A DNA stretch of 64,000 nucleotides from contig CP060229.1 of NCBI GenBank assembly GCA_023898585.1, positions 918,587 to 982,586 of the forward strand, in the 5' to 3' direction. The notes under the pieces were generated by a model, which was not told where the DNA came from, did no database searches, and saw nothing but the letters and a program-made list of their open reading frames with translations. Source of the DNA: Candidatus Nomurabacteria bacterium (GTDB lineage: Bacteria > Patescibacteriota > Minisyncoccia > Phycocordibacterales > UBA918). Both the position numbers and the translations under genes were made by a program. Below, one piece after another: positions 1 through 64,000 of this stretch (positions are counted from its first letter, which is position 1; every line of letters begins with the position of its first letter).

Positions 1-400
1 CACCTCCCGCTACACACAATTCAAGTGTGAGCACGTTTAGGTTAAATGAAACACCGACTTCTTCCGAACCACCACAAGTGGAAGTTGCAGTTAGGTCATT
101 TGTATCATCTAGAATGTCAACGTCTGCGGCTGTTATCGAACTGGTACCGGTAAAAGGTCCGTTCGAAAAATCAATAGTGATAGTTTGTCCGTTTGCTACT
201 CCAGTTGGAGTAATAAACGAAATGGTGTGATTAGAGACAACTCCTGGACCAGAGTCTGAAAGTGTGTCGCTAACAGAGGTGACATTGGCAGCTTCCACAA
301 AACGGAATGATGGTAGACCGACTGACCAAAGAAGTATGGCGAGGCCCACAATCGCTGCTGTTGCTTGGAGTACTGAGAACGTGTTGGACGCTCTATTCAT
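1..400 (-). CDS. Secreted protein, N-terminal 133 aa only; the gene runs off the window start. It has a signal peptide followed by a conserved N-terminal module (AANVTSVSDTLSDSGPGVVSNHTISF...).
   Basis: ATG at 400..398 on the minus strand. Manual translation gives MNRASNTFSVLQATAAIVGLAILLWSVGLPSFRFVEAANVTSVSDTLSDSGPG... with no stop down to position 1. The N-module is shared with the proteins at 34940..36889 and 38537..39667. Confidence 0.5.
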   Translation of the reverse strand, partial: MNRASNTFSVLQATAAIVGLAILLWSVGLPSFRFVEAANVTSVSDTLSDSGPGVVSNHTISFITPTGVANGQTITIDFSNGPFTGTSSITAADVDILDDTNDLTATSTCGGSEEVGVSFNLNVLTLELCVAGG

Positions 401-729
401 AGTACTCTACGTTGTATTACCCTACAATTTGTATTGAATTTGAGGATACAAACGAATACTTTTCAGTGATTCGTGCTATGCCCGGTCTCCACTCCGTGCA
501 TAATAAATGCATTGTAAGCATACCTACAAAGTAACACTTGGCTGAAGTGCTCACGCGAAAGCGCGTGCAGTAATGCTAATCGATTACCTCCTTTGCAAGT
601 ACATAGTTATTGTACGACATAGTAAAATTTTTTATCAAACTTATACACAAAATATAAAATAAAAACGTTTGCTTTTTGATAAATTCAGATACTGGAAAGT
701 GGTAGCATTGCCACAACAGACAAAGTTAT

Positions 730-1830
730 TTATCCAGTCCAGTTAAATAGTAATATAGAAAAGTCTTCCAGACCCACCCTACCGTTTCTGTTTATGTCAG
801 CCGGAGGATCTGAATCTCCGCCATTAGTTTGCCACCAGAAAATCAAAATCGAAAAATCAATAAGATTCACAAAACCGTCTCGATTAAGGTCTGATGGTGT
901 GGTCGCTTTGCCGTCAACACCAACAAACAGCTGTAGTGAGGAACTGAAGCTACTCCTGGTTGTGAGTGGTGGCGAACCTACCACAGCACGAGCTCGTAAA
1001 ATATGTTCACTTATTGAGACCCTTGATGTATCAAATACCACAGACCATTCACCGTTAGTGCCTGAAATTACTTCTTCTACAATTGCACTGTTATCGACAT
1101 GAAGTTCAATGGTACTTCTTGGATAACTTTGCCCCGAAACAATAACTTCTGCGCCTGGATCAACATTTTGATTAGGTACTGATATGGTGGGGGGTAAAAC
1201 TACGCCATTAACGTTTGTAATGGCGCCTTGAGTTACATCAAAAGTATTATTTAAAGTGATTGACCTATTTCCTTTGTTGTCAGTGGACCATATTCCAAGT
1301 GTAGCAGTGCCTGGAGAAGCTTTAGTACTAAACTCAAAATCTCCTTGGTTGTTAGCACCAACCGAACCAACAGAAACGGTATCTAGTAAAAAATTAACTG
1401 TCCGAGAGGGATAACCCCTACCCTTGATGTTGATAATTGTGTCTCCCAAATCTCTCGTTGAACCACCGCCACCGGATGAGCCACCGCCCGATGAGCCACC
1501 GCCTCCAGAACCGGCTGGTTCAATTTTGCAGATAGATGAGCAAAAATCTCCATCGTCATTGTTTCCATCGTCACACTCTTCAGCGTATACTGTTTGTAAA
1601 ATCCCATCCCCGCAGTATGGACCAAAAACACACTCCTCTGTACACTGTCTGCCGGCAATAGTTTGGCTATATGCTCCGGTTTCTCCAAGAACGTCACATT
1701 CTTCACCATCATCCACCAATTCATTACCGCAGATACTGATTGTCAGAGTGGTTGATGCCACAAAATTGGCTTCGGAAATAGATGGAATTGCTAGAAAAAA
1801 AAGCAATGTTATTATCCTCACCCCATACAT
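730..1830 (-). CDS. Secreted protein with Myxococcus-type cysteine-rich repeats (CGDG..EECDDGN..DGD.CS..C), a Gly/Ser linker, two Ig-like beta-sandwich domains and a C-terminal type-I-dockerin-like module.
   Basis: Signal peptide MYGVRIITLLFFLAIPSISEA. Repeats CGNELVDDGEECD.../CGDGILQTVYAEECDDGNNDDGDFCSSIC. The C-terminus DLNRDGFVNLIDFSIL...DINRNGRVGLEDFSILL matches the dockerin Ca-binding loop pattern D.N.DG..N..D in duplicate. It is a paralog of the C-terminal half of 34940..36889. Confidence 0.7.
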   Translation of the reverse strand: MYGVRIITLLFFLAIPSISEANFVASTTLTISICGNELVDDGEECDVLGETGAYSQTIAGRQCTEECVFGPYCGDGILQTVYAEECDDGNNDDGDFCSSICKIEPAGSGGGGSSGGGSSGGGGSTRDLGDTIINIKGRGYPSRTVNFLLDTVSVGSVGANNQGDFEFSTKASPGTATLGIWSTDNKGNRSITLNNTFDVTQGAITNVNGVVLPPTISVPNQNVDPGAEVIVSGQSYPRSTIELHVDNSAIVEEVISGTNGEWSVVFDTSRVSISEHILRARAVVGSPPLTTRSSFSSSLQLFVGVDGKATTPSDLNRDGFVNLIDFSILIFWWQTNGGDSDPPADINRNGRVGLEDFSILLFNWTG

Positions 1831-1831
1831 A

Positions 1832-2785
1832 TTACCTACTTACATCCTTCATTTTTCTACGATAATGCCAAACGTAAATACCAGCTATGATTAGGGAAAA
1901 GATCGGCAACAAAACTGACACCTTGTGAGACAAAGATAATCCGAAGAAACCAAATCCGGCCATTTGTAAAGTACCTTCGGGAAGAATATTTAAACTCAAA
2001 TCACCTTCCTGCTTCACCTCATCGCCATTATAAATTGTGTACCTCGCAATATACCCACCAGCCGGCAAGCGAGTCGGTATTTCAGCCACCACAGTTTCTG
2101 TCACATATGGCTTAATCTTCTTAATTCTTCCGATATTCTCCGTCTCTTCAAGTAATGCTTTGCCGGATCTGTCATAAATTCTGAATTCGACGCGTGATGG
2201 TGCGACATTAACATTTCCAGTGTTTTCGATCATCATGCTGAATCTGATTTTACCCGGGAAAAAGAGCCAGGCAAATTTTGAACCCTCATTCAAATCGGGG
2301 GCGGATATTCGCCTAACTCTAAAATCCTTAATCTGCTTGTCGATAACCGATAGTTCAATGTCAACCAAAGCTCCGAGCGAAATACTAACTGCTCCCGGTG
2401 CGACTTGGTCATCATCAGGCAGTGTTCTGATCCGAATACTGCCTTTGTACTCATCAAAAGGAGCGTCTCCTGGCACAGTTATCTTGACAGTCATGGGTAC
2501 TTTTTGAACACCTTGAGGGATCTTTATTTCACTGCCCTCAGCAATAACAATCCAATCTTCAATATCAGGTGCATCTACCACTATTTCTGCCTTTTGAGCG
2601 ACACTGGTGTCACTACGGACTAATAAAATCTGCTGTTCATAAACAGAATTTCTGGTCAAACTGGTGTTTTTAACGTAGGGCGGAGTAATACCAAAACCGG
2701 CCGATGCCTCATCAACACTGACGCTAAGAAATAGCGTAGATAATACAAAACAAAACAGCGTCAGCTTTTGCAAAAGAAAATTCAT
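1832..2785 (-). CDS. Cell-surface protein with an N-terminal signal peptide and a C-terminal TM anchor. It is possibly DUF916/DUF3324-like and a paralog of 37322..38413.
   Basis: MNFLLQKLTLFCFVLSTLFLSVSVDEASA signal. C-terminal hydrophobic LLPIFSLIIAGIYVWHY followed by RRKMKDVSR. Tightly coupled to the downstream gene (1 bp gap). Confidence 0.5.
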   Translation of the reverse strand: MNFLLQKLTLFCFVLSTLFLSVSVDEASAGFGITPPYVKNTSLTRNSVYEQQILLVRSDTSVAQKAEIVVDAPDIEDWIVIAEGSEIKIPQGVQKVPMTVKITVPGDAPFDEYKGSIRIRTLPDDDQVAPGAVSISLGALVDIELSVIDKQIKDFRVRRISAPDLNEGSKFAWLFFPGKIRFSMMIENTGNVNVAPSRVEFRIYDRSGKALLEETENIGRIKKIKPYVTETVVAEIPTRLPAGGYIARYTIYNGDEVKQEGDLSLNILPEGTLQMAGFGFFGLSLSHKVSVLLPIFSLIIAGIYVWHYRRKMKDVSR

Positions 2786-2889
2786 GTGCAGTCTTCACAT
2801 TATCTAAAATAAAAACCTAAAAATCAACAACCACTGTCTAATAACAGTGGTTGTGGTATGTGAGAAAAAGACGTGTATCTTCCAGAATT

Positions 2890-4761
2890 TTACCAGTCTG
2901 CAGTTTCTGCAGTCTTAGCGGTAAAGGTATTTAATCCGCTGTACGCACCGGCTAGTGTTATTGAAGCTGGTACTCTGATACCCCAATAAGTAATACCTCG
3001 TGGTACAGTAGCAAGCGGAGTAGTAGTGGCTTTCTTAACATCCAACTCTAACTCCTGATCTGTAGTGGAAGCAAGGATCAGTGCTATCGGGCTACCGTAA
3101 GCTAAAGAACTTGAACCAAACTTTTGCTCGAATTCCGGAATAGTTGAAGTTGCCGATACTGGACACTCTGTGGCCACACTGAATGTACCACACATTGATT
3201 CGCCTTTTACCAATTGATCGAGACCGGTGTTGCCAATGTTTACAATTGTTGATGTGGCTGATAATGTTCCAGTGTTCTGTCCTGGTTCAATCCCTCCGTA
3301 TGATATCTCATTTGCTAGGACATCAAGTGAGCTGAAGCTGACCAGTTCTTTTGGCGAAGAAGTAGTTGCCATGGTTCCTGTTGCGAAATCATCGTCTACA
3401 CCGGCTACTCCAGCACTCCAGTTTTGAGCGGCGAAAGGTGAGGTTACCGCCCCATCATCTGTTGGGTCCGCGATGAACCATAGTGGAAAAGTACAAGTGT
3501 AATCCATGTAGTCCTGACCGGGACCTGCACAAGTTGATGACGCAACACATGATAAATTCCAAGTAGTCGTCGCTACACCACTATCATAACAATTGTTGGG
3601 GTCGTAATTTGTGCCTGAACCGTCGCAAGTGCTGGACCCGATACCTGAACGGAATATGGTTATTAACATATCGTTAGGGTCCCTAAATTCACTTCCGGAA
3701 GCTGCGTTTATACAGCTATTGGCGTCGGTGACAGTAAAATTGATTGTACTAGATGGTGTTTCTGCGCCAGGCTGGTCAACGACTAAATCAGTACCTGGTC
3801 CAGCATTACCATAAATTTCTATATCTGCACCAACTACTACAGGGGGGACATTATTGACCGTGAAGTTTGCTTGTAGACCATTCGCGAGTGCTTCATGACC
3901 ATGTTTGTCGATCAAGAACCCAAACGCTGGATACACATCATCCCTAATTAGTGATGGTACTGTATAGGTGGCGCTGGCGTCAGACAGAACGCTAATGGTT
4001 GTTGAAGCAATAAACGTACCGCCACAAGTATCCGTTGACGTGCTGAACGAGTTAGAGTTACATACAATCAAGTAAATTTCATCTTCCCCTGGAACGGTAT
4101 CAGGATCGCTAGAAGTGGAGAAAAAAGTCAATGTTCCAGAAGGATCGACAGGTCCGTTATTGTCAAAATCTGACAATACAGGCCTCTTGTTCACATTAAA
4201 AGGTGATGAGTTAGTTGCACTTAAACCTTGGACTGGAATCACCGAACATCTCGGGTCAGTTGGGTCTCCGTCACAAACCCAGGCAAACCAATCGTTTGAC
4301 TCTCCGAATGGCGCTACTTCAGTGGTAGTGGTAGAAACATATGCTTGAGTTCCACTGATTGTGGCAGTTGACACACCCCACTGGATATTCGACGGGTGAC
4401 AAGTGGGAGCCGCGTTATTAACCGGTGTTGGAGAGGCGTTTGTACTGCAGATAAGAAGATAATAATCTGCTGCGTTGGCGTCCGTTCCTATTGCTGACCA
4501 CTGAATGCTGTAACTGGAATTTGTTGGAGTTGAAGTTGAGGATTCAACAACTTCGTAAGCACCCACTGTAAAGACTGGAGGGGTGTTGAGCACTGTGAGC
4601 GTTGTTGTAGCAACCCCGGCTGAGACTTTATTGAATTCCTTAGTCCCAACATCAAAAATGAAAGCAAACATAAAAACCAGTAGCCCGGCCAATGCTGTAA
4701 CTACGGTTATTTTTCCAGCAGTTTTTACGTATTGTGGAAGATTTTCGTTGTGGTAGGTCAT
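2890..4761 (-). CDS. Ser/Thr-rich membrane-anchored surface protein (N-terminal signal-anchor) of unknown function.
   Basis: 623-aa ORF. N-terminal TM ITVVTALAGLLVFMFAFIF. Ser/Thr/Asn/Gly-rich, Cys-containing extracellular region. Confidence 0.55.
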   Translation of the reverse strand: MTYHNENLPQYVKTAGKITVVTALAGLLVFMFAFIFDVGTKEFNKVSAGVATTTLTVLNTPPVFTVGAYEVVESSTSTPTNSSYSIQWSAIGTDANAADYYLLICSTNASPTPVNNAAPTCHPSNIQWGVSTATISGTQAYVSTTTTEVAPFGESNDWFAWVCDGDPTDPRCSVIPVQGLSATNSSPFNVNKRPVLSDFDNNGPVDPSGTLTFFSTSSDPDTVPGEDEIYLIVCNSNSFSTSTDTCGGTFIASTTISVLSDASATYTVPSLIRDDVYPAFGFLIDKHGHEALANGLQANFTVNNVPPVVVGADIEIYGNAGPGTDLVVDQPGAETPSSTINFTVTDANSCINAASGSEFRDPNDMLITIFRSGIGSSTCDGSGTNYDPNNCYDSGVATTTWNLSCVASSTCAGPGQDYMDYTCTFPLWFIADPTDDGAVTSPFAAQNWSAGVAGVDDDFATGTMATTSSPKELVSFSSLDVLANEISYGGIEPGQNTGTLSATSTIVNIGNTGLDQLVKGESMCGTFSVATECPVSATSTIPEFEQKFGSSSLAYGSPIALILASTTDQELELDVKKATTTPLATVPRGITYWGIRVPASITLAGAYSGLNTFTAKTAETADW

Positions 4762-4869
4762 GATAATAAATAAACAAATAACTAACTTTTCTTTATTGTA
4801 CCTAGTTGTAAGATAAATAACTGGTAGTTATACACATGGTACGTGTTAGCTGTGGATAAATCATAAATT

Positions 4870-6081
4870 TTACTCGTATCTAATAGCATCAAGCGGGTTC
4901 AGCGTAGAGGCCCGGCGGGCCGGAAAAATTCCCGTCAGGTACCCAACCGCTGCCGAGAAAACCGCAATAAAAAGAAGAAAATCCAACGGGAAAGAAAATA
5001 GAGTAACGGCCTGCCCGCCGTTTGAGATTGCTACAATATTTAAAAGTATATTAACTACAAAACCCAGAACTACTCCCATTATTATTCCAGTTAAACCTCC
5101 CAAAAAACCAACTACCACAGACTCGGAGACGAACAGATATTTAACATCATTTGGAGATGCACCAATGGTTCTCATGATGCCGATTTCTTTTGTGCGCTCA
5201 AGTAGCGTCACTGTCATGGTGTTGAACATACCGATAGCCGAAACTATAAGGGCAATTCCACCGAAGGTTGCCAAAACAACTTGGATTCCTTGAAAAATCT
5301 TTGAAGCTTGTTCAACGGTTTTTGACAAGGCGGAAACCCGGTAGCCCTCCAATAGTTTTTCCTCTACGCTTTTTAAATTTTCATTTGAGTCAACTCTGAC
5401 TTGGATGCGTTCATATTCTTCAATACCAACGTAATTACGAAGCTCCGGTAGCATCATCGTGGCGTTAAGTACCGCTTGCTCTTTAGTAATTCCCCTGACA
5501 GTATATTCTTTCTCAATTGCCACTTCGTTTACTTTGTCCGTACCATCGTTGGCGGGGACGAGAAGCCGAAACGATACTTTCTCTCCTACAAAATTATCTA
5601 TATCCTCGTCTGCAACACCGAATAACTTCAGAGTAGCAGGAGAAAGCATGATCGAATTGGTGTTACCAATATCATCGTTAACGAAGGTTTCCCCTGCATC
5701 AACGGTTATTCCTGAGTAGCGAAGATAAGGGGGCTCGACTCCTTGAATAAAGACATTACCGGTCAAACCTTTATAAGTGATCAGGGCAGGTATTCTAGCG
5801 AGTGGTGCCGCGTCAAGCACATTGTCCATTTTTTCAAACTCATCAACCGTGTCAGGAGTTAGATTCAAGCCGTGAGCTCCGACTGAAGAAACTCCGAGAG
5901 AAAGCAGTGAGTCGCCGAACACGATTTGTTCTAGAATGATTTGTTGCAAACCAAAACCCAATCCCACTAAGACAACAACCGCTCCAGTTCCTACTCCCAT
6001 ACCAAGAATAGTCAACCAAGTACGAAGTGGATTCGTCTTAAACATTCTGGTCGAGAGTTGTGCCAAATCTTGTATTCTCAT
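4870..6081 (-). CDS. ABC transporter permease, FtsX/MacB family (periplasmic MacB_PCD-like domain plus C-terminal FtsX 3-TM bundle).
   Basis: N-terminal TM, large extracytoplasmic domain, C-terminal TM cluster ...IMRTIGASPNDVKYLFVSESVVVGFLGG.... Start is 1 nt after the stop of the ATPase gene. Confidence 0.85.
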   Translation of the reverse strand: MRIQDLAQLSTRMFKTNPLRTWLTILGMGVGTGAVVVLVGLGFGLQQIILEQIVFGDSLLSLGVSSVGAHGLNLTPDTVDEFEKMDNVLDAAPLARIPALITYKGLTGNVFIQGVEPPYLRYSGITVDAGETFVNDDIGNTNSIMLSPATLKLFGVADEDIDNFVGEKVSFRLLVPANDGTDKVNEVAIEKEYTVRGITKEQAVLNATMMLPELRNYVGIEEYERIQVRVDSNENLKSVEEKLLEGYRVSALSKTVEQASKIFQGIQVVLATFGGIALIVSAIGMFNTMTVTLLERTKEIGIMRTIGASPNDVKYLFVSESVVVGFLGGLTGIIMGVVLGFVVNILLNIVAISNGGQAVTLFSFPLDFLLFIAVFSAAVGYLTGIFPARRASTLNPLDAIRYE

Positions 6082-6082
6082 A

Positions 6083-7405
6083 CTAACTTTTATAACTTAC
6101 ATCCACTCCTTGAGCGATGACTTTTTCGAAGTAACGAGTCATATCGTCCGCTTCAGCCTCACTTAAAGACAAACCTCCGGAGCGGATACTCTTAGTCATG
6201 CGAAGATTCATTTCATCTTCGTTAATAACACCAGTTACTCTATCCGCTATTAATTCGGCCATATTCTCGTCTTGTTCTTTTGAAAACTTTATTCTGTATT
6301 TCCCTGATAAATGATCACGCATTCGTTCAGCGAGAATATGTTGGCTGAAAAATACTCCGTCATTATCTTTTCGAGCTCTGTATCTTTTAATATCGGTCGC
6401 CTGGTCGATCATTTTACTGGCCACATTGACCATTCGTCTGGCTTCTTTTTCATCAATTTCTACGCCACCCCTCTCGAGCGGGAGAATCAAGCTTTTAATA
6501 AAAGCGTCACGATCGATTTTTCCTTGTAAAAATAAATCAGTAGAGTGTTCAAGCCTTATTATCTGGTCAAAAGAATAATCTTGGGTCAAGTAATTAACCA
6601 TACTCTTCACACGCAAAGTTTCTACTGAGTCATATGGGTACAATCGAGCCAATTGCTCAAGCTCAGTCACAATCGTCTCCCCTTCACTAACTGGCTTGAT
6701 CTGCTTGCGTTGCGGATTGACAACTTCACGAACGATATGTCCATCTTTCAAGTAATATACTCTATGCGCATACTTCAAATGAGCAGCGTTGTGAGAAACC
6801 ATGATAATAGTTCGGCGATCAAAAGTGTTAATCTCATCAATCTTATCCATTACTTGTTGTGTAGATATAGAATCAAGGTTTCCGGTCGGCTCATCAGCCA
6901 GGAGAATCTTCGGGTCATTAACCATTGATCGAGAAACCGATACGCGCTGTTGCTGACCTCCGGAAAGCATAGCCGGGATTTTGTGTGATACATGACCTAC
7001 TCCAAAGCGATCTAGAAGTGACTGCGCCCTTCTGTTACGCTTGGTTTTGTCGACATCACAAAAAATCATCGGCAATGCGACATTATCTAACACTGACAGT
7101 GAAGGTATCAAGTTAAATGACTGAAAGATAATACCCATGACATACCTCTGAAAGTAAACACGCTCAGCCGGTGGATAAGAATAGACGTCATCACCCTTTA
7201 CCAATAAAGTACCCTCCCCAGGCGGTAGCGAACCTTGAATAGCATACATCAGAGTTGATTTGCCACACCCCGAAGGGCCGAAGAGAATAATGTATTCGCC
7301 TTCGTAAATATCTGTATTAACACCAGTCAAAGCTTTAAATTCGTTTGACTTTCCTTTGTTGTAGATAATTGAAAGATCCCGACAGACGATGAGAGGTTTT
7401 GCCAT
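6083..7405 (-). CDS. ABC transporter ATP-binding protein (MacB/LolD/FtsE-like) with an unusual C-terminal extension of about 210 aa.
   Basis: Walker A GPSGCGKST, signature LSGGQQQRVSVSRS, Walker B ILLADEPTGNLD, H-loop MVSHN. A charged extension follows the NBD. Confidence 0.9.
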   Translation of the reverse strand: MAKPLIVCRDLSIIYNKGKSNEFKALTGVNTDIYEGEYIILFGPSGCGKSTLMYAIQGSLPPGEGTLLVKGDDVYSYPPAERVYFQRYVMGIIFQSFNLIPSLSVLDNVALPMIFCDVDKTKRNRRAQSLLDRFGVGHVSHKIPAMLSGGQQQRVSVSRSMVNDPKILLADEPTGNLDSISTQQVMDKIDEINTFDRRTIIMVSHNAAHLKYAHRVYYLKDGHIVREVVNPQRKQIKPVSEGETIVTELEQLARLYPYDSVETLRVKSMVNYLTQDYSFDQIIRLEHSTDLFLQGKIDRDAFIKSLILPLERGGVEIDEKEARRMVNVASKMIDQATDIKRYRARKDNDGVFFSQHILAERMRDHLSGKYRIKFSKEQDENMAELIADRVTGVINEDEMNLRMTKSIRSGGLSLSEAEADDMTRYFEKVIAQGVDVSYKS

Positions 7406-7477
7406 TTATACATTATGACATTGTGAAGTAGCTTTTTTTTCAGTCGTCCACAGAGTCAAATTTTTACAATAACTGAA

Positions 7478-9061
7478 TTAAACGTTCTTCACCCATCCAA
7501 ACGCACTTTCAAATTGTTCGATGATTAAATCAATAATATTTTTTTCCTGAATCGGTGTGAACAATACAAAATTTTCAGACCTAATATCATTACCAGATTC
7601 GTCTGTACAAGTGATGTAGAATTGATAGGCGGTTGCCGGGGCAAAATCAACCACCACTTCAACGTGATTCAGGGTGTACGATATTTGCTCTTTTTCTATA
7701 GTGTATGGCTCTGTACCCCCAGCAACTCCTTCTTGATAAGTCATTAAACAACTTGCTTCTTCGTCAGTGTCCCACTCGATAATAGTTTGGATTCTCGACT
7801 CTCCACCCGGAAACAAGGTGGATTCGTTGGTAACGTTCGTTATTATCGGTGGCGCTATATCACGCACAGTTATAAACTGAATTGGTTGGCTACGCACTCT
7901 ATCACCCCCGGAATTCTCAGCTGTCACGAAAGCCACGTACCTAGTACCTAGGGTCAAATCAGCCAATCTCATCTGATGTGTGGTCGACAGTGTAGGTCGA
8001 CCGACTGAATTTTGTGCTCCTGTAGTCTGGTCTTGATATTCTACAAGCGCCTTAGCGGGCACGTTTGTGTCCCAAGCCAGGGTCGCTGAATTCTCTTCGA
8101 CTTTTAGCACTCTTAGATTTCTTATGTCGGGCGCTGTCGCTTTAGTTTGAAAGGTATAGTTACGACTTTCTCCAGTTATATTATAAGTATCAGTGGAGAC
8201 GACCTTAAAGTCATATTCCGTGAAAGGATTTAGTCCAATGAGCTGTATCTCATGTTCAGTTGTGTTACCTTGAGTTGATTTCTGCGAGTAGGCGTAGTTA
8301 GTACCATCAAAACCTCTGCGGGGCGAGAACAACACTTCAGACGAAGCCTCCCTGTCCGTGGTCCAACGGATAATAGCGGTGGTGGTTTCTGGAATAACCG
8401 TTGGCGGACCGACGATTGTAAGGTCTTCCGTAATACCCTCAATCGCCTTGAGAGTTTCATTTAGAATTTCCTTCAGTTGTTCAGGGTTGGTAATTTCATT
8501 TATTTTTTCGATTATTTTGTGAGTTGTTTCGGAATCAATCTGCGATTCTGTTGCTATTTGCGTCTCGGGCCTCTTGTTGTCACCATCACCGGCTAAAGTA
8601 CCTTGCCCATCTCCCTGTGCTCTGTCTTGTCCGACATTTTCACCATCACCGGTTTGCGGAACACCGGATGTTTGAACTCGATAATCTGCTGAGATTCCTT
8701 GGTTGCCATCAGTGTCAGCAGACACAACTCGGAAGTAATAAACCCTACCCGGCTCAAGATCATCGAGCGTGATTGAATGGGAAGTTCTTTCAGCCACCGG
8801 TATGCGGACAATACCGTAGTCTGGCTTAAGGCCATAGTTAACAAGTGAATCAGCGTTTTCGTCGGTTGTCCAAGTAATCGTTACGCTGGTATCTGAAACA
8901 TCGGTTATTTCAACATTGTCGATGTCGGGAGCTGTAGTGTCGGCCGCAAGCGCAAAAGTGGCAGGTTGACCAGCAAGTAATATACCTAAAATAAGAACAA
9001 GGGATAAAAAACCTTTCATTACCGTAAGTGTAGCACGTGATATTTTTACAGAAAATAACAT
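7478..9061 (-). CDS. Secreted protein with about 4 fibronectin type III / purple-acid-phosphatase-N-like domains.
   Basis: Signal peptide. Repeated units like SVTITWTTDENADSLVNYG...LEPGRVYYFRVVSADTDGN, SATLAWDTNVPAKALVEY..., IIEWDTDEEASCLMTYQ.... Lies 9 bp downstream of the giant gene. Confidence 0.75.
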   Translation of the reverse strand: MLFSVKISRATLTVMKGFLSLVLILGILLAGQPATFALAADTTAPDIDNVEITDVSDTSVTITWTTDENADSLVNYGLKPDYGIVRIPVAERTSHSITLDDLEPGRVYYFRVVSADTDGNQGISADYRVQTSGVPQTGDGENVGQDRAQGDGQGTLAGDGDNKRPETQIATESQIDSETTHKIIEKINEITNPEQLKEILNETLKAIEGITEDLTIVGPPTVIPETTTAIIRWTTDREASSEVLFSPRRGFDGTNYAYSQKSTQGNTTEHEIQLIGLNPFTEYDFKVVSTDTYNITGESRNYTFQTKATAPDIRNLRVLKVEENSATLAWDTNVPAKALVEYQDQTTGAQNSVGRPTLSTTHQMRLADLTLGTRYVAFVTAENSGGDRVRSQPIQFITVRDIAPPIITNVTNESTLFPGGESRIQTIIEWDTDEEASCLMTYQEGVAGGTEPYTIEKEQISYTLNHVEVVVDFAPATAYQFYITCTDESGNDIRSENFVLFTPIQEKNIIDLIIEQFESAFGWVKNV

Positions 9062-9070
9062 ACTGGGAAA

Positions 9071-12000
9071 TTAATCAGCTATTGCAGTGAACGTATTGAC
9101 TCCGCTGTGTGGATGACTGGCGGTACCAAACGGTACTTCAACCCCCCAATAAATATTATCGGCAACCGGAGGGTTATCTACCAGAGGTTTGGAGAGGTCT
9201 ACCTCGACATCTGCACCCGTTACAGACAACGAATTACAAGACGCACAGGCTGAATAATCAAAGGTCGAGGTTGCGAACACTTGTTTGGCTGCCGGAATAA
9301 TAGAAGCTATGCCATCGGTCATGTCGGTTCCGGAAATTTGAACATCAATTGCCTCGTTACCAAAGTTAAGTAACGAAGTCAACGGATTAAAGGTGCCGGT
9401 ATTCTGATTAATATCGAGCGTACCGTAACCAATAGCATTCTGCACATCTAGTGCTCGGAGAGTAAGCAACTCCACTCCAGGTGATGTTCCGAAGTCATTT
9501 GCCCCACCAGTGTCAGAAACTTCCATGAAGGCAAACCATTCTTCACCTCCATCCGCGTCAGTTGCGTCGGCGTGGAACTGAAAATCAGCTGAGCATGTGA
9601 GTGTGCACGAAGAACCAGCACAAGCACTGAAGACACAATCAGTACTTGAAGCTATATAACAATTGTTGTTGTCCGGAGTACAAGAGGCCCCAACCGTCGT
9701 TCGATAGAAAGTGGTGGTTGCACTCTGTAGGTCTGTGTAGCCGTTGTAGTCAGTAACCGTGGTTGTTGCTACGACCGTAGTGGTAGCTCCAGGAGTAAGT
9801 GCTATATCGAAACCTCCGTTTAGCACGATCGGGTCAAGTACAGGATCAAATTCTAGTGATAATTCCGGCAGTAACGCGTAAGAATCGAGGATATTGCCAC
9901 CATCTGTGACACGGAAACAGTAGGAATCATTTGTAGCGTTGGTTGTTAGTTTAATGGCGTACTCCAACTCTGTGTATTTATTTTGATCCACATCAATATT
10001 CGAAGTCTGGTTGCTTGTGTCAGAAACTATTTCTCCAGCAACGAACGGTCCAGCATCAGTCACCAGATGATCTGTTGTTGGGTCTCCATTCGTGGTACTG
10101 GCAGAAGTGGTCATACAGATGGCCGATGAACCGCAACTCGACAACACCGGAACCTGAACAAAAGACCCTCCAGAAACAGCCTGACAACTCGGTGCGGAGA
10201 GCTTTGGAGCAAATTCAAGCCTGAAGTTTTGGTTGACAATCGGCAACCCAGTATTCTCGATTCCGATTCTTAGTCTAGCAGTTTCGTCGTAGACAAATCC
10301 GCTTCCGAGCGTATTTTGTGGCGAAGCCCAACTAGCCCCACCAGCTTGTTGTTCGGCACCGAAGTGAACAGTTGGTTTTTTGTCGGTACGTGGCCATGCT
10401 ACATAACTGTCCCAACCGCCGTTCTGGAACCAGAACGTAAAGCCAATTCCTCCACTAGTGTAGGTACTGTCTGTGGCTGAAGTGGTTGCTACCAATGTAC
10501 CGGCGGAAGTATACACCTCAACATCAATATTGTTGTTAGTTTGCCAATCAATTTCCACTTCGTACCAACCGGTACTGAAGCTGATCGTAGACGAAGCTAA
10601 TACCGTTCCGGTTGAATCGGTATTGTGAACATTCTTCACCAACGAAACCCTGTCTGTTCCAAACTGTTCAAGACAAACAGCGTAATTTTGGTGAGCGGTG
10701 ACGGGTGACTGTACACCGAACATTGTACAAACTTCGTCTCCACTACCAGCAGTGGTGTCGATATATTGCATGTAGCGAATTATGTCACCTTGAGCAACTG
10801 TCATATCAAACCGCGCTATACCATTGTTTGTTTTGTCATTGGGGTTAGGTGAAGCGTCAAGCCCGAAACCACCGCCGTAAGCAAATGTTCCGGCTGTTGC
10901 TAGTTTTGTTGTGTCTCCAGAATATTCAGTGATATTGTTATCGTCAAAGTTGTCATAGGCTGTGAATACATTACTTATGTCTGAAGTTGTGTTAGCGCTT
11001 ACGTTTCCATAGTACATGTAGATTTCTGTCACACTGCTCGTTGCCATGGTTGGAATACGTACCCACACGTCAGCTTCATCTCCTGTGGTATACCGCTCCT
11101 TCCAGTAACCTATTTCCGTGACACCGGTAGCATCGGTAAACCTCAAGTCATCAAAGTCAGTTTGCATATCTGAGTCATAGGCTATATCCAATTTCACCGC
11201 GACATCCGTATAAGCTGAGGCTTCAGTATTAATGACCCGCACTCGCTGGCGAGAGCTCCAGTTTGAGTCAAACCATGTTCCCGACGGCGCTCCTTCTCCC
11301 CCATCATCATTTCTCCAGCGATAGGTCGTTTGTTCAGTTAGGAGACACTGACTATCATCCCATCGTACAGAGCTACAATCATCAGTGCCGTCGATATCAA
11401 ACGCTTCACCCCACAGATCTCCAATAGCACCCGTGAATGACCAACTATTAGTGGTTGTTGCATCAAGCGAAACGTTAGTGCCGGGCGTAAATCCACCATC
11501 AGCAAAACGAGTATTATTTATTATTAGTGAAGCATTTGCATTAAGAGTTGATGATGATAATGAGATAAGAACTGAGCTATTCAATCCCTGCTCAAAATCA
11601 CCGTAACTGATGGAAGTAATGTGCGCGTTATTTGTAAACTGTAGACCGGATGTGCCAAGATTACGGAATGAGTAGTAGTTGGCGTTGAAGGTACCGCTTT
11701 TAACAACGAAGTTATAGGTACCAGCTCCTTGGTTCGTGATAGTTGATGTTCCGTTAGCAATACCGATAATGTTAAGGGTTCCCCCGTCAAGCGTGATAGT
11801 GGAACTGCTGGCAACAGTAACACTAACATTTCGTGGTGAACCCCCGAGAGCGACTCCGTCAAAGTCGGTGGCTCGACTCCAGTACTCAGTGGTAACAGGA
11901 ATATGATAATCACCGTAAATATTTAATTTTCCGTTACTACCACCATGATCTTGTGAATACCAAGAGCCAGATAACGAAACAGTCGAGCTGGTCGCTGAAG

Positions 12001-15000
12001 CATTCCAACTGCTTACATCAGTGTTGTTTCCAATTACAATTTTGTTGTAACGTTCGGTCGGAGTAGTTTTCACATTTGTTTCGTATTCGGTGCCACTGTC
12101 AAGGACTAAGGTTGATCCTATCCATTCGGTTGCAGTTCCTCCCACATTGTTGGTGAAAACTCCACCGACGTATAGTCTCGTGCCGGTGCTTTGGGTAAAC
12201 GAGTTACCAAGACTTAAAGTAAAGTTGTTGGTGGTCGTAGCATTATCGACGACAGTCCATCCGCCCCCGGCGCCAGCTATTACAACGTTGTACAAATCGT
12301 TTGCGCCCGGATCTATTGTTTCTCCAGTATCACTTGAGTTGAATAAGAGTGTTCCGTTACTATGGGTAAACGTTCCGCCGGTAGCATCAAAAGAACCGCC
12401 AACGGATACTGTTCCGGCTCCAACAGTAAAGCCTCCGCTTTGTACTAACAAATCGCCAAGGAAGGCGGCGGAAGTATCTGTCAGCGTGTAATCACCGGCA
12501 CCAGCTTCTACAATCAGACTTGAAAGATCATTTCCACTAAGAGTGACGAGATTAGCCCCTCCCGCACCTGTAACATTAACTGTTCCTCCGTTGTGTGTGA
12601 CTGCGTCGTCAACAATAAAGTCATCACCAACTACCAATATTCCCGATGGTAGAGTAACGGTACCGGTGGCTACCCTAAAGGAATCAGTGGCGGTAGCATT
12701 CACATCTAACATGGTCCACGATCCTGAAGCGCCACCACTGAAGAGGACTGTCGTCGCGTCAGAACCACCGAATCTTACTTTATTTCCGGCATCACTAGCT
12801 GTAAATTTGAGCAAACCACCGTTAGAATCAAAAGTACCACCGGTGTTTGATAACGATCCAGCTATGGTTGTGGTAGCGGGAGGCAAAGTGACAGCACCAT
12901 TGGCAATAGTCAAATCTCCTCCCACCAACAATTCGGTATCACTAACTGTCCAACTGCCGACACCGGTAAACGAGAGACTGTAAAAACCTCCACCGTTTGT
13001 GTCAACCGTCCTTCCTGCCCCTGATGTTGTAAAGGTGGTGGTTGATTGTCCAGGATCAAAGACCGCGCTGGCTCCTGAAATGAGACTTCCGCCAATGGTG
13101 TATATCTCGTTAGAACCGCCGTTAAATGTTGCTCCGGGACGAAGTTCAAATGTTCCATCGTAAGCCGAACCGGAACCGCCACCCGGAATTGTGACGTGAC
13201 CATCTGGAGTAAATTTCTTATTATCCCAGACGATAAGTTTTGTATCGGGAGGAAGAACAAGGGTGTCGGTCGCCCCTATTTCAGCATCAAACAGTACATC
13301 AGGATCATCATCGCTGTCCCATGTCTCCATATCGGCAATTTTCATAGCGACCGCACCTTCGTGTTTAATAATTACTCTGTTCTCATACAGGTCAAAGTTA
13401 GAAATAGAAGAAACCGGATCTTGAGTTACTGTTACGGCTTTTTCGGGTTCATTATCAATATAAACGGTCAATGTGTTACCTAATCCGTAATTTATACCAG
13501 TAAAGCTATACGCTCCGGTTCCACCACCGGCGCCGTCTCCGTTACAAGTGGTAGTAGCGTAAGTTGAACCGTTTATACTGAGATAGATATTTGGTGTCGT
13601 ACTATCACAAGCGTGTGATACCGAGACCCCTTCGTCGCTATAAACATTACCTGAAATGTTTATGATTGCCGCCGAGTCTTGCCAGGTTATGTATCCTGGG
13701 TCTCCGCCCGGATCAACATCCTTAGCTTCACCACCGAGATTACCGTACACATTAACGAATCGCCACGCACTGTTGCTGGTGCCGGTAGCTGTTACGTTGT
13801 AGGCATTAATAGGCGTGGTGGTAGCCATTTTAATATAGTTGAATTCCATAGCTGGGTTCGCAGAAATAACCGTACCACCAACGGTCATAGTTGAGCCGTC
13901 AGCGATCGCAACTTCGAAATCACCATTGGAAAGATCAATCACATTAGGAGCACCGGTAAATGTCAAACCATCGATGGTCGTATCTCTGAATGTGTAATAA
14001 CTCATTTCAGTCTCAGTATCTCCGCCCACGGTAAACTGATATGTTCCTGGTGTCTGTGTGTAAATAGTAGTCGAAGCGGTTGAAGAGCCGATGATGTAAA
14101 GAGAACCACTTGGATAAAGCACCGAACCACCAGCTTCAATTCGCACATTTGCTTTACGTTTAATAGCTAGGGCAGATCCATCAAAATCTTCTCCGTAGCT
14201 CCAGTAATCATTAAATCCGTCGTTAACATAATCACCGAATATGTACAAATCTCCCTTTACTCCTTTATGATTCATCGAGTAAAGAGAACTAACTCCATTG
14301 GTTACGATAGCAGACGTAGTTGAATTCCACAGTCGTGGATGAGTTCCGTTTCCGGTAATAATCGTATTGTAAGTATCACCGGTTGACTTGGTGTTTATTG
14401 GAAAAGCCGTGCCACTGTATAAACTGAGAGTTGACCCGGTCCAGGTCGTATTAACGTCGGCCATAGAGTTTGTAAAGGTTCCGCCAACAGCCAGTGTCAA
14501 TCCTGGGTTCAAAGTGAACGAAGTGGTGTTAATAGTCAAAGGACCGGTTGTAGTCGCGCTTTCGTCAAACGTGTAGTTGGCAGACCCCGCTACATTAAGA
14601 GTAGCAAATGGCGAGACGCCGGCGGAAATGGTACTTGCTCCGGCGGTATTAGATAGAGTCACAACACCACCATTGGCATTAAACACCCCATCATTATTCC
14701 AGTTACCGTTTACGGTCATGGTTTTTGAATTACTTGCCTCTATCAAACCTAGTGTTCCAATTCGTAGATTCTCTCCAACAGCCAGAACCGGATCATTAGT
14801 ATTGGCGTTGAGAGTTGAAGTACCAAGTATACCAACAGTTAAGTTATTCAATATTTGCAATCCGGTAACCGGTGCGGTTGCCACAACACTACCGCCTCGG
14901 TCTGTGTCCACGGTTAAATTATAGTATGGGGTTTGTTTTATATTTGGCGTAGCACCACTGTACCGAATGGTACTTGTTCCCTCTATAAAGGTGCCGTTCT

Positions 15001-18000
15001 CTACAAACACGTTACCATTACCCTGTAAATCCCAGACTGACCCGTAAGGACTGAAGAAATGGGCTGAAGAAACGGTAAGAACTCCTCTGACAGATGTTGT
15101 AGCAAGGCTAGCTGGTGTAGTTACTCCGGCTACTCCCGCGCTACCTAGAGTTAGATTATTAAATGTCCAACCTTGAGTTCCGCCTAATTTGTTGGTTTTT
15201 TTAACCTGTGTAGTTCCGCCTGACATATTAACTAAGCCATCCCCGCTGAAAGAACCGTTGTTTACCGTAACGTTAGCTACTCCGGACACTGTACCGGTCG
15301 AAACTGTAATCTTGGTTTGAGAAACAAGTGGAGTTTGTATCGCCCAACCACCGCCGATACCACCAAAAGCTATATCATAGAGAGTGACTGTGGAACTAGC
15401 TTGCGAACCGATAGACTGACCTGGATTAGTGGCAGTAAAACTCACCGTGCTTGAAGCGCCGGAAAAACTCGCTCCGGATTCCAAATATAACGAACCGCCG
15501 ATTGTGATGTCGTTGCTACCAGAGGCTAGTAAAGATCCCGATGACTTGATAAGTAAAGATCCGTCAGCCAAGGTTGAGCCGGAACCTGTCAAATCAATTT
15601 CACCGCCACTGTCGAACGTTCGATTATTCCAGACCACCAATCCAGTACCAGAATTGACGGTGAGCAAATCCGAGGAACCGATACTGGCAGTAAACGGCAG
15701 ATCACTTTCGTCGTCGTTATCAAATATAGACATGTCTGCAATAGATAAGGGGGTTATGTCTTCGTGTCTTACAATTACCCGGTCTTTATACAAATTCATA
15801 TCAGAAATGTTGCTTGCAACAGAAATAGGAGCAGGACGAAGCGCAAATTGACCGACGTTTACATCATCAACACTACCCCCCGTGAGAGTAGCAGCACCGG
15901 TCGCTCCCGCCGACGGCATTGATCGGCCAGCAACAGCCAATAGCCGGTTCGCTTGGACCAAGTCTTGAGCGTGCGTGGTCCAAGGAGAGCCGGGCATATC
16001 CATAGCAGAGTCGTCAATTACGTACCAGGCAGACAATACATAAGCGCCGTTGTGAGCAGTTGTTAAGCTCGGTGCACTCGGAGATGATGTGTTTTGCAAA
16101 TTACTCCAAGCCGGTGCAACATCAAACACGCCAGTAACATCTACACCACTAAATGAGCCGATCCAGTAAGAATATTCTTCAACCGTTGTATCGTTATTAA
16201 CAAAACTATAATTTACTGGTTCTCCTCCAGCATTGGTGATAACCTTGTACCAAATTGCCGTATACATTTGGTTACCGATTGATTCCAGTCTGTCAGCCCC
16301 CAATACCCATCCAGCCGATGGTGTCACTGAAAAATCATCTTCTTTACCAAGTATTACGACCAGAACATCTCCATTCTCGACAACCGGACGGTCGATAGTT
16401 ATGTTCGCTCCCGCATTTACCGTACCAAAACCGGTGGTTTGATCCCGCAATTCGACAGTTTCGTACGGTGATCCAGTATTACCAATCGGTGTTTTGGTGA
16501 CTGCTACTGCAGTTATTGAACCGGTGGCTGTTGGGCTAGAAGCGGGACGGAAAGCAAATTGTCCGGTTTGAGATTCACGAGTGGCAAAAACACCGTCCAG
16601 CTTAGCATCACCGGTTGCTCCCGCTGTGATCATTGAACGTGAAGAAACAGTAAGATTGTTAATAGCAGAATCAAGGATATTAGACGCTCTGGTATCCCAG
16701 TTATACACCGGCGGGATGACTTCGTTATCAATGTAAGCATACCAGGCAGACAAAACCAGTGCGCCATTAGTGACCGTTGTGACTTCGAGAGCGTCAGGAT
16801 TGGTAACGTCTTGGTACTTAGTCCAGGCACTTGCAACATCGACAGGGGTACCAGTATCAACATTGAGGAGCGAGCCCATCCAATAACTGAAACCCTCGCC
16901 GTTGTCGACAATTGGAAAATCATACGTGGCCGGCTCTGAGCTGGCGTCTGCCACAACCCGATACCAGATACCGGTCGCAATATCATCGCCAGTTGTATTA
17001 CCGAGAATATCGACGGCTGTCCATCCGGCTGGAGTGCCGAAGTTAATGTCGTCATCTTTACCGGCTATTAGCACCAATACAGCACCGTCAACTGTTGATG
17101 GTCTGCTGACGGTCATTATATTTCCGGCTGTTACACCATTGCCGGTTACTTCATCATAAATGGAAACATTAGTTTGCGATTCGGTTGCCTCGGAGTTTAG
17201 GTAAGTTGTAATCTGCGGTTCACCAACATAGGAAATTCCCGTTACTTCGAACGAACCGTCAATTGGATCGCAGGGTGCAGTGTAAGTAGTTACACCATCA
17301 AGCACGACTGTCACCACTTCCGTGGAAGCGTTGCAAACCGGATAGGTTTCTGGCATTACTCCATCGTCACTGTAAACAATACCGGAAATTGTTACCGCAA
17401 AATTACTATCATCCCACTGGATGGAGCCTGGATCACCGTCATCATTATCAAACGCTTCACCATAAATACTTCCACTACCACCAGAGAACAACCAGAAAGT
17501 CGAGGGGACACCTTCAGCCGTAACGTTGTAGGTGACGGTTTGGGCGGTGCTAGTTGAGTAAAACGCTTGCGGGTTAGTAAAGTTTAAGTATTCAGTGTTT
17601 ATCCAATTTGTTGAAGGTGTTGATGTGGCAAATCGTAATTCGTCTATGTTTATATCGAGGTACGTCGTTGTTTGGTAAGCACCGACACGTAATCCGGTGT
17701 TAGAGGGGTTGGCAGATGAGGTGATTTGGGTGACAGTATCACGCAAAACATTATCTTCATAAAATTCATTAGTTGCCCCATCAGCCGCTCTACCGATAGT
17801 GGTGAAGTGGTGCCATATGCCATTGTCACGGGCAAAATCATAGTCTCCCCCCGTAGTAATGCCGAAATAATGATAACCACGAGTCGCGGTGTTGTACCAC
17901 GGGAGAAAAGTCAAGTATGTTCCGTTGTTAGTTCCGTTACCGACTCCAAATTGCCACAGCGCTCCAGTATCGTTTCCTGTCATAAAGTACAGTCCGGATG

Positions 18001-21000
18001 AAATCAAATCTTCGCCTGAAGTCCATGTCCAACTTGGATTTTCCAATCTGGTATTACCACCAGTTGTATCAAGAGCAGTTCCGAGGAGACCTGAAGTAGT
18101 GGACATTGATCCTATGGTTGGCACAAGACTCCTGCCGTTTCCGGTCATATCGGTAATGCTGACGGTTGGATCTTCGTTGAAGTGATACACCGCTTCGTAA
18201 TTTATCCATACTTGATTTGCTCCAAACTCATCGCTATTGGAATACTTAGTGGCCGAAGGGTTGTTAAAGTGAATATAAAATACTTTATCGGTATTAGCTA
18301 GGATTTTGGGAGCTAAGAAATAAAGTTCCCCTGTTTTTGCGCTGGTGTTTATTTCAACTAAGTCAATCGGTAATTCGCTACCGTTGTCTGTTGTAACACG
18401 AATATCCCCTCCGTCGGCTTTAACATTGCTCCAGAACACATCGCCAAGCAAGGACAAATCTACATAAACCGGATATTCAATATGATCTTCATTTATAATA
18501 CCTGACTGAATCGTCAGCACCACTTGATCCGACCATTCCGGTTCGTAAATACCATTCGAAGTTGACGTTCCGAAAGTCATGCCAGTAAATTCTGATGATG
18601 GCTGAGCATTCATCGTCGCAACATCGACCGTCATTCCGCTTCGCCCACCTGACACTGCGAAGTCAACTGAAGTAAGACTGGTGACTGTCGTTCCGTTTGT
18701 TAAGTAAAGGCCCTTAGGTCCAACATTTTGGAATGACGCGTATTCAGCGTCTAGAGTGCCAGCGTTTACATTAAGTGAATAGATACCGGTTACTGCACTG
18801 ACGGTGGTGGTTGACCCAGGAACTCCTTTTGCTTCCAAAGTGGTACTTGTTCCCAAGTAGATACTTGCACCACGACCTACTTCCACTTGAGCTACACGTT
18901 CACCACCGCCGGTTAGATCGGTGCCGTCAAAATCAGTATCATAACTCCAGTACTCCGTACCGCTGGTGCGCTCATAAGAACCATAAATTCTCAATATGCC
19001 CGGCGTACCTGAGAAATCGGGCATGTAGAGCGATGAGGTATCTTTGATACTCGAAGTGCTGATACTAGAGTTCCATATGATCAAGTCAGAGTCACCGGAA
19101 ACCACCAAGGTGGCATAATCATCACCAGAATCAAGCCTACCAGTAACAGTATAATCTCCACCGGTTAAAACCAAAGTACTGCCAGACCAAGTTGTAGCAA
19201 CGGAGTTAAACTGGTTTTTAAATCTGCCGGACACAGTCATGGTCGTATTGGTGGCAAGAGTAAAGCTGGCACCTGTAACCAATGAAGCGTTGTTGTTTAC
19301 CGTGGTTGTGGCGATGGTCCAACCTCCACCTACTCCGTTAAAACTTAAATTATGAAATGCTTGCTCGCCGAACTCGACTGTCTCACCGGTGTCGTTGCTG
19401 TCGAAGGTAGTGGTTGCGTTGTTGGCGTTAAATGAACCTTCGACATTAAGTGCTGATCCACCAATTGTGAAATTATTGGTTGGGGCAACCAAGTTGCTGT
19501 AGTAAATACTTACATCGCCATCTGCATCTGAGGTGGCTTCATTAAGGGTAAAGGACGGCACAACATCTAAGTATGATTGTGTTGAAGTACTGTAGAAATT
19601 ATTAACATCCGTTAGGTTTTTGTACTCAGTAGTAACCCAACCGGTACTTGGCGTGGTGGTGGAAAACCTAAGCTCATCAATATCAATGTCCATATAAGTA
19701 CCGCCCGTGTAACGTCCGATTTGCAACCCGGTAAGACCGGGATTTTGTCCCGTGGCTGTCTGAGTGTATGTGTCGCGCAATATGTTGTCTTCATAAATCT
19801 CAACCGGTTCACCATTGGCTGCGCGACCGATAGTTGTGAAATGGTGCCATATAGTGTTATTCCTTGTGAATGTATAGTCATTTCCGGTTGTTTCTCCGAA
19901 TCTATGGTACCCAATATCTCCTGAGTACCAAGGCATGAACGCCATACAATTATCATTATTACAAGCGTTGCTCCACTCCCAGAGAGCACCGGTATCAACT
20001 GCTGTCATGAAGTACAGACCGGAAGAAATAAGGTCCTCACCGGCTGTCCAAGTCCAATCCGAGTCACCCATCATGACGTTACTGGTCGTTAAGTCGATAG
20101 CGGTTCCCAACAGCCCCGGTGTGGTGGAAGGAGTACCAACAAGTGGTAACAGGTCTTTGTCGTGTCCGGAGACATCCGATACACCAAGTGTCGGATCTTC
20201 GTTAAAGTGATAAACCGCCTCATAGTTAACCCAGACAGCTTCAGCACCATAGGTGCTGTCGACAGCCGGAGCAACCGCATCGACGTTGTCGAAGTAAAGG
20301 TAGAATGTGGTATCAACTTCTGAAGATAAAGAAGGAGCAAGGAAATGAAGTTCACCGGTTTTTGTAATATAATCAAACTCAACAATTTCAACCGGTATCT
20401 CAGTCTTACCACCACTAGTTGTCATGCGTATGTCACGACCATCAGTAGCAACGCCAGACCAGAATTCAGTACCGAGATTACTAAGATTGACATACACCGG
20501 AAAATCTACCAGATCAGAAGATACTGCCGTGGAAGCAACATTTATAGCAATTCGTTCTCCCCAATCAACCCCGTACCAACCCGCAGAGCTGTTTTCTAAC
20601 CCGAAGATAACATTGTTAAATGACGAACCTTTCGTTGTAACGTTTTCATTAGCCTGAGAAGAAAAGACGACAGTCCCTCCATTAGCGTTGAAACCTCCAC
20701 CGGTCGTGGTTAGAGTACCTCCGATTGTCAAAATTCCTCCGGGCAAGGTCACATTTCCGTTGTTGATTACAAAATCATTGGACGAAGTGGCGTTAATGTC
20801 CGTGAAGGTGAAATTACCGGCTCCGGCAAAGGTGACGTTGTACAAAGTGTTGAAGAACTCAGTACCATTCAAGGTTACTGAGGCATTTGAGCCGGCAGTA
20901 AATTTAACTTGCGCGTTATTGTGCATGAAATAACCACTGTTTAGGAAAGAACCACCGACAGTTAGTATTCCGGTTGGTAATGAAACAGTTCCGGTCGCAA

Positions 21001-24000
21001 TAGTGAAGTTGTTATTGACGACCACTGAAGGTTCGGTGAAGGCAGGCGAGGTGGTGGCGTCATTGAAAGTAAGTTTGTAGAAAGAAGAACCACCCGAATC
21101 AATGTTATGGGTCGCTTCATCTATAATTTGATCAGGTTGATACGTTTGGACTGAACTGGTAGCAAAAAAGATTTCCGGTGAATTTTGGTTGTTATATTCA
21201 GTCTCGATCCAGTCAGTCGAACGTTTAGTGGTAGCAAATCTTAACTCATCAACTAAGGCAGTGATTGATCCGGCTGTAGTGTAACGACCAATCTGAAGTC
21301 CGGAGTCGGTTGGATTGGCCGTAAGTTGGGTAGGCGAGTCACGTAAGATAGTGTTTACATAAGTGTAGACCTGCTCACTGGTACTGGTTGCACCGAGAGT
21401 GGTGAAGTGTTGCCAATTGACGGTATCACGTGGACCAAAGTCGAAGGTAAAGGCACCGTTTGCAGAACCAAAGCGATGATAACCGGTAGTAGCGCCACTG
21501 TACCACGGCATGAAGTTAAAGGCAGTACCTGTTCCCCACGACCACAGTGCTTCAGAACTAGCCGCGCTCATTTGGTACCAACCGGATGACTCTAGCCTGT
21601 CCCCGGCTGTCCATGTCCAGTCCGAATCGAGCAAATAACCATTGGCTGTACCGGTAAAGTCGATAGCAGTTCCGAGCTTACCGGTGGTTGTAGCCAAAGC
21701 CTCTGTCTGAACCTGAAGATCTTTACCGTTTCCGGTGGCATCGGTTATATTAAAGCCCACGACAGTCGGATCGTCCTTGAAGTGGTAGACAGCCTCGTAT
21801 CCTGTCCATACAGCATTTCTTCCGTACGTGTCTCCAATCCCATAAGCTGATGCAGAGGTGTTGTTGTGGTAAATAAAGAATGTGGTTGTAGCTGAGCTAC
21901 TAATCGAACCGGCAAGGAAATGAAGCTCTCCAGTCTTTGACACAGAATCAAATTCCACCAAGTCATAAGGCAATTCAGTCTGTCCGTTTCCTGACGTAAC
22001 ACGTATATCACGACCGTTACTGGTGACACTATTCCAGAAGTCCTCACCAAGTAGCGACAAATCTATATAGACTGGAAAATTGGTGAGATCACCCGGTACT
22101 TCATTATTGTCTATGATGACCGGTATACGATCAAGGAAGTTTGTATCAGCGTACCAATCGGCAGAACCGGGTATTACGGGAGGATATGTTCGGTCATCGT
22201 TGACAATTTCAACATTACTGGTGCCGGCATTGAATGTACCGTTGTTGGTCCAGTCGCCACCGACATATATCGTATTACCTGTACCACCAGCTAAGGTGTC
22301 ATTACCGCCAATGGTAATATCGTAAGCCGACACATCAGTTGTTATCGAGACAAAAGCACTCGCTCCATCAATGACCACGTCACCCACATTCTGCGGAACA
22401 GGGTTGTTGTCAGTCCAGGTGAGGCCAACAGCGCCGTCAAAAGTCGTGGTAGCGGTACCGAGCCAATAACCACCGGCGCCGTTGGTTAAACTTCCGGCTA
22501 AATTGATTTTGTGAGAGGCTCTGTTGAATGTACCACTAGCTACCGTTAAGTTGCCCGACAGGTCTAAAGCATTAGGGATTGTAAAAGTAGCATCGCCAGC
22601 TCCACTACCGAAACTTAAGTTATGAAATTTCAAAGGAGTTTCAGTGCTACTGATAGATTCGGTGCCGGTCGCGGCTGTAAGGTTGATGGTCGATATATCG
22701 GTCGATGATGTAGCGTTATTGTCCCATGAGCCGGAAATATTTATAGTGTTGCTGTCGAGTTCTATCGTTCCGTCATTGACAAAGTCATGAGCATTAATGC
22801 TTACAGCAGGTGCGACTGAAGGTACGTATTTGTTCCCCGGCCCTATGTAAATATTAGCTTCAGAACAAGAACCGACGCTACAAACCCTCAAATTTCCAAA
22901 CGCGTCTACATCAATGAAGATGTCTTCATCGGCAGATACTGTGTTGTCATATGAAGCAAGAGAGGTGTTGGTTACCGTACTTTCCTCATCTGCGGAAATA
23001 GACAGGTGCTGTTCAAACAGTTCGACCCCGGTAATATCTCCCAAACCGTCATAGACAAAAACAGACACCGCTTCTTCTGATTCCGAAGTTCCTCCATCGA
23101 CCCAAACAGTTATAACGTCGCCGTTAAAAGCAGTAACGTTCGGTAGTGTCCACAAGCCTGAAGCCACCGTCGCTGAGCCGGCAACCGGCGCACCGTTAAC
23201 TGCTGCCCTTATGGTACCGGTTGCTACATTTGTCAGACGATCATATTCTTTGAGCGTTCCGGACATATTAACACCTTCGCTCCACTCCAGTTTCCAATCA
23301 TCCAATGTCGGACAATTACCACTTGCGCAAGAAAGCGTGGCGTAAGCTCTGATGACAGGATAAAGATTGATATCAACGCCGGTTAAATCAATCGGGGTCG
23401 TTGTGGTACCGGCACTGTTGCCCGGTATTTGTGAATTAGGGATGAGAGCATAAACACCTTCACTTACCTGATACTGCATTTTGATATTGACAGTACTTGC
23501 TCCAGGCGTTGTCGCATTCCACGAAAAGTTATCAAACTTCGGACCGGCGCCGTCACTAAAAATAATATCTTCACCTATGAATGTACCGGTCAGATTACCA
23601 CCGTTCAATCGAGTAATTACTCCCGATGATGATTCTAGGGCGAATACGCTAGCCACTTCCTGACCACCGTGCGCATTCGCACCTGCTCCTATTTCTATCG
23701 CACTAAGGAAAAGGTTCGCTGAGGTTTGACTACCGGAAAGATCTTTGAAGACAAACGCTCCGTTTCCACCATTTTCTGCGTTATTTTGTACGATGGTCGT
23801 TTGCGGTGCGACTGAGAAGCCAGAAATTGATTGGTTGTAACCTCCATTTGACTGGGTATCGTCAACCAAAGCACCGGTGTTTAGAATCTGCATTGCAGTA
23901 CCATTATTAGAACCTGAACCGGTGCTAATCAATAAATAGTCAATGTCTTCCCCACCACTATGAGACAAACCAGACATACTTTTGGCAAGCGCAACACGTA

Positions 24001-27000
24001 ATGAACTGCCGGTTACTTCGGTGTTACTACTACCACCGTCAACATGTACTCCGGCCCAGGTTGAGTCATTATTAGAAGCGAGGGTGGCAAAAACAGCCGG
24101 AGCTGAACCGAAGGTGGGAGAAAACGAGACTGTTCTACCATTGTTGCTGGTTCCGTAGTTATCTGTGATGATTTCGGTCACCCCTTCTTCAGTACCAGCC
24201 ACAACCTGTAGTCCACTAGCGCCATCATCCAGTGTCCAACTGCCGGCCTCAAAGACTATGTAATCAACTACCGTTGTAACACCTCCGGATATTCCATTAT
24301 AATCATCGACCTTAACCTCGAAAGAATCGGCAGTTTTGTTTCTTACCCTAGCTGTACGTCCAACGTTATATGTTGGAGCAGCGTATTCTGGTGAAGCAAT
24401 AACAACCATATTTTTATACTCTCGTTGTGTCGAAACAGTCACCCAGTTGTTGTCGGTGATAGTTGTTGAGCCATACTCGCCAATCTCGTCGGTAATTTCT
24501 ACTGAATTGGTCGTAGAAGCAACCGTTCCGTCTAGAAAACCTTGATTGAATTGATCGCGAGTAGTTTGGAACCAAGTTGACAAAGTAACAGCTGTATCGA
24601 TCGTAAACGAATCTGGGGTTGACCATGGTGACCAAGCATTACCGCCATAAGGATCACGAGCACGGGTTTTCCACCAATAAGTAACCCCATCGACAAAAGG
24701 TGATCCTCCCGGAGTTGTAAAGTTTATTTGCTCTCCGGTATTAAACGGCGAGGTATCACCACCGGATTCAGCATTGTTAAACTGGGCACTCGTACTAGAA
24801 TTGTAAGTGGTTGAACCGGTTAAGAAATTGATGTCAGTGCTAAAAGAAATCTCATATTCAAGATCGTCACCCTGGGGATCAGTCGATATAAAATCAAAGA
24901 CCGGGGTTGTGGCTGAGGTTTTTTGGTTATCAAACAAGTCGCCTTGAGTTGGTGTTTCGACTCGTAAACCCCAACGAACAACCCAGTCCTGAATCGATAG
25001 AGTCGCTCCGGTTAAAGTAGCCACCAAACGTATTTCGTTGTAGATCGCTGTGTCCAGCTCCAACAAGCTGATAGGACCAGTGGATGTACCGAGACTGTTA
25101 CCGGGGATTATTGAATCAGGCACCAAATTCCAATTTCCGTTATCGTTATACTGTACCTGATACTTAATTTCCCCCGATGTTTCAGTGTCGTTCCAATCAG
25201 CCTCGCCCCAAGCATTACCAATGACCGCATCATCAAAATCGACCGCCGTTCCTATCATCGTTCCTGGACTTGAGGCAACTGAAACAGAACCACCACCGAC
25301 CGACACCCCTGAATTGGTATTGGTATTGAACTGGTCGTCTGTTGTTTGGAACCATTCCGAGACTGTTATTACTGTGTCTGTCGTAAAACTAAATACAGTT
25401 GACCAGTCACTACTGGTGGCTGACCCGTTGGGATCATTAGCTCTCACTCGCCAGTAGTAGGTAGTAGTAGGGGAAAGCTGAGTACTGCCCGTAAACTGGA
25501 TGCGGTCGCCGGAATTAAACGGGGATTTGTCTGATGGTGTAACTGTGTTGGAGAATTGTGTGAAATGTGTGGCAGAATTTCTATCTATGATCACTGAACT
25601 GAAGTCGTAATTATCGTCTATCTGTACCCGGTAGTCTATGTCATCGCCCGCTATATCAATGGCAGAAAATTCCAACACCGGAGTGAGAACGGTAGTGCGC
25701 TCGTTGTCGAAGAAAGAAAATAAGGTTGGCGTATTCGGCGGACCGACTGTTTCGAGTTCAGGGTAAAGTGTATAAGTCTCAAGCTCAGTTCCTTGTACCC
25801 TGGTTATTCGGAAACAGTAGTTTGTGTTCACTGCTACATTCGTGGCTTCGATCACCCAATCATGCTCAACCACTCCACCAACCGGTACATCATTCGGTAA
25901 GAAATCAGACGGACTCCTTTCTTCGTACGTTCCAGCTACGGTTGATGAAGCTAGTTTTAAGGTGGAAAGAGTTGCTCCATCCGAAACTCCTGAGTTATTG
26001 TAACCGGAAAAGACGGCTGTTGAACTACCCTGCTCTCCAAGTGGAAGCCAATCAGTAACCAAACTACACTGTCCGCTGTTACCAACTCCGTACTGTAAAG
26101 CAAATGAATTGGTGTCAACTGAACCGGTGGCGTTACTTGCCTCCAGACTGATGCGCAAACGCAAAATATCTCCATTACCAACCGCACCCGCTCCAGTTAT
26201 AGCTTCGCCTTCCGTCACTCCCTCGGAGCCAATCATCCAGGTGGTGGTTGGTGTTAGTCCACCTCCATTCTGATACCACCAGTAGGATAATTGCTCCCAT
26301 TCCGCATCAATAGCGAGCTCCTGCTCTCCAAACAAGTACGACAAGTTCTCAGCACCAAACTTACGACCTTGTACCGGACCGGATATATTCTTCTCGTCGT
26401 TATCATCACTAACGTCTTCATACATGACATAAAACGGAACCCCATTTGTTGCAACAACTTGGGTACCGGCCGCAAAGTTGGCAGAATCACCGTTGCCGGT
26501 TCCGTTTGTGAAGTAGGCTTTGCCGGGCTTTGTTGAGCCTGGAACACAGTTGGCTGATTCAATCAAACCTCCCACGCTGTCTTGTATTTCAATAGTCGAT
26601 GTCCCGAAACGAGGGGAACAAACAACTGCAATATAAGCACCGGTATTGGTGAGCGCGTACCTGGTTCCAAACTCGTGTTGTGGCCAAAATACTGATGAGT
26701 CGGTTCCATCGGAGTCAGCTTGTTGAATAGCCGAAATTGGACTTGCTTGTGCACTGAATCTAACGGCACTACCGGCCCCTTCAGCTGATGAGCTACAAGA
26801 AGCATCAGCTTCGTGATCACCCCTAGTTATACCGGTCACTGTTCCACCAGCTCCGGTTGAACAACTTGCGGTCGGATCGGAATTACTAGTCAAGGCTGAT
26901 AAGTGCATAAAGTTGGACATAACTCCAAAAAGATCCCTTGTTGTTGGCGGATAAGCCACGAGTCCGTCACCAGGATTCGTACTGCGGTGTACGACCAATA

Positions 27001-30000
27001 TTGGATAGGTCGACTCAATAACAATACCGTCACCATCTACTCCCTGACCAGAGTTTGGCAGGTCGGTATTTGAGGTTGCCACACTGCTGGTCGAAATATT
27101 GTGAGTCTCATCAGCAGAAGCAGATGCTGCTATGTAAGTCCGAACAGTGGTGCTGGCAAAAGGTGAATACATATACCAGCGGTTTGTGTTGCGGTTGGTT
27201 GGAATAGCAAAAGATGTAGAAGCAAAACTAACCGGAGCTATCATGTCGGAACCGTCAGTACCGGAGCCGGTAACTGTGCCTGAAATCGGACCAAGTGCAC
27301 TAACAACTGAAGCTCCAGTAAACGTAACGAAGGTGGTGATTTCACCCTGATTCAAGCTAATGGGTGTACCCCCATCTATTGCCACTTCATTATTGTCCAT
27401 CAAACTTTCCACCGAAACTTGTGTTCCGCCACTATCATCCACAACGTAGTACAAATCAGTGCTGGTGCTGTAGCTGAACGTTGCCAACTCATCACTTGCT
27501 GAACTGGCTCCACTGTTTCCGTAATACATGTAGATCAAGGTCTTTTGACCGGCCGGAACTGAGTCAACCTGTACCCAGATATCGGTTTCTTCATTAACAC
27601 TGTCGAAATGCTGAACCCAGAAATCTAATTCTTTAAACTGAGTAACATTTAACGATTCGACACTTGAAGTTGAGTAGAAACTTTCCGGTGACGCTTGGTT
27701 GTTATACTCGGTAGCTGCCCAACTCGCAGAACGGACAACACTAGCAATCCTCAACTCGTCTAAGAAACCTTCAAAGTTTTCAGTAGCACTAAAACCTCCA
27801 CCGAGCGAATCTTGATCCTGTCCTACTATAAGTCCACCATTTTCTATATTTAGAGGAGCGATTGGCTGTGGATCAGGGTTTTCGGTGTCTCCGACACCAT
27901 TAACGTAAATGTTCATCTCATCTATAGAATCTTCCGATGTAGTGATGTAATGTTGCCAGTTACCATTATTGTAATTGACGACTGTATCAGCAAGACCGAA
28001 AGTTTCACCCGCACCTTGAGAGTAAACGATGAGATTTACATCATTATCAAATCTCTCCCAAAACTCATTAAACTGTGTACTGTTGGCTCCGCTGAGGATT
28101 GTCTGATCACCAGACGAGGAAGAAATGTGCCACCAGGAAACCGAGTTATCACCAAGACCATTCATCACTTGATAAGGCAGGCTTATGTAGTCTGTCTGAC
28201 TATCTCCAAATTCTTGACCAGATCCTAAGCGACCATACTTTCCATTTGAAGTGTTTTCATCGTCTCCGTGGTAATTGTTAGCAGTTGAGTCTTTATATAC
28301 ATTTGGATTACCGGTCCCGACCGCACTTCCTTCCAGGTGATAAACCGCTTGGAAACCATTGGTCCAGACATTTTGTGCACCATAAGTCGCGGTTTTAGCA
28401 TAGGCGGTAGCGTCACTATTATTGAAGTAGATGTAATAGTCTTTGTCTTCAGTCGAAGTTAAGTCGGTCTTGAAATACAATTCCCCTGTCTTCGCACCAG
28501 TGTTTATATTCACCAGCTCAAACGGCAATTCCGTCTTACTATCTGCCATAGTCACTCTGATGTCACGACCATCTGAGGCAACATCAGCAAAGAAAGCGTC
28601 GCCTAAAGTGGACAAATCTACGTAAACAGGGAAATCAGCGATGTCTGAAGAAGCTTGTAGGGTGATCTTTTGACGACTATCCCAACTGGTCGAATACCAG
28701 CCACTCATACTATCGCCTCCGGTTAACCTACTGGTACTGGTTGAGTAGAAAGCAGTTGGGTTCGTTTGGTTTAAATGTTCTGTGGCTATCCAGCCCGAAG
28801 TAAATGGTGCGTCTTCGAAAGCAAATCTGAGCTCATCAATAATTCCTTCGTACGATCCACCGGTGGTATAACGACCAACCTGTAATCCACCAGTATTGGA
28901 CGGATTAGCTACATTCTGTATACCACTTAACTCAGCGACAGCATTGTCGTAAATTCCATGGAAACCACCGATATTGGCGGGAGCAATGGTGGTGAAGTGA
29001 TGCCACACGTTAATGTCACGAGACCAGGTAGTATTTTGATTAAGACCAAAATACAAGTAACCACGACCGGACGCAGCGGCATTCAAGTACCAGGGCATAT
29101 ATGAGGCCCAGTTCGGTGCGTTGTTTGTTCCCCATTGCCAAAGCGCTTCGGCCGAGTTTGCGGTCTGATAGTATAGACCGGTTGAGACCAAATCGTCTCC
29201 CCCAGGCAACGCCCAGTCATCTCCAACATCTCGTAGAATACCTGAGGAACCTCTTAAATCAAGCGCGGTACCCATGGCACCAGTAGTGGTTGCTAAAGAC
29301 GCCACTTCAACTTGGAGTTCCTGACCATTACCAGTTTCATCAGTGATGATGTTATTGATCGCAGTAGGGTCATCTGAGAAGTGATAAACAGCTTCGTAAT
29401 TCGACCAAACAGCCTGAGACCCGTATTGACTTGTCGAAGCATAGGCGGTTGCTGATGGATTATCAAAATAAATATGGAAAACATTGTCGGAAACACTACT
29501 TAGATTTCCAGCGAGAAAATGTAATTCCCCGGTTTCTGCTGTAGCGTCAATCTCCACCAAGTCATGAGGCACTTCTGTTGCACCATCACTTTTTGTGACT
29601 CTGATATCACGACCGTCTGAAGTGACTCCGTTCCAGAAATACGAGCCGAGCGTTGACAGATCAACAAAAACGGGAAAATCGCTGACACCTGAACTAACAC
29701 TAGTTGATGCTATAACGATGGCCAATCTGCCACCCCAGTTAACATTAAAAGCATTTTCAAATTGCGGACCGTTTCCGGGATACAAATTACCAACTGACGT
29801 TTCTTGCACGAACCGAATATCACTTCCGTCTGAGTTAACGTTAGCCCAAAAATCTGATAGAGCGCTGTCGATTTCAAAAAATACTTGTTGTTCAGTCAGA
29901 TCAGTCTTTCCGTTGGTGTTATCAACTAATATAGGTATTCGATACTGCCACTGTGAAGACCAGAATGGATCAAGAAGTCCGTATTCACTATCTCCAATAG

Positions 30001-32653
30001 CCTCTATCCAGTATTCACCGGAGGTGAAAGGAGGAAAAGAAATCTCCATTTTAAAGTACTTTGTCTCTCCCGGCTGAATTTGATAAGTGTCTGTCGTATG
30101 TGTTCGCACTTCAAACCGATCTGGCACCTCTTTTTTATCTGGGCCAAATCCGACAAAATCAGCAATTTTCTTTAGGAAACTGTCTGACTCTGGCATTTCT
30201 CCTTCATCAACCGGTTCCTCGTCCCAACCCGGCGCATACTTTTTGATAACGTGTTCACGAACTTTAACTTGATTTACCTGACAAGCAGTGTTGGCTCCAT
30301 CAAGCAAATCGCATTTGCGAACAACATTGGTATTGCGACAGCTGTACGCCGGAACTAGTTCTCCTTCGTATTCTGATTCTCCCGAAATTTCATCCGTGAC
30401 AACTTCCTCATTTACACCGGAATGCTCTGGCGATATATTTGTCTCTGCAGTCGAATTGGTTGCAGAAAATTGCAACAATTCAGAAAGATTAGGTAACAAA
30501 TTGAGTACCGTAGTAGTCGTGTTATCGGTTTCGCCTTCAATATCAGAGTAAGGTAAATCTGTGGTATCGGTAGACACTCCAAAGTCTACTTCGGGCAATA
30601 CATCTACAGTGCCGGTTGAGATGTTGGTGTCAGCAGTCTCTTGTTGGCTGTTCGTTTCAGAAATTACAGTTTCTTCCGCTCCAGCTTTTGTTGTTGGAAC
30701 AACCAACTGACGAGACAGCTCGTCTAATGAGCTCGGGATATACTCACCGGCGTATTCCCACCCATCTTCACAGTTGTACACGAAAGGACGATACTCGGGA
30801 ATTGTGGCGATACGAGGCTTATTTTGGTTAAACAATTCGAGACTCCTAACCTCACCAACACCATCCGGGAAGTAAGTCTGAACTGCAAAATCATCGACAC
30901 TATCACTGGTGTTAGTAACACTGAAGTATGTTGTCACCTCAGACAAACCACTGTAGACATTTTCGTCCGACTTTATTATCAAAGTCTCACCGTCGTTCTT
31001 ATCTGTGAACTTAAAATCTATTTCTTCACCATTCGGTAGTATCAACTTATCGCCCTTAAGAATAGAGTCATCATATCCATCTGCCTGTAGAAGTTCAAAA
31101 AAGTCAGTTGGCACTTCACCCTCCGGTGGTTCTAGCGTAAACAACTCCAGCCAAGCACTTTCCACGAAGAGATCTTCGACCACTTCGTAATCATCATCGT
31201 AACTAAGTTCCACGCTTAACGAATCAAAGGTTTGTTGGTTAACCACTTCCGGCAAGGCAAATAAGAAGTATCCTCCGTTTATACTATTTGAAACTTCCTC
31301 GTCTATCACGATAGAACCACCCTGACTCCAGGCCTGACCGCCATTAACTGAATATTTGACATTAAACATTGGTATATGTTCTCTGGTTGGCTTTTTCTTA
31401 GAAGCAAAGGAGAGGCGCAATTGCGCACCTGAAATCTCCACCCCTTCACCGAGAGGATAACCGAAATCTGAAAGAGTTATAGTGTGGGAAGCACAATTTT
31501 CAGAACATGGAACAACCGTTGGTTCAGCAAGATCACCAGTTTCGTGCTCCAACACAATTTCTTTATCTGTTGAAACGGATTCCACAGAATCGTCTGTCTC
31601 TTCTGTAACCGGTGGCGCGATTTCTGGTTTGACAATAGTCACGTCCGGGTCTGTGGATTGGATTAATGATGTCGTTAACGGCAGGAATGAACTCTGACCG
31701 TTTGTATCGATGTCGGTAAGGGTGTCAGTATTTGATAATTGTTCATAATCGCTTGATTCTGCATTTTCTTCCTCGCTAGAGTTTGTCGATGTTGATAAAC
31801 CTTCAGTTTCACCAACACTAATTTGAACTGTCGTTTCTTTAAGGTCATCACCTGGCAACTTCAACGCTGATTCCTCAGCCGAAGAAGCAGTATCAAATAA
31901 AGATGTAACTGAAGATAAAGCTAGTGTAAACAATGACTCGACCTTGCGCATAACAGTTGTTGTCGCAACGTCGACGATAGTATCTTCAGTTTCATCGCCT
32001 CCATCTTCAACTTTATTATCGGGTATGGCGGTATTATCCGTGGTTGTGGTTTGCGTCTCAGAGCCGGACGAACCCAACTCAGGTTCAACGTCGAAAGTAG
32101 ATGAAGCGATACCAAACTCAACGTTTGTTTCTTGTTTTGTTGTAGTGATTTCGTCTTCAATAAAATCATCAACAGGCTCATTACTTTGCGATTGTGAATC
32201 TGAGTCACTAGTATCAGCTTTACTGTTAGATGATTTTTCCAAATCGCTAATATCAAGAGTAGCTGAATTGATATGATTAAATTCTTGAATTAGAGCATAC
32301 TCACTTAGGTTTTGAAAACTAAGCGTTTCGATATTTTTCCAACCAACTGCTTCCACATTAGTTGGAAAAACATTAACTGTTCTTACCGTGTAAGCATTAC
32401 TCGACGGCTGTGCATTAACATAGGGCAGTACAGCGATGAGCAACAGTGTTATTGTACTTATCGCTAAGTGTCTTTGTTTTTTACTTAAATTTAAGTTAAC
32501 ACCACAAACAACCCGCTTTTCTGAAATTAGCGCTTTAAACAATGCTTTTATTCGATTTTTTATTACTTTGTGAAAGGTTTCTTTTTTCACTAGTACACCA
32601 CGCCTCGTTCTATCGAGATAGAACGAGAGGCCAATTATAAGTATACCGCGCAT
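9071..32653 (-). CDS. Giant secreted/cell-surface multi-repeat protein (7,860 aa). It has an N-terminal signal peptide and an acidic S/T/D/E-rich disordered region. It has at least 8 DUF2341-like modules (W.YR..I.I...DFPVYVDL...DGRDIRVT...LP.ELVE.D...GELHF...FYIYF(D/N)N) alternating with LamG/ConA-like domains. It also carries beta-helix-like G/T/S repeats, Fn3-like units (YYWRVRANDPNG..., YWWKTRARDPYG...) and a Cys-rich C-terminal module.
   Basis: Uninterrupted 23.6-kb ORF. Signal-like segment LAISTITLLLIAVLPYVNA|QPSS around aa 60-81. A canonical DUF2341 copy lies at aa 7127-7217 (nt about 11003..11275; WSSRQRVRVIN...DDLRFTD...EIGYWKERY...ADVWVRIP...TEIYMYYGN). Other copies near aa 900, 975, 1320 and 1675 and several more. 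The start codon is uncertain: the ATG at 32653 gives an 80-aa N-region, and a TTG at about 32542 is an alternative. Confidence 0.9.
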   Translation of the reverse strand: MRGILIIGLSFYLDRTRRGVLVKKETFHKVIKNRIKALFKALISEKRVVCGVNLNLSKKQRHLAISTITLLLIAVLPYVNAQPSSNAYTVRTVNVFPTNVEAVGWKNIETLSFQNLSEYALIQEFNHINSATLDISDLEKSSNSKADTSDSDSQSQSNEPVDDFIEDEITTTKQETNVEFGIASSTFDVEPELGSSGSETQTTTTDNTAIPDNKVEDGGDETEDTIVDVATTTVMRKVESLFTLALSSVTSLFDTASSAEESALKLPGDDLKETTVQISVGETEGLSTSTNSSEEENAESSDYEQLSNTDTLTDIDTNGQSSFLPLTTSLIQSTDPDVTIVKPEIAPPVTEETDDSVESVSTDKEIVLEHETGDLAEPTVVPCSENCASHTITLSDFGYPLGEGVEISGAQLRLSFASKKKPTREHIPMFNVKYSVNGGQAWSQGGSIVIDEEVSNSINGGYFLFALPEVVNQQTFDSLSVELSYDDDYEVVEDLFVESAWLELFTLEPPEGEVPTDFFELLQADGYDDSILKGDKLILPNGEEIDFKFTDKNDGETLIIKSDENVYSGLSEVTTYFSVTNTSDSVDDFAVQTYFPDGVGEVRSLELFNQNKPRIATIPEYRPFVYNCEDGWEYAGEYIPSSLDELSRQLVVPTTKAGAEETVISETNSQQETADTNISTGTVDVLPEVDFGVSTDTTDLPYSDIEGETDNTTTTVLNLLPNLSELLQFSATNSTAETNISPEHSGVNEEVVTDEISGESEYEGELVPAYSCRNTNVVRKCDLLDGANTACQVNQVKVREHVIKKYAPGWDEEPVDEGEMPESDSFLKKIADFVGFGPDKKEVPDRFEVRTHTTDTYQIQPGETKYFKMEISFPPFTSGEYWIEAIGDSEYGLLDPFWSSQWQYRIPILVDNTNGKTDLTEQQVFFEIDSALSDFWANVNSDGSDIRFVQETSVGNLYPGNGPQFENAFNVNWGGRLAIVIASTSVSSGVSDFPVFVDLSTLGSYFWNGVTSDGRDIRVTKSDGATEVPHDLVEIDATAETGELHFLAGNLSSVSDNVFHIYFDNPSATAYASTSQYGSQAVWSNYEAVYHFSDDPTAINNIITDETGNGQELQVEVASLATTTGAMGTALDLRGSSGILRDVGDDWALPGGDDLVSTGLYYQTANSAEALWQWGTNNAPNWASYMPWYLNAAASGRGYLYFGLNQNTTWSRDINVWHHFTTIAPANIGGFHGIYDNAVAELSGIQNVANPSNTGGLQVGRYTTGGSYEGIIDELRFAFEDAPFTSGWIATEHLNQTNPTAFYSTSTSRLTGGDSMSGWYSTSWDSRQKITLQASSDIADFPVYVDLSTLGDAFFADVASDGRDIRVTMADSKTELPFELVNINTGAKTGELYFKTDLTSTEDKDYYIYFNNSDATAYAKTATYGAQNVWTNGFQAVYHLEGSAVGTGNPNVYKDSTANNYHGDDENTSNGKYGRLGSGQEFGDSQTDYISLPYQVMNGLGDNSVSWWHISSSSGDQTILSGANSTQFNEFWERFDNDVNLIVYSQGAGETFGLADTVVNYNNGNWQHYITTSEDSIDEMNIYVNGVGDTENPDPQPIAPLNIENGGLIVGQDQDSLGGGFSATENFEGFLDELRIASVVRSASWAATEYNNQASPESFYSTSSVESLNVTQFKELDFWVQHFDSVNEETDIWVQVDSVPAGQKTLIYMYYGNSGASSASDELATFSYSTSTDLYYVVDDSGGTQVSVESLMDNNEVAIDGGTPISLNQGEITTFVTFTGASVVSALGPISGTVTGSGTDGSDMIAPVSFASTSFAIPTNRNTNRWYMYSPFASTTVRTYIAASASADETHNISTSSVATSNTDLPNSGQGVDGDGIVIESTYPILVVHRSTNPGDGLVAYPPTTRDLFGVMSNFMHLSALTSNSDPTASCSTGAGGTVTGITRGDHEADASCSSSAEGAGSAVRFSAQASPISAIQQADSDGTDSSVFWPQHEFGTRYALTNTGAYIAVVCSPRFGTSTIEIQDSVGGLIESANCVPGSTKPGKAYFTNGTGNGDSANFAAGTQVVATNGVPFYVMYEDVSDDNDEKNISGPVQGRKFGAENLSYLFGEQELAIDAEWEQLSYWWYQNGGGLTPTTTWMIGSEGVTEGEAITGAGAVGNGDILRLRISLEASNATGSVDTNSFALQYGVGNSGQCSLVTDWLPLGEQGSSTAVFSGYNNSGVSDGATLSTLKLASSTVAGTYEERSPSDFLPNDVPVGGVVEHDWVIEATNVAVNTNYCFRITRVQGTELETYTLYPELETVGPPNTPTLFSFFDNERTTVLTPVLEFSAIDIAGDDIDYRVQIDDNYDFSSVIIDRNSATHFTQFSNTVTPSDKSPFNSGDRIQFTGSTQLSPTTTYYWRVRANDPNGSATSSDWSTVFSFTTDTVITVSEWFQTTDDQFNTNTNSGVSVGGGSVSVASSPGTMIGTAVDFDDAVIGNAWGEADWNDTETSGEIKYQVQYNDNGNWNLVPDSIIPGNSLGTSTGPISLLELDTAIYNEIRLVATLTGATLSIQDWVVRWGLRVETPTQGDLFDNQKTSATTPVFDFISTDPQGDDLEYEISFSTDINFLTGSTTYNSSTSAQFNNAESGGDTSPFNTGEQINFTTPGGSPFVDGVTYWWKTRARDPYGGNAWSPWSTPDSFTIDTAVTLSTWFQTTRDQFNQGFLDGTVASTTNSVEITDEIGEYGSTTITDNNWVTVSTQREYKNMVVIASPEYAAPTYNVGRTARVRNKTADSFEVKVDDYNGISGGVTTVVDYIVFEAGSWTLDDGASGLQVVAGTEEGVTEIITDNYGTSNNGRTVSFSPTFGSAPAVFATLASNNDSTWAGVHVDGGSSNTEVTGSSLRVALAKSMSGLSHSGGEDIDYLLISTGSGSNNGTAMQILNTGALVDDTQSNGGYNQSISGFSVAPQTTIVQNNAENGGNGAFVFKDLSGSQTSANLFLSAIEIGAGANAHGGQEVASVFALESSSGVITRLNGGNLTGTFIGEDIIFSDGAGPKFDNFSWNATTPGASTVNIKMQYQVSEGVYALIPNSQIPGNSAGTTTTPIDLTGVDINLYPVIRAYATLSCASGNCPTLDDWKLEWSEGVNMSGTLKEYDRLTNVATGTIRAAVNGAPVAGSATVASGLWTLPNVTAFNGDVITVWVDGGTSESEEAVSVFVYDGLGDITGVELFEQHLSISADEESTVTNTSLASYDNTVSADEDIFIDVDAFGNLRVCSVGSCSEANIYIGPGNKYVPSVAPAVSINAHDFVNDGTIELDSNTINISGSWDNNATSSTDISTINLTAATGTESISSTETPLKFHNLSFGSGAGDATFTIPNALDLSGNLTVASGTFNRASHKINLAGSLTNGAGGYWLGTATTTFDGAVGLTWTDNNPVPQNVGDVVIDGASAFVSITTDVSAYDITIGGNDTLAGGTGNTIYVGGDWTNNGTFNAGTSNVEIVNDDRTYPPVIPGSADWYADTNFLDRIPVIIDNNEVPGDLTNFPVYIDLSLLGEDFWNSVTSNGRDIRVTSGNGQTELPYDLVEFDSVSKTGELHFLAGSISSSATTTFFIYHNNTSASAYGIGDTYGRNAVWTGYEAVYHFKDDPTVVGFNITDATGNGKDLQVQTEALATTTGKLGTAIDFTGTANGYLLDSDWTWTAGDRLESSGWYQMSAASSEALWSWGTGTAFNFMPWYSGATTGYHRFGSANGAFTFDFGPRDTVNWQHFTTLGATSTSEQVYTYVNTILRDSPTQLTANPTDSGLQIGRYTTAGSITALVDELRFATTKRSTDWIETEYNNQNSPEIFFATSSVQTYQPDQIIDEATHNIDSGGSSFYKLTFNDATTSPAFTEPSVVVNNNFTIATGTVSLPTGILTVGGSFLNSGYFMHNNAQVKFTAGSNASVTLNGTEFFNTLYNVTFAGAGNFTFTDINATSSNDFVINNGNVTLPGGILTIGGTLTTTGGGFNANGGTVVFSSQANENVTTKGSSFNNVIFGLENSSAGWYGVDWGERIAINVASTAVSSDLVDFPVYVNLSNLGTEFWSGVATDGRDIRMTTSGGKTEIPVEIVEFDYITKTGELHFLAPSLSSEVDTTFYLYFDNVDAVAPAVDSTYGAEAVWVNYEAVYHFNEDPTLGVSDVSGHDKDLLPLVGTPSTTPGLLGTAIDLTTSNVMMGDSDWTWTAGEDLISSGLYFMTAVDTGALWEWSNACNNDNCMAFMPWYSGDIGYHRFGETTGNDYTFTRNNTIWHHFTTIGRAANGEPVEIYEDNILRDTYTQTATGQNPGLTGLQIGRYTGGTYMDIDIDELRFSTTTPSTGWVTTEYKNLTDVNNFYSTSTQSYLDVVPSFTLNEATSDADGDVSIYYSNLVAPTNNFTIGGSALNVEGSFNANNATTTFDSNDTGETVEFGEQAFHNLSFNGVGGGWTIATTTVNNNASLVTGASFTLATNTTMTVSGRFKNQFNSVATTWSGSTLVLTGGDYTVTGRLDSGDDYATLVVSGDSDLIIWNSSISTSSIKDTSSLYMPDFSGTPGILRIYGSYERTSGTEYWSYDTDFDGTDLTGGGERVAQVEVGRGASIYLGTSTTLEAKGVPGSTTTVSAVTGIYSLNVNAGTLDAEYASFQNVGPKGLYLTNGTTVTSLTSVDFAVSGGRSGMTVDVATMNAQPSSEFTGMTFGTSTSNGIYEPEWSDQVVLTIQSGIINEDHIEYPVYVDLSLLGDVFWSNVKADGGDIRVTTDNGSELPIDLVEINTSAKTGELYFLAPKILANTDKVFYIHFNNPSATKYSNSDEFGANQVWINYEAVYHFNEDPTVSITDMTGNGRSLVPTIGSMSTTSGLLGTALDTTGGNTRLENPSWTWTSGEDLISSGLYFMTGNDTGALWQFGVGNGTNNGTYLTFLPWYNTATRGYHYFGITTGGDYDFARDNGIWHHFTTIGRAADGATNEFYEDNVLRDTVTQITSSANPSNTGLRVGAYQTTTYLDINIDELRFATSTPSTNWINTEYLNFTNPQAFYSTSTAQTVTYNVTAEGVPSTFWLFSGGSGSIYGEAFDNDDGDPGSIQWDDSNFAVTISGIVYSDDGVMPETYPVCNASTEVVTVVLDGVTTYTAPCDPIDGSFEVTGISYVGEPQITTYLNSEATESQTNVSIYDEVTGNGVTAGNIMTVSRPSTVDGAVLVLIAGKDDDINFGTPAGWTAVDILGNTTGDDIATGIWYRVVADASSEPATYDFPIVDNGEGFSYWMGSLLNVDTGTPVDVASAWTKYQDVTNPDALEVTTVTNGALVLSAWYAYIDNEVIPPVYNWDTRASNILDSAINNLTVSSRSMITAGATGDAKLDGVFATRESQTGQFAFRPASSPTATGSITAVAVTKTPIGNTGSPYETVELRDQTTGFGTVNAGANITIDRPVVENGDVLVVILGKEDDFSVTPSAGWVLGADRLESIGNQMYTAIWYKVITNAGGEPVNYSFVNNDTTVEEYSYWIGSFSGVDVTGVFDVAPAWSNLQNTSSPSAPSLTTAHNGAYVLSAWYVIDDSAMDMPGSPWTTHAQDLVQANRLLAVAGRSMPSAGATGAATLTGGSVDDVNVGQFALRPAPISVASNISDMNLYKDRVIVRHEDITPLSIADMSIFDNDDESDLPFTASIGSSDLLTVNSGTGLVVWNNRTFDSGGEIDLTGSGSTLADGSLLIKSSGSLLASGSNDITIGGSLYLESGASFSGASSTVSFTATNPGQSIGSQASSTVTLYDIAFGGIGGGWAIQTPLVSQTKITVSTGTVSGVANVTVNNGSFSGDGLVNMSGGTTQVKKTNKLGGTQGWTFNNLTLGSAGVAGVTTPASLATTSVRGVLTVSSAHFFSPYGSVWDLQGNGNVFVENGTFIEGTSTIRYSGATPNIKQTPYYNLTVDTDRGGSVVATAPVTGLQILNNLTVGILGTSTLNANTNDPVLAVGENLRIGTLGLIEASNSKTMTVNGNWNNDGVFNANGGVVTLSNTAGASTISAGVSPFATLNVAGSANYTFDESATTTGPLTINTTSFTLNPGLTLAVGGTFTNSMADVNTTWTGSTLSLYSGTAFPINTKSTGDTYNTIITGNGTHPRLWNSTTSAIVTNGVSSLYSMNHKGVKGDLYIFGDYVNDGFNDYWSYGEDFDGSALAIKRKANVRIEAGGSVLYPSGSLYIIGSSTASTTIYTQTPGTYQFTVGGDTETEMSYYTFRDTTIDGLTFTGAPNVIDLSNGDFEVAIADGSTMTVGGTVISANPAMEFNYIKMATTTPINAYNVTATGTSNSAWRFVNVYGNLGGEAKDVDPGGDPGYITWQDSAAIINISGNVYSDEGVSVSHACDSTTPNIYLSINGSTYATTTCNGDGAGGGTGAYSFTGINYGLGNTLTVYIDNEPEKAVTVTQDPVSSISNFDLYENRVIIKHEGAVAMKIADMETWDSDDDPDVLFDAEIGATDTLVLPPDTKLIVWDNKKFTPDGHVTIPGGGSGSAYDGTFELRPGATFNGGSNEIYTIGGSLISGASAVFDPGQSTTTFTTSGAGRTVDTNGGGFYSLSFTGVGSWTVSDTELLVGGDLTIANGAVTLPPATTTIAGSLSNTGGTFDSNGGLLKFTASDAGNKVRFGGSDATTVLFSGGASGSWTMLDVNATATDSFRVATGTVTLPSGILVVGDDFIVDDAVTHNGGTVNVTGAGGANLVTLSGNDLSSLIVEAGAGDYTLTDTSAAFLGDLLVQSGGFTVGAGTVSVGGSFDATGGTFTHSNGTLLFNSSDTGETIDPGANDLYNVVIAGAGGGWTVVDNATTTNNFTLSLGNSFTQSTGTRLYVGGVFTNNVGGTATEWIGSTLVLDSGTEYETNVKTTPTERYNKIVIGNNTDVSSWNASATSSTVSLSGSWYSQDHGGSNGKLNIYGDYHIPVTTEYWSRATDFDGVALGGSPRNVSVTVASSSTITLDGGTLNIIGIANGTSTITNQGAGTYNFVVKSGTFNANYYSFRNLGTSGLQFTNNAHITSISYGDFEQGLNSSVLISLSSSTLNANASLIINNTRFADGGFTPGTNVSLDATTTNSWSFTGAIGDLWGEAFDIDGTDDCSSVRWDDSQCLLTEQTTYRWRNDDGGEGAPSGTWFDSNWSSRQRVRVINTEASAYTDVAVKLDIAYDSDMQTDFDDLRFTDATGVTEIGYWKERYTTGDEADVWVRIPTMATSSVTEIYMYYGNVSANTTSDISNVFTAYDNFDDNNITEYSGDTTKLATAGTFAYGGGFGLDASPNPNDKTNNGIARFDMTVAQGDIIRYMQYIDTTAGSGDEVCTMFGVQSPVTAHQNYAVCLEQFGTDRVSLVKNVHNTDSTGTVLASSTISFSTGWYEVEIDWQTNNNIDVEVYTSAGTLVATTSATDSTYTSGGIGFTFWFQNGGWDSYVAWPRTDKKPTVHFGAEQQAGGASWASPQNTLGSGFVYDETARLRIGIENTGLPIVNQNFRLEFAPKLSAPSCQAVSGGSFVQVPVLSSCGSSAICMTTSASTTNGDPTTDHLVTDAGPFVAGEIVSDTSNQTSNIDVDQNKYTELEYAIKLTTNATNDSYCFRVTDGGNILDSYALLPELSLEFDPVLDPIVLNGGFDIALTPGATTTVVATTTVTDYNGYTDLQSATTTFYRTTVGASCTPDNNNCYIASSTDCVFSACAGSSCTLTCSADFQFHADATDADGGEEWFAFMEVSDTGGANDFGTSPGVELLTLRALDVQNAIGYGTLDINQNTGTFNPLTSLLNFGNEAIDVQISGTDMTDGIASIIPAAKQVFATSTFDYSACASCNSLSVTGADVEVDLSKPLVDNPPVADNIYWGVEVPFGTASHPHSGVNTFTAIAD

Positions 32654-32671
32654 CTCACGTGAGACGCGCGG
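32646..32671 (-). promoter_or_regulatory. GC-rich 26-nt near-perfect palindrome (ccgcgcatctcacgtgagacgcgcgg) centred on CACGTG. It overlaps the annotated ATG of the giant gene and is a candidate operator or mRNA leader hairpin.
   Basis: 13-nt arms with one mismatch. The mismatch becomes a G-U wobble in the minus-strand (mRNA) orientation. Embedded in an otherwise AT-rich intergenic region. Confidence 0.35.
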
Positions 32672-32694
32672 TAATTTAAAATTTCTGTGGATTA

Positions 32695-32745
32695 TCTTCT
32701 ATTATACAACATAAACTGAACTTTTCTTAATCTCATACTCACTTC
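32695..32745 (-). promoter_or_regulatory. Putative sigma-70-like promoter of the giant gene (TTAAGA-N18-TATAAT on the minus strand; the -10 hexamer lies at 32701..32706).
   Basis: Perfect TATAAT about 45 nt upstream of the ATG at 32653, with a -35-like hexamer at the appropriate spacing. By-eye call only. Confidence 0.3.
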
Positions 32746-32803
32746 TGATACAGGTTGCACTTTGAATGCCAAAGGGTGTTCAGAAATGATGATATGAAGA
32801 AAC

Positions 32804-34354
32804 TTATTTCAAAATTGTTTTTACATCGTTGATCTCTTTCTCAATCAAAGTTTCCGAAACTTCGAGCGCCTGAGTTAGTCCTTCGACCGCTTCCTTCTCT
32901 TTCACAGACAATCTTTTTCTCTTTGTTATGGTGTTAATCTGATCGTATATTTCATCTCTGAGAGCGGAAAAGATTTTCTCCATCTGATCTTGAATCTCTC
33001 TGGTCTCGCGTCTAAGTTTGTCTTCTCTTTCTTTTAGCTTCTTGTGTTCATACCAAGAATAAACAATTTGGAGAAGTATGACCACTACCATGAATAAAAT
33101 AAACAGATTCATCGGTGTCAGGAAGTCCCAGAACGAACCTTCGTCGACAACCTCCACCGGTTTAATCCATCCAGCAGTGATTAACACTGCCACACTACTT
33201 TCCCGAACGTTACCTGCTTTGTCATGTGCTACCACTTTTACTGTGTATGTCCCATCCTCCAGCTTACTCAATAAGTAACCAACTCGCGCCTCGTCGGGGG
33301 TTACCTTGAGTGGTTCTCCGTCTGCCACTGTAATTTCGTAGTAATCAATGCCAGAAGTAATGTCTCTAGCTTCAAAGTTCAATAACGGGAAAGAATCTTT
33401 AGTCGTTCCAGCTCTCACGTTGACCGCAAAAGGTTCAGGTGGTGTTGTATCAATCAACAATTTACGATTTGTAACGGCTCCCCATCCAACTTGGTTCTTG
33501 AAGTTTATACTTACATACTGCTCGCCATCAGAAATAATGTCTGGCGTAATAACAAATTCCTCAGTCGGTGGTTCAACTAATGCTTCCTTGTTTAACTCAG
33601 GTTTGTTCTCAGGATCTTTGGAAATCTCTACCGCTAGCGCACTGACATCGAAAGGTAGTGTCCAGGTGAACACACCATCGGTCTTGTTATACCAAGTGTT
33701 CGGATCAAGGAAGGTTTGGGAACCTATTTCAGGTTGTCTTGGCGGATCCCCAAAGATAATTGCAGATTCACCACCTTCCTCTTCATCGTCTTCAACCGCA
33801 GGGGGCGGGGTTGGTGTGGGAGTTGGTGTCGGAGTAGGAGTTGGTGTTGAAGCTGGAGTTACCGAAAAATTTCCGCTGATGGAATTTTTATAAACATCAG
33901 TACCACGCCCATCGGCTGCCAAAACTGAGGCCTCAGAAAAAGTTACTGCTCCGGAGCCTTCTGCTACGGTCCTGAAAGTAACGGTTATGATATTGGAAGT
34001 CGTAGTGAACGGAGTCGGACTACCGCCCCCAAAACTGATTGTGCCTTTTGAATTTGAAAAGGTTGGTTCTGTTGTCCAAAGTGAAAAAACCGAGCCGTCT
34101 TTACTAACACTTACAACCGACAGAACAGCCGGGTTGTAAGAGAGTGTGGCTTCAACTGCATTAATATTGTCTCCGTTCGGAACTGCTTTGACCGTGGCGG
34201 TAAATGTCTGACCGACAGAATAACTTCCGGTACTCGGCGACAACGACAGATCGGCTCCGAAGACCGCAGAACCGGGAATAAGAAAAAGCGCTACAACAAA
34301 AAGGGTCTGGATGAGTCTTTGGGTCGTATTTTTAATTTTTTTGAGGTACAACAT
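32804..34354 (-). CDS. Membrane-anchored cohesin-domain protein. It has a signal peptide, a cohesin-like beta-sandwich, a (TP)n linker, a second extracellular domain, a single C-terminal TM and an ~80-aa charged coiled-coil cytoplasmic tail.
   Basis: The N-domain YSVGQTFTATVKAVPNGDNINAVEATLSYNPAVLSVVSV...GTISFGGG...ITVTFRTVAEGSGAVTFSEASVL follows the cohesin pattern (compare CipA cohesins, V.FRYDPNVLEI...). TPTPTPTPTPTPTPPP linker. TM LFILFMVVVILLQIVYSWY followed by KKLKEREDKLRRETREIQDQ.... Confidence 0.65.
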   Translation of the reverse strand: MLYLKKIKNTTQRLIQTLFVVALFLIPGSAVFGADLSLSPSTGSYSVGQTFTATVKAVPNGDNINAVEATLSYNPAVLSVVSVSKDGSVFSLWTTEPTFSNSKGTISFGGGSPTPFTTTSNIITVTFRTVAEGSGAVTFSEASVLAADGRGTDVYKNSISGNFSVTPASTPTPTPTPTPTPTPPPAVEDDEEEGGESAIIFGDPPRQPEIGSQTFLDPNTWYNKTDGVFTWTLPFDVSALAVEISKDPENKPELNKEALVEPPTEEFVITPDIISDGEQYVSINFKNQVGWGAVTNRKLLIDTTPPEPFAVNVRAGTTKDSFPLLNFEARDITSGIDYYEITVADGEPLKVTPDEARVGYLLSKLEDGTYTVKVVAHDKAGNVRESSVAVLITAGWIKPVEVVDEGSFWDFLTPMNLFILFMVVVILLQIVYSWYEHKKLKEREDKLRRETREIQDQMEKIFSALRDEIYDQINTITKRKRLSVKEKEAVEGLTQALEVSETLIEKEINDVKTILK

Positions 34355-34375
34355 ATTTTAAGAACAATTTTCACA

Positions 34376-34843
34376 TCAACGTCTTTTCACATCTTTACCC
34401 CCACTAATCTTTAATTGGACTTTCTCCTTTTCACTTGGTTTTAATAGTGGCAAAACTAGAATTAAAACGCCGTTCTTGATTTTGGCTTCAGCTTTATCGA
34501 TATTTACACTTTCCGGTAAAATTATTCGTCTGTAAAAATCTCCCCATATGCACTCCTCTGCTACAAATGATCCCCGAATGACTTTCTTGGGAAAGACGAT
34601 ATATTCTGGTCTGATTCTCTTCCCTTCTATCAACACGATATCAGCATCACCTTCTATGGAGACATGTACGTCATTCATATCGGCTCCGGCAGATTGCGCA
34701 TAAATAACAATCATCAGTTCTGTTTGATACACGTCTACATGAAGCTGTGCGACTTTGTCCGCCGCCGTTTCCTCAGCATCAGATTGTAGTGACGCATCAT
34801 CATTCCTTACACCCTTACCTTTTAGTCTTTGCAGAAAGGACAT
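34376..34843 (-). CDS. Small heat-shock protein, Hsp20/alpha-crystallin family.
   Basis: ACD-type sequence ...DVYQTELMIVIYAQSAGADMNDVHVSIEGD...FYRRIILPESVNIDKAEAKIKNGVLILVLPLLKP (the G.L.V..PK-like end motif). Confidence 0.85.
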   Translation of the reverse strand: MSFLQRLKGKGVRNDDASLQSDAEETAADKVAQLHVDVYQTELMIVIYAQSAGADMNDVHVSIEGDADIVLIEGKRIRPEYIVFPKKVIRGSFVAEECIWGDFYRRIILPESVNIDKAEAKIKNGVLILVLPLLKPSEKEKVQLKISGGKDVKRR

Positions 34844-34939
34844 ACTTTAATATTATACTCACTCCGTCCTTTCAAAAAATCATTTACCCACACTTTTACT
34901 TTGTAGCTCATTAACACAGTGGTTATCTGCCAGTCAGTA

Positions 34940-36889
34940 TTACCCTGTCCAGTTAAACAGCAGTATGGAAAAGTCAGTCAAACTAACATTACCATCCCGG
35001 TTTATATCCGCTGGTGGATCGGAGTCACCACCATTGCTGTTCCACCAGAAAAGCAAGATCGAGAAGTCAATCAAGTTAACTTTAGTATCCCTGTTCAAGT
35101 CAGCGTTTATGGGAACATCAGCTGTCTTCCCCACTCCATAAAAATGGTATTTTGAATACTGAGTTGACACACCTCCTTCTTGCTCAGATTTTGCTCTGAT
35201 TTGGTACGTACCAACTGAAAACCCGGTTGTATCAATGGTGGTAGACCACTTTCCTGAACCATCAGCTAGAGCTGAATACTGATTCGAAGACTTGGAATTT
35301 ATTTTTCCGTTTTGAATAGTGACAGTAGAGTTAGGTAGCGCATATCCCGATACGGTAATCACACCTCCGGGATCGACCGGATCCGGTGTGACCTTGATGG
35401 AAGGGGACACATTGATATTACTAAGGGCGGAAGTTCTGGAGCCGGTTACGGTAAAAGAAGTACTGAAAGTGGAAGAACGAACATTATTTGGATCGTCCGC
35501 ATAGACACCGAAGGTATAGACACCACGAGCAATTTCATCGAGTGTTATAGAGTATTGTCCAGTTGAGTTGGCAGTAGTCGTATCAAAGAAATTACCGTCA
35601 ACCAAGATACCAACCTTACTACCCGGGTAAGCATACCCGGAAATAATCACTCTACCGTCTCCACTTCTGTATGGTGAACCGAGGTCTTCAAAACCACCAC
35701 CGGCTGTTGAGCCGGTTTTTGATCCGGAACCCCCTCCACCTCCACCACCGGAACCGCCTGATCCGCTAGAACCACCTTCTAGAGGTAACTGACCGCTCGC
35801 TGCTCCCGATTGACCACCTCCGCCAGAGCCTGAGCCGGTGCCATCGTTACCAGAACCGGTTCCGTCACCTTCCACATCTCCTTCCGTATTTGACGTTCCG
35901 GTCGGTTCGTCGTTAACAAAGAACGAGATCACGTAGTCATCAATATTGAAATTGTTTTCATCATCAATACAACGCACATAATAAGTGTTGAGTGCATTTT
36001 TAACTACCGGCACTACATTGGAGTGAAAGATAAAACCGGTATTTGAAAATACGTTAGGCATGGAAGAAAAACTAACGTCTGGAACCGAGCTAAACTTACA
36101 AATAGCCAACTCGTCGGTTTCGAGAGAGATTTCTACGTTGAGTGTAGTACCACCCACAGTGCTTGTTGGTGCACCATTAAAACGAAATGGTGGTACCGTC
36201 TCCGTGGTGTCTACATTCGGCACCGTAACTTTTTCGTTTAAAAAAATGATAAATTCTTCATTGGCCACCAAGCCCCCGTCATAGATTTCCACATTTACTT
36301 CATGAACACCAAGTGTCATCGAATTCTGAATTGGCTCAACATCACCCTGGGTGGTTGTTGTGCCGGTTGAAGTACTGAAAGAGGTCACCGGAATAAGCGC
36401 TGTGGAAGTGTGATTTCCGATTCTAAATTGAAGTCTACTACCGGAGGTTATGCCTGAATCCGGCGCCAGAGTATAGCGAATCAGACCCGGTGATCCGGTT
36501 GTTATCTCAACCATATCAACTCCCGGGGAGGGGGCAGTGGAAGAAATTCTTGGTGTGCCGTTGACGTAAAGTTCAACGTTTCTCTCAGCAAAAGTTGAAC
36601 TCGCGATGATGTCAAATCCGCCTGGCGGTGTTATTTCAATTACACCTCCGGGGGAAACATTAGTATTGAGCAAAAACTCTATGGTGTGATTGGAGTATTC
36701 GCCAGGACCAGAGTCAGACAGTCTATCTTTGTATTCTGATATGTTAAGCGCTTTTGTATACTGAGGTAACAAAAATAAACTACATATCAAGGCACAAAAT
36801 AACACAGTGAGAAACAACGCCCATTGTTTGTGTCCGGTTATCATAATCACATATATTGTAACCCGACGACACGAACATTTTTGCAACAA
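34940..36889 (-). CDS. Secreted protein with the shared N-terminal LSDSGPG module, beta-sandwich domains, a long Gly/Ser linker, two Ig-like domains and a C-terminal type-I-dockerin-like module.
   Basis: N-terminal TM/signal, then ...LSDSGPGEYSNHTIEF.... G/S-rich GTGSGNDGTGSGSGGGGQSG...GGSGGGGGGGSGS linker. C-terminus DLNRDTKVNLIDFSILLFWW...DINRDGNVSLTDFSILLFNWTG is a duplicated D.N.DG..N..D Ca-loop. About 80% aa identity to the C-terminus of 730..1830. Confidence 0.7.
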   Translation of the reverse strand: MLQKCSCRRVTIYVIMITGHKQWALFLTVLFCALICSLFLLPQYTKALNISEYKDRLSDSGPGEYSNHTIEFLLNTNVSPGGVIEITPPGGFDIIASSTFAERNVELYVNGTPRISSTAPSPGVDMVEITTGSPGLIRYTLAPDSGITSGSRLQFRIGNHTSTALIPVTSFSTSTGTTTTQGDVEPIQNSMTLGVHEVNVEIYDGGLVANEEFIIFLNEKVTVPNVDTTETVPPFRFNGAPTSTVGGTTLNVEISLETDELAICKFSSVPDVSFSSMPNVFSNTGFIFHSNVVPVVKNALNTYYVRCIDDENNFNIDDYVISFFVNDEPTGTSNTEGDVEGDGTGSGNDGTGSGSGGGGQSGAASGQLPLEGGSSGSGGSGGGGGGGSGSKTGSTAGGGFEDLGSPYRSGDGRVIISGYAYPGSKVGILVDGNFFDTTTANSTGQYSITLDEIARGVYTFGVYADDPNNVRSSTFSTSFTVTGSRTSALSNINVSPSIKVTPDPVDPGGVITVSGYALPNSTVTIQNGKINSKSSNQYSALADGSGKWSTTIDTTGFSVGTYQIRAKSEQEGGVSTQYSKYHFYGVGKTADVPINADLNRDTKVNLIDFSILLFWWNSNGGDSDPPADINRDGNVSLTDFSILLFNWTG

Positions 36890-37297
36890 TTACACAACTT
36901 CCGGTAATTGTCTTTCTTTTGCTCGTAAGTAATCGAGTGTGTAATTTAGAAGAATCAAGACCAGGAGTATAAATAAGATACTCGCGAGTATGTATGTGGA
37001 AGTGTCATTATTGCCGGGACTTTTTGAAAGATCAACCTTAATCTCTCTTTCCGCAATTGAAGCTTCCCTGGCTTCCAGCTCTCTCTCCCAGGCTGATAAT
37101 TCTGCGGTGTATTGATTGAGCTCAGTTGGTTGCACCGAAGCAGACATCCCGATAACACTGGCAAGATAGGAGTGAGTTTCTACTGAAAGCTTGCGTGTCG
37201 TTTCATTTACAATGCCACTTTCAAATACCAAAACCAGCGCAAAAACTGAAACCAGTATTCTGAGAGCTCTATGATAATTACTTTTACGCAGAGACAT
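36890..37297 (-). CDS. Small bitopic membrane protein (hypothetical).
   Basis: N-terminal and C-terminal hydrophobic helices with a short coiled-coil-like middle (ELEAREASIAEREIK). Start abuts the stop of the upstream gene. Confidence 0.45.
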   Translation of the reverse strand: MSLRKSNYHRALRILVSVFALVLVFESGIVNETTRKLSVETHSYLASVIGMSASVQPTELNQYTAELSAWERELEAREASIAEREIKVDLSKSPGNNDTSTYILASILFILLVLILLNYTLDYLRAKERQLPEVV

Positions 37298-37321
37298 GAG
37301 ACATAACCACTTTACACAAAG

Positions 37322-38413
37322 CTAAGCAAACAAGGCCAGTAAGACGATTAGGAATAGAGCTGTTACAGTCAACATCACAACAATCAGTAATAAGGAAGTG
37401 GATGAGCCTCCTCTTTTTCTGCGCCGAACAATCCTTCTGCCCTGATTAAGATGTTGCAGTGATCGACGTATATATAAGCGGACGAAAATGAATGTTACAA
37501 TCAATATAACCCCCAACACTCCAAGAGCCGGACCTATTATGTTCATCGGCAAAATCCAGAAAGTAACAGAGCTGGTCATTGTTTTCTTCGATCCCTCATC
37601 ACCATACACTGGACTCAAAATGGCCTCATAACGACCAAAACCAGTAGATCCACCTTCCCATTTGATGTTGCTGAACTCCCTTGTATCATGCGGAAAAACA
37701 CCCGCTTCTTTATCGTTAAAAACCATGTTGCCGACTTTATTTCCCAACATGTTATAAATTTCCAGCGGTCCTCTTGGTTTTACCAAAACATTCCCAGTAT
37801 TCTGAATTTTAACCGAAAACTCAACATTCGGTGAGCCATACAAAAACTTACTGGTCGAAAACTGACGGATACTGGCTTCTTCCAACGCCTCTCCCGAGAC
37901 ACGAATATCCAAAATACTGGCTACTTGGTAACCGACAGAAGCGCCACTGTTTTCTATTTCCGGCGGGTCAACCGAAACGAATATCCCTCCAAAGTGACTC
38001 CCCGGGGAGGCATTCTCGGGAACGGAGACGACAAAATAAACCGTTGCGGACTCATTTTTACCAATAACGACCTCTGTCATTGATAGACTAATCCAGTCAG
38101 AGAGTTCGTAACCGGTTTTCTCATCATTGGATTTGGCAAAAATAGGTACTCCCCCATCTTTCACTCCACTAATATTCTTTACAAACAAGTAGTATTTCTG
38201 CTCGACATCACTCATATTTTGGATAGTGATGCCGTTTTGTTCTTCTGTACCTGGGTCCATCAATTTATCAAAGCTGGCCGGAGTTATGCTGGTCCCCGCT
38301 TGTTGAGCCAATGAAGTCGAGTAGGTTAACAAGAAACTCGATAAAAATAAACAGAGTATCAGTAAAAATCTGAAGAGAAAGGTTTTAATTAAATCTGTCG
38401 TTAATGATGTCAT
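37322..38413 (-). CDS. Cell-surface protein with a signal peptide and a C-terminal TM. It may be DUF916/DUF3324-like (the CscA/WxL-locus type); this is a tentative call.
   Basis: Signal LLILCLFLSSFLLTYSTSLAQQAG. ITPASFDKLMDPGTEEQNGITIQNMSD...YYLFV resembles the DUF916 start. C-terminal TM IIGPALGVLGVILIVTFIFV plus a basic stop-transfer. A paralogous layout occurs in 1832..2785. Confidence 0.5.
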   Translation of the reverse strand: MTSLTTDLIKTFLFRFLLILCLFLSSFLLTYSTSLAQQAGTSITPASFDKLMDPGTEEQNGITIQNMSDVEQKYYLFVKNISGVKDGGVPIFAKSNDEKTGYELSDWISLSMTEVVIGKNESATVYFVVSVPENASPGSHFGGIFVSVDPPEIENSGASVGYQVASILDIRVSGEALEEASIRQFSTSKFLYGSPNVEFSVKIQNTGNVLVKPRGPLEIYNMLGNKVGNMVFNDKEAGVFPHDTREFSNIKWEGGSTGFGRYEAILSPVYGDEGSKKTMTSSVTFWILPMNIIGPALGVLGVILIVTFIFVRLYIRRSLQHLNQGRRIVRRRKRGGSSTSLLLIVVMLTVTALFLIVLLALFA

Positions 38414-38536
38414 ATGAGTTCTTAATTACTGTAACTATCACATATTATCATTTATTAAACTCCGGTTTTTGTGTTGTCTACAGTCACAAAAACCCCTCTT
38501 AAATGAGGGGTTTTTGTAGCAATGCTCTATTGGAAC

Positions 38537-39667
38537 CTAGAAGGTAGGTGTCGCAATATAAGTAAGTGTTGTGTTGTAGTCATCAGCAGCTTCCTGAAGT
38601 GGAGTAATCTGAATCTGATAACCAATAAGGGTCTGACCTTCGTCATCTGTTGTAGCATCAGTACCACCTACCGAGTTTGAACCGTTTGACGGGTCATTAT
38701 GAGCCATTATAACTCGTGGTGTGGTACTCGCAGCAATGTACTGATTTGCACCAGTAAACGCTGTGCCGGCACCAAACAGATTACCATCTGATGAAGTTAT
38801 TCCCCAGTGCCCCCAAGTGTTCTCATTCAAAAGTGAGTTTGAAGGTAGGTTTGAATTCCAGTCAGTTGGTGTGTCTGTATATGCTCCATCGATAAAGCCA
38901 TCGATGTCAGCTCCGGTTGAGGACTGTAAGTTTGCATCTTGCTCAACTGTTACTACGTATCCGTTGGCCGCGTTAGTTGTGACATTAAGTCGCTGAGCCA
39001 ATGTCTTTGTTTGTCCTGCTACCAAGACTCCAAATGGTATCAGAGTTGCTGTAGTGGAACCTGTGGTGGTGGTACCGTTAACAGCGGTTGAGGTTGCGAG
39101 ACCAGTGATTGTAAAGTCAAATGAGGTTTGGACGATAGCTGTGACTAATACATTATCGATTAGGGCTACACGCGTTTTACCTGTATCACCATCATCAGTT
39201 GTGACCACGAACTCAGCCGAACCGGCTGTGTCCGGGTTCGTCACGACACCTGCATCAAGCGCGACTACAATTTCCTGCCCCGCTGTAGCTGAGGTATCGA
39301 GCGACATTGTTACAACTTGACCAGTTGAATCAAAGAAGTCGATTGCTGCAGCCCCACCATTTACTGTAACCGTGTAGTCACCCTGCACTGAGGCAGCTAC
39401 CCCAGTGAAACCGGTACCCGGTCCACTTGGGAATGTGATAACTATGTTACCAGTGTTGGTGTAAGCAGAACCGGCTGGAATTGTAAATGCAATTGTGTGA
39501 CCTGCTGCGACACTTAAGTCGGAATCACTTAAGGTATTACTAATGAGTGTGAGGTTAGCTGCTTGTGCGGTTGTGTATGCTCCAATAGACCATAACAAAA
39601 CGGCACATGCAACAAGTGTCGCGACCACTCGCTGCGCAAAGCCAACGTTAGTTGCTTTTGCGAACAT
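38537..39667 (-). CDS. Secreted beta-rich surface protein with the shared N-terminal module (…NTLSDSDLSVAAGHTIAFTIP…). The C-terminal end is possibly WxL-like (…NTTLTYIATPTF); this is a tentative call.
   Basis: Signal peptide VVATLVACAVLLWSIGAYTTAQA. Thr/Gly/Ala-rich. N-module similarity to 1..400 and 34940..36889. Confidence 0.55.
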   Translation of the reverse strand: MFAKATNVGFAQRVVATLVACAVLLWSIGAYTTAQAANLTLISNTLSDSDLSVAAGHTIAFTIPAGSAYTNTGNIVITFPSGPGTGFTGVAASVQGDYTVTVNGGAAAIDFFDSTGQVVTMSLDTSATAGQEIVVALDAGVVTNPDTAGSAEFVVTTDDGDTGKTRVALIDNVLVTAIVQTSFDFTITGLATSTAVNGTTTTGSTTATLIPFGVLVAGQTKTLAQRLNVTTNAANGYVVTVEQDANLQSSTGADIDGFIDGAYTDTPTDWNSNLPSNSLLNENTWGHWGITSSDGNLFGAGTAFTGANQYIAASTTPRVIMAHNDPSNGSNSVGGTDATTDDEGQTLIGYQIQITPLQEAADDYNTTLTYIATPTF

Positions 39668-39969
39668 GTTTAATTTATATTATTTTTTTAAATAACTTTC
39701 TTCTACGCTGTACATAGAAGTTATCGATTGAAGTTTCTGTGGAGAGACATTGGGTTTACATTTAGATAAAAGCTCAGCCTTATGTAATCAATGTCCTTCA
39801 ATCGATCTACATGAATTATAATCGGTCTTTTACTACTTGTCTTAAAAACCCTGTTGATAACCTTTTTCGCTTGACTTTTGTTCCTTTATAAAAACTATAT
39901 TTTTCAAGCAATTACTCCTGCGGAAGAGACATGTCTAAAACAATTTTTAAAGTACAGATGTCTGATTAT

Positions 39970-41256
39970 TTAAATTGCTTTTACGGTCTGTATACCTGTC
40001 CATTTGGTGGTGTAGGCGGGAGACCGAAAGCTGGATTTTGATTGCCACTTTTCAGTCTTGAGTCGAGTTCCAACCAACACCACTTCTCGACTTTGTTTTC
40101 TATTTAAATCATCAAGGATTTTCATTATTTCTTCTGTATTCTTAGCGGTAACATTTTCAGCAAACAAATCCGATTGAGTAACATCAATGGTTTGTAAATC
40201 TGACAACGTTAAGCCAACTTTTTTATAAGGAACTCCGGGCTTATACAACCTTTCAACCAGCTTCTTGGCCTCCTTCAACAACAAAAACGTATCGTTGCTC
40301 GGGGCAGACAATAAAACACTAAGTGAGCCTCCATGTAAAACAAAATCACCATACCTACTGGTGTTCATAGTCACGGATAGTTTGTTTGCCTTTAAACCTT
40401 TTTTTCGCAGTTTAGCCGTTATATTACGCGTATGGTAAGCGACAGCATCGGCCAAAACCGCTGGGTCTGTTGTGTCACTTTTAAAGGATCTTGAACTGGC
40501 GATACTGTGTAGGTGCCCTTTTCTTTTCTCAACCGGAAAAGCCACCTTCCCCCGTAATTCTTCCTGCAATCTAACTCCCGGCAAACCGAAAATTTTCCTT
40601 ATTCTTTCAGTGTCCACCGCCAATAAATCGGCCACGCTAGAGAGTCCGCGCTTCTTATACTGCAGTTCCATTTTACCGCCGACCCCCCAAATGTCAGCCA
40701 GTGGTATGTCAGGTGTCATGCGGGACCACTCATCCTCTTCTAGCACATAAACTCCGCAACCCTTTTTCGCACATGAATTTGCGTATTTGGCTTGAGTTTT
40801 TGTGTTACCAATGCCGACTGAAATCGGTATTCCGACCAGCTTTTCAATTTCACGTTTCAGTCTGTTGGAAACAGTTAGCGGATCATCATGAGTTAGAAAA
40901 AACGCTTCGTCTATCGAGTATTGTTCAATCTCACCTATCAAATCTTTCATGGTCGTAAATACTCTTCTCGACACATCCCTGTATAAAGCAAAGTGTGAAG
41001 AAAACGTTATAATTGCTTCTTTTTTTACAATGTCCTTTATCTTAAAATAAGGGACACCCATTGGTATACCTTTGTCCTTTACTTCCTGTGAGCGCGCCAC
41101 AACACAGCCATCATTGCCGGAAAGAACAACAACCGGCTTTTTTAGCAAATCAGGCCGAAACAACCTTTCGCAGGAAACGAAGAAATTATTGCAATCTAGG
41201 AGACCTATGTGTTTCTGATTCATACTGAGATTATAACAAGATAAAAAAAGAACCAC
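39970..41256 (-). CDS. umuC: Y-family translesion DNA polymerase, UmuC/DinB-like.
   Basis: N-terminus HIGLLDCNNFFVSCERLFRPDLLKKPVVVLSGNDGCVVARSQEVKDKGIPMG...YSIDEAF closely parallels E. coli UmuC ([41 protein letters not shown]...YSIDEAF). Confidence 0.9.
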   Translation of the reverse strand: MVLFLSCYNLSMNQKHIGLLDCNNFFVSCERLFRPDLLKKPVVVLSGNDGCVVARSQEVKDKGIPMGVPYFKIKDIVKKEAIITFSSHFALYRDVSRRVFTTMKDLIGEIEQYSIDEAFFLTHDDPLTVSNRLKREIEKLVGIPISVGIGNTKTQAKYANSCAKKGCGVYVLEEDEWSRMTPDIPLADIWGVGGKMELQYKKRGLSSVADLLAVDTERIRKIFGLPGVRLQEELRGKVAFPVEKRKGHLHSIASSRSFKSDTTDPAVLADAVAYHTRNITAKLRKKGLKANKLSVTMNTSRYGDFVLHGGSLSVLLSAPSNDTFLLLKEAKKLVERLYKPGVPYKKVGLTLSDLQTIDVTQSDLFAENVTAKNTEEIMKILDDLNRKQSREVVLVGTRLKTEKWQSKSSFRSPAYTTKWTGIQTVKAI

Positions 41257-41313
41257 TTCTTTTTAAGGAAGTGGTTTACAAGTCTATGGACTAAATGAAC
41301 GAAGCTCTTTTGG

Positions 41314-42357
41314 TCAACGAACGTTACTGGGATGAAGAATAGTGATAGCCGGTCGTCTGAATTTCTCTCTAAACGGTTTAGCACTGCCTTTCCCTAGTCT
41401 ATGTACAATCCAGCTCGCGCCTGCGCTGGCAAGAATAAGCCCGAAAACATACTGACCGTTTTCTAAAGCAATTCCACCCAGGTACAAGTGGGAAAGACTC
41501 AGGTAACTCAAACTCGTAAGAACAGCGGTCATCGCCACGAGTCTGGTCTGATGATTGGCAAAGACAAACACTGCCCACAAGACAATCAATACCGGGTAAA
41601 CGAAACAAATCCACAGCAGATTGATCACCGTAAACACGTTTCCGACCAAGTACAGTTTCAGGAGCGAAATTTCACCTTTAACATGCCGTCGAAGTGCAGG
41701 AGAGTAGTAGTAATCAGCCATTTCACTAGAAGCTATATTTTCCAGGTACTCACGAGCTATTTGTTCAAGCTTATATTCATTGGAAAATTGATGGATCAAC
41801 TGATCATCAAACAATCTCCTACGTAACTCTGACTCTGAAGCCGAACTTTTGAGTCGTTCGAATTCGTTAACAGATCGACTCATGAAACTATGGTAATCGG
41901 CATGAACAACTAATATCCAGAGGTCACTATACAGAATCAACATTAAGATGCCGAGTGATATCGCAAGAATCAATTCAAACAGCTCGTGTATTACTGCCCC
42001 TGACCCGCTAGTGAATATCGTTATCAAAAGTGAAATAACTAACGTCATTACCACCATAAGCAACTGCTTTAAGGAAACTCCGCCGTTAAAAAATCGCATC
42101 AAACGCCAACCTTGATCAGCCTGCCTGCTACTTCTTCTCGCTTGTTTGATTGATTTATCGATGGCTTTTTTGAAAGCAAACTGCCTTTCCCTCTTTTCTT
42201 TCCTTTTCTCTTTTCCCAATTGCCAAGTCTGGTATACTGACTGAACGTCAGTTGGTATTGTTAAAAGGGATTTCGTCCAGCCAGCCTTCATGGCCCAGAC
42301 CAGAATGAACGCTGAGGTGGAGCCAGTCATCACGCCCCACCAAGTATCACCAACCAT
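41314..42357 (-). CDS. Polytopic membrane protein of unknown function (basic KEKRKEKRER stretch plus several TMs).
   Basis: 347-aa ORF with multiple hydrophobic helices. Sits inside the umuD-umuC cluster. Confidence 0.55.
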   Translation of the reverse strand: MVGDTWWGVMTGSTSAFILVWAMKAGWTKSLLTIPTDVQSVYQTWQLGKEKRKEKRERQFAFKKAIDKSIKQARRSSRQADQGWRLMRFFNGGVSLKQLLMVVMTLVISLLITIFTSGSGAVIHELFELILAISLGILMLILYSDLWILVVHADYHSFMSRSVNEFERLKSSASESELRRRLFDDQLIHQFSNEYKLEQIAREYLENIASSEMADYYYSPALRRHVKGEISLLKLYLVGNVFTVINLLWICFVYPVLIVLWAVFVFANHQTRLVAMTAVLTSLSYLSLSHLYLGGIALENGQYVFGLILASAGASWIVHRLGKGSAKPFREKFRRPAITILHPSNVR

Positions 42358-42558
42358 AGTCGCCTACCAAGCCACCGATTAAAATGGCTGTAAAGACTAC
42401 AAATCTATTTTCAAATAACCATCTGAATAACGCTTTCATCATTAACCTCCTTCTGTCTTTTAGACGCTCAAAACTAACAAAACTATTAAGTTTTTACTAG
42501 ATATTTTGTACTTTGTAAAGTGGTTAAGTCGCTGAAATGCCTGCATTTCAGTGTGAAG

Positions 42559-43791
42559 TCAAAAAAGCTTCCACAAACCCTGGTCTTCTTCTCCGTCAAT
42601 TTTGAAAATAGCCACACCGCGCAGATCGTATTTCTCTGCCAAATTTACCTTATCTTCAATCGCTTCAGAATCGCTCCAGGTCACAAACCGCACTGGAATC
42701 TCCATCTTGGCATGCGTAGCTACCAAAAGCGCCTTGGCGGTTGCTTCGTAGCCCTTTGGCGTGCCTTTGGGAGCGGAGAGTTGATTTAGTACCTTCCAAG
42801 GTGAATCATCTGGGAAGTAAGAAATTACCGCTTCACCCCCTTCAGAGCGACCTATCTTTGAGTTATATTTTTTGGACAACTCAAGAATACGCGGGCTATT
42901 CAAAGTAGCCACTTTTTCATAGTCACGATACCAATCGGGAGCGACCGTAACATCCCAAGCCCGGCCATAAGTCGCCACCCCCAGCATTATTTTATCCTCA
43001 TCAATATCTTCCAGGGCCAATTCTAGCACTTTAGTTACCCATTCATTATCAGCTACCGGCATATATGGTACTCCTTTCCGTTTGTCATTGAGTTTTAAAT
43101 CGGCTCTTTGCTGATCGTAAGCCATGATTTCAACCCAATCACAGTGCTTATTCATAGCCTTGTAATCGTTTGCGTATTTAATTTCGTCAGGGACGGTTCG
43201 CCAACGAGAATCCGGCGGTGTACGTGCCTCGATCGTACAAGTAAGGTCTTTCTTGCCCAGTTCTTTTTTCAACTCCTCAAGAAAATTTGAATAATAGTCA
43301 ATTGTTTCACCCAATTTAGACTCGTAATCAATATTAACACCAGCAAAACGGTACTTTTTAACCATTTTTACTATCTCAGTGACATGTCTTTTACGCGTAG
43401 TCTCGTTACTCAAAACAGCATGGATAGCATCTCCATCAAACCAAGCCACGGTCGGTATAATATCCACTCTCTCACTCTTAGCCTTTCTGAAAAGCTTATC
43501 CCAGTGACTGTCTTTGAAGTTGACACGATTTTTAAGCGTGCCATCTAAATTTACTTCAAACACAAAGGGATAAATGGTGTCGAGTTTATCGATGTTATCC
43601 ATAGTACTCCTGGCCCCGGCTTCTTCAGACCACCACGGTATCCACCCAGCGACTTCCATTTTTGCTTCAGCTTGGGCTAACGGCCAAAGAAAAAACAGGG
43701 CTGTGACAAAAATTCCAATTTTTTTAAAAAATACAGTATTCATACTCATTGTTATTATAGACGAAAAACGAACTCCACTCTTACCGGTCAA
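42559..43791 (-). CDS. Secreted glycoside hydrolase family 18-like (chitinase/YdhD-like) protein.
   Basis: FAGVNIDYE matches the GH18 DG.D.DWE catalytic motif. Signal peptide MNTVFFKKIGIFVTALFFLWPLAQAEA. The likely true start is M15/M17 (about 43743..43749), which removes the overlap with umuD. Confidence 0.65.
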   Translation of the reverse strand: MTGKSGVRFSSIITMSMNTVFFKKIGIFVTALFFLWPLAQAEAKMEVAGWIPWWSEEAGARSTMDNIDKLDTIYPFVFEVNLDGTLKNRVNFKDSHWDKLFRKAKSERVDIIPTVAWFDGDAIHAVLSNETTRKRHVTEIVKMVKKYRFAGVNIDYESKLGETIDYYSNFLEELKKELGKKDLTCTIEARTPPDSRWRTVPDEIKYANDYKAMNKHCDWVEIMAYDQQRADLKLNDKRKGVPYMPVADNEWVTKVLELALEDIDEDKIMLGVATYGRAWDVTVAPDWYRDYEKVATLNSPRILELSKKYNSKIGRSEGGEAVISYFPDDSPWKVLNQLSAPKGTPKGYEATAKALLVATHAKMEIPVRFVTWSDSEAIEDKVNLAEKYDLRGVAIFKIDGEEDQGLWKLF

Positions 43792-44269
43792 AAACTCTGG
43801 CGCTACCTGTTACGACCCCCCAAACAAAACAATCTTCTTGTTCATTGATAAGGATTGGATTATATCCTTCTTTTTCTGAAACTAGTGCCAATTCTTTATT
43901 GGTTTTTTTGAGCCGTTTAACCACTAATTCTCCACATACAGCAGCTACAACAATTGAGCCATTCTTCGCTTCGACCGATCGGTCGACGACTAAGATGTCA
44001 CCATCAAAGATTTTGGCTCCTTCCATGGAATCACCAGATACCCGCACGTAAAAAGTGGCAGTGGGGTTCTTTATCATTAAATCATTCAAATCCAACGGCT
44101 GTTCAACCAAATCGTCACCGGGTGAAGGAAAACCGGCCGCCGGTCTTGAGGAATACAAGTCAATCATTCGCTCACTCTTTACAGAAGCCGGGCGTCTTTC
44201 AACCACTTTTAATCGATCACTAATGCGTGTCATTTGCTTCATAGTACTTAAAAACGACAACTTAGACAA
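43781..44269 (-). CDS. umuD: UmuD-like S24 peptidase (SOS mutagenesis protein; no N-terminal HTH, so not LexA).
   Basis: AAGFPSPGDDLVEQPLDLNDLMIKNPTATFYVRVSGDSMEGAKIFDGDILVVDRSVEAKNGSIVVAAVCGELVVKRLKK aligns well with E. coli UmuD ([50 protein letters not shown]...IVIAAVDGEFTVKKL). Confidence 0.85.
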   Translation of the reverse strand: MSKLSFLSTMKQMTRISDRLKVVERRPASVKSERMIDLYSSRPAAGFPSPGDDLVEQPLDLNDLMIKNPTATFYVRVSGDSMEGAKIFDGDILVVDRSVEAKNGSIVVAAVCGELVVKRLKKTNKELALVSEKEGYNPILINEQEDCFVWGVVTGSARVFDR

Positions 44270-45443
44270 TTATTGCGCCCGCAGTAAGAAGAGAATGTGC
44301 GTACCAAAGACCACCCATGACTACCAACAGAACCAACCCGTAAGCAACTTGGGTAAAACGAAATCGCCTAGCCTCCCAGATAACGGAAATTATCAACAAG
44401 ACAATAACAGTGGTGCCAAGCATCGCATAGACGACCTGGAGTAGTTTATTAGGCATGGTCGCCATAGCCGGCACTCGTGAACCTGCGAATTGATTGTTAT
44501 TGGGCGTGGTGATGTTGGCTATCGCCAATCCGGAAGAAGTGGCAATGGCGGGCGATTCAATAACAACCACATCTTCTAGTAGCACATCTTCCTTGATAAT
44601 TTCTTTTTCAGACTGACTTTTAGCTACAAAATATTCCTCGTGATTATTGTATTGAACATTGCCATTATCGGTTTCTTCTCCACCCACCTTAGCAATTTCT
44701 GTTGTGTTGTTTTCACGAGAACGAGATGATTCTTCTGTTATTGCCGGAACTATAGGAGAACGTATTGCGATTTCCTGTACTGTTCCAGTGGTCGTGGTTG
44801 GGGGAGAAACTTTATCGACAGCAGAAGCAACCATTGGTTTTTCTGTATTATTTTTGTCTTGTATTTGTTTGGAGACAGCCGGTCTGCCAAACAACTGAAC
44901 CACATAAATGGTGTTGTATCCTTCATATTTTCCTTTGGCAGTGCCAACTCCGATCTCGGTATAGTGCTCGTTGACGATGTTTTCTCTGTGAGCCGGTGAC
45001 TCCATCCAGGCTTTTACCACTTCCTCTGAGTCGGTAAAGTGAATAGCTAGATTTTCACCAGCGTAGGCGTAGGCGTAACCAATCTTGTCAAACCAATACC
45101 AAGGCGAAACTCCATCTGGACTGAAATGTGAAAAATACTCATTTTGAGCCATGTGTTGAGCTTTTAGTTCCGCAGCTCGGTCGAGTATGGCGCTTCGCTG
45201 AAGTGGCGTTTCAGACAGACCGGCTCTTTCTTGATTGGTTAGATCAACGACAACCGCTGGCAAAACCGTCGATACCAGCCAGTCGGAAGATTGCCACAAG
45301 ACAGCGTGCAGATTAGCGACGACAAAACTGACCAAGGTCAAGACACCCATGAGAGACATGGATATTTTTTGCAAAACATTTAGGCCACGCAAAGACGGTT
45401 GCATCTCATACATTCTACATGTGATTAGCTGTTTTATAAACAA
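44262..45443 (-). CDS. Membrane-anchored CAP/SCP/PR-1 (YkwD-like) domain protein. The true start is probably an internal ATG (45413 or 45359).
   Basis: CAP motifs ...LTNQERAGLSETPLQRSAILDRAAELKAQHMAQNEYFSH...GENLA...AWMESPAHRENIVNEHYTEIGVG.... N- and C-terminal TM segments. The called TTG start lies inside a terminator palindrome. Confidence 0.75.
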   Translation of the reverse strand: MFIKQLITCRMYEMQPSLRGLNVLQKISMSLMGVLTLVSFVVANLHAVLWQSSDWLVSTVLPAVVVDLTNQERAGLSETPLQRSAILDRAAELKAQHMAQNEYFSHFSPDGVSPWYWFDKIGYAYAYAGENLAIHFTDSEEVVKAWMESPAHRENIVNEHYTEIGVGTAKGKYEGYNTIYVVQLFGRPAVSKQIQDKNNTEKPMVASAVDKVSPPTTTTGTVQEIAIRSPIVPAITEESSRSRENNTTEIAKVGGEETDNGNVQYNNHEEYFVAKSQSEKEIIKEDVLLEDVVVIESPAIATSSGLAIANITTPNNNQFAGSRVPAMATMPNKLLQVVYAMLGTTVIVLLIISVIWEARRFRFTQVAYGLVLLVVMGGLWYAHSLLTAGAIIV

Positions 45444-45470
45444 AACGACCTGGCACAGGTCGTTTTGTTT
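45438..45470. terminator. Bidirectional rho-independent terminator (aaacaaaacgacctg-gca-caggtcgttttgttt). It is a perfect 15-nt-arm palindrome with a U-tract on both strands.
   Basis: Perfect inverted repeat. 24 bp downstream of the stop of the 45494..47581 gene (minus strand). The stem is followed by TTTTGTTT in both orientations. Confidence 0.6.
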
Positions 45471-45493
45471 AATCCTTCACCCATCAGCAGACA

Positions 45494-47581
45494 TCAGTCA
45501 TTTATAGCCGGTGCGTTTAAAGCTACATTTGCTGTTAAGTCTTCGCCAGTCAAATCGGGTAGAGCAACGTTTCCAGAACAAACAATGCTGTTTATTTTCC
45601 ACAGTGTTGTCTTATAGACAAATCCGGTCGGTTTGTTATGCGGAACAATCCCTTTTATAAACCAAGGATCAAGAACTTCAGCTTGGTACTTTGCTTGAAA
45701 AGCTCTTACATTGGCGTCTGTTATCTTGCCGAAAACACCAGTTACCGGATTCGGCGCAACAAAAATATTAAGGAACATTTGCAGTTTCTTCACCTCTTCA
45801 GGATCGTTATTAGCACCCATCTGCATATAACCAGTCAAAAACGGACAAAAACTGACGTCTGAGGCCCCAGCGACTTGAGGAACAGGCTTTTTAACTCTAG
45901 TCCCAGTACTCCGACTACCACTTTTTGATTTGGGCTCTTCTTCATCATCCGGGTCAGTTTCTCCAACAAACACGTTGTTGAATTCACAACGATAGGTAGG
46001 TTCATCGTTAATTAGGGACTGTTCAATTTGTTTATACAAAATCGGATACAATTCAAAACTACACAGCTCTTCATCAGCCTCAGTTTCAACCAGAGAACCA
46101 TTTTTAAATACTTCTGTCTGCATCCAGTCTACTGGTAACATTTCATACACATCCCAGCTTCCACTCGCCACGTCAAAGTAAAAATATCCGTTTGTATCAG
46201 TCGTGGTACTTAGTGGTGGATTAATGCCGTCTGAAGCGTAGATTACCCATTCTGCGAGTGGTACTCGGATTTCATCTTCCACTTTGTATTTGTAGCCATC
46301 GAGTCGGTAAGTAGTTGGCTTTGGGTCAGGATCAGGGTCTTTTTCGGGAATGTACGGTATGTCACAATTTTCCCCTTCTCCATGAATAACCAACTCATAG
46401 TACAAGCCGGCTGGATTTAATTCAGGATTTGCGTCACCGGCAAAATTCTCCACCACTACCTCTAACTCGTTATTTCCACCAGCAATCAAGCCTGTTACGT
46501 TATAGCTTTTTGTGGCGTCGAAATTAAACTCAGTCAAATCCTCGCCGGCAGTAGTACCGTTGACTTTAGCGGAAAAACTGTTGTCCGCCGCTATGATGAG
46601 CTCCGCACCGGTTACAACATCACCGCCCCACCCAAATCGACTAATAAAAGTCTGAGTTTCCGGATTTAGTGGGTCAACTGGGCCATCGTCACCCCAAATC
46701 CAATCTGAATCAGTGAGACTTGTCGTCCAAGAAGAGTGGATAAATGATAACTCGACTGCATTGGCTCCACCTTTCTCGACTACGGTGTTGCTGTTATTAC
46801 TGGTTAATTTTACGGTACAAAGAGTCGGTTTAGGATCGGGACCAGACTCCGGGCACTCGTTATTGTCTAGCCACCACGAACCAGGCTGACCACCATACAT
46901 TACATCCAGATTTTGACCTCCATAATCACCAACAACAGGTATAATGCTTCCATCATTTTCATCCGAGGAACCATAAACATCACCAATACTGCTAATAGGG
47001 ACATCAATAAAAGAAAAACTTCCTTCCGCAAAGTGGCAAATACTGACTTTCTCCTCCACCCAATCTCCTTTTAACTCGACCGACCTTAGAAAAACTTGGT
47101 CGCTTTCGTTACCGGGAACAGCTGTTACGTAAACATAGACCTCCAAATCTGCAACTTGAGCCTCAACTGGTAGCGCTATCGAAACAAAACCTTGTTCGGC
47201 AGAAGTTTCTCCCACCAGTCCTACGATGGTAGCTATATCATTATCACCGCCGGAATCACGCCAACCATAGGTGAAGCTGTCGTCAGTACCATCAAGCTCG
47301 GTGGAATCGTAATAAAAAGAAAACACTAAATTTTCGTAACTTGATGCATCGACTATGCCCGAATTGTAGGGTTGTGTCCCTTCTACAGTCTTAGTAGGAA
47401 CAGTAATTAAAAATGTTGAGGCTTCGGCAACAGAGAACGCGAGCGGGAAAGTGGCCAAAAATATGGTCGTTGTCGTTGTTATGGCAATTAATTTGGTCGT
47501 GATCTCTTGTCTAGATAAAGTAAATATGTTCATAAACCGATAAATAATAATTGCGGTAATAAAGCAAATATAATAAACCAC
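45494..47581 (-). CDS. Secreted large protein with a C-terminal peptidoglycan-binding domain (PG_binding_1-like).
   Basis: C-terminal ...EEVKKLQMFLNIFVAPNPVTGVFGKITDANVRAFQAKYQ... fits the PG_binding_1 pattern (LQ..L......DG.FG..T..AV..FQ). Signal peptide from MNIFTLSRQ.... Confidence 0.65.
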   Translation of the reverse strand: MVYYICFITAIIIYRFMNIFTLSRQEITTKLIAITTTTTIFLATFPLAFSVAEASTFLITVPTKTVEGTQPYNSGIVDASSYENLVFSFYYDSTELDGTDDSFTYGWRDSGGDNDIATIVGLVGETSAEQGFVSIALPVEAQVADLEVYVYVTAVPGNESDQVFLRSVELKGDWVEEKVSICHFAEGSFSFIDVPISSIGDVYGSSDENDGSIIPVVGDYGGQNLDVMYGGQPGSWWLDNNECPESGPDPKPTLCTVKLTSNNSNTVVEKGGANAVELSFIHSSWTTSLTDSDWIWGDDGPVDPLNPETQTFISRFGWGGDVVTGAELIIAADNSFSAKVNGTTAGEDLTEFNFDATKSYNVTGLIAGGNNELEVVVENFAGDANPELNPAGLYYELVIHGEGENCDIPYIPEKDPDPDPKPTTYRLDGYKYKVEDEIRVPLAEWVIYASDGINPPLSTTTDTNGYFYFDVASGSWDVYEMLPVDWMQTEVFKNGSLVETEADEELCSFELYPILYKQIEQSLINDEPTYRCEFNNVFVGETDPDDEEEPKSKSGSRSTGTRVKKPVPQVAGASDVSFCPFLTGYMQMGANNDPEEVKKLQMFLNIFVAPNPVTGVFGKITDANVRAFQAKYQAEVLDPWFIKGIVPHNKPTGFVYKTTLWKINSIVCSGNVALPDLTGEDLTANVALNAPAIND

Positions 47582-47844
47582 ACACTACTGCAATGTAGTT
47601 ACTGTGTTATTTACAATGTACTCTCTTCCCTATCTAAATGCAACATTTGACACACAAAAGCATTCTTGGCAATCACGGCATGTCCAGATGAGCCCGAACG
47701 TTGTTGCCTATCCCACAACAACATAATCACTTACAACCAAAAAATCCCTGGAGGGATCCATTGGTCTTATCTAGTATTTGCTTCTCTCAAGATAAGAAAA
47801 ACAAGAAGCAAAGTTAAATTGAATTCCATAATCTTTGTTCGCGC

Positions 47845-47895
47845 AAAATAACAGGGTCAGGTACGGTCTTACAAAATAACAGGGTCAGGTACGGT
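47845..47895. repeat. Two tandem REP-like copies (aaaataacagggtcaggtacggt, 28-bp period) on the left flank of the transposase gene.
   Basis: Exact 23-nt direct repeat at 47845..47867 and 47873..47895. The inverted copy is at 48622..48639. Confidence 0.55.
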
Positions 47896-47913
47896 TTTAC
47901 ACACTAATCTGTG

Positions 47914-48588
47914 TCATAATATTGTCTTTGGTCTACCAGAATTTCTTGTCGACGCCAGGAGTCCATACCGCTCTACGGTATCAAGAACATATTCTTCATC
48001 ACCATATGGCGTACTTTTTTGTTCTGACCCCTCAAGTTTTTCAATTTCCTTTGGAGACATTGGCTGGGTAAGCAAATCTAGATAATCACTTGGTTCTTCA
48101 ATCACCCAAGGAGACAAAAGCTTTTTTTGTTCTTCCTTTCCATTGTATCGTCGATAGACACTAGAGTATTTCCAGTCCAGTGGATTGGTCACTAATTTTG
48201 CTGTGAGGGGATTTCGTTCGACGTAGCGTAAAACAGTAAGTAGATGCAGGTCATCTTGAATGATGAATGACTTGTATCGTCCCTGATACAAACTACCAGA
48301 TCCATGAGTTTTGTTTTTCGCATGCCATCTACTGGCATGAGTTTGGGTAAACCATTTCATTAACTGGGACATCTCTCCATCTTGTTTGGTTTTGATTACT
48401 ATATGAAAATGGTTTGGCATTACACAATATGCCAGTATGTTGGATTGATAGATGTCCCAAGCGTCTTGGAGTACTTCCTCAAACAACTCGTAGTCTTCCT
48501 TGCTGTTAAAGATTTGTAGTCGTGCGTTTGCTCGGTTGATTATGTGGTAGTAGTTTTCTCCGATATCTAACCTTGGTGTTCTTGCCAT
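47914..48588 (-). CDS. IS200-like / COG1943 HuH tyrosine (Y1) transposase, REP-associated (RAYT)-type.
   Basis: HuH motif MPNHFHIVI and a Tyr block YQGRYKSFIIQDDLHLLTVLRYVERNPLTAKLV (compare COG1943 WQRSFYDH.I.DEE.L...YI..NPVK.GLV). Flanked by inverted REP-like repeats. Confidence 0.85.
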   Translation of the reverse strand: MARTPRLDIGENYYHIINRANARLQIFNSKEDYELFEEVLQDAWDIYQSNILAYCVMPNHFHIVIKTKQDGEMSQLMKWFTQTHASRWHAKNKTHGSGSLYQGRYKSFIIQDDLHLLTVLRYVERNPLTAKLVTNPLDWKYSSVYRRYNGKEEQKKLLSPWVIEEPSDYLDLLTQPMSPKEIEKLEGSEQKSTPYGDEEYVLDTVERYGLLASTRNSGRPKTIL

Positions 48589-48621
48589 GCTGTAATATTA
48601 TGCCACATGTTTGAGAGTTAA

Positions 48622-48666
48622 ACCGTACCTGACCCTGTTTATGCTGTTTATGTGACCCTGTTTATG
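48622..48666. repeat. Inverted REP-like copy (accgtacctgaccctgtt) plus two gaccctgtttatg half-repeats on the right flank of the transposase gene.
   Basis: 48622..48639 is the exact reverse complement of aacagggtcaggtacggt from the left flank. gaccctgtttatg recurs at 48631 and 48654. Confidence 0.55.
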
Positions 48667-48762
48667 CGGACACGCAAACATTCGCACAACACAAGTGTAC
48701 ACACAGGTTACTAACCCGAAATTAAAGAACATCAAAAGTCCCCTATGAAATTTCTTTCATAA

Positions 48763-50205
48763 TTAAATTTTGGAATTTGTATATGTAGTATACAAATACA
48801 TGAGGCCAAAAACTGTCACTATTAGATAAGGTAAGGGGTGGCAAATGTAAGGAGTGAGAAGTGAAACCAACATCGGAATTATTGGAAAAATCATCAAGTA
48901 TAAAGCTTCCTTTCTTGGTAACCAACCAGGATGTTTACGCCGTGCCAATTGATCAACCAAAACGGACACCAACCAAACCGCAAAGAAAACCAATCCCGCA
49001 CCGACTGAAGATATGAGATAAATCCAAATCCCCGCCAGGACAAACAATGTCCATATGAAAACCATGAGTCTGCCGTGCCTGTATTGTTCTGATGACACGG
49101 AACTTTTGAAGTCTTTGTAAAACACCCTTAATAAGACACCTATACTGAGTATCAGTGGCCACAAGATTGAGCAGACGCCATTACTTGAAAAAGGAGCGGG
49201 GAGAGTTTTTTCAGTGTCTACATCACCCCTTTCACCAATTGGGTTCTCTGGAGTGGTGGTTGATGATTCATCAGAACTTGTTGACTCCCCTTTAACCATA
49301 CCCAGGGACCCGAAACCGGATTGCGAAAAGGCCGGTTGTTGGTTATCAATAAAAGTAAAATTGGTGGCCGAAACACCGGCTACTTCTCCCGACGGAATGC
49401 CAAAACGGACTGCTTCTCCGACAGTAAAACTATCAGATTGATTACGTCTTCCGGCCGGACGACACTCGTACCGACCGGCAGAAAGACCGGTCAAGATCAT
49501 TGAATGAGACACGTCATCGGTCAATTCTTCCGGCAAGAAAAAATCGTAACCGAAAAACGGTTCTTCCGGGCTTAATGAGAAAGAATCACCCTCAAGTCTT
49601 CCACAAACCAGGTAGCTACTTGAATCACGGTTGGAATTCCAAGTTACATTCACGTCACCCTCACCTAGATTTACTAGAGCTTGCTCATTAAACAACCTCA
49701 GAGGATCTGTTATTCTTGTGCCACTTTGCGAAGACCCTTGTCTATTACTGACTGTTTCTCCCCCCTTAAAACCGATTATTAGATCAAAACCCATGGTTTT
49801 TTCCTGCCACACATTTTCAGAACCTGAGGGTAGACTGGCAGTAAAATAGTACGTTTTTTGTTCTCCTTCCGATAATTGACCGAGGTCAACGGGCAAATTG
49901 TTGAAAAAATTAGCAAAAGTATCAGAAAAAATAACGTTGTTTGATTCCGCTATCTCAAGCGACATGACGGAAGACAAACCGTCGCTAAAAACATCGCTCG
50001 CCCCCACTTGCACCAATTCCGTTTGTTCATTTGTATTTCGTACAACGACAGTTCGACTAACTGAATCGCCGGGCAAAATTTCAGTATTCACAAAAAGGGG
50101 CGATTCTTCAAAAGTAACCTCAAGAGAGGCAGATGCAGGTAATGGCAAAAAAACCAGTGAAGCCACAGCAATACTCAAGATTTTGACTGTATTCATAAAT
50201 TTCAT
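48763..50205 (-). CDS. TasA/camelysin-like extracellular domain fused to a C-terminal polytopic (about 4-5 TM) membrane anchor. It is the last gene of the sipW operon.
   Basis: Signal peptide then ASASLEVTFEESPLFVNTEILPGDS... (weaker SipW-cognate-like). Acidic/Ser-rich middle. C-terminal TM helices (VCSILWPLILSIGVLL, LMVFIWTLFVLAGIWIYLISSVGAGLVFFAVWLVSVLV, LYLMIFPIIPMLVSLL, LPYLIVTVFGLMYLY). 4-bp start/stop overlap with the LTD gene. Confidence 0.55.
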   Translation of the reverse strand: MKFMNTVKILSIAVASLVFLPLPASASLEVTFEESPLFVNTEILPGDSVSRTVVVRNTNEQTELVQVGASDVFSDGLSSVMSLEIAESNNVIFSDTFANFFNNLPVDLGQLSEGEQKTYYFTASLPSGSENVWQEKTMGFDLIIGFKGGETVSNRQGSSQSGTRITDPLRLFNEQALVNLGEGDVNVTWNSNRDSSSYLVCGRLEGDSFSLSPEEPFFGYDFFLPEELTDDVSHSMILTGLSAGRYECRPAGRRNQSDSFTVGEAVRFGIPSGEVAGVSATNFTFIDNQQPAFSQSGFGSLGMVKGESTSSDESSTTTPENPIGERGDVDTEKTLPAPFSSNGVCSILWPLILSIGVLLRVFYKDFKSSVSSEQYRHGRLMVFIWTLFVLAGIWIYLISSVGAGLVFFAVWLVSVLVDQLARRKHPGWLPRKEALYLMIFPIIPMLVSLLTPYICHPLPYLIVTVFGLMYLYTTYTNSKI

Positions 50206-51635
50206 AGTATTTCTTCCTTGATTTGCACTTCCGGTTCTTCAATTACCTCCTTTGGTCTGCTTGCCGATTCTAATTCTTCCTCCACGAGTTGAGGTTCTTC
50301 CTCTTTTTCGGTCTGTTCTAACTCTATATCGTCGTCTTTTCCCTTGTCGATCGCATCCTCGTCTTCCAACTTCATTTCTTCATCTTTAGTCTCAAGATCA
50401 ATCTCTTCACTTTCATCATAGACGGGTTCTTCTACTTCTAAACTTTCCGGATCTTCCTTTGTAACAGACTCAACAACATCTGATTCTGACCCTGAGTTTT
50501 CTTCACTAGATTCGCCTTCTTGTATCGCTGAATTATCGACAAAAGGAGGAGTTTCACTTTCACCAACTCCTTCATTCACGCTTTCTTCAGCTTTTTCTTC
50601 ATCTTCGTCTGTCACTGACATTTGATCGGACAATGACTGTGATAATTTTACCAAGTCCGCTTCGGTTGCAATGTTTGGTTCATTTGGAGTCGGAATCGGA
50701 TCTACCCACAAACCGGTGCCATCAGGCACTCGCGCATCAGAATTACCCTCCTTGGCTGTCTCATAAGTATAAGAATCAACTATTTTTGATTGTGAGTCGA
50801 TTAGAGTAACGGTATCACCGTCGTTATTTAAATACTGACTATTGCCGTTGAAACGTAGAGCGAGAAAACCATTAGCTGGTACGGTGGTCGCTCCACTACC
50901 ATCGTAAGCAATGAGGTCTGAAGCTCCCGTTGGGGTACTCTTGATAATATGTTCAGTCACAGCCCCAGAACCGGTGAGTTCGGTAATAATCCAGCCCGCC
51001 ACATCAACCGGCTCGTTCGCGTTGTTGTAAAGTTCTATAAACTCACGATCAATTCCATCCGGATCCGCCAGTATTTCGTTTAAAACCACAGTTCTCGCCC
51101 CCACTTCAAATGCAACTTCACGCAAATCACGATAACCGGCGTCATGTCTGTCCATATTCGACTGCCATGTCTCTATGCTAAAAGTGACAGAGCACGAAGC
51201 ACCGTGTTTAAAATTTAGTTGACTATCATCGTAAGCTATCTGAAAAATCCAATTTCCGAAAGTCGAAATTTCGGTAGTGGTAAAGGAGTCAACCAGACCA
51301 CTGACACTAAGACCGCCATTTCTTCCAACCAAAGATAGGCTACTACAAAAAGCATCGTCTCCGTTCGCTGAAGATTCGATAACATAGAGTGAATCGACAC
51401 TAGTCGATGAAGTGTTTATTGTGAGAGAAAATATTGAGGTATTCTGGTGTCCGGGACCCAAGTAGATGTCGTTAATCTCGCTTTCTATATCCAGAACCAA
51501 TTCCGAGGCTGTGAACGACTGTTCTTTGGTCGTTTCGACGTCGGATAAAAAAGCTAGCGATATGTTAGGTAAAAAAAGCACAATAAAAACAGCCGGGGGG
51601 AAGATTTTTCTTAATTGTGACTGATTAATATTCAT
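50202..51635 (-). CDS. Secreted protein with a SipW-cognate signal peptide, a TasA-like N-domain, a lamin tail domain (LTD) and a highly acidic Glu/Asp-rich C-terminal tail.
   Basis: LAFLSDVETTKEQSFTASELVLDI matches the SipW-cognate motif (AFFSDTE.S.GN.F.AG..DL). LTD: VVLNEILADPDGIDREFIELYNNANEPVDVAGWIITELTG...NDGDTVTLIDSQSKIVDSYTY (nt about 50700..51100). Acidic tail nt about 50205..50645. Confidence 0.8.
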   Translation of the reverse strand: MNINQSQLRKIFPPAVFIVLFLPNISLAFLSDVETTKEQSFTASELVLDIESEINDIYLGPGHQNTSIFSLTINTSSTSVDSLYVIESSANGDDAFCSSLSLVGRNGGLSVSGLVDSFTTTEISTFGNWIFQIAYDDSQLNFKHGASCSVTFSIETWQSNMDRHDAGYRDLREVAFEVGARTVVLNEILADPDGIDREFIELYNNANEPVDVAGWIITELTGSGAVTEHIIKSTPTGASDLIAYDGSGATTVPANGFLALRFNGNSQYLNNDGDTVTLIDSQSKIVDSYTYETAKEGNSDARVPDGTGLWVDPIPTPNEPNIATEADLVKLSQSLSDQMSVTDEDEEKAEESVNEGVGESETPPFVDNSAIQEGESSEENSGSESDVVESVTKEDPESLEVEEPVYDESEEIDLETKDEEMKLEDEDAIDKGKDDDIELEQTEKEEEPQLVEEELESASRPKEVIEEPEVQIKEEIL

Positions 51636-52216
51636 ATGCTCTCTGATTCTGAAAAAATCTTTTTACGATTCCTTACTTCCGCTACAATATTGCCTATTTC
51701 CTCAAAAGCGATAAACCCGGCCGGAATGCCGATTAATAGTGCAAAACCTAAGGGTTGACGGGCAAAATCAAGCAAATATCCAAGGAAAGGGAGAGACAAT
51801 ATCACTTTACCTCGAACTGAATCAACATCGACCAATTTCTCGTCCGGAGTCGCATTAGCATCACCCTTTGTCTCATAACTCAATTTACCTTCGCTGATGG
51901 AATCGGAAATGATTCTATGCGTGGTTGGCAAACTTGAGGCAAAGTCGCCACCAAAGGTGATGACATCACCAACTTCATATCGCTCAAACTTCTTTACCAC
52001 CACCAGACTACCAATAGGGATGGCTGGTTCCATAGATCCTGACTGTACGATCCTGACTTCATAGCCGGGCAAAATCGCTGTCTGCATGAGAAGTAATAGG
52101 GCACCAAAACCCAACACTACTAAAGCCAGGGTGTAATAACCTATTTTGAAAAGCAATTTCATGTTATTCCGACCAGCCATCGTGGGCTGGATGGTGGGGC
52201 GGTGGCCTTCGGCCAC
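51632..52216 (-). CDS. sipW: Signal peptidase I, SipW (archaeal/ER-type S26B). The likely true start is the ATG at 52162.
   Basis: N-terminal TM YYTLALVVLGFGALLLLMQTAILPGYEVRIVQSGSMEPAIPIGSLVVV (catalytic SGSMEP), plus a C-terminal TM. Flanked by genes with SipW-cognate signal peptides. The first 18 codons of the called ORF are occupied by a strong hairpin. Confidence 0.8.
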   Translation of the reverse strand: MAEGHRPTIQPTMAGRNNMKLLFKIGYYTLALVVLGFGALLLLMQTAILPGYEVRIVQSGSMEPAIPIGSLVVVKKFERYEVGDVITFGGDFASSLPTTHRIISDSISEGKLSYETKGDANATPDEKLVDVDSVRGKVILSLPFLGYLLDFARQPLGFALLIGIPAGFIAFEEIGNIVAEVRNRKKIFSESESI

Positions 52217-52224
52217 CGCCCCAC
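52173..52224 (-). promoter_or_regulatory. Intra-operon GC-rich stem-loop(s) between the tasA-like gene and sipW. One has a 14-bp perfect stem (gtggggcggtggcc/ggccaccgccccac) and an adjacent one has a 6-bp stem (ccagcc/ggctgg), with no U-tract.
   Basis: Perfect inverted repeat at 52194..52224 with a 3-nt loop. Second hairpin at 52173..52190. Located 19 nt after the tasA-like stop and about 10 nt before the sipW ATG. Confidence 0.45.
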
Positions 52225-52242
52225 GACCAACTCAAGAAGTAA

Positions 52243-53571
52243 TTAAGGTTCGAGTACAGGATTCAAATCATCTTCACAACTGAACTCATCGTTGTTTCTT
52301 GTTTGCACTGCGTAAAACTTCAAGTCAGCCAAGAAACTGTCAGTCTGAGTCTGGTTAATATTGACGACATTGCCGTTACACACTCCGGTATTACTTAGAC
52401 TACCAAGACACCAGGTCAATTTGATGTATTCGGTAGTGTTTGGTGCAACCGGCAAATGAGATGAGTTACTGTCGGCAAAAGTGATATTGTTTAGATTTTC
52501 CAAAGTGGTTGGAGGAAACATTTGACTCAACTCATTTCCATTTACATCACTGTACCAACCCATTACCATCAGATACTTACCTAGTTCCCCTTGTGGCACA
52601 CTGACATCACCGGCTTCTTGTTCAGGGTCAACATTAGTATTCTCATTGTCTTGCTTATTCTCAACAGCGAGACACAAGTACGCTTCATTACTATCTACAT
52701 GCATAGATATTAGATTAGTTCCTTCGTCCTGTGGTTTTACATCGTAGAATTTAAAGAACTTTTCTGTTGTCAGGTCTGTTGTATCCCAAAGCTGACAAAA
52801 ACCACCCGGTGTATTTACATAAGTACCTTCCTCACACAACAGTTGACGGACAGAAACATCATCCAGGTAGCCACCATAACTGTTATTCGCATTACCCTCA
52901 TCACTGAAAGTTACTTTAGTGCTAGCGTCCACTGCCACGAAATCAAAGGTGTACTTTGTCCAGTTAGTATTCGCTCCTCCGGCATCTCCGGCCCCAACCT
53001 GGCCACTAATAATAGTAGAAGGACCGCTTACCACTTCAACTTTATAACCGATCGTATTATCGCCCGCTACCACACCCGGTCGTGGTGAGTGCCAGAAAGT
53101 AAGACGGTATTTTTCGCCCGGTACTGTGACTAGAGTTTGACTCATAGCCGATTGATCATAGCTATCAAGTTCTACCAATTGTGATCCGCCATGTGGCGCT
53201 CCGGCTGCGTTATTTTGCACTTCAATTCCAGCACCACTTTCAACCGTCCAACCAGGTATGTTTGACGGAAAGACTTGCCAAGCCCCATTGTTAAGAGCCG
53301 GGTCTTCAAAGCCTCCATTGACAATCAGATCTCCGCCCACTTCTTCACAATCATTGACACAGGATTCTCCATTGTACGTAGCTTCGGTATGGTCGATTTT
53401 TAGATCAACCGCACCGGCAGTAAAGACATTTCCAGATGAAGTTTCAGTATCGCTAAAGAAAGCCCCCGTACCTCCAACAATCACGGCCAGTGAAGCGACT
53501 AGTATCAGACTACTACCAATAATTCTTTTCATAAATTTGCTTAAATAATAAATTAAAGAGCTAATAACCAA
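52243..53571 (-). CDS. TasA/camelysin (M73)-like secreted protein with a canonical SipW-cognate signal peptide (paralog 2).
   Basis: MKRIIGSSLILVASLAVIVGGTGAFFSDTETSSGNVFTAGAVDLKID. The likely start is M14 (about 53532). The N-terminal 45 aa are near-identical to 53652..54569. Confidence 0.75.
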   Translation of the reverse strand: MVISSLIYYLSKFMKRIIGSSLILVASLAVIVGGTGAFFSDTETSSGNVFTAGAVDLKIDHTEATYNGESCVNDCEEVGGDLIVNGGFEDPALNNGAWQVFPSNIPGWTVESGAGIEVQNNAAGAPHGGSQLVELDSYDQSAMSQTLVTVPGEKYRLTFWHSPRPGVVAGDNTIGYKVEVVSGPSTIISGQVGAGDAGGANTNWTKYTFDFVAVDASTKVTFSDEGNANNSYGGYLDDVSVRQLLCEEGTYVNTPGGFCQLWDTTDLTTEKFFKFYDVKPQDEGTNLISMHVDSNEAYLCLAVENKQDNENTNVDPEQEAGDVSVPQGELGKYLMVMGWYSDVNGNELSQMFPPTTLENLNNITFADSNSSHLPVAPNTTEYIKLTWCLGSLSNTGVCNGNVVNINQTQTDSFLADLKFYAVQTRNNDEFSCEDDLNPVLEP

Positions 53572-53651
53572 CTAAATGACTGATTTCCCCTTCAGCCCAC
53601 CCAACCCCAGTTGAAACTGAGGTTGGGAACGACCAAATACAAAATTTGAGA

Positions 53652-54569
53652 TTATCGATCAAAACAACTGAATTCGTCGTTGTTTCGTGACTGCTCAACC
53701 CGGAAAGCAATACTGGCTTCCATGGTGTCGGTTTGAATGATGTTTCCGAGATTGGAACCATCGCAAGTGATTGTGTTGCCTACAACAACCTGATCTCCTG
53801 CACACCAGGCAAGTCCGATGTAATTGGTGGTAAGAGGAGCGATTGGGTTGCTGTTGTTAAGACCTGGCATAGCTAGAGGATATGTCTTACCCCCAAGAAC
53901 ATCACTCGCCGGACCGGAATCATTGGAGAAAAGAAGTGGTTCTGCGTCATCTCCTTGCCAGATATTATCTCCTTCCCCTGGGTCATCATTACCAGTGTCT
54001 TCATCTGAATTCTGCCATCCTGGGGTATTTCCTTGATCAAGCCAGGCGGCAAACTTGATATTTTCCGCCAACTCTCCATCGAAGTCATTGTTTGCGTCTT
54101 CTTGCACATCACCAGTTCCATCAAGTTCTGGTTCATTTGAAGAGAAATCATCATTTTTAGTCACCTCTACATCCACACAGGCCCAGGCTGGGTTGTTGTC
54201 AATGTGTAATGAGATGGTGTTTTCTCCTTCGTCACCAGGCTTAACATCGTTGTACGTGAAGAAAGTCTTTGCACCCAAATCGGTTGCTTCCCAGGTTCCT
54301 GTACATGGAAGTCCGACTGGATATTCAGTACCCCCTAACCAAAGGTATTCCGTATCGTCTTGATCACCATCATAATCATTGACATCAACCTGACACATAC
54401 TACCGTTGTAGTGCGCTTCACTATCCACTGTCAAATCAATAGCTCCAGCGGTAAATACGTTGCCGGTTGAAGTCTCTGTGTCGCTGAAGAAAGCGCCGGT
54501 GCCCCCAACCACCACCGCTCCAACAAAGACCAACATGCCTAAACTCATCATTAATCGTGCTTTGTTCAT
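53652..54569 (-). CDS. TasA/camelysin (M73)-like secreted protein with a canonical SipW-cognate signal peptide (paralog 1). It is the first gene of the sipW operon.
   Basis: MNKARLMMSLGMLVFVGAVVVGGTGAFFSDTETSTGNVFTAGAIDLTVD. An AT-rich promoter-like region lies upstream (54570..54640). Confidence 0.75.
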   Translation of the reverse strand: MNKARLMMSLGMLVFVGAVVVGGTGAFFSDTETSTGNVFTAGAIDLTVDSEAHYNGSMCQVDVNDYDGDQDDTEYLWLGGTEYPVGLPCTGTWEATDLGAKTFFTYNDVKPGDEGENTISLHIDNNPAWACVDVEVTKNDDFSSNEPELDGTGDVQEDANNDFDGELAENIKFAAWLDQGNTPGWQNSDEDTGNDDPGEGDNIWQGDDAEPLLFSNDSGPASDVLGGKTYPLAMPGLNNSNPIAPLTTNYIGLAWCAGDQVVVGNTITCDGSNLGNIIQTDTMEASIAFRVEQSRNNDEFSCFDR

Positions 54570-54642
54570 AAAATTTCAAAATTAAAAATTAATTTAATAA
54601 ATTTAGTAAAATTTTTGATTCCCATAATTACGATTCGGGCGC

Positions 54643-54666
54643 AAAAAAACGCATTGAAATTGCGTT
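54643..54666 (-). terminator. Rho-independent terminator on the minus strand (aacgcaatttcaatgcgtt + T7), ending the ECF sigma / anti-sigma transcription unit.
   Basis: 6-bp stem aacgca/tgcgtt with a 7-nt loop, followed on the minus strand by TTTTTTT. It immediately follows the stop of the small ORF 54672..54869. Confidence 0.55.
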
Positions 54667-54789
54667 GTTTATTAGTTGCCTCTCTCATTACTCGTAACTG
54701 TCATGGTACTCTTGATTATACCACCCAAGCTGTCATCCTTCCAAATTTTCACTGAGTTTATGTAACCTACCTTACGTCCTTCGTAATAT

Positions 54790-55701
54790 TTAAGGCATGC
54801 GACGAACGACGGCCAATCTGGAACACTTACTTTGAACTGGTTGTAAGTTAGAGACAGAAGTGGGTTCATCGGAAAAATTAGGCCTCTCGATTGCCTCTTT
54901 AGCTATTTCATTCATCTTAACGATAAATTCCTTTCTTTCTTCATTCATTCTCGCCGGAGAAATGTTCCTGCCCATCATCCAAGGAAAAGCTCCACAGGCA
55001 TGAAAATTGTGCAGTTTACTGTTTGTTGTGGTTCCTAACAACCTGACTTTCTCGTTTGATGCCAACAGCTGGAGATCTCGTTCGTTTAACTCGCTGACAT
55101 CGAGCGTCCAACGTTGACCACTGACATCTTCGAAAACCACTATTTTCGAGGGCAAAACTGAGACATAAACTTGTTTACCAAGTAATCTTCCTTGGCCGGA
55201 CGATTGCCACATTTCATGTTCCAGTTTCTCTTGAGATCCGTACATTTTCATGTGTCGACCCAAGGCATCGTCAACGACATAACCAAAACCAAAAAATTGC
55301 AATGTCGATCCTCCGAAAAGACTTAAAAATAGACTGCTAAGCAAAATTGTTGAAACAGAGTAACGATAGCCGTGTTTTGTGTGGCGGATGTTAAATACCG
55401 CTACGTATACCATCAATCCAAAAATGACAAACCACAGATACGGCAACACGTCAATAATGAAAGTGAAGAAATTATCGTGCGTGGCTTCATACAGTGCGTA
55501 ATGATGATGGGAGACCACGAACAAAGACACAGCAACAGCGAAAGCCCCAACCACAATCGAGATTGTCCACAAAAACCAAACGAAACATTCTCTTCCTTGG
55601 AACAGAAAGCGGGAATGGGGACAAACATTTTCAGAATCAATCCGCTCAAATAAGGAGGACTTGAGTGATTTTTGAGGTGTTTTTTGTTCAGTTGAATTCA
55701 T
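54790..55701 (-). CDS. Membrane protein (about 4 TM), a candidate anti-sigma factor partner of the upstream ECF sigma.
   Basis: Directly downstream (13-bp gap) of the ECF sigma gene. Several TM helices and a C-terminal soluble domain. No recognisable anti-sigma motif by eye. Confidence 0.45.
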   Translation of the reverse strand: MNSTEQKTPQKSLKSSLFERIDSENVCPHSRFLFQGRECFVWFLWTISIVVGAFAVAVSLFVVSHHHYALYEATHDNFFTFIIDVLPYLWFVIFGLMVYVAVFNIRHTKHGYRYSVSTILLSSLFLSLFGGSTLQFFGFGYVVDDALGRHMKMYGSQEKLEHEMWQSSGQGRLLGKQVYVSVLPSKIVVFEDVSGQRWTLDVSELNERDLQLLASNEKVRLLGTTTNSKLHNFHACGAFPWMMGRNISPARMNEERKEFIVKMNEIAKEAIERPNFSDEPTSVSNLQPVQSKCSRLAVVRRMP

Positions 55702-55714
55702 AAACTTAGTGATT

Positions 55715-56299
55715 TTATATACGTATAGTCTTCGGATTTAGGACAGTCGCTAATTGTTTTTTGCCTCTGTGCAGTAATGTGCCTACCGAACCAACCGGTA
55801 TTTTCAAAATGTCTGAGATCTCCTCGTATTCTTTATGTTCAAAAAAACGAAGGATAATAACCTCACGATATCTATCGTCGATTTTCTGCAAAGCATCATT
55901 GACCAAATTTGCGTTGACAGTCTTGTCAAAAACCTCATCCGCCGACTCGGTTTTAGCACTTAGGAAGGAAATAATTTCTTCACTATCCGCGATCAAATGA
56001 CCCTCGGGACGCACGTTCTTCCGACGGTACCAGCTAACGGCTTCGTTATGGGCAATTCTGTAAATCCATGAAGAAAATTGCAATGATGTGTCAAAACCAT
56101 TGAGATTCTTGTAGGTTTTAAGAAAAATATCCTGTAGAACATCTAACTGATCGTCATTATTGAGAACACCGAGACGGGCGATATAGCGAGTCAATTTGGC
56201 TTGATAGCGATCTACCAAATCACCAAAATAACTCTTGTTCTCAAGAGTCATACGAACCAATTCTTCATCACTGGGCGGTAATTGTGGCAATTGTTTCAT
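55715..56299 (-). CDS. RNA polymerase sigma factor, ECF (sigma-70 family, regions 2 and 4).
   Basis: Region 2 ...DIFLKTYKNLNGFD...FSSWIYRIAHNEAVSWYRRK.... Region 4 ...YREVIILRFFEHKEYEEISDILKIPVGSVGTLLHRGKKQL. Confidence 0.85.
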   Translation of the reverse strand: MKQLPQLPPSDEELVRMTLENKSYFGDLVDRYQAKLTRYIARLGVLNNDDQLDVLQDIFLKTYKNLNGFDTSLQFSSWIYRIAHNEAVSWYRRKNVRPEGHLIADSEEIISFLSAKTESADEVFDKTVNANLVNDALQKIDDRYREVIILRFFEHKEYEEISDILKIPVGSVGTLLHRGKKQLATVLNPKTIRI

Positions 56300-56374
56300 A
56301 AATACTGTTCTTGCAATCCTTCTATCCTACATGACCAGCTCGCACATGTGCACAACCTTTAGTAGAATAGTCTC

Positions 56375-56905
56375 ATGAATTCGCACAATTTAAAACTATT
56401 CTTCGGAATGTTTGCCACCATTTTATTATTACCAGCAACCGGACAGGCTTATTTCACCACCAACCAAACCGCAACCAAGTTGTCAGAAAACACGGTAATG
56501 TACACAATCGACTATCGATTTGGACTGGAAAACAGAGGTTTGATAATGCCGATTGGCGCAATCAGGGAAAACGGCGAAGAAACCAAATATCTTAAGTATG
56601 ACCTTACCGACAAGAATGGCGACTCAGTTACGATTGGCAAAACAGCCGGCTTTGTCTTCACCAGTGATAAAGATGTCGAAATTATTGATAATCAATACTA
56701 TTTACCACCAAACAAAGTCGCTGTATTCACCTTAGTGACTTTACTGACAATCGCAGACGAGGAAATGACTAAAAACATGAATTTGTCTCTTTCCGTGAGG
56801 AGTTTACCGTTCACAATGATCATTAATGATGTTGAACATCCAAATCGTTTGAACCCATCCGAACTAAAATATTACAAAACTCCCGAAGTTAAGTTTGAAA
56901 AATAG
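56375..56905 (+). CDS. Secreted hypothetical protein (signal peptide), divergent from the ECF sigma gene.
   Basis: MNSHNLKLFFGMFATILLLPATGQA signal. Ends 18 nt before a strong terminator. Confidence 0.55.
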   Translation: MNSHNLKLFFGMFATILLLPATGQAYFTTNQTATKLSENTVMYTIDYRFGLENRGLIMPIGAIRENGEETKYLKYDLTDKNGDSVTIGKTAGFVFTSDKDVEIIDNQYYLPPNKVAVFTLVTLLTIADEEMTKNMNLSLSVRSLPFTMIINDVEHPNRLNPSELKYYKTPEVKFEK

Positions 56906-56922
56906 GATAAGATTTCTCTCTG

Positions 56923-56953
56923 AAAAGCCGGCCCCTACGGGGCCGGCTTTTTT
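56923..56953. terminator. Bidirectional rho-independent terminator (aaaa-gccggcccc-tac-ggggccggc-tttttt) between convergent genes.
   Basis: Perfect 9-bp GC stem with a 3-nt loop, A4 upstream and T6 downstream. Lies between the + gene ending at 56905 and the - gene ending at 56965. Confidence 0.75.
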
Positions 56954-56964
56954 AAAATTTAAAC

Positions 56965-57711
56965 TCAATCACCTTTCAACGACCGCTTGAGAGCAAGATT
57001 ATTCCGAAATTGCATTGTTTTTTTCTCAAAATCAGTCATGTTCTCGGCCTTCCAGTGTACAAAACGCTTCATGTCCTCTTCCCGCAGGGAAGTTATCTCA
57101 AATTTCGTGAGTGAGGCAGGATCATTTTCAAGTTTATCCAGAATGTTATTGTATATATAATCCGATTCTCTTTTTTCGTCTTCCATTATTTCACTCAAAG
57201 TTCGTTCATCTTTTGGTTTAAACCACGACTTTAGTTTGGAAAAGAAACGTCTGAACGGCTTATTTCTGACTTCATCTTCCCTTCTGCGCTCTAACTCCTC
57301 CAAACGGTTTTTATCGCGGATTTCATTTAGGCGTGCTTCGTCAATTTTCTTTTGTTGATCTATTAATCCGTCACCGACAGCTAGTGCGACGTTCGGCGCT
57401 GGCGCACGTTCATTATCACTATATCCAGCAACGTCTGTTATCTCGATCTCCTCAACATTATTGGGGTCTCGACTCATCTCCATGATCTTACGTAGCAATT
57501 CTTCGCTTTCAGCCAATTTCTTCCGATCCACTTCTTTGCCACGGTTGGGGTCGAAATCCGAATAGAGCACATTTCCTTCTCTCTTCACTTTTGCATTTTT
57601 TCTTTTCTCCTCCTCTACAGTTTCTTTCCACAAATCATACGCTCGTCTTTCGGTTTTAGGCTCTTGTTCATTTTGCGATCCTTTATAACTTAAAGAAAGT
57701 GATTCCTTCAT
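56965..57711 (-). CDS. Highly charged (K/E/R/D-rich) hypothetical protein.
   Basis: 248-aa ORF with coiled-coil-like charge periodicity. Terminator immediately downstream. Confidence 0.5.
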   Translation of the reverse strand: MKESLSLSYKGSQNEQEPKTERRAYDLWKETVEEEKRKNAKVKREGNVLYSDFDPNRGKEVDRKKLAESEELLRKIMEMSRDPNNVEEIEITDVAGYSDNERAPAPNVALAVGDGLIDQQKKIDEARLNEIRDKNRLEELERRREDEVRNKPFRRFFSKLKSWFKPKDERTLSEIMEDEKRESDYIYNNILDKLENDPASLTKFEITSLREEDMKRFVHWKAENMTDFEKKTMQFRNNLALKRSLKGD

Positions 57712-57818
57712 ATCTTCTTAGTATAATACAGAATTTAAATTTCGTATTTCAGAGTAGTGGAATGCATCGCAAAAATTTTGATTGAAATATAACTAAATTT
57801 GTGTCATAATCACAAATT

Positions 57819-58526
57819 ATGGAATTTCCTATGCGTATCAACAAATTTCTGGCTCACAAAAACATAGTCTCTCGCCGAGAAGCTGACGCCTTGATTGTTG
57901 AAAAGAAAGTCACAGTGAACGGTAAACAAGCTGTTATGGGCCAGAAGATAGAAGAGGGAGACGCCGTTGAAATAGTGGGAGAAATTGAATCTAAATCCTA
58001 TTTAGCTTATTACAAAGGACGTGGGGTTGTCTCACATTCTCCCGCTCTGGGAGAAACAGATATTGCTAGCAAACTGGCTAAAGATTATGGTATCAGTCAT
58101 GTTTTTCCGGTTGGTCGGTTGGATAAAGATTCCGAAGGACTAATGATACTTTCGAACGACGGGCGCATGACTTCCCCGCTATTAGACCCGAAACTAAACC
58201 ACGAGAAAGAATACGAGGTGTTGGTGGATAAGAAAATAAACAACATGTTTGTTCGGGCTATGGAAGCGGGAGTAGACATCGAGGGTTACCGTACCAAGAA
58301 AGCCACCGTTATCGCCAGTACTCAAAATGATAAACGTTTTAGATTAACCATCACTGAGGGCAAAAAACACCAAATTCGACGCATGTGCGTGGCTTTAGGC
58401 TTTCAAGTTCAGTCATTAAAAAGAATCCGGATTATGAATATCAAAATCGGCAAACTTAAGCCAAACCAATATCGAAAGATCGAAGGTGCGGAACTGGAAA
58501 CTTTCCTGAAGAAACTGGGTTTATAA
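57819..58526 (+). CDS. Pseudouridine synthase, RsuA/RluB/RluF family (S4 domain plus catalytic domain).
   Basis: S4-like N-terminus MRINKFLAHKNIVSRREADALIVEKKVTVNG. Catalytic Asp motif VGRLDKDSEGLMILSNDG. KKHQIRRM motif. Confidence 0.85.
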   Translation: MEFPMRINKFLAHKNIVSRREADALIVEKKVTVNGKQAVMGQKIEEGDAVEIVGEIESKSYLAYYKGRGVVSHSPALGETDIASKLAKDYGISHVFPVGRLDKDSEGLMILSNDGRMTSPLLDPKLNHEKEYEVLVDKKINNMFVRAMEAGVDIEGYRTKKATVIASTQNDKRFRLTITEGKKHQIRRMCVALGFQVQSLKRIRIMNIKIGKLKPNQYRKIEGAELETFLKKLGL

Positions 58527-58555
58527 AAAAAACACGGCCCGTGTTTCAGGGCCGT
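58525..58555 (-). terminator. Rho-independent terminator for minus-strand transcription (acggccctgaaacacgggccgt + U8), with a second small hairpin at 58573..58588.
   Basis: 7-bp stem acggccc/gggccgt. On the minus strand it is followed by T8 (the A8 run at 58525..58532 on the plus strand). Downstream of ORF 58600..58809. Confidence 0.55.
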
Positions 58556-58599
58556 TTCGATATAATCTGAGGTTAGCGAACTAACCGGGTATTTTCACA

Positions 58600-58809
58600 C
58601 TACAAGAACGACAGTGTAATTCCCACAGGCGAATAAATTTCCCTAAGTGTCAAGGGAGGGAAACCGGAATCTTCAAAAAACTCAAGCCTGAAATCGTTGC
58701 TCACCGTAACAGTTGAGTAACCCTCAAAATTAAACCTATTTCTAAGAGATAAGGGAATATTAATTTTGAATCTGTCACCTGGCACAACAGCCAACTGAGT
58801 AGCGTTCAT
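58600..58809 (-). CDS. Small hypothetical protein (69 aa). It has a good Shine-Dalgarno site and its own terminator.
   Basis: AAGAGGAAAAAAATATA-ATG places the SD about 10 nt upstream, which is unusual for this window. Followed by two hairpins and a U-tract. Confidence 0.4.
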   Translation of the reverse strand: MNATQLAVVPGDRFKINIPLSLRNRFNFEGYSTVTVSNDFRLEFFEDSGFPPLTLREIYSPVGITLSFL

Positions 58810-59015
58810 TATATTTTTTTCCTCTTATCAATTCCCTGAAAAAATATCTTTCCCCATCAAAATCGACACGAATGAGTTGACCTTGGGAAGGTCTATTTTG
58901 TAGATCATTCATCCCCAATCCTCCAAGAACTATAAAACCATATCAAAATGAACCTCAGAAAATATACCTTTCAAAGAATTTATCGTCAATCAGTTGTGTG
59001 ATTCCCAGACAATCT

Positions 59016-59996
59016 CTAACTGTTTACAGCCATGTTTTCAATATCATCATCTTCGTCGACAATCTCTTGTTGGATTATTTCTTCAATAATGTCTTCCAAA
59101 GTGATTATACCGACAAATTTCTTATTCTTATTACGAACAATCGCTATGTGATGACGTGATTTTAGCATTCGTCCCAAGACTGAGTCCAACATATCTTGAG
59201 CTTGTACGGTTAAATATTTGCGTTCAAAAGCCTCCTCGGTTTCTTTTATAGATATATCCTCGTCTTCAACAATCAAGTCTTTGACGTACAACAGACCAAT
59301 GATATTGTCCGGAATCCCACTATAAATCGGCAGTCTCGAAAAACCGTGGTCATTTATCAGATTAAAGAAATCATCGTTCAAGCGTTGATTTTCGTCAAAC
59401 GAAACGACATTTTCCGCCTCTGTCATAACTTCCCTAACCCGAGTACGTGAAAACTGCAAAGCACCATGCATAATTCTTTCCTCGTCAGCATCAATCAAGC
59501 TTAGTTCGGAATCTTCGTGTTCAGAAATAATGTCCATTAACTCTTTATGAGAATAAGTCGTTGGCAGTTCCGATCCTAAAATATAATCGAGCATCTTAGC
59601 AATCGGATACGAAATTGGCAGGAAAATAATGATAACCAGTCTTGTGAACAATATTGTCTTGGCACCAAACCAAAGAGCATGACGAGAAATAACTGCCTGG
59701 GGAATAATTTCTCCAAAAAGTACAATGAGGGAAGTGGCGATAAGACCAGCCACGACTCCGGGCGCGATACTGCCAAGGTAGATAGAAAGTGTGGTGTTTA
59801 CTGCGACATTACCCAACAAAAGTGTGGTTAGTAGCAGATTGCCTTTCTTGCGAATCGGGTAAATGATTTTTGCGTTTTGGTCGCCATGCTTGGCGCGACG
59901 ACGCAACGAATGTGCGTCGAGTGAAAGTAGTCCTAGTGTTAAGCCTGAAAAAAGCCCTGATAAAATCACTAGAACCAGTGATATAAGGTATTCCAT
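59016..59996 (-). CDS. CNNM/HlyC/CorC-family transporter (DUF21 TM domain plus CBS pair).
   Basis: N-terminal 4-TM DUF21-like region. CBS-type segments ...RVREVMTEAENVVSFDENQ... and ...HHIAIVRNKNKKFVGIITLEDIIEEI. Confidence 0.85.
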   Translation of the reverse strand: MEYLISLVLVILSGLFSGLTLGLLSLDAHSLRRRAKHGDQNAKIIYPIRKKGNLLLTTLLLGNVAVNTTLSIYLGSIAPGVVAGLIATSLIVLFGEIIPQAVISRHALWFGAKTILFTRLVIIIFLPISYPIAKMLDYILGSELPTTYSHKELMDIISEHEDSELSLIDADEERIMHGALQFSRTRVREVMTEAENVVSFDENQRLNDDFFNLINDHGFSRLPIYSGIPDNIIGLLYVKDLIVEDEDISIKETEEAFERKYLTVQAQDMLDSVLGRMLKSRHHIAIVRNKNKKFVGIITLEDIIEEIIQQEIVDEDDDIENMAVNS

Positions 59997-60120
59997 TTAT
60001 TTTGTTAACTGTGATTTGTATTACAGCACATTTTATTGAAAAATACAATAGCGCAAGTGTGGTTTCTTTTTCTCGGACTTCAAAGTTATAATTAGGTACA
60101 AAATTATAACTCAATTTCGT

Positions 60121-61029
60121 ATGGCAAAACCAGGTAAATACTCATTATGGAATAACGATATTATCGAGACAGACAAAGCGACCGTTGCCATTACGAGTTC
60201 GGCTGTCTTGTATGGACTTAGTGTGTATTCGGTTTTCTTCGCCAAATACAGAGAAGATGGATTGCTTGGGTTCCGTGTTCCCGAACACATAACTCGCATT
60301 AAACAATCGGCGAAAATCATCGGTCTAAACCACACGGAGGAATTCCTGAACAAAGAAGTCTTTTTAAAAAACATACATAAATTAATCGAAGTTAACAAAC
60401 CAACTTCTGATCAGTTTTTTCGCCTGACCATACACGCCACAGAAATATTGCCGGGTGTCAGGACAACTGATCTTGAGTTGGCCTTGAGCGTATTCATGTA
60501 TGAAGCAAAGAACATTCTTCCCCAAGACAAAGCCAGACTAAAAACCAGCCTGTGGCGTAGAACAGCCGATACAGCCATCCCGGCGAGAGCCAAGGTCAAC
60601 GGTGCTTATGTTAATTCGGCGTTAGCCAAACAAGACGCTTTAGATTCTGGTGTGGATGATTGTTTATTTTTAAACCAAAATGGTTACGTCAGCGAGCTTA
60701 GTGCCGCTAATATATTCATGGTTAAGCGGGGTGTCTTGGTCACACCAGACCCCGCCTCCGACATTCTTGAAGGAATTACGCGCAGGAGTATTATAGAAAT
60801 CGCAAAACGAAATAAAATCAAAGTGGTCGAAAGAAAAGTCGCCTTGACTGAACTTTACGCCTCGGACGAGGTGTTCGCCTGTGGCACATCGGCTTTCGTG
60901 TCTCCGATAACCCAAATCGACCAAAGAACTATTGGCACGGGTGTCGCCGGAGAAATGACGATGTTTCTGAAAGAGATTTTAAGAAATGAGCAAAAAGACA
61001 AAAATAGTGATTGGGTGACTATTTTGTAG
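60121..61029 (+). CDS. Class IV (fold type IV PLP) aminotransferase, either branched-chain amino acid or D-amino-acid aminotransferase.
   Basis: ARAKVNGAYVNSALAKQDALDSGVDDCLFLN parallels IlvE TKAAGNYLSSLL...EA...G. Typical length of 302 aa. Confidence 0.8.
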   Translation: MAKPGKYSLWNNDIIETDKATVAITSSAVLYGLSVYSVFFAKYREDGLLGFRVPEHITRIKQSAKIIGLNHTEEFLNKEVFLKNIHKLIEVNKPTSDQFFRLTIHATEILPGVRTTDLELALSVFMYEAKNILPQDKARLKTSLWRRTADTAIPARAKVNGAYVNSALAKQDALDSGVDDCLFLNQNGYVSELSAANIFMVKRGVLVTPDPASDILEGITRRSIIEIAKRNKIKVVERKVALTELYASDEVFACGTSAFVSPITQIDQRTIGTGVAGEMTMFLKEILRNEQKDKNSDWVTIL

Positions 61030-61058
61030 AAACTGTATGAAGTCTCGCCAAAAGCGCA

Positions 61059-61298
61059 TCACTTCTTATCTTTCCAGTGTGGTGCAAAGCCGATCATCCA
61101 GGTAAAAAACTTAGCTTGATATTTTGGCACACCATTGTTAATCATGCCTTCGTAACTTTGTTTCTTGAATTCTTGCAGTGAATCGCCTTTATACACCAGC
61201 GATCCGCCCTTGAAACAATAACTGCAATAATTTTCATTTTCCCTGTTTCCCTTATCTTGAGAGAAAGGCATCATACACATGTCACAATTCTTTTTCAT
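61059..61298 (-). CDS. Small zinc-ribbon protein (putative Zn_ribbon_2 family).
   Basis: MKKNCDMCMMPF...NYCSYCFKGG has the C..C....C..C arrangement at the N-terminus. Confidence 0.55.
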   Translation of the reverse strand: MKKNCDMCMMPFSQDKGNRENENYCSYCFKGGSLVYKGDSLQEFKKQSYEGMINNGVPKYQAKFFTWMIGFAPHWKDKK

Positions 61299-61310
61299 AC
61301 TTAAAAAAGT

Positions 61311-61862
61311 TTAATCAGTTAAAATTTTTACATCAGCGTTCAAATTCTTCTTGATAACCTCTAAATCGTACACTGAATACGAAGTGCTTCGCAAATCCAG
61401 AGTCTTGAGGTTCGCCAAATTACCGATTTCATATGGCAGTCCAGTAAAAGGATTATCGGAGAGATTTAAAACTTCGAGCCGAGATAATTGCCCGATTTCT
61501 GCCGGCAGGCCTGTGAAGTTGTTTTGGCTCAAGTTAAGCTCTTTTAAGTTCGCCAGATATCGTATTTCCGCTTTGAGTGAACCCGACAATCCGCGACCAG
61601 ATAAATCCAGCGCTGTTGTATTGTCCGGTACCGTAATACCGTCATAAACTGTCACCGACTTACCTGATGTCGGAGAATAAATAAGATCGCGTTCTTGTGC
61701 AACTTCTGAAACTTCATTTGCCATATCAAGCGCCTCACTGTACGTAGACTTTGTCGAGGAACCGTCGGAAGGTGGTAAAACGGTAGAACTCATGCCGGAA
61801 ACCAGAAAAATGGCGCCGATGACCATGACCAACATTAATGATATCAACCCAAATATTTGCAT
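61311..61862 (-). CDS. Leucine-rich repeat protein with an N-terminal signal/TM.
   Basis: Tandem LRRs: LDLSGRGLSGSLKAEIRYLANLKELNLSQNNFTGLPAEIGQLSRLEVLNLSDNPFTGLPYEIGNLANLKTLDL. Confidence 0.7.
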   Translation of the reverse strand: MQIFGLISLMLVMVIGAIFLVSGMSSTVLPPSDGSSTKSTYSEALDMANEVSEVAQERDLIYSPTSGKSVTVYDGITVPDNTTALDLSGRGLSGSLKAEIRYLANLKELNLSQNNFTGLPAEIGQLSRLEVLNLSDNPFTGLPYEIGNLANLKTLDLRSTSYSVYDLEVIKKNLNADVKILTD

Positions 61863-61892
61863 ATACCAAATTAATACTTAAACAACTAGCGC

Positions 61893-62273
61893 TTACAGCA
61901 TAAGATTTACCACTATCATAATTACAGCCATCGCTATAACGTATCCTGCCTCGACACTAACGGCATACTTCGACTTGCCGCTATAAAAACCCCCGGCTTT
62001 AATAAAACCGGCTATCGTGATGGCAATCAAAATTGCGTACACGACACCACCCTCAGTCATTACTGAATTTATAATTATAGAAAAAAGCAAGGTGCTAACA
62101 CCTTGTGCTGACATTGGCATCCACATTGGAGCCTGCCAAATCGGTTGTCCGATACCAGCTCGCCATTTTTTACCGAAGCATTTGTCCGAGTACCACAGCC
62201 ATCCGAGTCCAAAAGCCAACACAAACGAAACAATGACCGGCCACCACTCAATATTTAAAAATATTTCTGTCAT
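61893..62273 (-). CDS. Small integral membrane protein (about 4 TM), hypothetical.
   Basis: 126-aa hydrophobic ORF. Confidence 0.5.
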   Translation of the reverse strand: MTEIFLNIEWWPVIVSFVLAFGLGWLWYSDKCFGKKWRAGIGQPIWQAPMWMPMSAQGVSTLLFSIIINSVMTEGGVVYAILIAITIAGFIKAGGFYSGKSKYAVSVEAGYVIAMAVIMIVVNLML

Positions 62274-62379
62274 ATTACAATAATTTATTAACGTGTGAAT
62301 AAACTACTACAAGTATAACCCACTATCCGACTTTAGAGCATGCGTCGAGACCTCCAATTTGTTTATGTGACAGTTGTGA

Positions 62380-64000
62380 CTATATTTTATTCTCTTTTTT
62401 TCTCTCGCTCTCCTTTAAGTTCTGCTTACGAAGGCGTACAGATTTTGGACAAACCTCTAGGAACTCATCATCTTGGATTATTTCCAGACCAATTTCAATC
62501 GAGAGCGCACGATATGGAATCAGTGTGGTAGCGTCGTCGCTACTTTTCGAACGGAAGTTGGTCAATTGTTTTCCTTTAGTCGGATTAACAACCATTTCTT
62601 CTCCTTTACTGGTATTACCCACCACCATTCCCTCATACACCTCAGTACCGGCGCCAATGTAGAGTTCACCCCTGTCTTGTAAAGTAAAAAGAGCAAAACC
62701 GAGCGCCTTTCCGTTGACCATCGAAGTCATAGACCCGACTTGACGTTTCTTTATTTCCCCGGCGTATTTTCTAAACTCAATAAAACGTGAAGCAAGGATA
62801 CCTTCGCCACGCGTATCAATAGTGAATTGATTCTTGTAACCGAGCAATCCTCGTGTCGGCCCTTCAAACAACAAACGTACTTGGTTTTCGTGAGGAACCA
62901 TACTCTGCATAACAAAACCTCGATTTGAAAGTCGATCAATGACCGAACCTTGGTATTCGGCAGGAACATCTATGGTAACTTCCTCAAAAGGTTCTGTTTT
63001 AAACCCACTATCTTCCTTAATAATCGCTTTAGGTTGCGAAACTGATAGTTCGTATCCTTCACGTCGCATGTTTTCGAGGAGGATAGCAATGTGCATTTCT
63101 CCACGACCACTAACATCGTAAATTTCTCCCTTTCTCTCTACCTGCAGACCAACGTTAATCTCCATTTCTTTTTCCAATCTTTCACCAATCTGGCGCGAGG
63201 TCACGTACTTACCTTCCCTACCGGCAAAGGGTGAGGAATTTACTAAAAACTGCATTTTTACGGTTGGTTCGTCGACATTGATAGCCGGTAAAGGTTCGGA
63301 GTTCTCATTGTCTGTAACAGTATCACCAATACTGATCTCGGTTAAGCCCGCAATAAGCACAATGTCTCCGGCATAAGCTTTTTCACGCTCTATCTGTCTT
63401 ACCCCTTCGTAACTCGATAATTTCACTACTTTTCCTTTTTTCGTACTTTCGCCCTTATGTTTTATAAAAACTGACTGTCCTTTACTGATTTCTCCCTCGT
63501 AAATGCGAGCAACCGCTAGCCTGCCAAGGAAATTATCATAACCAAGATTAAAAACCTGCGCTCTTAGACTTTCTCCTTCTTTAAATGACTTGGCGACTGG
63601 GACATAAGAAATGATAGTGTCCAATATCGGCGACAAATCTTTCATTTCATCTTCCATTTTAGTTTTAGCGAGACCATCGCGAGCAATCGCATAAACAACC
63701 GGAAAATCCATCTGTTCGTCTGTTGCACCCAACTCAAGGAAAAGTTCAAGCACAAGCTCTTCACAATGGTCAGGATCAGCGGCCGGTTTGTCGATTTTAT
63801 TTATAACAACGATCGGCTTGAGACCTAGTTCAAGAGATTTTTTTAGTACAAAACGTGTTTGTGGCATAGGCCCTTCCTGAGCATCAACAACCAAGAGTAC
63901 TGAGTCAATGGAACGTAACACGCGCTCAACTTCCGAACCAAAATCTGCATGACCAGGAGTGTCTACGATGTTTATTTTGGTCCCTTTGTATGTTACAGAG
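62380..64000 (-). CDS. typA: Translational GTPase TypA/BipA. The N-terminus lies beyond the window end.
   Basis: The in-frame translation continues past 63921 to the window edge (...GTKINIVDTPGHADFGSEVERVLRSIDSVLLVVDAQEGPMPQTRFVLKK...NKIDKP). The C-terminal BipA-specific domain is present. Confidence 0.9.
   Translation of the reverse strand, partial: SVTYKGTKINIVDTPGHADFGSEVERVLRSIDSVLLVVDAQEGPMPQTRFVLKKSLELGLKPIVVINKIDKPAADPDHCEELVLELFLELGATDEQMDFPVVYAIARDGLAKTKMEDEMKDLSPILDTIISYVPVAKSFKEGESLRAQVFNLGYDNFLGRLAVARIYEGEISKGQSVFIKHKGESTKKGKVVKLSSYEGVRQIEREKAYAGDIVLIAGLTEISIGDTVTDNENSEPLPAINVDEPTVKMQFLVNSSPFAGREGKYVTSRQIGERLEKEMEINVGLQVERKGEIYDVSGRGEMHIAILLENMRREGYELSVSQPKAIIKEDSGFKTEPFEEVTIDVPAEYQGSVIDRLSNRGFVMQSMVPHENQVRLLFEGPTRGLLGYKNQFTIDTRGEGILASRFIEFRKYAGEIKKRQVGSMTSMVNGKALGFALFTLQDRGELYIGAGTEVYEGMVVGNTSKGEEMVVNPTKGKQLTNFRSKSSDDATTLIPYRALSIEIGLEIIQDDEFLEVCPKSVRLRKQNLKESERKKENKI

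Follow-up and report, generated by a model that had tools for sequence, protein, structure and literature searches.

A conserved cohesin–dockerin gene set with a predicted tethering role in the cell envelope of Paceibacteria

The cohesin gene and the two dockerin genes

The window analysed here is a 64,000 nt stretch of CP060229.1 (GCA_023898585.1; positions 918,587 to 982,586) from a Candidatus Nomurabacteria bacterium; the genome is that of an uncultivated member of the Paceibacteria and is Kaiserbacteria/Nomurabacteria-like. Three open reading frames singled out in a sequence-only reading of this DNA, 32804..34354, 730..1830 and 34940..36889, are all present and, like the other features given here with coordinates, are on the minus strand. 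The first encodes a 516 aa bitopic membrane protein, here named CohTM, which was characterised using Pfam, hydropathy, its homologues, an AF2 model (mean pLDDT 82) and a Foldseek search of the PDB. It consists, in order, of a signal peptide, a cohesin, a TP/acidic linker, two Ig/FN3 domains, a transmembrane (TM) helix and a cytoplasmic helical tail.

The cohesin module (aa 34–166; 33857..34255) had been recognised previously, and the searches bear this out. The match to Pfam Cohesin PF00963 spans aa 44–162 (35.4 bits, E 1.5e-8; gathering cutoff 24.1), and the AF2 model includes a beta-sandwich at aa 34–166, two further beta domains, and helices at 408–477 and 484–515. Cohesins rank first among the Foldseek matches (6kgf_C, E 3e-10, target-normalised TM 0.72), and the best folds for this module are type I and non-cellulosomal cohesins (TMt 0.72–0.78, rmsd 2.4–3.1 Å). 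A cohesin motif, GS.FSLWT.EP.FSN..GTI.FGGG, is retained in proteins with as little as 30% identity.

The (TP)n and acidic linker (aa 167–200; 33755..33856) is disordered (AF2 pLDDT about 41–51) and is the least conserved of the mature segments (53% identity). Beyond it are two Ig/FN3-like stalk domains (aa 201–395; 33170..33754), which are confident beta domains in the AF2 model and have a Pfam Big_13 match of 27.3 bits (cutoff 27) and a weak fn3 match. Hydropathy revealed exactly two hydrophobic segments, the signal peptide (aa 13–39) and aa 407–437. The latter corresponds to a single TM helix (aa 408–437; 33044..33133; hydropathy peak 2.41) that is part of the continuous AF2 helix 408–477 and is followed directly by a K/R-rich stretch. 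Hydropathy and the AF2 model support the membrane anchoring proposed earlier, in which a signal peptide is combined with a lone TM helix and a charged helical tail.

The reading frame 34940..36889 could encode 649 aa, but its start is probably the ATG at 36844 and not 36889; the 634 aa product of 34940..36844 is 100% identical to a database protein (P0121). This secreted protein, Doc634, was examined with Pfam, orthologues, AF2 and Foldseek, and includes a signal peptide, beta-sandwich N-domains, a Gly-rich linker, two Big_6 Ig domains and a C-terminal dockerin (aa 577–634; 34943..35116). The second secreted protein, the 366 aa Doc366 (730..1830), has a signal peptide, Cys-rich DUF4215 repeats, a Gly/Ser linker, two Ig domains and a C-terminal dockerin (aa 309–366; 733..906), with matches to DUF4215, Big_6 and Dockerin_1 in Pfam and to TIGR02232.

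Both dockerins had been proposed from their calcium-loop segments, and both exceed the Dockerin_1 PF00404 cutoff of 22.9 (Doc634, 28.7 bits; Doc366, 25.7 bits). Each contains two D-x-N-x-D-G-x-V-x-L-x-D-F-S-I-L repeats, 31 residues apart at the extreme C-terminus, with D or N at calcium-loop positions 1, 3, 5, 9 and 12 in both repeats and a hydrophobic helix after each. A profile of these dockerins matches PDB type I dockerins by sequence. As the Doc634 dockerin is unfolded in the AF2 model (pLDDT <50), its identification as a dockerin comes from sequence rather than from structure. Dockerin motifs were found only in these two proteins across the whole window. Their helix residues are invariant across about 50 species, and the two flavours, LIFWWQ and L-E-D in Doc366 versus LLFWWN and L-T-D in Doc634, are maintained across species.

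Doc634 and Doc366 share a common half, comprising two Ig domains and the dockerin, that is 39% identical (aa 395–634 and 129–366, respectively; E 1e-44), while their N-terminal halves do not align with each other. This arrangement had been attributed to module shuffling, and the term fits the architecture fairly well. Any shuffling was not recent, as both proteins form orthologous groups that are old and stable, with orthologues at 63–76% identity for Doc634 and 68–78% for Doc366. Among Doc634 orthologues the dockerin is 83% identical, compared with 60–72% elsewhere in the protein.

Neither dockerin protein contains a catalytic domain detectable with Pfam, NCBIfam or fold searches, and Foldseek matched Doc634 only to multi-Ig chains (S-layer protein 7ptp, Bap and SiiE), with no enzyme fold. 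The cargo is made up of non-enzymatic Ig-like chains. Cohesin and dockerin modules might suggest a minimal cellulosome-like complex, with dockerin-bearing enzymes assembled on a scaffoldin for polysaccharide degradation, and a GH18 gene is located approximately 6 kb upstream. However, there is only one cohesin and no CBM, the cargo includes no CAZyme, the GH18 protein lacks a dockerin, and the locus belongs to a CPR bacterium whose genome is about 1 Mb. These features effectively refute such a complex, which we consider highly improbable; as proposed earlier, the pair is non-cellulosomal, and the locus is probably unrelated to cellulose digestion.

Surrounding genes and conservation of the gene order

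Directly downstream of the cohesin gene is a gene for a giant secreted protein (9071..32653; 7860 aa), in which Pfam detected Pentaxin, DUF2341 and Ig_Rha78A_N only, and no cohesin or dockerin. A link between the cohesin gene and this surface protein had been suggested, and synteny supports it: a giant-like gene is usually downstream of the cohesin gene (L001, L003, L005, L089, L092 and L095), though not in L090. Between the giant gene and Doc366 (1832..9061) are genes for an FN3-repeat protein, a MacB-type ABC ATPase and its FtsX permease, o623 and o317, identified using Pfam and found in the same order in L007 and L008, where Doc366 is likewise at the cluster end. Upstream (36890..39667), with support from Pfam and synteny in L003, L005 and L092, are conserved surface-protein genes encoding o135, a small TM protein, o363, a WxLIP_PGBD/DUF916-like protein with a C-terminal TM helix (WxLIP_PGBD 37.3 bits; cutoff 27.3), and o376, which is secreted. 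The o317 protein is a paralogue of o363 (E 9e-11), and the C-termini of o623 and the giant protein are homologous (E 1e-18).

This setting recalls the WxL/Csc clusters of Firmicutes, in which WxL proteins accompany a DUF916/WxLIP membrane protein. Here, there are two such C-terminal-TM proteins, o363 and o317, and they adjoin secreted proteins with a C-terminal domain in common. However, a WxL domain was not detected, and known WxL clusters do not include a cohesin–dockerin pair.

A search for the same gene set in related genomes, as the sequence-only reading had proposed, found the order dockerin protein, Hsp20-like protein, CohTM in every species-level genome with enough flanking sequence (50/50). 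The order is also retained in distant lineages, with only 29–35% identity between the cohesin proteins, and we conclude from this that there is a functional link between the cohesin and dockerin genes. The earlier description of a minimal display system undersells the locus, having overlooked the Hsp20-like gene between the pair. In L093 and L095, an adjoining dockerin or Hsp20 gene is absent. Dockerins of this type are encoded at 233 loci, nearly all in MAGs labelled Patescibacteria/CPR; among the 80 of these that were listed, one was labelled Balneolia. CohTM has more than 885 homologues, the best 120 of which are 69–79% identical, and its family includes 1146 50%-identity cluster representatives at E<=1e-30. 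Far from being sporadic, the cohesin–dockerin pair belongs to the core features of an entire CPR class.

The cytoplasmic tail and the Hsp20-like protein

The tail of CohTM (aa 438–516; 32807..33043) is its most conserved segment, with 90% pairwise identity among 50 orthologues versus 72% for the cohesin. In the divergent set the cohesin and the tail are the best-conserved parts, and a tail motif, KIFSALRDE...SE.LI.KEI.DV, persists at 30% overall identity. No relative of the tail was found in Pfam or the PDB. It had been described correctly as charged, helical and cytoplasmic, but its conservation was overlooked, and this argues for a role beyond that of a passive anchor. Such conservation makes a binding partner in the cytoplasm probable.

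The best candidate is the 155 aa Hsp20/alpha-crystallin-like protein (34376..34843; PF00011, 35.1 bits, cutoff 20.8), which lacks a signal peptide. A link between the two is suggested by the gap of only 21 nt between this gene and the cohesin gene downstream, by an invariant N-terminal motif, M-(S)-x-F-L-Q-x-L-x-G-x-G, in the Hsp20-like protein, and by a natural Hsp20::CohTM fusion (P0398). The fusion is a single case, present in two assemblies from one sample and hence in one organism, and its linker includes two hydrophobic segments.

Some members of the CohTM family, P0372 and other variants of approximately 350 aa, have no cohesin, and further members have no adjoining dockerin or Hsp20 gene. 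The core made up of the Ig domains, TM helix and tail therefore has a role that is independent of the cohesin.

A predicted tether for surface proteins

Retention of the gene set in many related species suggests that it probably fastens surface proteins to the cell. The reading we favour, with moderate confidence, is that in Paceibacteria (Patescibacteria/CPR) it forms a conserved, non-cellulosomal cohesin–dockerin tether of the cell envelope. CohTM, Doc634 and Doc366 all have N-terminal signal sequences. CohTM would be exported via its cleavable signal peptide and retained in the membrane by the C-terminal TM helix, with the single type-I-like cohesin held off the membrane by the two Ig/FN3 domains and the Thr-Pro/acidic linker. 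Doc634 and Doc366 would be secreted via Sec, and their nearly identical two-repeat dockerins would bind calcium and plug into the cohesin, keeping both proteins on the cell surface beside the products of the giant and WxLIP-like genes. The contact is predicted to be physical and Ca dependent, and the two proteins would compete 1:1 for the one cohesin. Inside the cell, the slowly evolving tail would engage its partner, for which the Hsp20-like protein is the best candidate.

The tether model can be narrowed further, with the cargo forming a lattice rather than serving as an adhesin. Doc634, and perhaps Doc366, would be the major surface-layer subunit and CohTM its membrane anchor, with the predicted cohesin–dockerin contact taking the place of the SLH or lipid anchoring seen in other S-layers. 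Among PDB entries, the Haloferax volcanii S-layer glycoprotein (7ptp_A, E 1.8e-10) matches the Doc634 model best, and consistent with this, Doc634 is an enzyme-free chain of Ig-like domains with a flexible Gly-rich linker ahead of its Ig-Ig-dockerin foot, and both dockerin proteins are single-copy, very conserved and universal in the clade. However, the TM score of the 7ptp_A match is low (0.16–0.18) and generic for multi-Ig chains, with the Bap and SiiE adhesins scoring similarly, and 1:1 anchoring of a lattice protein would demand a very high copy number of CohTM. We regard an S-layer as a doubtful proposition.

It is also unlikely that the cohesin is not the receptor of these dockerins and binds something else or is structural. 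CohTM would then be a transmembrane scaffold for an apparatus involving the giant and Hsp20-like proteins, and the dockerin tails would bind another partner, such as a component of the host-cell surface or a second cohesin whose gene lies elsewhere. Such an arrangement would account for the conservation of the tail and Ig-TM core in cohesin-less variants, and for L095, where an Hsp20::CohTM fusion and a giant-like gene are found with no dockerin gene within 7 kb upstream. Dockerin columns covary no more strongly with cohesin columns than with other domains, and two consistent dockerin types alongside one cohesin could indicate a second receptor elsewhere. Against this, the dockerin and cohesin genes are neighbours in all 50 genomes and in distant lineages, and the most conserved motifs of the family fall on strands that, by prediction, make up the canonical binding sheet of the cohesin. 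To our knowledge, cohesins and dockerins are each other's sole known partner class.

The proposed tether resembles the non-cellulosomal pairs of Archaeoglobus fulgidus (2xdh), the Clostridium perfringens glycoside hydrolase Coh-FN3 construct (2w1n) and ANME archaea in its use outside cellulose degradation and in having one cohesin or only a few, with no enzyme scaffoldin that carries several of them. In the fold search, 2xdh (TMt 0.78) and 2w1n both rank near the top. In contrast to those pairs, the cohesin here is carried by a bitopic membrane protein whose cytoplasmic tail is highly conserved, non-enzymatic Ig chains make up the cargo, and the genes keep an operon-like order that includes an Hsp20-like gene. 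The type I cohesins of clostridial anchoring scaffoldin systems (OlpA/OlpC of C. thermocellum, CipC of C. cellulolyticum and CaCohA2) have the same fold, and 4dh2, 3ul4, 1g1k and 6kgf are the leading PDB matches. These systems also share the two-repeat calcium-loop dockerin signature and a Thr/Pro-rich linker, and the near-symmetry of the two repeats is, on sequence grounds, compatible with dual binding. They differ in anchoring via SLH or sortase, where CohTM uses a TM helix and has one cohesin.

The logic of CohTM is also that of eukaryotic TMEM132, which has a cohesin and Ig domains, a single TM helix and a cytoplasmic tail that carries signalling or cytoskeleton motifs, linking outside to inside (PMC6030884). 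The likeness is in domain types; the domain order differs, and CohTM is prokaryotic. While TMEM132 has no known dockerin partner, CohTM is encoded next door to dockerin genes.

A cohesin domain in a transmembrane protein

The sequence-only reading had placed a cohesin-like domain in the 516 aa product of 32804..34354(-), here named CohTM. A Pfam search bore this out, with aa 44-162 matching the cohesin model PF00963 at 35.4 bits (cutoff 24.1; E 1.5e-8) over model positions 10-136 of 139. CohTM also matches Big_13 (27.3 bits; cutoff 27) and, weakly, fn3. In an AlphaFold2 model built from an alignment of 50 orthologues (mean pLDDT 82), aa 34-166 form a confident beta-sandwich (pLDDT 84-95). The N-terminal helix of the model is the signal peptide, the Thr-Pro/acidic linker is disordered, aa ~205-392 form two further beta domains, and helices occupy positions 408-477 and 484-515. 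When the model was used to query the PDB with Foldseek, cohesins ranked first, with target-normalised TM scores of 0.67-0.78 and rmsd values of 2.4-3.4 Å. They included CaCohA2 (6kgf_C; E 3e-10, TM score 0.72) and the non-cellulosomal cohesin of A. fulgidus (2xdh; 0.78), and the C. perfringens Coh-FN3 construct 2w1n, C. cellulolyticum 1g1k and C. thermocellum OlpC 4dh2 were also among the top matches. The CohTM cohesin is thus predicted to be a nine-stranded beta-sandwich (jelly-roll), as in the solved structures.

Hydropathy revealed only one hydrophobic segment beyond the signal peptide, at aa 407-437, which opens the first of the two C-terminal helices and is followed by the tail; this is the topology that had been proposed. 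The unusual anchoring also stands, as CohTM has neither SLH domains nor an LPXTG motif and has instead a transmembrane helix (aa 408-437) with a cytoplasmic tail. No significant PDB or Pfam match emerged for a profile of the tail; DUF4381 scored 21.7 bits (cutoff 27.2).

At E<=1e-30, a HMMER scan of 1.84 billion cluster representatives yielded 1146 CohTM relatives; the ~500 aa architecture is retained in many of them, at 30-49% identity. Among orthologues, identity is 90% in the tail, 72% in the cohesin, 71-79% in the Ig domains and 53% in the linker. In a divergent set, with mean column identity at 40%, conservation is best in the cohesin (39%) and the tail (38%), and the surviving motifs are GS.FSLWT.EP.FSN..GTI.FGGG in the former and KIFSALRDE..EQ...KP.LS..EK...L..AL..SE.LI.KEI.DV in the latter. 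Other lineages have variant forms of the family (L093:30-2442, in another genome; database proteins P0402, P0419, P0445, P0482 and P0487; and the cohesin-less P0372). A short cohesin-like transmembrane protein of ~305 aa is found in tandem with, or fused to, the long form, a ~590 aa form has one more Ig domain, and a ~350 aa form has no cohesin and retains the Ig, transmembrane and tail core.

Two dockerin proteins with non-enzymatic domains

Two further genes had been read as encoding type I dockerins at their ends. Dockerin_1 (PF00404; cutoff 22.9) indeed matches both products, at 25.7 bits in Doc366 (730..1830(-)) and 28.7 bits in Doc634. Translation of Doc634 probably does not begin at the TTG at 36889, and the ORF was taken as 34940..36844(-). 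Both proteins end in paired repeats of the form D-x-N-x-D-G-x-V-x-L-x-D-F-S-I-L-L-F, spaced 31 residues apart. The Ca-loop repeats are DLNRDTKVNLID and DINRDGNVSLTD in one protein and DLNRDGFVNLID and DINRNGRVGLED in the other, with FSIL(L/I)F after each. This is the type I layout, in which a repeat of ~22 residues occurs twice and each copy has an EF-hand-like Ca loop of 12 residues (D/N/S at positions 1, 3, 5 and 9; D at 12) and then a helix. A profile of the dockerins from Patescibacteria (CPR) retrieved type I dockerins from the PDB, namely 4fl4_A (8.7e-5), 2y3n_B, 2mte_A, 1daq_A and 5nrk_B. As AlphaFold2 left the Doc634 dockerin unfolded (aa 579-634; pLDDT <50, no helices), the assignment rests on sequence. 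The alignment for this region is shallow and nearly invariant, Ca is absent from the model, and the Gly-rich linker of Doc634 likewise has pLDDT <50. No dockerin motifs beyond these two were found within the window.

Comparison of Doc634 and Doc366 agreed with the module shuffling suggested earlier: the C-terminal halves, comprising two Ig domains and the dockerin, are 39% identical (E 1e-44), and the N-terminal halves are unrelated. Doc634, which is 100% identical to P0121 from a Candidatus Nomurabacteria bacterium MAG, consists of beta-sandwich domains in a chain. Its only Foldseek matches were to surface proteins with multiple Ig domains, such as the S-layer protein 7ptp of H. volcanii, Bap and SiiE. 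It is unlikely, though conceivable, that Doc634 is an S-layer subunit held by the cohesin-dockerin tether proposed below.

Foldseek found no enzyme fold in Doc634, and neither Pfam nor NCBIfam found a catalytic domain in Doc634 or in Doc366, which has Cys-rich DUF4215/TIGR02232 repeats; the locus therefore does not encode a cellulosome-like enzyme complex. The non-cellulosomal character put forward earlier is upheld, with one cohesin and no CBM in CohTM, and only Ig-like domains or Cys-rich repeats in the dockerin proteins. For this window, we reject a cellulosome-like complex on the single cohesin, the missing CBM and the dockerins without enzymes; nor does CohTM have the SLH or sortase anchoring of cellulosomes.

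The mature N-terminal domains of Doc634 (35885..36844(-)) and of the upstream protein o376 (38537..39667(-)) begin alike, with N-[IL]-x-x-x-x-x-L-S-D-S...H-T-I-x-F (pairwise E 6e-4). This likeness suggests a surface-protein domain family common to the operon, with a dockerin on some members only.

Gene linkage and a putative surface tether

Between window positions 730 and 47581, nearly all long ORFs are on the minus strand. The gene order is o376, o363, o135, Doc634, an Hsp20-like gene, CohTM, a 7860 aa giant protein (9071..32653(-)), an FN3 protein, an ABC ATPase, an FtsX/MacB permease, o623, o317 and Doc366, and it recurs in other genomes. Neither a cohesin nor a dockerin was found in the giant protein. 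Rfam and tRNA scans found no rRNA, tRNA or Rfam elements in the window, and promoter and terminator scans gave counts at chance level.

A scan of species-representative genomes for dockerins of the Doc634/Doc366 type returned 233 loci, nearly all of them from MAGs with a Patescibacteria/CPR label. The adjacency of cohesin and dockerin genes noted previously extends to these genomes: among the 80 loci retained, the Doc634-type loci that include 2.3 kb or more downstream of the dockerin gene carry, in 50/50 cases, the Hsp20-like gene directly after it and the cohesin gene next. This triad is also kept in L089, L090/L091 and L092, with CohTM identity to its window counterpart down to 29-35%. In L089, L092 and L095, and not in L090, the gene after CohTM is giant-like. 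The closest relatives of CohTM, Doc634 and Doc366 are in Kaiserbacteria, Nomurabacteria, Parcubacteria or Paceibacteria MAGs, which places the window in a Patescibacteria (CPR) genome. Full-length identities to the window proteins are 69-79% for CohTM (top 120 clusters), 63-76% for Doc634 and 68-78% for Doc366, and on sequence identity the three are stable orthologous groups.

The Hsp20-like gene (34376..34843(-)) is 21 nt upstream of CohTM, and its product has no signal peptide. The product matches PF00011 at 35.1 bits (cutoff 20.8) and, as it scores under the NCBIfam equivalog cutoffs, is a divergent family member. Counterparts are found at L001:9499-9975, L089:326-781, L090:286-825, L092:4510-5052 and L095:7258-9594. 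The N-terminal motif M-(S)-x-F-L-Q-x-L-x-G-x-G is invariant between lineages that are only 44% identical, which is unusual because the N-termini of small heat-shock proteins normally vary. An in-frame Hsp20::CohTM fusion of 778 aa (P0398) was found in one groundwater organism, in two independent assemblies of one sample.

We consider it probable that CohTM is the base of a single-cohesin, non-cellulosomal, Ca-dependent surface tether that holds Doc634 and Doc366. CohTM would be a type I bitopic membrane protein, presenting one cohesin on a stalk that possibly spans the wall. The secreted Doc634 and Doc366 would be kept at the surface through Ca-dependent binding of dockerin to cohesin, and the near-identical dockerin repeats would permit a dual binding mode. 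The conserved tail probably has a binding partner in the cytoplasm, and the obvious candidate is the co-encoded Hsp20-like protein. Our analysis shows the domain identities, topology features, conservation pattern and gene linkage; we infer the binding of dockerin to cohesin, its Ca dependence and stoichiometry, and the contact between tail and Hsp20-like protein.

The dockerin is the most conserved module of Doc634 (83% against 60-72%), and its helix residues do not vary in ~50 species. Mutual information across 50 paired orthologues revealed no covariation between dockerin and CohTM, the cohesin scoring no higher than the signal peptide, transmembrane helix or Ig domains, because the putative contact residues are invariant. 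The absent signal would also fit a cohesin-like domain with another ligand and dockerins that bind elsewhere, as would family members without a cohesin (P0372) and the lack of an adjacent dockerin gene at L093 and L095. However, the synteny at 50/50 loci supports cohesin-dockerin binding, and we regard a different ligand as rather improbable.

More speculative, and in our view quite doubtful, is that CohTM is more than an anchor and serves as the transmembrane coupler in an envelope machine specific to CPR. A mechanostable cohesin-dockerin joint would link host-facing surface proteins to the cytoplasm, where the tail would recruit the Hsp20-like protein via its invariant N-terminal motif. These surface proteins would comprise the Ig-chain proteins together with the giant adhesin encoded nearby. 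By analogy, such a bacterial outside-in link would be alike in logic to TMEM132, a eukaryotic adhesion receptor, and if it exists it is possibly central to episymbiotic attachment.

Patescibacteria are a large share of bacterial diversity, mostly uncultivated and thought to be host-attached. To our knowledge, very little is known of how they retain surface proteins and organise attachment. The locus provides a concrete, testable module, found in at least 100 species-level genomes, in which one cohesin anchored in the membrane is combined with two Ig-chain proteins that end in dockerins, a dedicated Hsp20-like protein and a giant surface protein. A tether of the kind favoured here would carry cohesin-dockerin biology beyond enzyme assembly into the core architecture of the envelope, and would add a new mode of anchoring, through a transmembrane helix joined to a conserved cytoplasmic tail.

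Cohesins and dockerins outside cellulosomes are well documented for both bacteria and archaea, and some relatives carry the NCBI labels 'cohesin domain-containing protein' or 'dockerin type I domain-containing protein'. There is no curated NCBIfam family for the triad proteins or their neighbours, and literature searches for cohesins or dockerins in Parcubacteria, Kaiserbacteria or CPR returned no paper on a CohTM-dockerin system. Several features appear to be new to the searchable literature: CohTM is anchored by a transmembrane helix with a highly conserved cytoplasmic tail, and not by SLH domains or a sortase; an Hsp20-like gene is its obligatory partner; the presumed cargo consists of Ig chains and is not enzymatic; a giant surface protein is associated with the module; and the module is a core feature of a CPR class, present throughout the clade. 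A dockerin-domain protein is among the essential envelope proteins in Tn-seq of a cultivated Saccharibacterium (PMC10633639). Dockerin modules may thus be important in the CPR radiation, a comparison made by domain name.

Other genes of the locus

The cohesin and giant protein genes are flanked by o363 (37322..38413(-)) and o317 (1832..2785(-)), paralogues that share 24% identity (E 9e-11). Each encodes a signal peptide, a DUF916/WxLIP_PGBD-like domain and a C-terminal transmembrane helix, and o363 matches WxLIP_PGBD (DUF916) at 37.3 bits (cutoff 27.3). This flanking pair is reminiscent of the WxL/Csc clusters of Firmicutes. However, those clusters include secreted proteins with WxL domains, and the window locus has no detectable WxL domain. 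A WxL domain considered as the common C-terminus of o376, o623 and the giant protein was rejected, as there was no Pfam match even at E<=10, and an alignment of o376 with o623 was not significant. The C-terminal ~260 aa of o623 (2890..3789(-)) share homology with the giant protein's C-terminus (9071..9970(-); 31% identity, E 1e-18), and both end in ...YWG(I/V).VP...SG(L/V)NTFTA. This shared module is perhaps an anchoring or secretion signal.

A MacB-type ABC transporter, accompanied by a protein with several FN3 repeats (4870..7405(-) and 7478..9061(-)), comes directly after the giant gene, a place that the transporter keeps in relatives. It pairs an FtsX/MacB_PCD permease with a 440 aa ATPase whose C-terminal extension is long, and it may have a part in export or mechanotransmission for the surface proteins.

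A UmuC-like Y-family polymerase (IMS) and a UmuD/LexA-like S24 peptidase, with a GH18 chitinase-like gene between them and a CAP-domain protein after, are found at 39970..45443(-) and 47914..48588(-). The arrangement is kept in L003 and L005, and an IS200-type Y1 transposase is nearby. A second surface-protein cluster (50202..54569(-)) includes a Lamin-tail-domain protein and two proteins with a camelysin/TasA-type N-terminal signal region, in which the Peptidase_M73 match is limited to aa ~16-63; one of the two also has DUF642. The giant ORF begins (32400..32653(-)) with a basic stretch of ~60 residues followed by a typical signal peptide, …KKQRHLAISTITLLLIAVLPYVNA/QPSS, and its true start codon may be downstream of the ATG at 32653.

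Follow-up and report, generated by a model that had tools for sequence, protein, structure and literature searches.

The locus studied here raises two questions: whether a single reading frame of 23.6 kb in a Candidatus Nomurabacteria genome is a genuine gene and, if it is, what its product would do. Among uncultured bacteria the Paceibacteria are some of the most abundant, and for most of them a life attached to other cells is supposed; to our knowledge, the mechanism of attachment has been described mainly for Saccharibacteria. Relatives with closed genomes have about 1 Mb of DNA, so the gene would take up about 2% of such a genome. We analyzed a stretch of 64,000 nucleotides, hereafter the window (GenBank assembly GCA_023898585.1, contig CP060229.1, positions 918,587 to 982,586), for which a preliminary description had been made from the sequence alone.

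Integrity and conservation of the giant gene

The minus strand of the window is open without interruption from 9071 to 32653, and this frame fills 36.8% of the window, in agreement with the earlier estimate of over a third. The preliminary description had claimed a single uninterrupted ORF and had asked that mis-assembly and repeat collapse be excluded; colinear orthologues and identical independent fragments, together with 7,860 open codons, uphold the claim and answer the concern. Counting genomes and metagenome contigs together, more than 25 others from Paceibacteria (Parcubacteria) contained colinear orthologues with 44-72% identity. Eleven species-representative genomes had the C-terminal 1,025 aa (44-72% identity); in 10 of these the orthologous frame stayed open over 4,355 aa or more, up to the limit of the DNA analyzed, and five gave a single 4,360-aa alignment to the giant at 61-68% identity. 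The N-terminus was found in 13 metagenome loci, with the frame open to the end of the contig or locus (up to 4,407 aa). Independent copies agreed as well: same-strain contigs from three other assemblies matched the last 498-965 aa and the genes downstream at 100% identity, and a 1,969-aa fragment in a protein collection was identical to aa 5056-6957.

That the frame is an assembly artefact or a pseudogene, arising from repeat collapse, chimeric joining or decay, is highly improbable: same-strain short-read contigs do end within the gene and in three relatives frameshifts break it (GCA_041389005.1 has about 19 frame changes, ENA contig L005 has one, and CP064968.1 has the product split into 5,626 and 994 aa), but the frameshift positions differ among the relatives, 7,860 open codons would arise by chance with a probability of about e^-377 (three stop codons among 64), at least 23 other loci contain a colinear orthologue with an open frame, the independent fragments match identically, and near-identical internal DNA repeats are absent. 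Repeat units, delimited by self-BLAST with the giant cut into 250-aa fragments, shared just 30-58% amino acid identity, and DNA repeats within the gene reached at most 63 nt in length and 84% in identity. The 23.6-kb gene is genuine and is conserved in Paceibacteria (Parcubacteria; Patescibacteria/CPR).

Translation probably starts elsewhere than at the annotated ATG, which lies inside the 3' arm of a 13-bp hairpin; the orthologues begin immediately ahead of the signal peptide. Two in-frame codons, GTG at 32590 and TTG at 32542, are likelier candidates. The 5' leader matched no Rfam family.

We searched for homologues with aa 900-1700, aa 1736-2110 and the last 760 aa of the giant. Where a lineage was named, the closer homologues came from Paceibacterota, Kaiserbacteria, Nomurabacteria, Parcubacteria or Minisyncoccia, except for a few metagenome-assembled genomes labelled Saccharibacteria, Acidimicrobiales or Bacteroidota, which may be mis-binned. 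About 90 public fragments matched the C-terminal 760 aa (41-76% identity), most of them over its full length, and many short database entries named "DUF2341 domain-containing protein, partial" are pieces of one giant gene. Some C-terminal homologues carry an Ice_binding domain (PF11999), which we considered as evidence for a beta-helix and set aside; it belongs to a different N-terminal domain, found in shorter paralogous or split forms. Identity per module ranged from 53 to 81% between species, with no hypervariable module, and module A5 was missing from three orthologues (L012, L014 and L015).

Modular architecture of the protein

The features of the giant and its neighbors are collected in Table 1.

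Table 1. Position of the giant gene, its modules and the neighboring genes in the window (nt, window positions; aa, residues of the giant or, for a neighboring gene, of its own product).
Feature	nt	Strand	Details
Giant ORF	9071..32653	-	7,860 codons + stop; GTG 32590 or TTG 32542 likelier as start
Signal peptide h-region and A-x-A-type site	32405..32473	-	aa 61-83, ...LLLIAVLPYVNA followed by Q
Short conserved N-terminal domain	32252..32404	-	VRTVNVFP..GW.N.E..FQN..EYAL.QEFN.INSA
Acidic, Ser/Thr-rich low-complexity region	31499..32251	-	aa 135-385
Conserved N-terminal regions	29963..31498	-	aa 386-897; no family match
Split DUF2341, N-terminal half	29774..29962	-	aa 898-960, profile positions 2-59
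Module A1	28721..29749	-	DUF2341 aa 969-1093 + LamG-like aa 1094-1311
Module A2	27650..28696	-	DUF2341 aa 1320-1441 + pentraxin/LamG-like aa 1454-1668
Split DUF2341, C-terminal half	27449..27649	-	aa 1669-1735, profile positions 58-105, PF10102 49.2 bits
Family-specific region and Ig-like region	25754..27448	-	aa 1736-2110 and 2111-2300; no family match
Two Fn3-like units around repeat C1	24545..25732	-	aa 2308-2443, 2567-2703; C1 aa 2464-2561
Possible H-type-lectin-like region, C2, G/T/S-rich solenoid-like stretch	22154..24526	-	aa 2710-3020 (weak), 3023-3124, 3130-3500
Module A3	21140..22150	-	DUF2341 aa 3502-3626 + LamG-like aa 3627-3838
G/T/S-rich repeat D1	20576..21115	-	aa 3847-4026, period ~78 aa
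Module A4	19568..20575	-	DUF2341 aa 4027-4151 + LamG-like aa 4152-4362
E1 module, EYWSYDTDFDG motif	18560..19465	-	aa 4397-4698
Module A5	17534..18547	-	DUF2341 aa 4703-4826 (Pfam 40 bits) + LamG-like aa 4827-5040
F1, G1, G2, H1	15410..17530	-	aa 5042-5161, 5163-5371, 5400-5608, 5614-5748
Second block: G/T/S-rich, E2, F2, H2, D2, E3	11339..15409	-	aa 5749-7105
C-terminal canonical DUF2341	10937..11272	-	aa 7128-7239, Pfam 61.9 bits
C-terminal cassette	9074..10906	-	beta-domain aa 7250-7435, Ig-like aa 7440-7600, Cys-rich aa 7605-7860
Fn3 protein, secreted, two Fn3 domains	7478..9061	-	begins 9 nt past the giant's stop
Type VII (MacB/LolCDE/FtsEX-like) ABC pair	4870..7405	-	ATPase + MacB_PCD+FtsX permease
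623-aa protein, N-terminal membrane anchor	2890..4761	-	C-terminal ~250 aa homologous to the giant's C-terminal domain
317-aa protein, signal peptide + C-terminal membrane anchor	1832..2785	-	
Secreted dockerin protein (DUF4215, Big_6, Dockerin_1)	730..1830	-	
Cohesin protein, signal peptide + membrane anchor	32804..34354	-	anchor aa 407-437; directly upstream of the giant
Hsp20 + second dockerin protein (Big_6, Dockerin_1)	34376..36889	-	conserved upstream of the cohesin gene

The protein has a single hydrophobic segment, at aa 61-81, which is followed by VNA and then Q and is kept in the orthologues. The protein is predicted to be exported through Sec as about 7,800 residues. It had been called a surface protein; the Sec signal peptide agrees with this, while a surface location is something that we infer from the signal peptide, the cysteines, which lie in close pairs, and the domain types. 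The acidic low-complexity region reported near the N-terminus is present (D+E 24%, S+T 30%), and a second acidic linker lies at aa 661-760.

The DUF2341 motif family described earlier (W..R..I.I / DFPVYVDLS.LG..FW / DGRDIRVT / GELHF / IYF.N / YEAVYHF) was found, as were the segments ending IDELRFA...TEY.N...FYSTS. The modules are indeed repeated, but the count of at least 8 DUF2341-LamG modules was too high, since we found five complete pairs. With a profile built from the copies, the giant contains seven DUF2341 domains, six full-length (in modules A1 to A5 and near the C-terminus) and one split, and only five LamG-like segments, each paired with a DUF2341. The two halves of the split domain are exactly complementary, together making one domain, and two whole modules, A1 and A2, are inserted between them. 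This nested insertion was absent from the preliminary description. In an AlphaFold2 model of aa 890-1745, both halves had a pLDDT below 50.

Four matches passed the Pfam gathering score for DUF2341 (PF10102, 23.4 bits), in line with the assignment made earlier: 49.2 bits at aa ~1674-1727, 61.9 bits at aa 7166-7241, and two overlapping pieces of 40.0 and 24.8 bits in module A5 (aa ~4747-4823). Module A3 scored 19.9 bits, under the cut-off, and the remaining copies were tied in by the copy-derived profile with E values of 1e-52 to 1e-58. For the LamG-like segments, module A2 matched Pentaxin (PF00354) at 43.3 bits (cut-off 25) and, in a PDB sequence search, neuronal pentraxin 6ype with an E value of 1.9e-5; modules A1, A3, A4 and A5, searched in 906-aa pieces at E<=0.01, had no LamG-type Pfam match. 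When we aligned 20 LamG-like segments (the 5 paralogues in the window and 15 orthologous segments), PF13385 (Laminin_G_3) matched 5 of them, with a best E value of 1.5e-13, and did not match that of A4 in the window. Foldseek searches with the model of aa 890-1745 gave a TM score of 0.72 with domain 4 of AbnA (5hon_A) and 0.53-0.62 with pentraxins; the model also resembled a trans-sialidase lectin domain, BoNT Hc-N, laminin LG and neurexin LNS, and the ConA-like matches, obtained with the model as a whole and its two LamG segments, had E values of 1e-6 to 3e-9. The LamG assignment is thus backed by the Pentaxin, PF13385 and Foldseek matches, and by profile and predicted fold we assign the segments to the LamG/Concanavalin A-like lectin superfamily. 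Such folds can also serve in protein-protein contacts, and for that reason glycan binding is not certain.

Proteins that combine DUF2341 with Laminin_G_3 (PF10102 + PF13385; COG5306) occur in Bacteria and Archaea, where the homologues are 400-1,400 aa long. The giant has the same two-domain unit, but differs in repeating it five times within ~7,800 aa and in carrying one DUF2341 with a nested insertion of two units. In some Paceibacterota relatives DUF2341 is joined to the N-terminus of a type IV pilin (PF07963 or PF08334), an arrangement that also places DUF2341 outside the cell. We found no experimentally demonstrated function for DUF2341 in the literature that we searched, and the giant gives this domain of unknown function a defined extracellular, lectin-associated context.

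Between the pairs lie the other modules. Those anchored on (D/E)YWS(Y/R)..DFDG, which the preliminary description had noted, number three (aa 4397-4698, 6008-6331 and 6751-7105), and its Fn3-like units correspond to two regions, on either side of repeat C1. Its "beta-helix-like" repeats do have a periodicity of ~77-79 residues, which suggests such a fold; they matched no family or fold. More than half of the giant matches neither a Pfam nor a PDB family (aa 386-897, 1736-2300, 2710-3500 and 5042-7105 among others), so an unrecognized activity is possible. Ten such segments searched against Pfam at E<=1 gave nothing credible besides a faint H_lectin lead near aa 2840, which was also faint in an orthologue. 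A PDB sequence search with both halves of the giant returned only the pentraxin match of A2, and profiles of the G domain, of the LamG modules and of the C-terminal beta-domain found no credible match there. The uncharacterized G domain (G1 and G2) occurs elsewhere as stand-alone proteins of ~230 aa.

The canonical C-terminal DUF2341 and the Cys-rich end of the preliminary description are both present, the former with its Pfam match at nt ~10931-11158. The C-terminal jelly-roll that it had named is not a LamG relative by sequence: the beta-domain that follows this DUF2341 aligned to the LamG modules with an hhalign probability of 0.5%. AlphaFold2 modelled the C-terminal 760 aa with a pLDDT of 95 as an all-beta string of beta-sandwiches that resemble integrin legs and macroglobulin domains. 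Beta-sandwich, jelly-roll and solenoid-like modules make up nearly all of the giant, in which we found neither an enzyme fold nor a toxin fold.

A conserved ten-gene block

The giant lies in a block that runs, in order, dockerin protein, Hsp20, membrane cohesin, giant, Fn3 protein, ABC pair, two membrane-anchored proteins and dockerin protein. The Fn3 protein and the MacB-type ABC transporter to which the gene had been linked are thus both part of a conserved neighborhood. The membrane cohesin, the two dockerin proteins, Hsp20 and the two membrane-anchored proteins had gone unmentioned. The Fn3 gene was syntenic in all relatives examined, and the cohesin gene lay directly upstream in every locus holding the N-terminus of the giant. 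Overall, at least 10 genomes shared the downstream genes and 16 loci shared the upstream trio, distant loci with a cohesin of only 35% identity among them. The synteny may in part reflect shared ancestry rather than function, because all of the syntenic genomes belong to one class. We found no literature on cohesin or dockerin in Parcubacteria, and a broader search on these domains returned a single mention, of a dockerin-domain protein from a Saccharibacterium.

The ABC pair matched MacB_PCD (69.6 bits), FtsX (60.7 bits) and ABC_tran (113 bits) in Pfam. Its best NCBIfam matches were DarD, LolD, FtsE and MacB for the ATPase and LolCE and MacB for the permease, and because all of these fell under the equivalog cut-offs, we place the pair in the type VII superfamily but in no named orthologue group. 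The ATPase is 440 aa long, including a C-terminal extension of ~210 aa; this extension and the 623-aa and 317-aa neighbors had no Pfam match. The 623-aa protein shares 31% identity (E value 3e-19) with the Cys-rich C-terminal domain of the giant. The 317-aa protein is distantly related to a WxL-interacting-protein-like gene at 37322-38413.

Csc/WxL clusters of Firmicutes likewise group several secreted surface proteins, and the distant relationship of the 317-aa protein to the WxL-interacting-protein peptidoglycan-binding protein (Pfam PF06030) is a further likeness. No WxL-domain or LPXTG protein was found, and we know of no giant protein or cohesin-dockerin pair in Csc/WxL clusters. Giant adhesins of the RTX/T1SS type (LapA, SiiE, MpIBP) are also long strings of beta-sandwiches with ligand-binding modules and an adjacent ABC transporter. 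Those adhesins carry RTX repeats at the C-terminus together with a T1SS signal, and their exporter is a T1SS-type ABC transporter with HlyD and TolC, whereas the giant has an N-terminal Sec signal, no Pfam match to RTX or Hemolysin-type Ca-binding repeats, and a neighboring MacB_PCD+FtsX permease with a LolD/FtsE-like ATPase.

Candidate functions

The giant is the product of a genuine gene and is predicted to be exported through Sec, and we consider, with moderate confidence, that it is most likely a long multivalent carbohydrate-binding surface fiber for attachment to a host or substrate. Such a fiber would tie the ultrasmall cell to glycans on the host or substrate. It would be held at the membrane through the conserved C-terminal cassette, whose last domain is common to the membrane-anchored 623-aa neighbor, and the type VII ABC pair might help to assemble the complex, to release it or to work it mechanically. 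That the fiber stays at the surface is conjecture, because the giant has no cell-wall or membrane anchor that we could find beyond the signal peptide, and no dockerin or cohesin; it ends ...GVNTFTAIAD with no hydrophobic segment after aa 81, unlike a protein anchored by an LPXTG sortase. Precedents point the same way: in a cultivated Saccharibacterium, envelope proteins with dockerin, Fn3 and lectin-like domains were essential for epibiotic growth, and host glycans were proposed as their target (PMC10633639). The lack of hypervariable modules is unlike a receptor under a strong arms race with its host. The gene is kept intact and colinear across many species, always in the same ten-gene block, and for this reason we see in it a strong candidate for a device at the core of host interaction and a conserved, concrete target for work on the attachment of Paceibacteria.

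Giant DUF2341 proteins of Patescibacteria are already known, and this is a further one. The description of Patescibacterium danicum surveyed proteins of more than 4,000 aa with DUF2341 and/or FhaB, for which adhesion or host interaction was proposed and whose evolution showed apparent domain shuffling (PMC11809585). The present protein exceeds that length, comes from Patescibacteria and carries DUF2341; phylum, size class, variable DUF2341 number and predicted export are common to both. That survey was a census only, and found no full-length homologues of its own giants, whereas the giant described here has many colinear full-length orthologues and a fixed gene neighborhood. Pfam and NCBIfam scans gave no match to FhaB (COG3210).

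SPEARE proteins contain LamG, protease and nuclease domains; in the giant we found neither a protease nor a nuclease domain. In an ultrasmall obligate symbiont among the Nanohaloarchaeota (DPANN), these very large, secreted proteins with many domains are supposed to take part in host contact (PMC9563170). The giant resembles them in being very large, secreted and multidomain, but SPEARE is archaeal and showed no sequence relationship to the giant in this analysis.

A bolder extension of the attachment reading, which we put forward only tentatively, is that the giant and its nine neighbors form a previously undescribed, dedicated surface machine in which the ABC pair, as a mechanotransmitting system of the MacB/FtsX type, powers a host-capturing lectin fiber of ~800 kDa. 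The pair would then spend ATP to deploy, tension or release the fiber. If this were true, the block would encode an energized attachment organelle separate from type IV pili, and the nested DUF2341 and the locus L041, which has three genes, would mark the growth and splitting of the fiber in evolution.

Two other readings seem unlikely, and we regard them as about equally so. In the first, the giant is a structural part of the envelope or of a fiber (a spacer, sheath or S-layer-like scaffold) whose lectin-like modules bind wall polymers of the cell itself. Its all-beta composition, rich in Thr, Gly and Ser, the uniform conservation, the resemblance of the C-terminal cassette to rigid multi-Ig "legs", and the membrane-anchored partners and Hsp20 in the locus are all consistent with such a role. 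Proteins that form S-layer lattices are usually far smaller than the giant, however, and the five DUF2341-LamG heads, with modules gained and lost between species, better suit ligand binding. Pfam searches also found no S-layer homology or wall-binding domain.

In the second, the giant is the substrate-binding arm of a cellulosome-like complex that captures polysaccharide or glycoconjugate nutrients, with enzymes and other partners docked by their dockerins on the membrane cohesin. The cohesin and the two dockerin proteins are strictly syntenic with the giant, its LamG/ConA-like modules are like carbohydrate-binding modules such as AbnA domain 4, and a GH18 gene lies 10 kb away (42559-43791). 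Against this, the giant has no glycoside-hydrolase domain, no Pfam match to cohesin or dockerin and no Ca-loop motif of the dockerin type, and BLAST showed no similarity between it and the neighboring cohesin and dockerins; the dockerin proteins contain only Ig-like and Cys-rich repeats and no recognizable enzyme; and the ABC pair is of the MacB/FtsX type, not a sugar importer.

Very unlikely is a contact-dependent toxin or predation effector, either of the CdiA/FhaB type or a wall-degrading giant, as might be suggested by giant genes of Omnitrophota linked to cell-wall degradation (bioRxiv 10.1101/2023.11.21.568195) and by the FhaB-like repeats of some giant Patescibacteria proteins (PMC11809585): Pfam searches of the giant found neither the TPS domain of two-partner secretion nor an FhaC partner or toxin-immunity tip, no hydrolase, protease or toxin domain was found, the next gene codes for the Fn3 protein and an immunity-like gene is absent, and at the C-terminus, in place of a variable toxin tip, there is a beta-sandwich cassette conserved at 72% identity between species. 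As a separate observation, the locus L041 is a natural three-gene version of the giant locus.

Integrity of the giant gene and its orthologues

The surface-protein gene had been described as one uninterrupted reading frame, and this proved correct. On the minus strand a single frame is open from 32653 to 9071, comprising 7,860 codons plus a stop and occupying 36.8% of the window. Because 3 of the 64 codons are stops, the expectation for such a frame is approximately e^-377, and it is not due to chance. A rival explanation is that the giant is an artefact. Amino-acid identity among its internal repeats was 30-58%, and the longest DNA repeats were 29-63 nt at 60-84% identity. Judged by sequence the repeats are old, and since the DNA repeats are short and diverged, repeat collapse, a concern of the preliminary description, is of no consequence for this gene. 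In three further assemblies of this strain (ENA ERZ27309344, SRR15882951, and SRR26387399) the 3' end of the giant and the genes after it were 100% identical, and their short-read contigs all ended inside the giant gene. The protein collection likewise contained a fragment of 1,969 aa that was identical to aa 5056-6957.

Colinear orthologues also support the single frame. The C-terminal 1,025 aa were present at 44-72% identity in eleven species-representative genomes, whose labels include Candidatus Nomurabacteria HK-STAS-PATE-26, 27, 28, and 30, Parcubacteria CG_2015-02_43_9, Kaiserbacteria, and Paceibacterota. In 10 of these 11 genomes no stop closed the frame over 4,355 aa or more, as far as the fetched DNA reached, and in 5 of them one 4,360-residue segment aligned with the window giant at 61-68% identity. 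Thirteen metagenome loci covered the N-terminus, and in these no stop interrupted the frame before the contig or locus ended (up to 4,407 aa).

Frameshifted orthologues were found in three relatives, at positions that differed between them. The orthologue in GCA_041389005.1 had ~19 frame changes, that in the closed Kaiserbacteria genome CP064968.1 was split into 5,626 and 994 aa, and that on an ENA contig (L005) had one frameshift, the contig itself starting with Illumina Nextera adapter sequence. GCA_041389025.1 was among the loci with the gene in multiple ORFs. The broken frames are probably due to sequencing error, or else to decay at single loci, and are not shared between the relatives.

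More distant orthologues varied by entire modules when loci L012, L013, L014, L015, and L016 were compared with aa 3100-7860. The last of the five DUF2341-LamG pairs, module A5 (aa 4698-5040), was absent in three of them; one had ~360 additional aa after aa 3314, and one was without module A3 and both G domains. At metagenome locus L041 (JGI 3300053785 contig Ga0535658_0000208, 1-11849), three successive genes of at least 2,874, 1,959, and 1,282 aa replaced the single giant. The third began with its own signal peptide and shared the giant's C-terminal cassette, and the second and third both carried an Ice_binding (PF11999) domain.

Domain architecture and export

The preliminary description had counted at least eight DUF2341-LamG modules, a number that did not stand. 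A profile made from the giant's own DUF2341 copies was searched against the giant, and the search was repeated with full copies only, yielding six full domains and two half-domains. We found five complete modules (A1 to A5), a DUF2341 near the C-terminus that is followed by a beta-domain of another kind, and a DUF2341 that is split in two. The relation of that beta-domain (aa 7250-7435) to the LamG-like segments was undetectable (hhalign probability 0.5%). Both family assignments were upheld. The DUF2341-like motif block (W..R..I.I / DFPVYVDLS.LG..FW / DGRDIRVT / GELHF / IYF.N / YEAVYHF) and the block ending IDELRFA...TEY.N...FYSTS that follows it are visible in the translation. DUF2341 passed the Pfam gathering score of 23.4 bits at four places (49.2, 40.0, 24.8, and 61.9 bits), and a fifth place fell slightly under it.

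Coordinates of features of the giant and of the window
Feature	Window position	Giant aa	Details
Secreted dockerin protein	730-1830		Downstream end of block
317-aa protein	1832-2785		Signal peptide, C-terminal anchor; downstream of 623-aa gene
623-aa protein	2890-4761		N-terminal membrane anchor; downstream of ABC pair
ABC ATPase C-terminal extension	6086-6718		~210 aa; no family match
Giant, last domain	9074-9841
Duplicated G domain	15830-17167	5163-5608	5163-5371 and 5400-5608
Split DUF2341	27449-29962	898-1735	Break at profile position ~58
DUF2341 half		898-956	Profile positions 2-59; 39.5 bits
DUF2341 half		1673-1721	Profile positions 58-105; 25.7 bits
DUF2341-like, full		969-1093
DUF2341-like, full		1320-1441
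DUF2341-like, full		3502-3626
DUF2341-like, full		4027-4151
DUF2341-like, full		4703-4826
DUF2341-like, full		7128-7239
LamG-like segment		1094-1311
LamG-like segment		1454-1668
LamG-like segment		3627-3838
LamG-like segment		4152-4362
LamG-like segment		4827-5040
Acidic Ser/Thr-rich stretch		135-385	D+E 24%, S+T 30%
Two strong hairpins	32570-32700		Fold z-score -6.3
Promoter-like site	32730-32701
Cohesin protein	32804-34354		Signal peptide, membrane anchor; upstream of giant
Second secreted dockerin protein	34940-36889		Beyond Hsp20, upstream of cohesin gene
WxL-interacting-protein-like gene	37322-38413
UmuC-like (IMS) gene	39970-41256
347-aa gene	41314-42357		No Pfam match
GH18 gene	42559-43791
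UmuD/LexA-like (Peptidase_S24) gene	43781-44269
CAP-domain gene	44262-45443		After Peptidase_S24 gene
IS200-like Y1 transposase gene	47914-48588
Secreted-protein cluster	50202-54569		Camelysin/TasA-type N-terminal signals
S26 signal-peptidase-like gene	51632-52216
Peptidase_M73 N-terminal match	52243-53571
Peptidase_M73 N-terminal match	53652-54569

When joined, the two DUF2341 halves scored as one domain over profile positions 2-105 (64.8 bits) and are thus exactly complementary. Between them lie ~710 residues that make up two complete DUF2341-LamG modules, and the arrangement is kept in orthologues. The split DUF2341 is a domain nested within a domain; tandem duplication, considered as its origin, would not produce complementary halves. 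AlphaFold2 confidence was low for both halves.

Among the LamG-like segments, that of module A2 matched Pentaxin in Pfam (43.3 bits) and solved pentraxins by sequence, and the other four modules gave no LamG-type match in the 906-aa-piece scan (E<=0.01). Laminin_G_3 was matched by 5 of 20 aligned segments drawn from window paralogues and orthologues, with E values down to 1.5e-13; the window segment that was scanned first gave no such match. Many homologues carried precomputed PF10102 and PF13385 matches. The predicted structure of aa 890-1745 (AlphaFold2, mean pLDDT 76, two DUF2341 domains >90) resembled ConA-like lectin domains: AbnA domain 4 (TM 0.72), the trans-sialidase lectin domain, botulinum toxin Hc-N, laminin LG, neurexin LNS, and pentraxins.

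Further elements of the preliminary description were recovered as well: three (D/E)YWS(Y/R)..DFDG modules in the translation, two Fn3-like units with Pfam support (Ig_Rha78A_N and Pur_ac_phosph_N), the acidic N-terminal stretch, and a Cys-rich C-terminal end. Its "beta-helix-like" label for the G/T/S-rich stretches is an interpretation; they have a periodicity of ~77-79 residues and no family match. More than half of the giant matched neither a family nor, by sequence, any PDB entry. For its final 760 residues the model was of very high confidence (pLDDT 95.1) and showed a chain of beta-sandwiches resembling integrin legs and the MG domains of macroglobulin and complement, with no enzyme fold in the model.

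The duplicated G domain carries the motifs GKDDD, FSYW.GS, VLSAWY, and GQFAFRPA. It has 223 representative relatives, many of them stand-alone ~230-aa proteins without a signal peptide. No relative gave a Pfam match, and a few matched phage families weakly (phrog_3329 and phrog_13624). It is an uncharacterised domain family.

The giant's sole hydrophobic segment, aa 61-81, is followed by VNA|Q. Orthologues start just 10-30 residues ahead of the equivalent segment, which finishes in VHAQ, VYAE, AYAQ, or FAQ. A perfect 13-bp hairpin includes the annotated ATG (32653) in its 3' arm, and a second hairpin with an ~11-bp stem comes after it. Since the ATG sits in a hairpin arm and orthologues start near the signal segment, translation more probably begins at an in-frame GTG (32590) or TTG (32542). 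The two hairpins, which had no Rfam match, lie between the promoter-like site and the signal peptide, and may form a leader or serve in regulation, or may mark where the upstream transcript ends. No C-terminal anchor, LPXTG, dockerin, or cohesin was found in the giant, and its cysteines occur in close pairs, as expected outside the cell.

The conserved gene block and likely function

The reported linkage of the giant to an Fn3 protein and a MacB-type ABC transporter was confirmed as adjacency. The Fn3 gene starts 9 nt past the giant's stop and is followed by the ABC pair, a 440-aa ATPase, a length kept in all relatives, and a MacB_PCD+FtsX permease. The C-terminal ~250 aa of the 623-aa protein (ending G.NTFTA) show homology to the last domain of the giant (31% identity, E 3e-19), and a strong terminator-like hairpin follows its gene. 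The 317-aa protein is a distant relative of the WxL-interacting-protein-like gene product. A sigma-70-like site lies ~50 nt upstream of the giant ORF. The downstream genes were syntenic in every relative with DNA available, as was the upstream trio (cohesin, Hsp20, and dockerin) in all 16 metagenome loci, with cohesin identity down to 35%. The genes for the cohesin and two dockerin proteins flank the giant in strict synteny across Paceibacteria, which suggests that a CPR bacterium may build a surface assembly from cohesin and dockerin; our literature search found no paper on one.

By its sequence the giant is an exported protein of great length, a string of beta-modules that bears five lectin-type heads, and its gene lies inside a conserved block of surface genes. 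By analogy with known giant adhesins, it would most likely form a multivalent glycan-binding fibre, attaching the cell to a host or substrate. This is supported by a cultivated Saccharibacterium, which cannot grow epibiotically without envelope proteins of the dockerin, Fn3, and lectin-like types (PMC10633639). Rival explanations for the same string of modules are that it serves a purely structural purpose, that it is the arm of a cellulosome-like complex that captures nutrients, or that it is a toxin. The attachment fibre would be retained through its C-terminal cassette and the membrane-anchored paralogue, the 623-aa protein. Members of the MacB, LolCDE, and FtsEX family relay force to partners outside the cytoplasm and are not transmembrane pumps; on that basis the ABC pair would act as a helper to the giant.

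Among 149 Patescibacteria proteins of >4,000 aa at NCBI, 82 have FhaB and/or DUF2341 domains, and adhesion and domain shuffling have been proposed for such giants (PMC11809585, the description of Patescibacterium danicum). The present giant belongs to that known kind, and public genomes already contain its orthologues, for the most part as fragments annotated "DUF2341 domain-containing protein, partial". We did not find described, in a literature search, its colinear conservation, the nested DUF2341, the three-gene variant, the C-terminal domain common to the giant and a membrane protein, or the fixed block of ten genes, which includes a type VII ABC system and a cohesin-dockerin pair. The ten-gene locus as a whole may deserve more interest than the giant alone.

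Other features of the window

The secreted-protein cluster, adjoined by the S26 signal-peptidase-like gene and a lamin-tail-domain protein, looks from its gene content like a SipW/TasA-style fibre locus. The UmuC-like and UmuD/LexA-like genes are ~2.5 kb apart, with the 347-aa and GH18 genes between them. No tRNA genes were found in the 64-kb window. Of 36 ORFs that reach 150 aa, only six are on the plus strand, three of them within longer minus-strand ORFs, and cumulative GC skew falls steadily across the window.

What the first reader, a model, noticed from the sequence alone, without database searches (positions are those of the whole stretch)
48763..54569. Expanded SipW operon with four cognate substrates, including an LTD fusion and a membrane-anchored TasA-like protein
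Five co-directional genes have 4-bp start/stop overlaps at 51632..51635 and 50202..50205. Two are TasA/camelysin-like paralogs whose N-termini are near-identical, with the SipW-cognate motif GAFFSDTETS.GNVFTAGA.DL. Then comes SipW, with a catalytic SGSMEP motif. Next is a protein with the same class of signal plus a TasA-like N-domain, a lamin-tail domain (…NEILADPDGIDREFIELYNN…VDVAGW…) and a 150-aa poly-acidic tail. Last is a TasA-like ectodomain fused to a 4-5 TM C-terminal anchor. This resembles tapA-sipW-tasA but with different accessory components. The LTD/acidic protein and the polytopic anchored member could be the fibre nucleator and cell anchor. An ECF sigma / anti-sigma pair (54790..56299) lies immediately upstream on the same strand and may control the operon.
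Basis: partly seen in the sequence, partly recalled or inferred. Interest (0 to 1): 0.62.

Follow-up and report, generated by a model that had tools for sequence, protein, structure and literature searches.

The report
Anchored TasA-like fibre operon in Kaiserbacteria
An ultrasmall (candidate phyla radiation) bacterium has a five-gene cluster encoding a dedicated signal peptidase, two TasA-like secreted subunits, a lamin-tail-domain accessory protein and a membrane-anchored partner; the same layout recurs across this bacterial group and probably builds a cell-attached surface fibre.

Summary
The five minus-strand genes, both ATGA overlaps, the SipW-type motifs, the LTD, the acidic tail and the polytopic anchor are all real. 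The source is a Candidatus Kaiserbacteria MAG.

G1 and G2 pass TIGR04088 and PF12389, but only over the signal and N-terminal strand. G3 is an ER/archaeal-type signal peptidase I like SipW. G4 has a degenerate SipW-type N-terminus, a beta-sandwich, an LTD and a 151-aa tail that is 39% D/E.

G5 is not a fourth cognate substrate. It has an ordinary AxA signal and no donor-strand motif. Its two Ig/FN3-like domains resemble WxLIP rather than TasA, although its first domain is homologous to G4's.

The main new result is synteny. In 33 patescibacterial genome loci, SipW sits directly upstream of the G4-type gene in 27/31, a SipW-signal protein lies upstream in 26/26, and a G5-type gene follows in 24/27. 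G5-type proteins nearly always end in a membrane anchor: one TM, LPXTG with a sortase, or polytopic.

The ECF sigma pair lies behind a terminator and is linked only in close relatives.

Best reading: a membrane-anchored, TasA-like donor-strand fibre module. It is a new variant of a known kind. Polymerisation is inferred, not shown.

The parts
55715..56299 (-). ECF-type sigma factor. It is a neighbouring transcription unit. The link to the module is positional and holds only in close relatives.
   Evidence: TIGR02937 98.8 bits (cutoff 42.9); Sigma70_r2 and r4_2. Found upstream in L007, L008, L009 and L011 only, 4 of 18 loci.
54790..55701 (-). Putative anti-sigma membrane protein, 303 aa. The role is inferred from position only.
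   Evidence: No Pfam or NCBIfam hit. Homologues sit directly after the sigma gene in L007, L009 and L011.
54648..54666 (-). Intrinsic terminator hairpin followed by a T-run. It lies between the anti-sigma gene and G1 and separates the two transcription units.
   Evidence: An equivalent A-run/hairpin/T-run lies upstream of the first TasA-like gene in L007, L009 and L011.
53652..54569 (-). G1: TasA-like major subunit candidate, 305 aa. It has a SipW-type signal, a conserved mature N-terminus AFFSDTETSTGNVFTAGAIDL, and a jelly-roll-like core with six invariant Cys.
   Evidence: TIGR04088 26.4 bits, PF12389 28.8 bits. 1985 homologues, and the best 120 listed are 50-76% identical. Model pLDDT 81, pTM 0.76, residues 15-41 below pLDDT 50. 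Foldseek TasA fibre 8aur_A prob 0.93, E 9e-3.
53600..53627 (.). 13-bp stem hairpin in the G1-G2 intergenic region. A possible attenuator or mRNA stabiliser (inferred).
52243..53532 (-). G2: G1 paralogue (429 aa from the ATG at 53532) with a DUF642 / choice-of-anchor-C-like domain inserted in the loop after the first strand.
   Evidence: TIGR04088 27.3 bits; PF12389 26.5 bits; DUF642 E 1.1e-9, residues 82-242 of the 442-aa ORF. BLASTP against G1. Gene-caller start.
52194..52224 (.). Perfect 14-bp GC-rich hairpin with a 3-nt loop between G2 and G3. Unique in the window.
51632..52162 (-). G3: SipW-like ER/archaeal-type signal peptidase I. It is 176 aa from the ATG at 52162; the ORF extends to a GTG at 52216. 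It has N- and C-terminal TM segments and the motifs SGSMEP, THRI and TKGDAN.
   Evidence: TIGR02228 95.9 bits (cutoff 51.85). SEC11C/A alignment, E 1e-6. Its stop overlaps the G4 start.
50202..51635 (-). G4: accessory protein. It has a degenerate SipW-type N-terminus (AFLSDVETTKEQSFTASELVLDI), a beta-sandwich N-domain (~44-178), an LTD (181-292) and a 151-aa acidic tail.
   Evidence: PF00932 E 1.4e-13. Family consensus AYFxDTExSxxNxFxAxxLDF. HHalign to the G1 signal region, E 2.8e-11. Relatives hit PF12389 positions ~15-80 and TIGR04088. Tail composition.
48763..50205 (-). G5: membrane-anchored partner. It has an AxA signal peptide, an Ig-like domain (28-153) homologous to the G4 N-domain, an FN3-like domain (171-270), a disordered linker (274-341) and a 5-helix C-terminal membrane domain (343-479).
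   Evidence: Model. HHalign to G4, prob 93.7%, E 2e-7. Foldseek WxLIP E 1.8e-8. Family of 2747 representatives. C-terminal anchors.
44262..45443 (-). CAP-domain secreted protein, a frequent downstream neighbour of the module. Here it is displaced by the RAYT gene and a 695-aa protein.
   Evidence: PF00188 E 1.4e-19. A homologue lies within 5 kb downstream on the same strand in 10 of 22 loci.

Best explanation
This is the Kaiserbacteria version of a module found across Patescibacteria. The module most likely builds a cell-attached fibre of the TasA (donor-strand-exchange) type.

Shown:
- The dedicated ER-type signal peptidase G3 is translationally coupled to G4 and G5.
- It is preceded by one to three genes for G1-type proteins.
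- The most conserved block of G1-type proteins is the stretch just after the predicted cleavage site. By sequence this corresponds to the TasA donor strand.

Inferred mechanism:
- G3 cleaves G1, G2 and G4 just before AF(F/L)SD and frees that N-terminal strand.
- G1 polymerises head-to-tail by inserting the strand into the next subunit.
- G2 co-assembles and displays a DUF642 lectin-like domain.
- G4 carries the same kind of strand on a different beta-sandwich, plus an LTD and an acidic tail. It acts like TapA, as the minor nucleator or adaptor subunit.
- G5 has a domain homologous to G4's, no donor strand, and a C-terminal membrane anchor. It holds the assembly on the cell.
- The hairpins after G1 and G2 would keep subunit mRNA in excess over the accessory genes.
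For: Family assignments:
- G1 and G2 pass TIGR04088 and PF12389. G3 passes TIGR02228. G4 has an LTD.
- G3 aligns with SEC11 across the catalytic motifs.

Donor strand:
- TasA's donor strand is residues 28-38, immediately after the SipW cleavage site, with F29, I32 and F39 as contacts (PMC9674648).
- G1 residues 26-46 (AFFSDTETSTGNVFTAGAIDL) are invariant or nearly so in 48 homologues.
- Residues 15-41, which include most of this strand, are not packed on the domain in the model, with pLDDT below 50.

Fold of G1:
- The G1 core is a jelly-roll-type beta-sandwich. TasA fibre 8aur_A is the hit with the highest Foldseek probability (0.93).

Links between the proteins:
- The G4 family shares the signal and strand with G1 (E 2.8e-11).
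- The G4 family shares its beta-sandwich with G5 (prob 93.7%).

Synteny in 33 genome loci:
- SipW is adjacent upstream of the G4-type gene in 27/31.
- A SipW-signal protein lies upstream in 26/26.
- A G5-type gene is adjacent downstream in 24/27.
- The overlapping starts and stops are also kept in relatives.

Anchor:
- 138 of 144 G5-type representatives have a C-terminal TM segment and none has the motif.
- Variants carry LPNTG or LPKTG, or have an adjacent sortase.

Other support:
- G1-type relatives carry VWA and SpaA-like pilin or adhesin domains.
- One Kaiserbacteria protein fuses SipW to a motif-plus-LTD protein.
Against: - No polymer has been shown or modelled, and no multimer prediction was possible.
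- PF12389 covers only the N-terminal 36-46 residues of G1 and G2.
- Structural similarity of G1 to TasA is weak: E 9e-3, TM 0.32-0.40, and no PDB hit below 1e-3.
- HHalign of the G1, G4 and G5 profiles against the TasA sequence is not significant.
- G4 and G5 show no detectable homology to TapA.
- The PGD strand motif that G5 shares with TasA also occurs in DUF11-type Ig repeats.
- How G4 and G5 contact each other or the fibre is entirely inferred.
Confidence: 0.55

Rival explanations
1. This is surface display without a fibre. G1, G2 and G4 are monomeric secreted adhesins or cell-surface proteins that share a dedicated SipW-type peptidase. The conserved N-terminal block is only a peptidase recognition and retention element. 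G5 is a membrane-anchored receptor that holds them on the cell, as WxLIP holds WxL proteins in Firmicutes.
For: - The best structural matches of G5 are WxLIP chains (9i25_C, E 1.8e-8).
- G5 has the same layout as WxLIP: two Ig-like domains and a C-terminal TM (PMC10599100).
- The similarity of G1 to TasA is weak.
- G1-type relatives carry adhesin-type domains such as VWA, SpaA-like and DUF642.
Against: - G5 has no PF06030 (WxLIP) hit, and no WxL domains are present.
- The conserved block lies on the mature side of the TasA-type cleavage site and matches the TasA donor strand position.
- Several G1 paralogues in tandem is the usual arrangement for major and minor fibre subunits.
Confidence: 0.27
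2. This is a released matrix or biofilm scaffold as in Bacillus. The TasA-like proteins are shed into an extracellular matrix. G5 is an unrelated co-transcribed surface protein and not an anchor for them.
For: The classical tapA-sipW-tasA products form a matrix (PMC9674648). Nothing here shows a G1-G5 contact.
Against: - G5 is adjacent to the G4-type gene in 24/27 loci, with overlapping start and stop codons.
- G5's first domain is homologous to the G4 N-domain.
- These links are hard to explain for an unrelated gene.
Confidence: 0.1
3. The label-driven readings are correct. Either G1 and G2 are camelysin-type metalloproteases (Peptidase_M73), or they are ribosomally synthesised peptide precursors with a SipW-like signal, as JGI names some homologues.
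For: The Pfam family name, and the JGI product names on homologues.
Against: - The M73 match is only the signal and first strand.
- G1 and G2 have no HExxH motif (sequences).
- The proteins are 300-430 aa folded beta-sandwich domains, not short precursor peptides.
Confidence: 0.03

Closest known systems
Bacillus subtilis tapA-sipW-tasA operon (TasA donor-strand-exchange fibres)
   Same: - A dedicated ER-type signal peptidase is encoded beside its substrates.
- The substrates share the AF.D...F..G..DL block that forms the TasA donor strand.
- There is a major jelly-roll subunit, plus a minor accessory protein with the same N-terminus on a different beta-sandwich (G4 here, TapA there).
   Different: - The gene order differs: subunits first, then sipW, then the accessories.
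- There are two or three subunit paralogues, some with inserted or appended domains.
- The accessory protein has an LTD and a long acidic tail and shows no detectable homology to TapA.
- A fourth, membrane-anchored component (G5) has no Bacillus counterpart.
- G3 scores below the Bacillus SipW equivalog cutoff (95.9 against 190).
Bacillus cereus sipW-tasA-calY with CapP (PMC13082335)
   Same: Two TasA-type paralogues co-assemble into heterofilaments. A cell-wall-located accessory protein tunes the assembly. The system does not depend on a sortase.
   Different: CapP is specific to the B. cereus group. Here the accessories are an LTD protein and an Ig/FN3 membrane protein. Some relatives of this module do use a sortase or LPXTG for the anchor.
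Archaeal bundling pili AbpA/AbpB (Pyrobaculum; PMC9245690)
   Same: A TasA-like jelly-roll pilin polymerises by strand donation. A multi-domain beta-rich accessory protein is encoded next to it. Several membrane proteins with four TM segments sit in the operon.
   Different: There is no dedicated signal peptidase in the archaeal operon. No sequence relationship was tested here.
WxLIP (DUF916-DUF3324-TM) of Enterococcus/Listeria WxL clusters (PMC10599100; PDB 9i25)
   Same: G5 has the same architecture: a signal peptide, two tandem Ig-like domains and a C-terminal TM anchor. WxLIP is also the top Foldseek hit (E 1.8e-8). It is a membrane-tethered holder of secreted partner proteins.
   Different: G5 has no Pfam PF06030 match. 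TM-scores are low (0.20/0.34). No WxL partners are present. G5's anchor here is polytopic.

Membership tests
SipW-dependent-type signal peptide (TIGR04088) | HMM score at or above the curated cutoff of 19 bits | tested here: met
   G1 scores 26.4 and G2 scores 27.3.
SipW-dependent-type signal peptide (TIGR04088), applied to G4 | HMM score at or above the curated cutoff of 19 bits | tested here: inconclusive
   G4 itself gets no hit at E<=0.1. Family members P0032 (21.7) and P0084 (26.2) pass, while P0025 and P0038 fall below the cutoff. The G4 family profile aligns to the G1 signal and strand at E 2.8e-11.
SipW-dependent-type signal peptide (TIGR04088), applied to G5 | HMM score at or above the cutoff, or presence of the AF.D..S..N.F motif | tested here: not met
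   No hit. No signal-profile hit in any G5-type ORF. 0 of 144 representatives have the motif. An AxA site directly precedes the first conserved strand.
TasA/camelysin family (Pfam PF12389 Peptidase_M73) | HMM score at or above the gathering score of 22.5 bits | tested here: met
   G1 scores 28.8 and G2 scores 26.5. All 48 aligned homologues match. The match covers only profile positions ~6-51 of 196.
TasA/camelysin family | Jelly-roll core superimposable on TasA (5OF1/8AUR) | tested here: inconclusive
TasA/camelysin family | Polymerisation by N-terminal donor-strand exchange | not testable with these tools
   Only sequence correspondence to TasA residues 28-46 and low model confidence over residues 15-41, which include most of that strand.
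ER/archaeal-type signal peptidase I (TIGR02228), the SipW class | HMM score at or above 51.85 bits, with Ser/His/Asp motifs | tested here: met
   95.9 bits. SGSMEP, HRI and TKGDAN align with SEC11A/C.
Bacillus SipW equivalog (NF046067) | HMM score at or above 190 bits | tested here: not met
   95.9 bits. G3 belongs to the same class but is not an orthologue-level match.
Lamin tail domain (PF00932) | HMM score at or above 34.3 bits | tested here: met
   G4 scores 51.6 bits, E 1.4e-13, residues 181-292.
TapA (TasA anchoring/assembly protein) | Sequence homology of the central beta-sandwich to TapA residues 44-190 | tested here: not met
   HHalign of the G4 and G5 family profiles against the PDB-validated TapA sequence gave prob <1%. 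The resemblance is in architecture only.
WxLIP (PF06030 + DUF3324 + TM) | Pfam match to the WxLIP domains | tested here: not met
   No Pfam hit for G5 apart from a sub-threshold DUF3054 match. The structural resemblance comes from Foldseek only.
Sortase/LPXTG-anchored surface protein | LPXTG-type motif, then a hydrophobic segment and a basic tail, with a sortase nearby | tested here: not met
   The window's G5 ends in a 5-helix domain, and no sortase is in the cluster. Relatives differ. In L017 the G5-type protein has LPNTG and an adjacent sortase. In L009-L011 short-form G5-type proteins have one TM, a basic tail and an adjacent sortase but no LPXTG motif. L024 has LPKTG but no sortase hit in the locus.
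ECF sigma / anti-sigma pair | Sigma70 r2 and r4 domains with TIGR02937 at or above 42.9 bits; a partner with a recognisable anti-sigma domain | tested here: inconclusive
   The sigma is met at 98.8 bits. The partner has no family hit, so its role rests on position and on co-conservation in three related genomes.

The most novel reading that the evidence does not exclude
Patescibacteria possess a phylum-wide surface organelle that has not been described. It would be a membrane-anchored, chaperone-free donor-strand-exchange fibre. Its base is a dedicated subunit (G5 type) that has the acceptor fold but no donor strand and is fixed to the cell by interchangeable anchors (polytopic, single TM or LPXTG with a sortase). 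An LTD-bearing, TapA-like adaptor (G4) joins that base to a shaft of highly conserved TasA-like subunits, which display adhesin domains such as DUF642, VWA and SpaA-like. This would be a second attachment system beside type IV pili for episymbiotic life.
Probability: 0.3. Interest if true: 0.75.

Novelty: new variant of a known kind. Interest (0 to 1): 0.5.

Why it matters
Candidate phyla radiation bacteria live attached to other cells. So far only type IV pili have been tied to that attachment. This module is large and conserved: about 2000 G1-type and 2700 G5-type cluster representatives. It offers a second, testable candidate for a surface appendage.

It would also extend TasA-type fibres from matrix scaffolds to a cell-anchored, pilus-like form with a defined base. 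The anchor swapping seen in one orthologous protein is a clean natural experiment on how monoderm cells tether fibres.

The parts are already annotated one by one in public records, and TasA homologues in Patescibacteria have been noted in a survey (PMC9245690). The news is therefore the system-level architecture, not a new principle.

Tried and rejected
- phmmer of G1 against PDB sequences found nothing. The G5 profile against PDB gave only spurious membrane-protein matches.
- HHalign of the G1, G4 and G5 profiles against the validated TasA sequence was not significant. All three did align on the 'nlkPGD' strand.
- HHalign of the G4 and G5 profiles against validated TapA 44-190 found nothing.
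- I compared regions upstream of the sigma genes and of the first TasA-like genes in four genomes, looking for a shared ECF-type promoter. No common motif was evident by eye.
- I tested whether the GC-rich hairpin after G2 is a REP element of the nearby RAYT transposase. It occurs only once in the window.
- A '(Q/E)VAG(A/V)S' linker motif is shared by G5 and the 695-aa protein. It is not conserved across the G5 family (12 of 40 ORFs, mostly copies of the same species) and not clearly above shuffles.
- Literature searches for SipW, lamin tail or camelysin together with Patescibacteria or CPR terms found only the PF12389 survey in PMC9245690.
- The camelysin-protease and RiPP-precursor readings were rejected; see the rival explanations.

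Full report
**What is there**

Nearly all genes in the window lie on the minus strand. The region holds five consecutive ORFs:
- G1, 53652..54569, 305 aa.
- G2, 52243..53571. Public gene calls start it at the ATG at 53532, giving 429 aa.
- G3, 51632..52216. Gene calls give 176-182 aa.
- G4, 50202..51635, 477 aa.
- G5, 48763..50205, 480 aa.

The G3/G4 and G4/G5 junctions are both ATGA overlaps. The exact G4 protein is found on a contig of GCA_020428745.1 and on several metagenome contigs with the same gene order. NCBI names the source Candidatus Kaiserbacteria.

**The parts**

G1 and G2:
- Both pass the SipW-cognate signal model TIGR04088 (26.4 and 27.3 bits; cutoff 19).
- Both pass Pfam PF12389 (28.8 and 26.5 bits; cutoff 22.5). 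That match covers only the signal and the first strand.
- They are paralogues: 61% identical over the first 66 residues and 34% over the C-terminal core.
- G2 has a DUF642 / choice-of-anchor-C-like domain inserted after the first strand.

G3:
- It is an ER/archaeal-type signal peptidase I (TIGR02228, 95.9 bits; cutoff 51.85).
- Its closest solved relatives are human SEC11A/C, aligned across SGSMEP, HR and TKGD(A/N)N.
- It is below the Bacillus SipW equivalog cutoff.

G4:
- It has an LTD (E 1.4e-13) and a 151-aa tail with 59 D/E and 11 K/R.
- Its N-terminus fails TIGR04088.
- An alignment of 58 family members shows the canonical consensus AYFxDTExSxxNxFxAxxLDF.
- Some members pass TIGR04088 and hit PF12389 positions ~15-80.
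- The family profile aligns with the G1 signal and strand at E 2.8e-11.
- The acidic tail is a family property: median 135 aa, 29.5% D/E, 1.5% K/R, and a TM-like segment in only 2 of 56.

G5:
- It has no family hit above threshold.
- Its AlphaFold model has a confident beta-sandwich at 28-153 (pLDDT 83-95 for residues 41-130), an FN3-like domain at 171-270, a disordered linker, and five helices at 343-479. The charged loops fit a positive-inside topology.
- Its first domain is homologous to the G4 N-domain (HHalign prob 93.7%, E 2e-7, 112 columns).
- It shows no significant similarity to G1.
- Foldseek ranks WxLIP (9i25_C, E 1.8e-8), RbmA and transglutaminase beta-barrels highest. No TasA entry is in the top 50.
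- In all 13 aligned homologues an AxA-type site directly precedes the first conserved strand L.V.FE..PLF, so the AFFSD-type segment is absent.

**Is G1 TasA-like?**

The G1 model is good (pLDDT 81, pTM 0.76), except for residues 1-41. Its PDB matches are all weak, with none at E<1e-3. They are jelly-roll folds, and TasA fibre 8aur_A has the highest probability (0.93; TM 0.32/0.40).

HHalign against it was not significant for any of the three families.

The sequence correspondence is clearer at the N-terminus:
- TasA is cleaved before A28. Residues 28-38 form the donor strand, with F29, I32 and F39 as contacts (PMC9674648).
- G1 residues 26-46 (AFFSDTETSTGNVFTAGAIDL) align with TasA AFNDIKSKDATFASGTLDL.
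- This is the most conserved block in 48 homologues.

So the 'SipW-cognate signal' is largely the donor-strand region. Membership of the TasA family is met by the HMM criterion, inconclusive for the fold, and untestable here for polymerisation.

**Synteny**

Three distinct relatives were found through G5 homologues. They keep this order:
- sigma and anti-sigma;
- variable genes;
- TasA-like gene(s);
- a small signal peptidase;
- the LTD protein;
- the G5 homologue;
- CAP, S24 and GH18 genes.

A genome-collection scan with the G4 family alignment returned 80 loci. I called ORFs in them and searched with profiles of each part. Among 33 loci with a G4-type gene (N-domain plus LTD):
- SipW is directly upstream in 27 of 31 with room.
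- A SipW-signal protein lies upstream in 26 of 26, with the G1-type core in 17 of those.
- A G5-type gene is directly downstream in 24 of 27.

The record titles name Nomurabacteria, Paceibacterota, Sungiibacteriota, Falkowbacteria, Zambryskibacteria, Taylorbacteria, Moraniibacteriota and 'Saccharibacteria'-labelled MAGs.

Family sizes are large:
- The G1 family has about 1985 hits, and the best 120 listed are 50-76% identical. Relatives carry appended VWA or SpaA-like domains.
- The G5 family has 2747 representatives at E<=1e-3.

**The anchor**

G5-type proteins end in different anchors:
- A polytopic domain, as here and in L007.
- One TM plus a basic tail with an adjacent sortase (L009-L011).
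- LPNTG with an adjacent sortase (L017).
- LPKTG or LAPTG plus a TM (L024, L022).
- A plain single TM.

Of the top 144 full-length representatives, 138 have at least one C-terminal TM segment and none has the SipW motif. This is strong evidence that G5 is the cell-bound member.

**Regulation**

An intrinsic terminator (54666..54648, minus strand) lies between the anti-sigma gene and G1. Equivalent terminators sit upstream of the first TasA-like gene in L007, L009 and L011. The sigma pair is therefore a separate transcription unit.

It is found upstream in only 4 of 18 loci, all close relatives. In L009 and L011 two other genes intervene. I could not find a shared promoter motif. Control by the ECF sigma is possible but unsupported.

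Strong hairpins follow G1 (53600-53627) and G2 (52194-52224; a perfect 14-bp stem, unique in the window). I infer that they attenuate read-through or stabilise the subunit mRNA.

**Interpretation**

The best-supported reading is a TasA-type fibre module with a dedicated peptidase, in which:
- G1 is the major subunit.
- G2 is an adhesin-displaying paralogue.
- G4 is a TapA-like minor subunit. It has the same N-terminal strand on a different beta-sandwich, as TapA does (PMC9245690, PMC9674648). No homology to TapA is detectable.
- G5 is the membrane anchor.

The main rival is non-filamentous display of SipW-processed adhesins held by a WxLIP-like receptor (PMC10599100). Polymerisation and all subunit contacts are inferred.

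**Novelty**

PF12389 homologues in Patescibacteria were already noted in a survey (PMC9245690). NCBI labels individual members 'TasA family protein', 'SipW-dependent-type signal peptide-containing protein' and 'lamin tail domain-containing protein'.

I found no paper in the searchable library that describes the four-part module, the LTD accessory protein or the anchored partner. I therefore rate it a new variant of a known kind, of moderate interest.

Noticed in passing
window 9071..32653 (-): A giant 7860-aa ORF. Its Pfam hits are DUF2341 (E 5e-23 and 1e-24 on the two halves), a pentaxin/LamG-like domain and an Ig_Rha78A_N domain. It is probably a giant surface protein.
   Followed up: partly
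window 47914..48588 (-): A REP-associated tyrosine transposase (Y1_Tnp, NF047646) sits directly downstream of G5. With the 695-aa protein it separates G5 from the CAP gene, which in relatives follows G5 or its sortase. In L009-L011 this position holds a sortase.
   Followed up: partly
window 45494..47581 (-): A 695-aa secreted protein with a C-terminal PG_binding_1 domain. Its central region (~150-430) is homologous to part of a ~1090-aa protein encoded just upstream of the TasA-like genes in L009 and L011. It is also homologous to domains inserted in G1-type proteins in L013 and L017. Cargo domains seem to be shared between these surface proteins.
   Followed up: partly
window 54715..54744 (-) and 54648..54666 (-): The best sigma-70-like promoter match of the region (TTGGAA, 18-nt spacer, TATAAT, with an extended -10 TG; 10/12) lies about 45 nt upstream of the terminator that precedes G1. 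This could be a short leader or small RNA, or a chance match.
   Followed up: no
protein P0088 (Candidatus Kaiserbacteria RIFCSPHIGHO2_01_FULL_56_24): A 566-aa protein fuses a SipW-type peptidase (res 5-164), a SipW-type signal and motif (IAYFSDIERSIGNIFRAG, res 237-275), an LTD and a Pro/Glu-rich tail. It is either a real peptidase-substrate fusion or a merged gene call. Either way it links SipW to the LTD protein.
   Followed up: partly
window 43781..44269 (-) and 39970..41256 (-): An S24 (UmuD/LexA-like) peptidase and a Y-family polymerase (IMS, IMS_C, DUF4113) lie downstream of the CAP gene. A GH18 gene and an unknown gene sit between them. The same arrangement occurs in L009-L011.
   Followed up: no
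loci L009-L011, G5 homologues P0009, P0012 and P0013: The short-form G5 proteins next to a sortase have no LPXTG. They share the motif VLG(D/E)Q(I/V)SxWPxxG ahead of a TM segment and a basic tail. This may be an unusual sorting signal for the adjacent patescibacterial sortase.
   Followed up: no
G1 family alignment A3: Six invariant cysteines (C59, C89, C131, C256, C269 and C302 in G1) suggest three disulfides. The family is unusually conserved for a surface protein, with the best 120 listed hits 50-76% identical and spanning several patescibacterial lineages.
   Followed up: no
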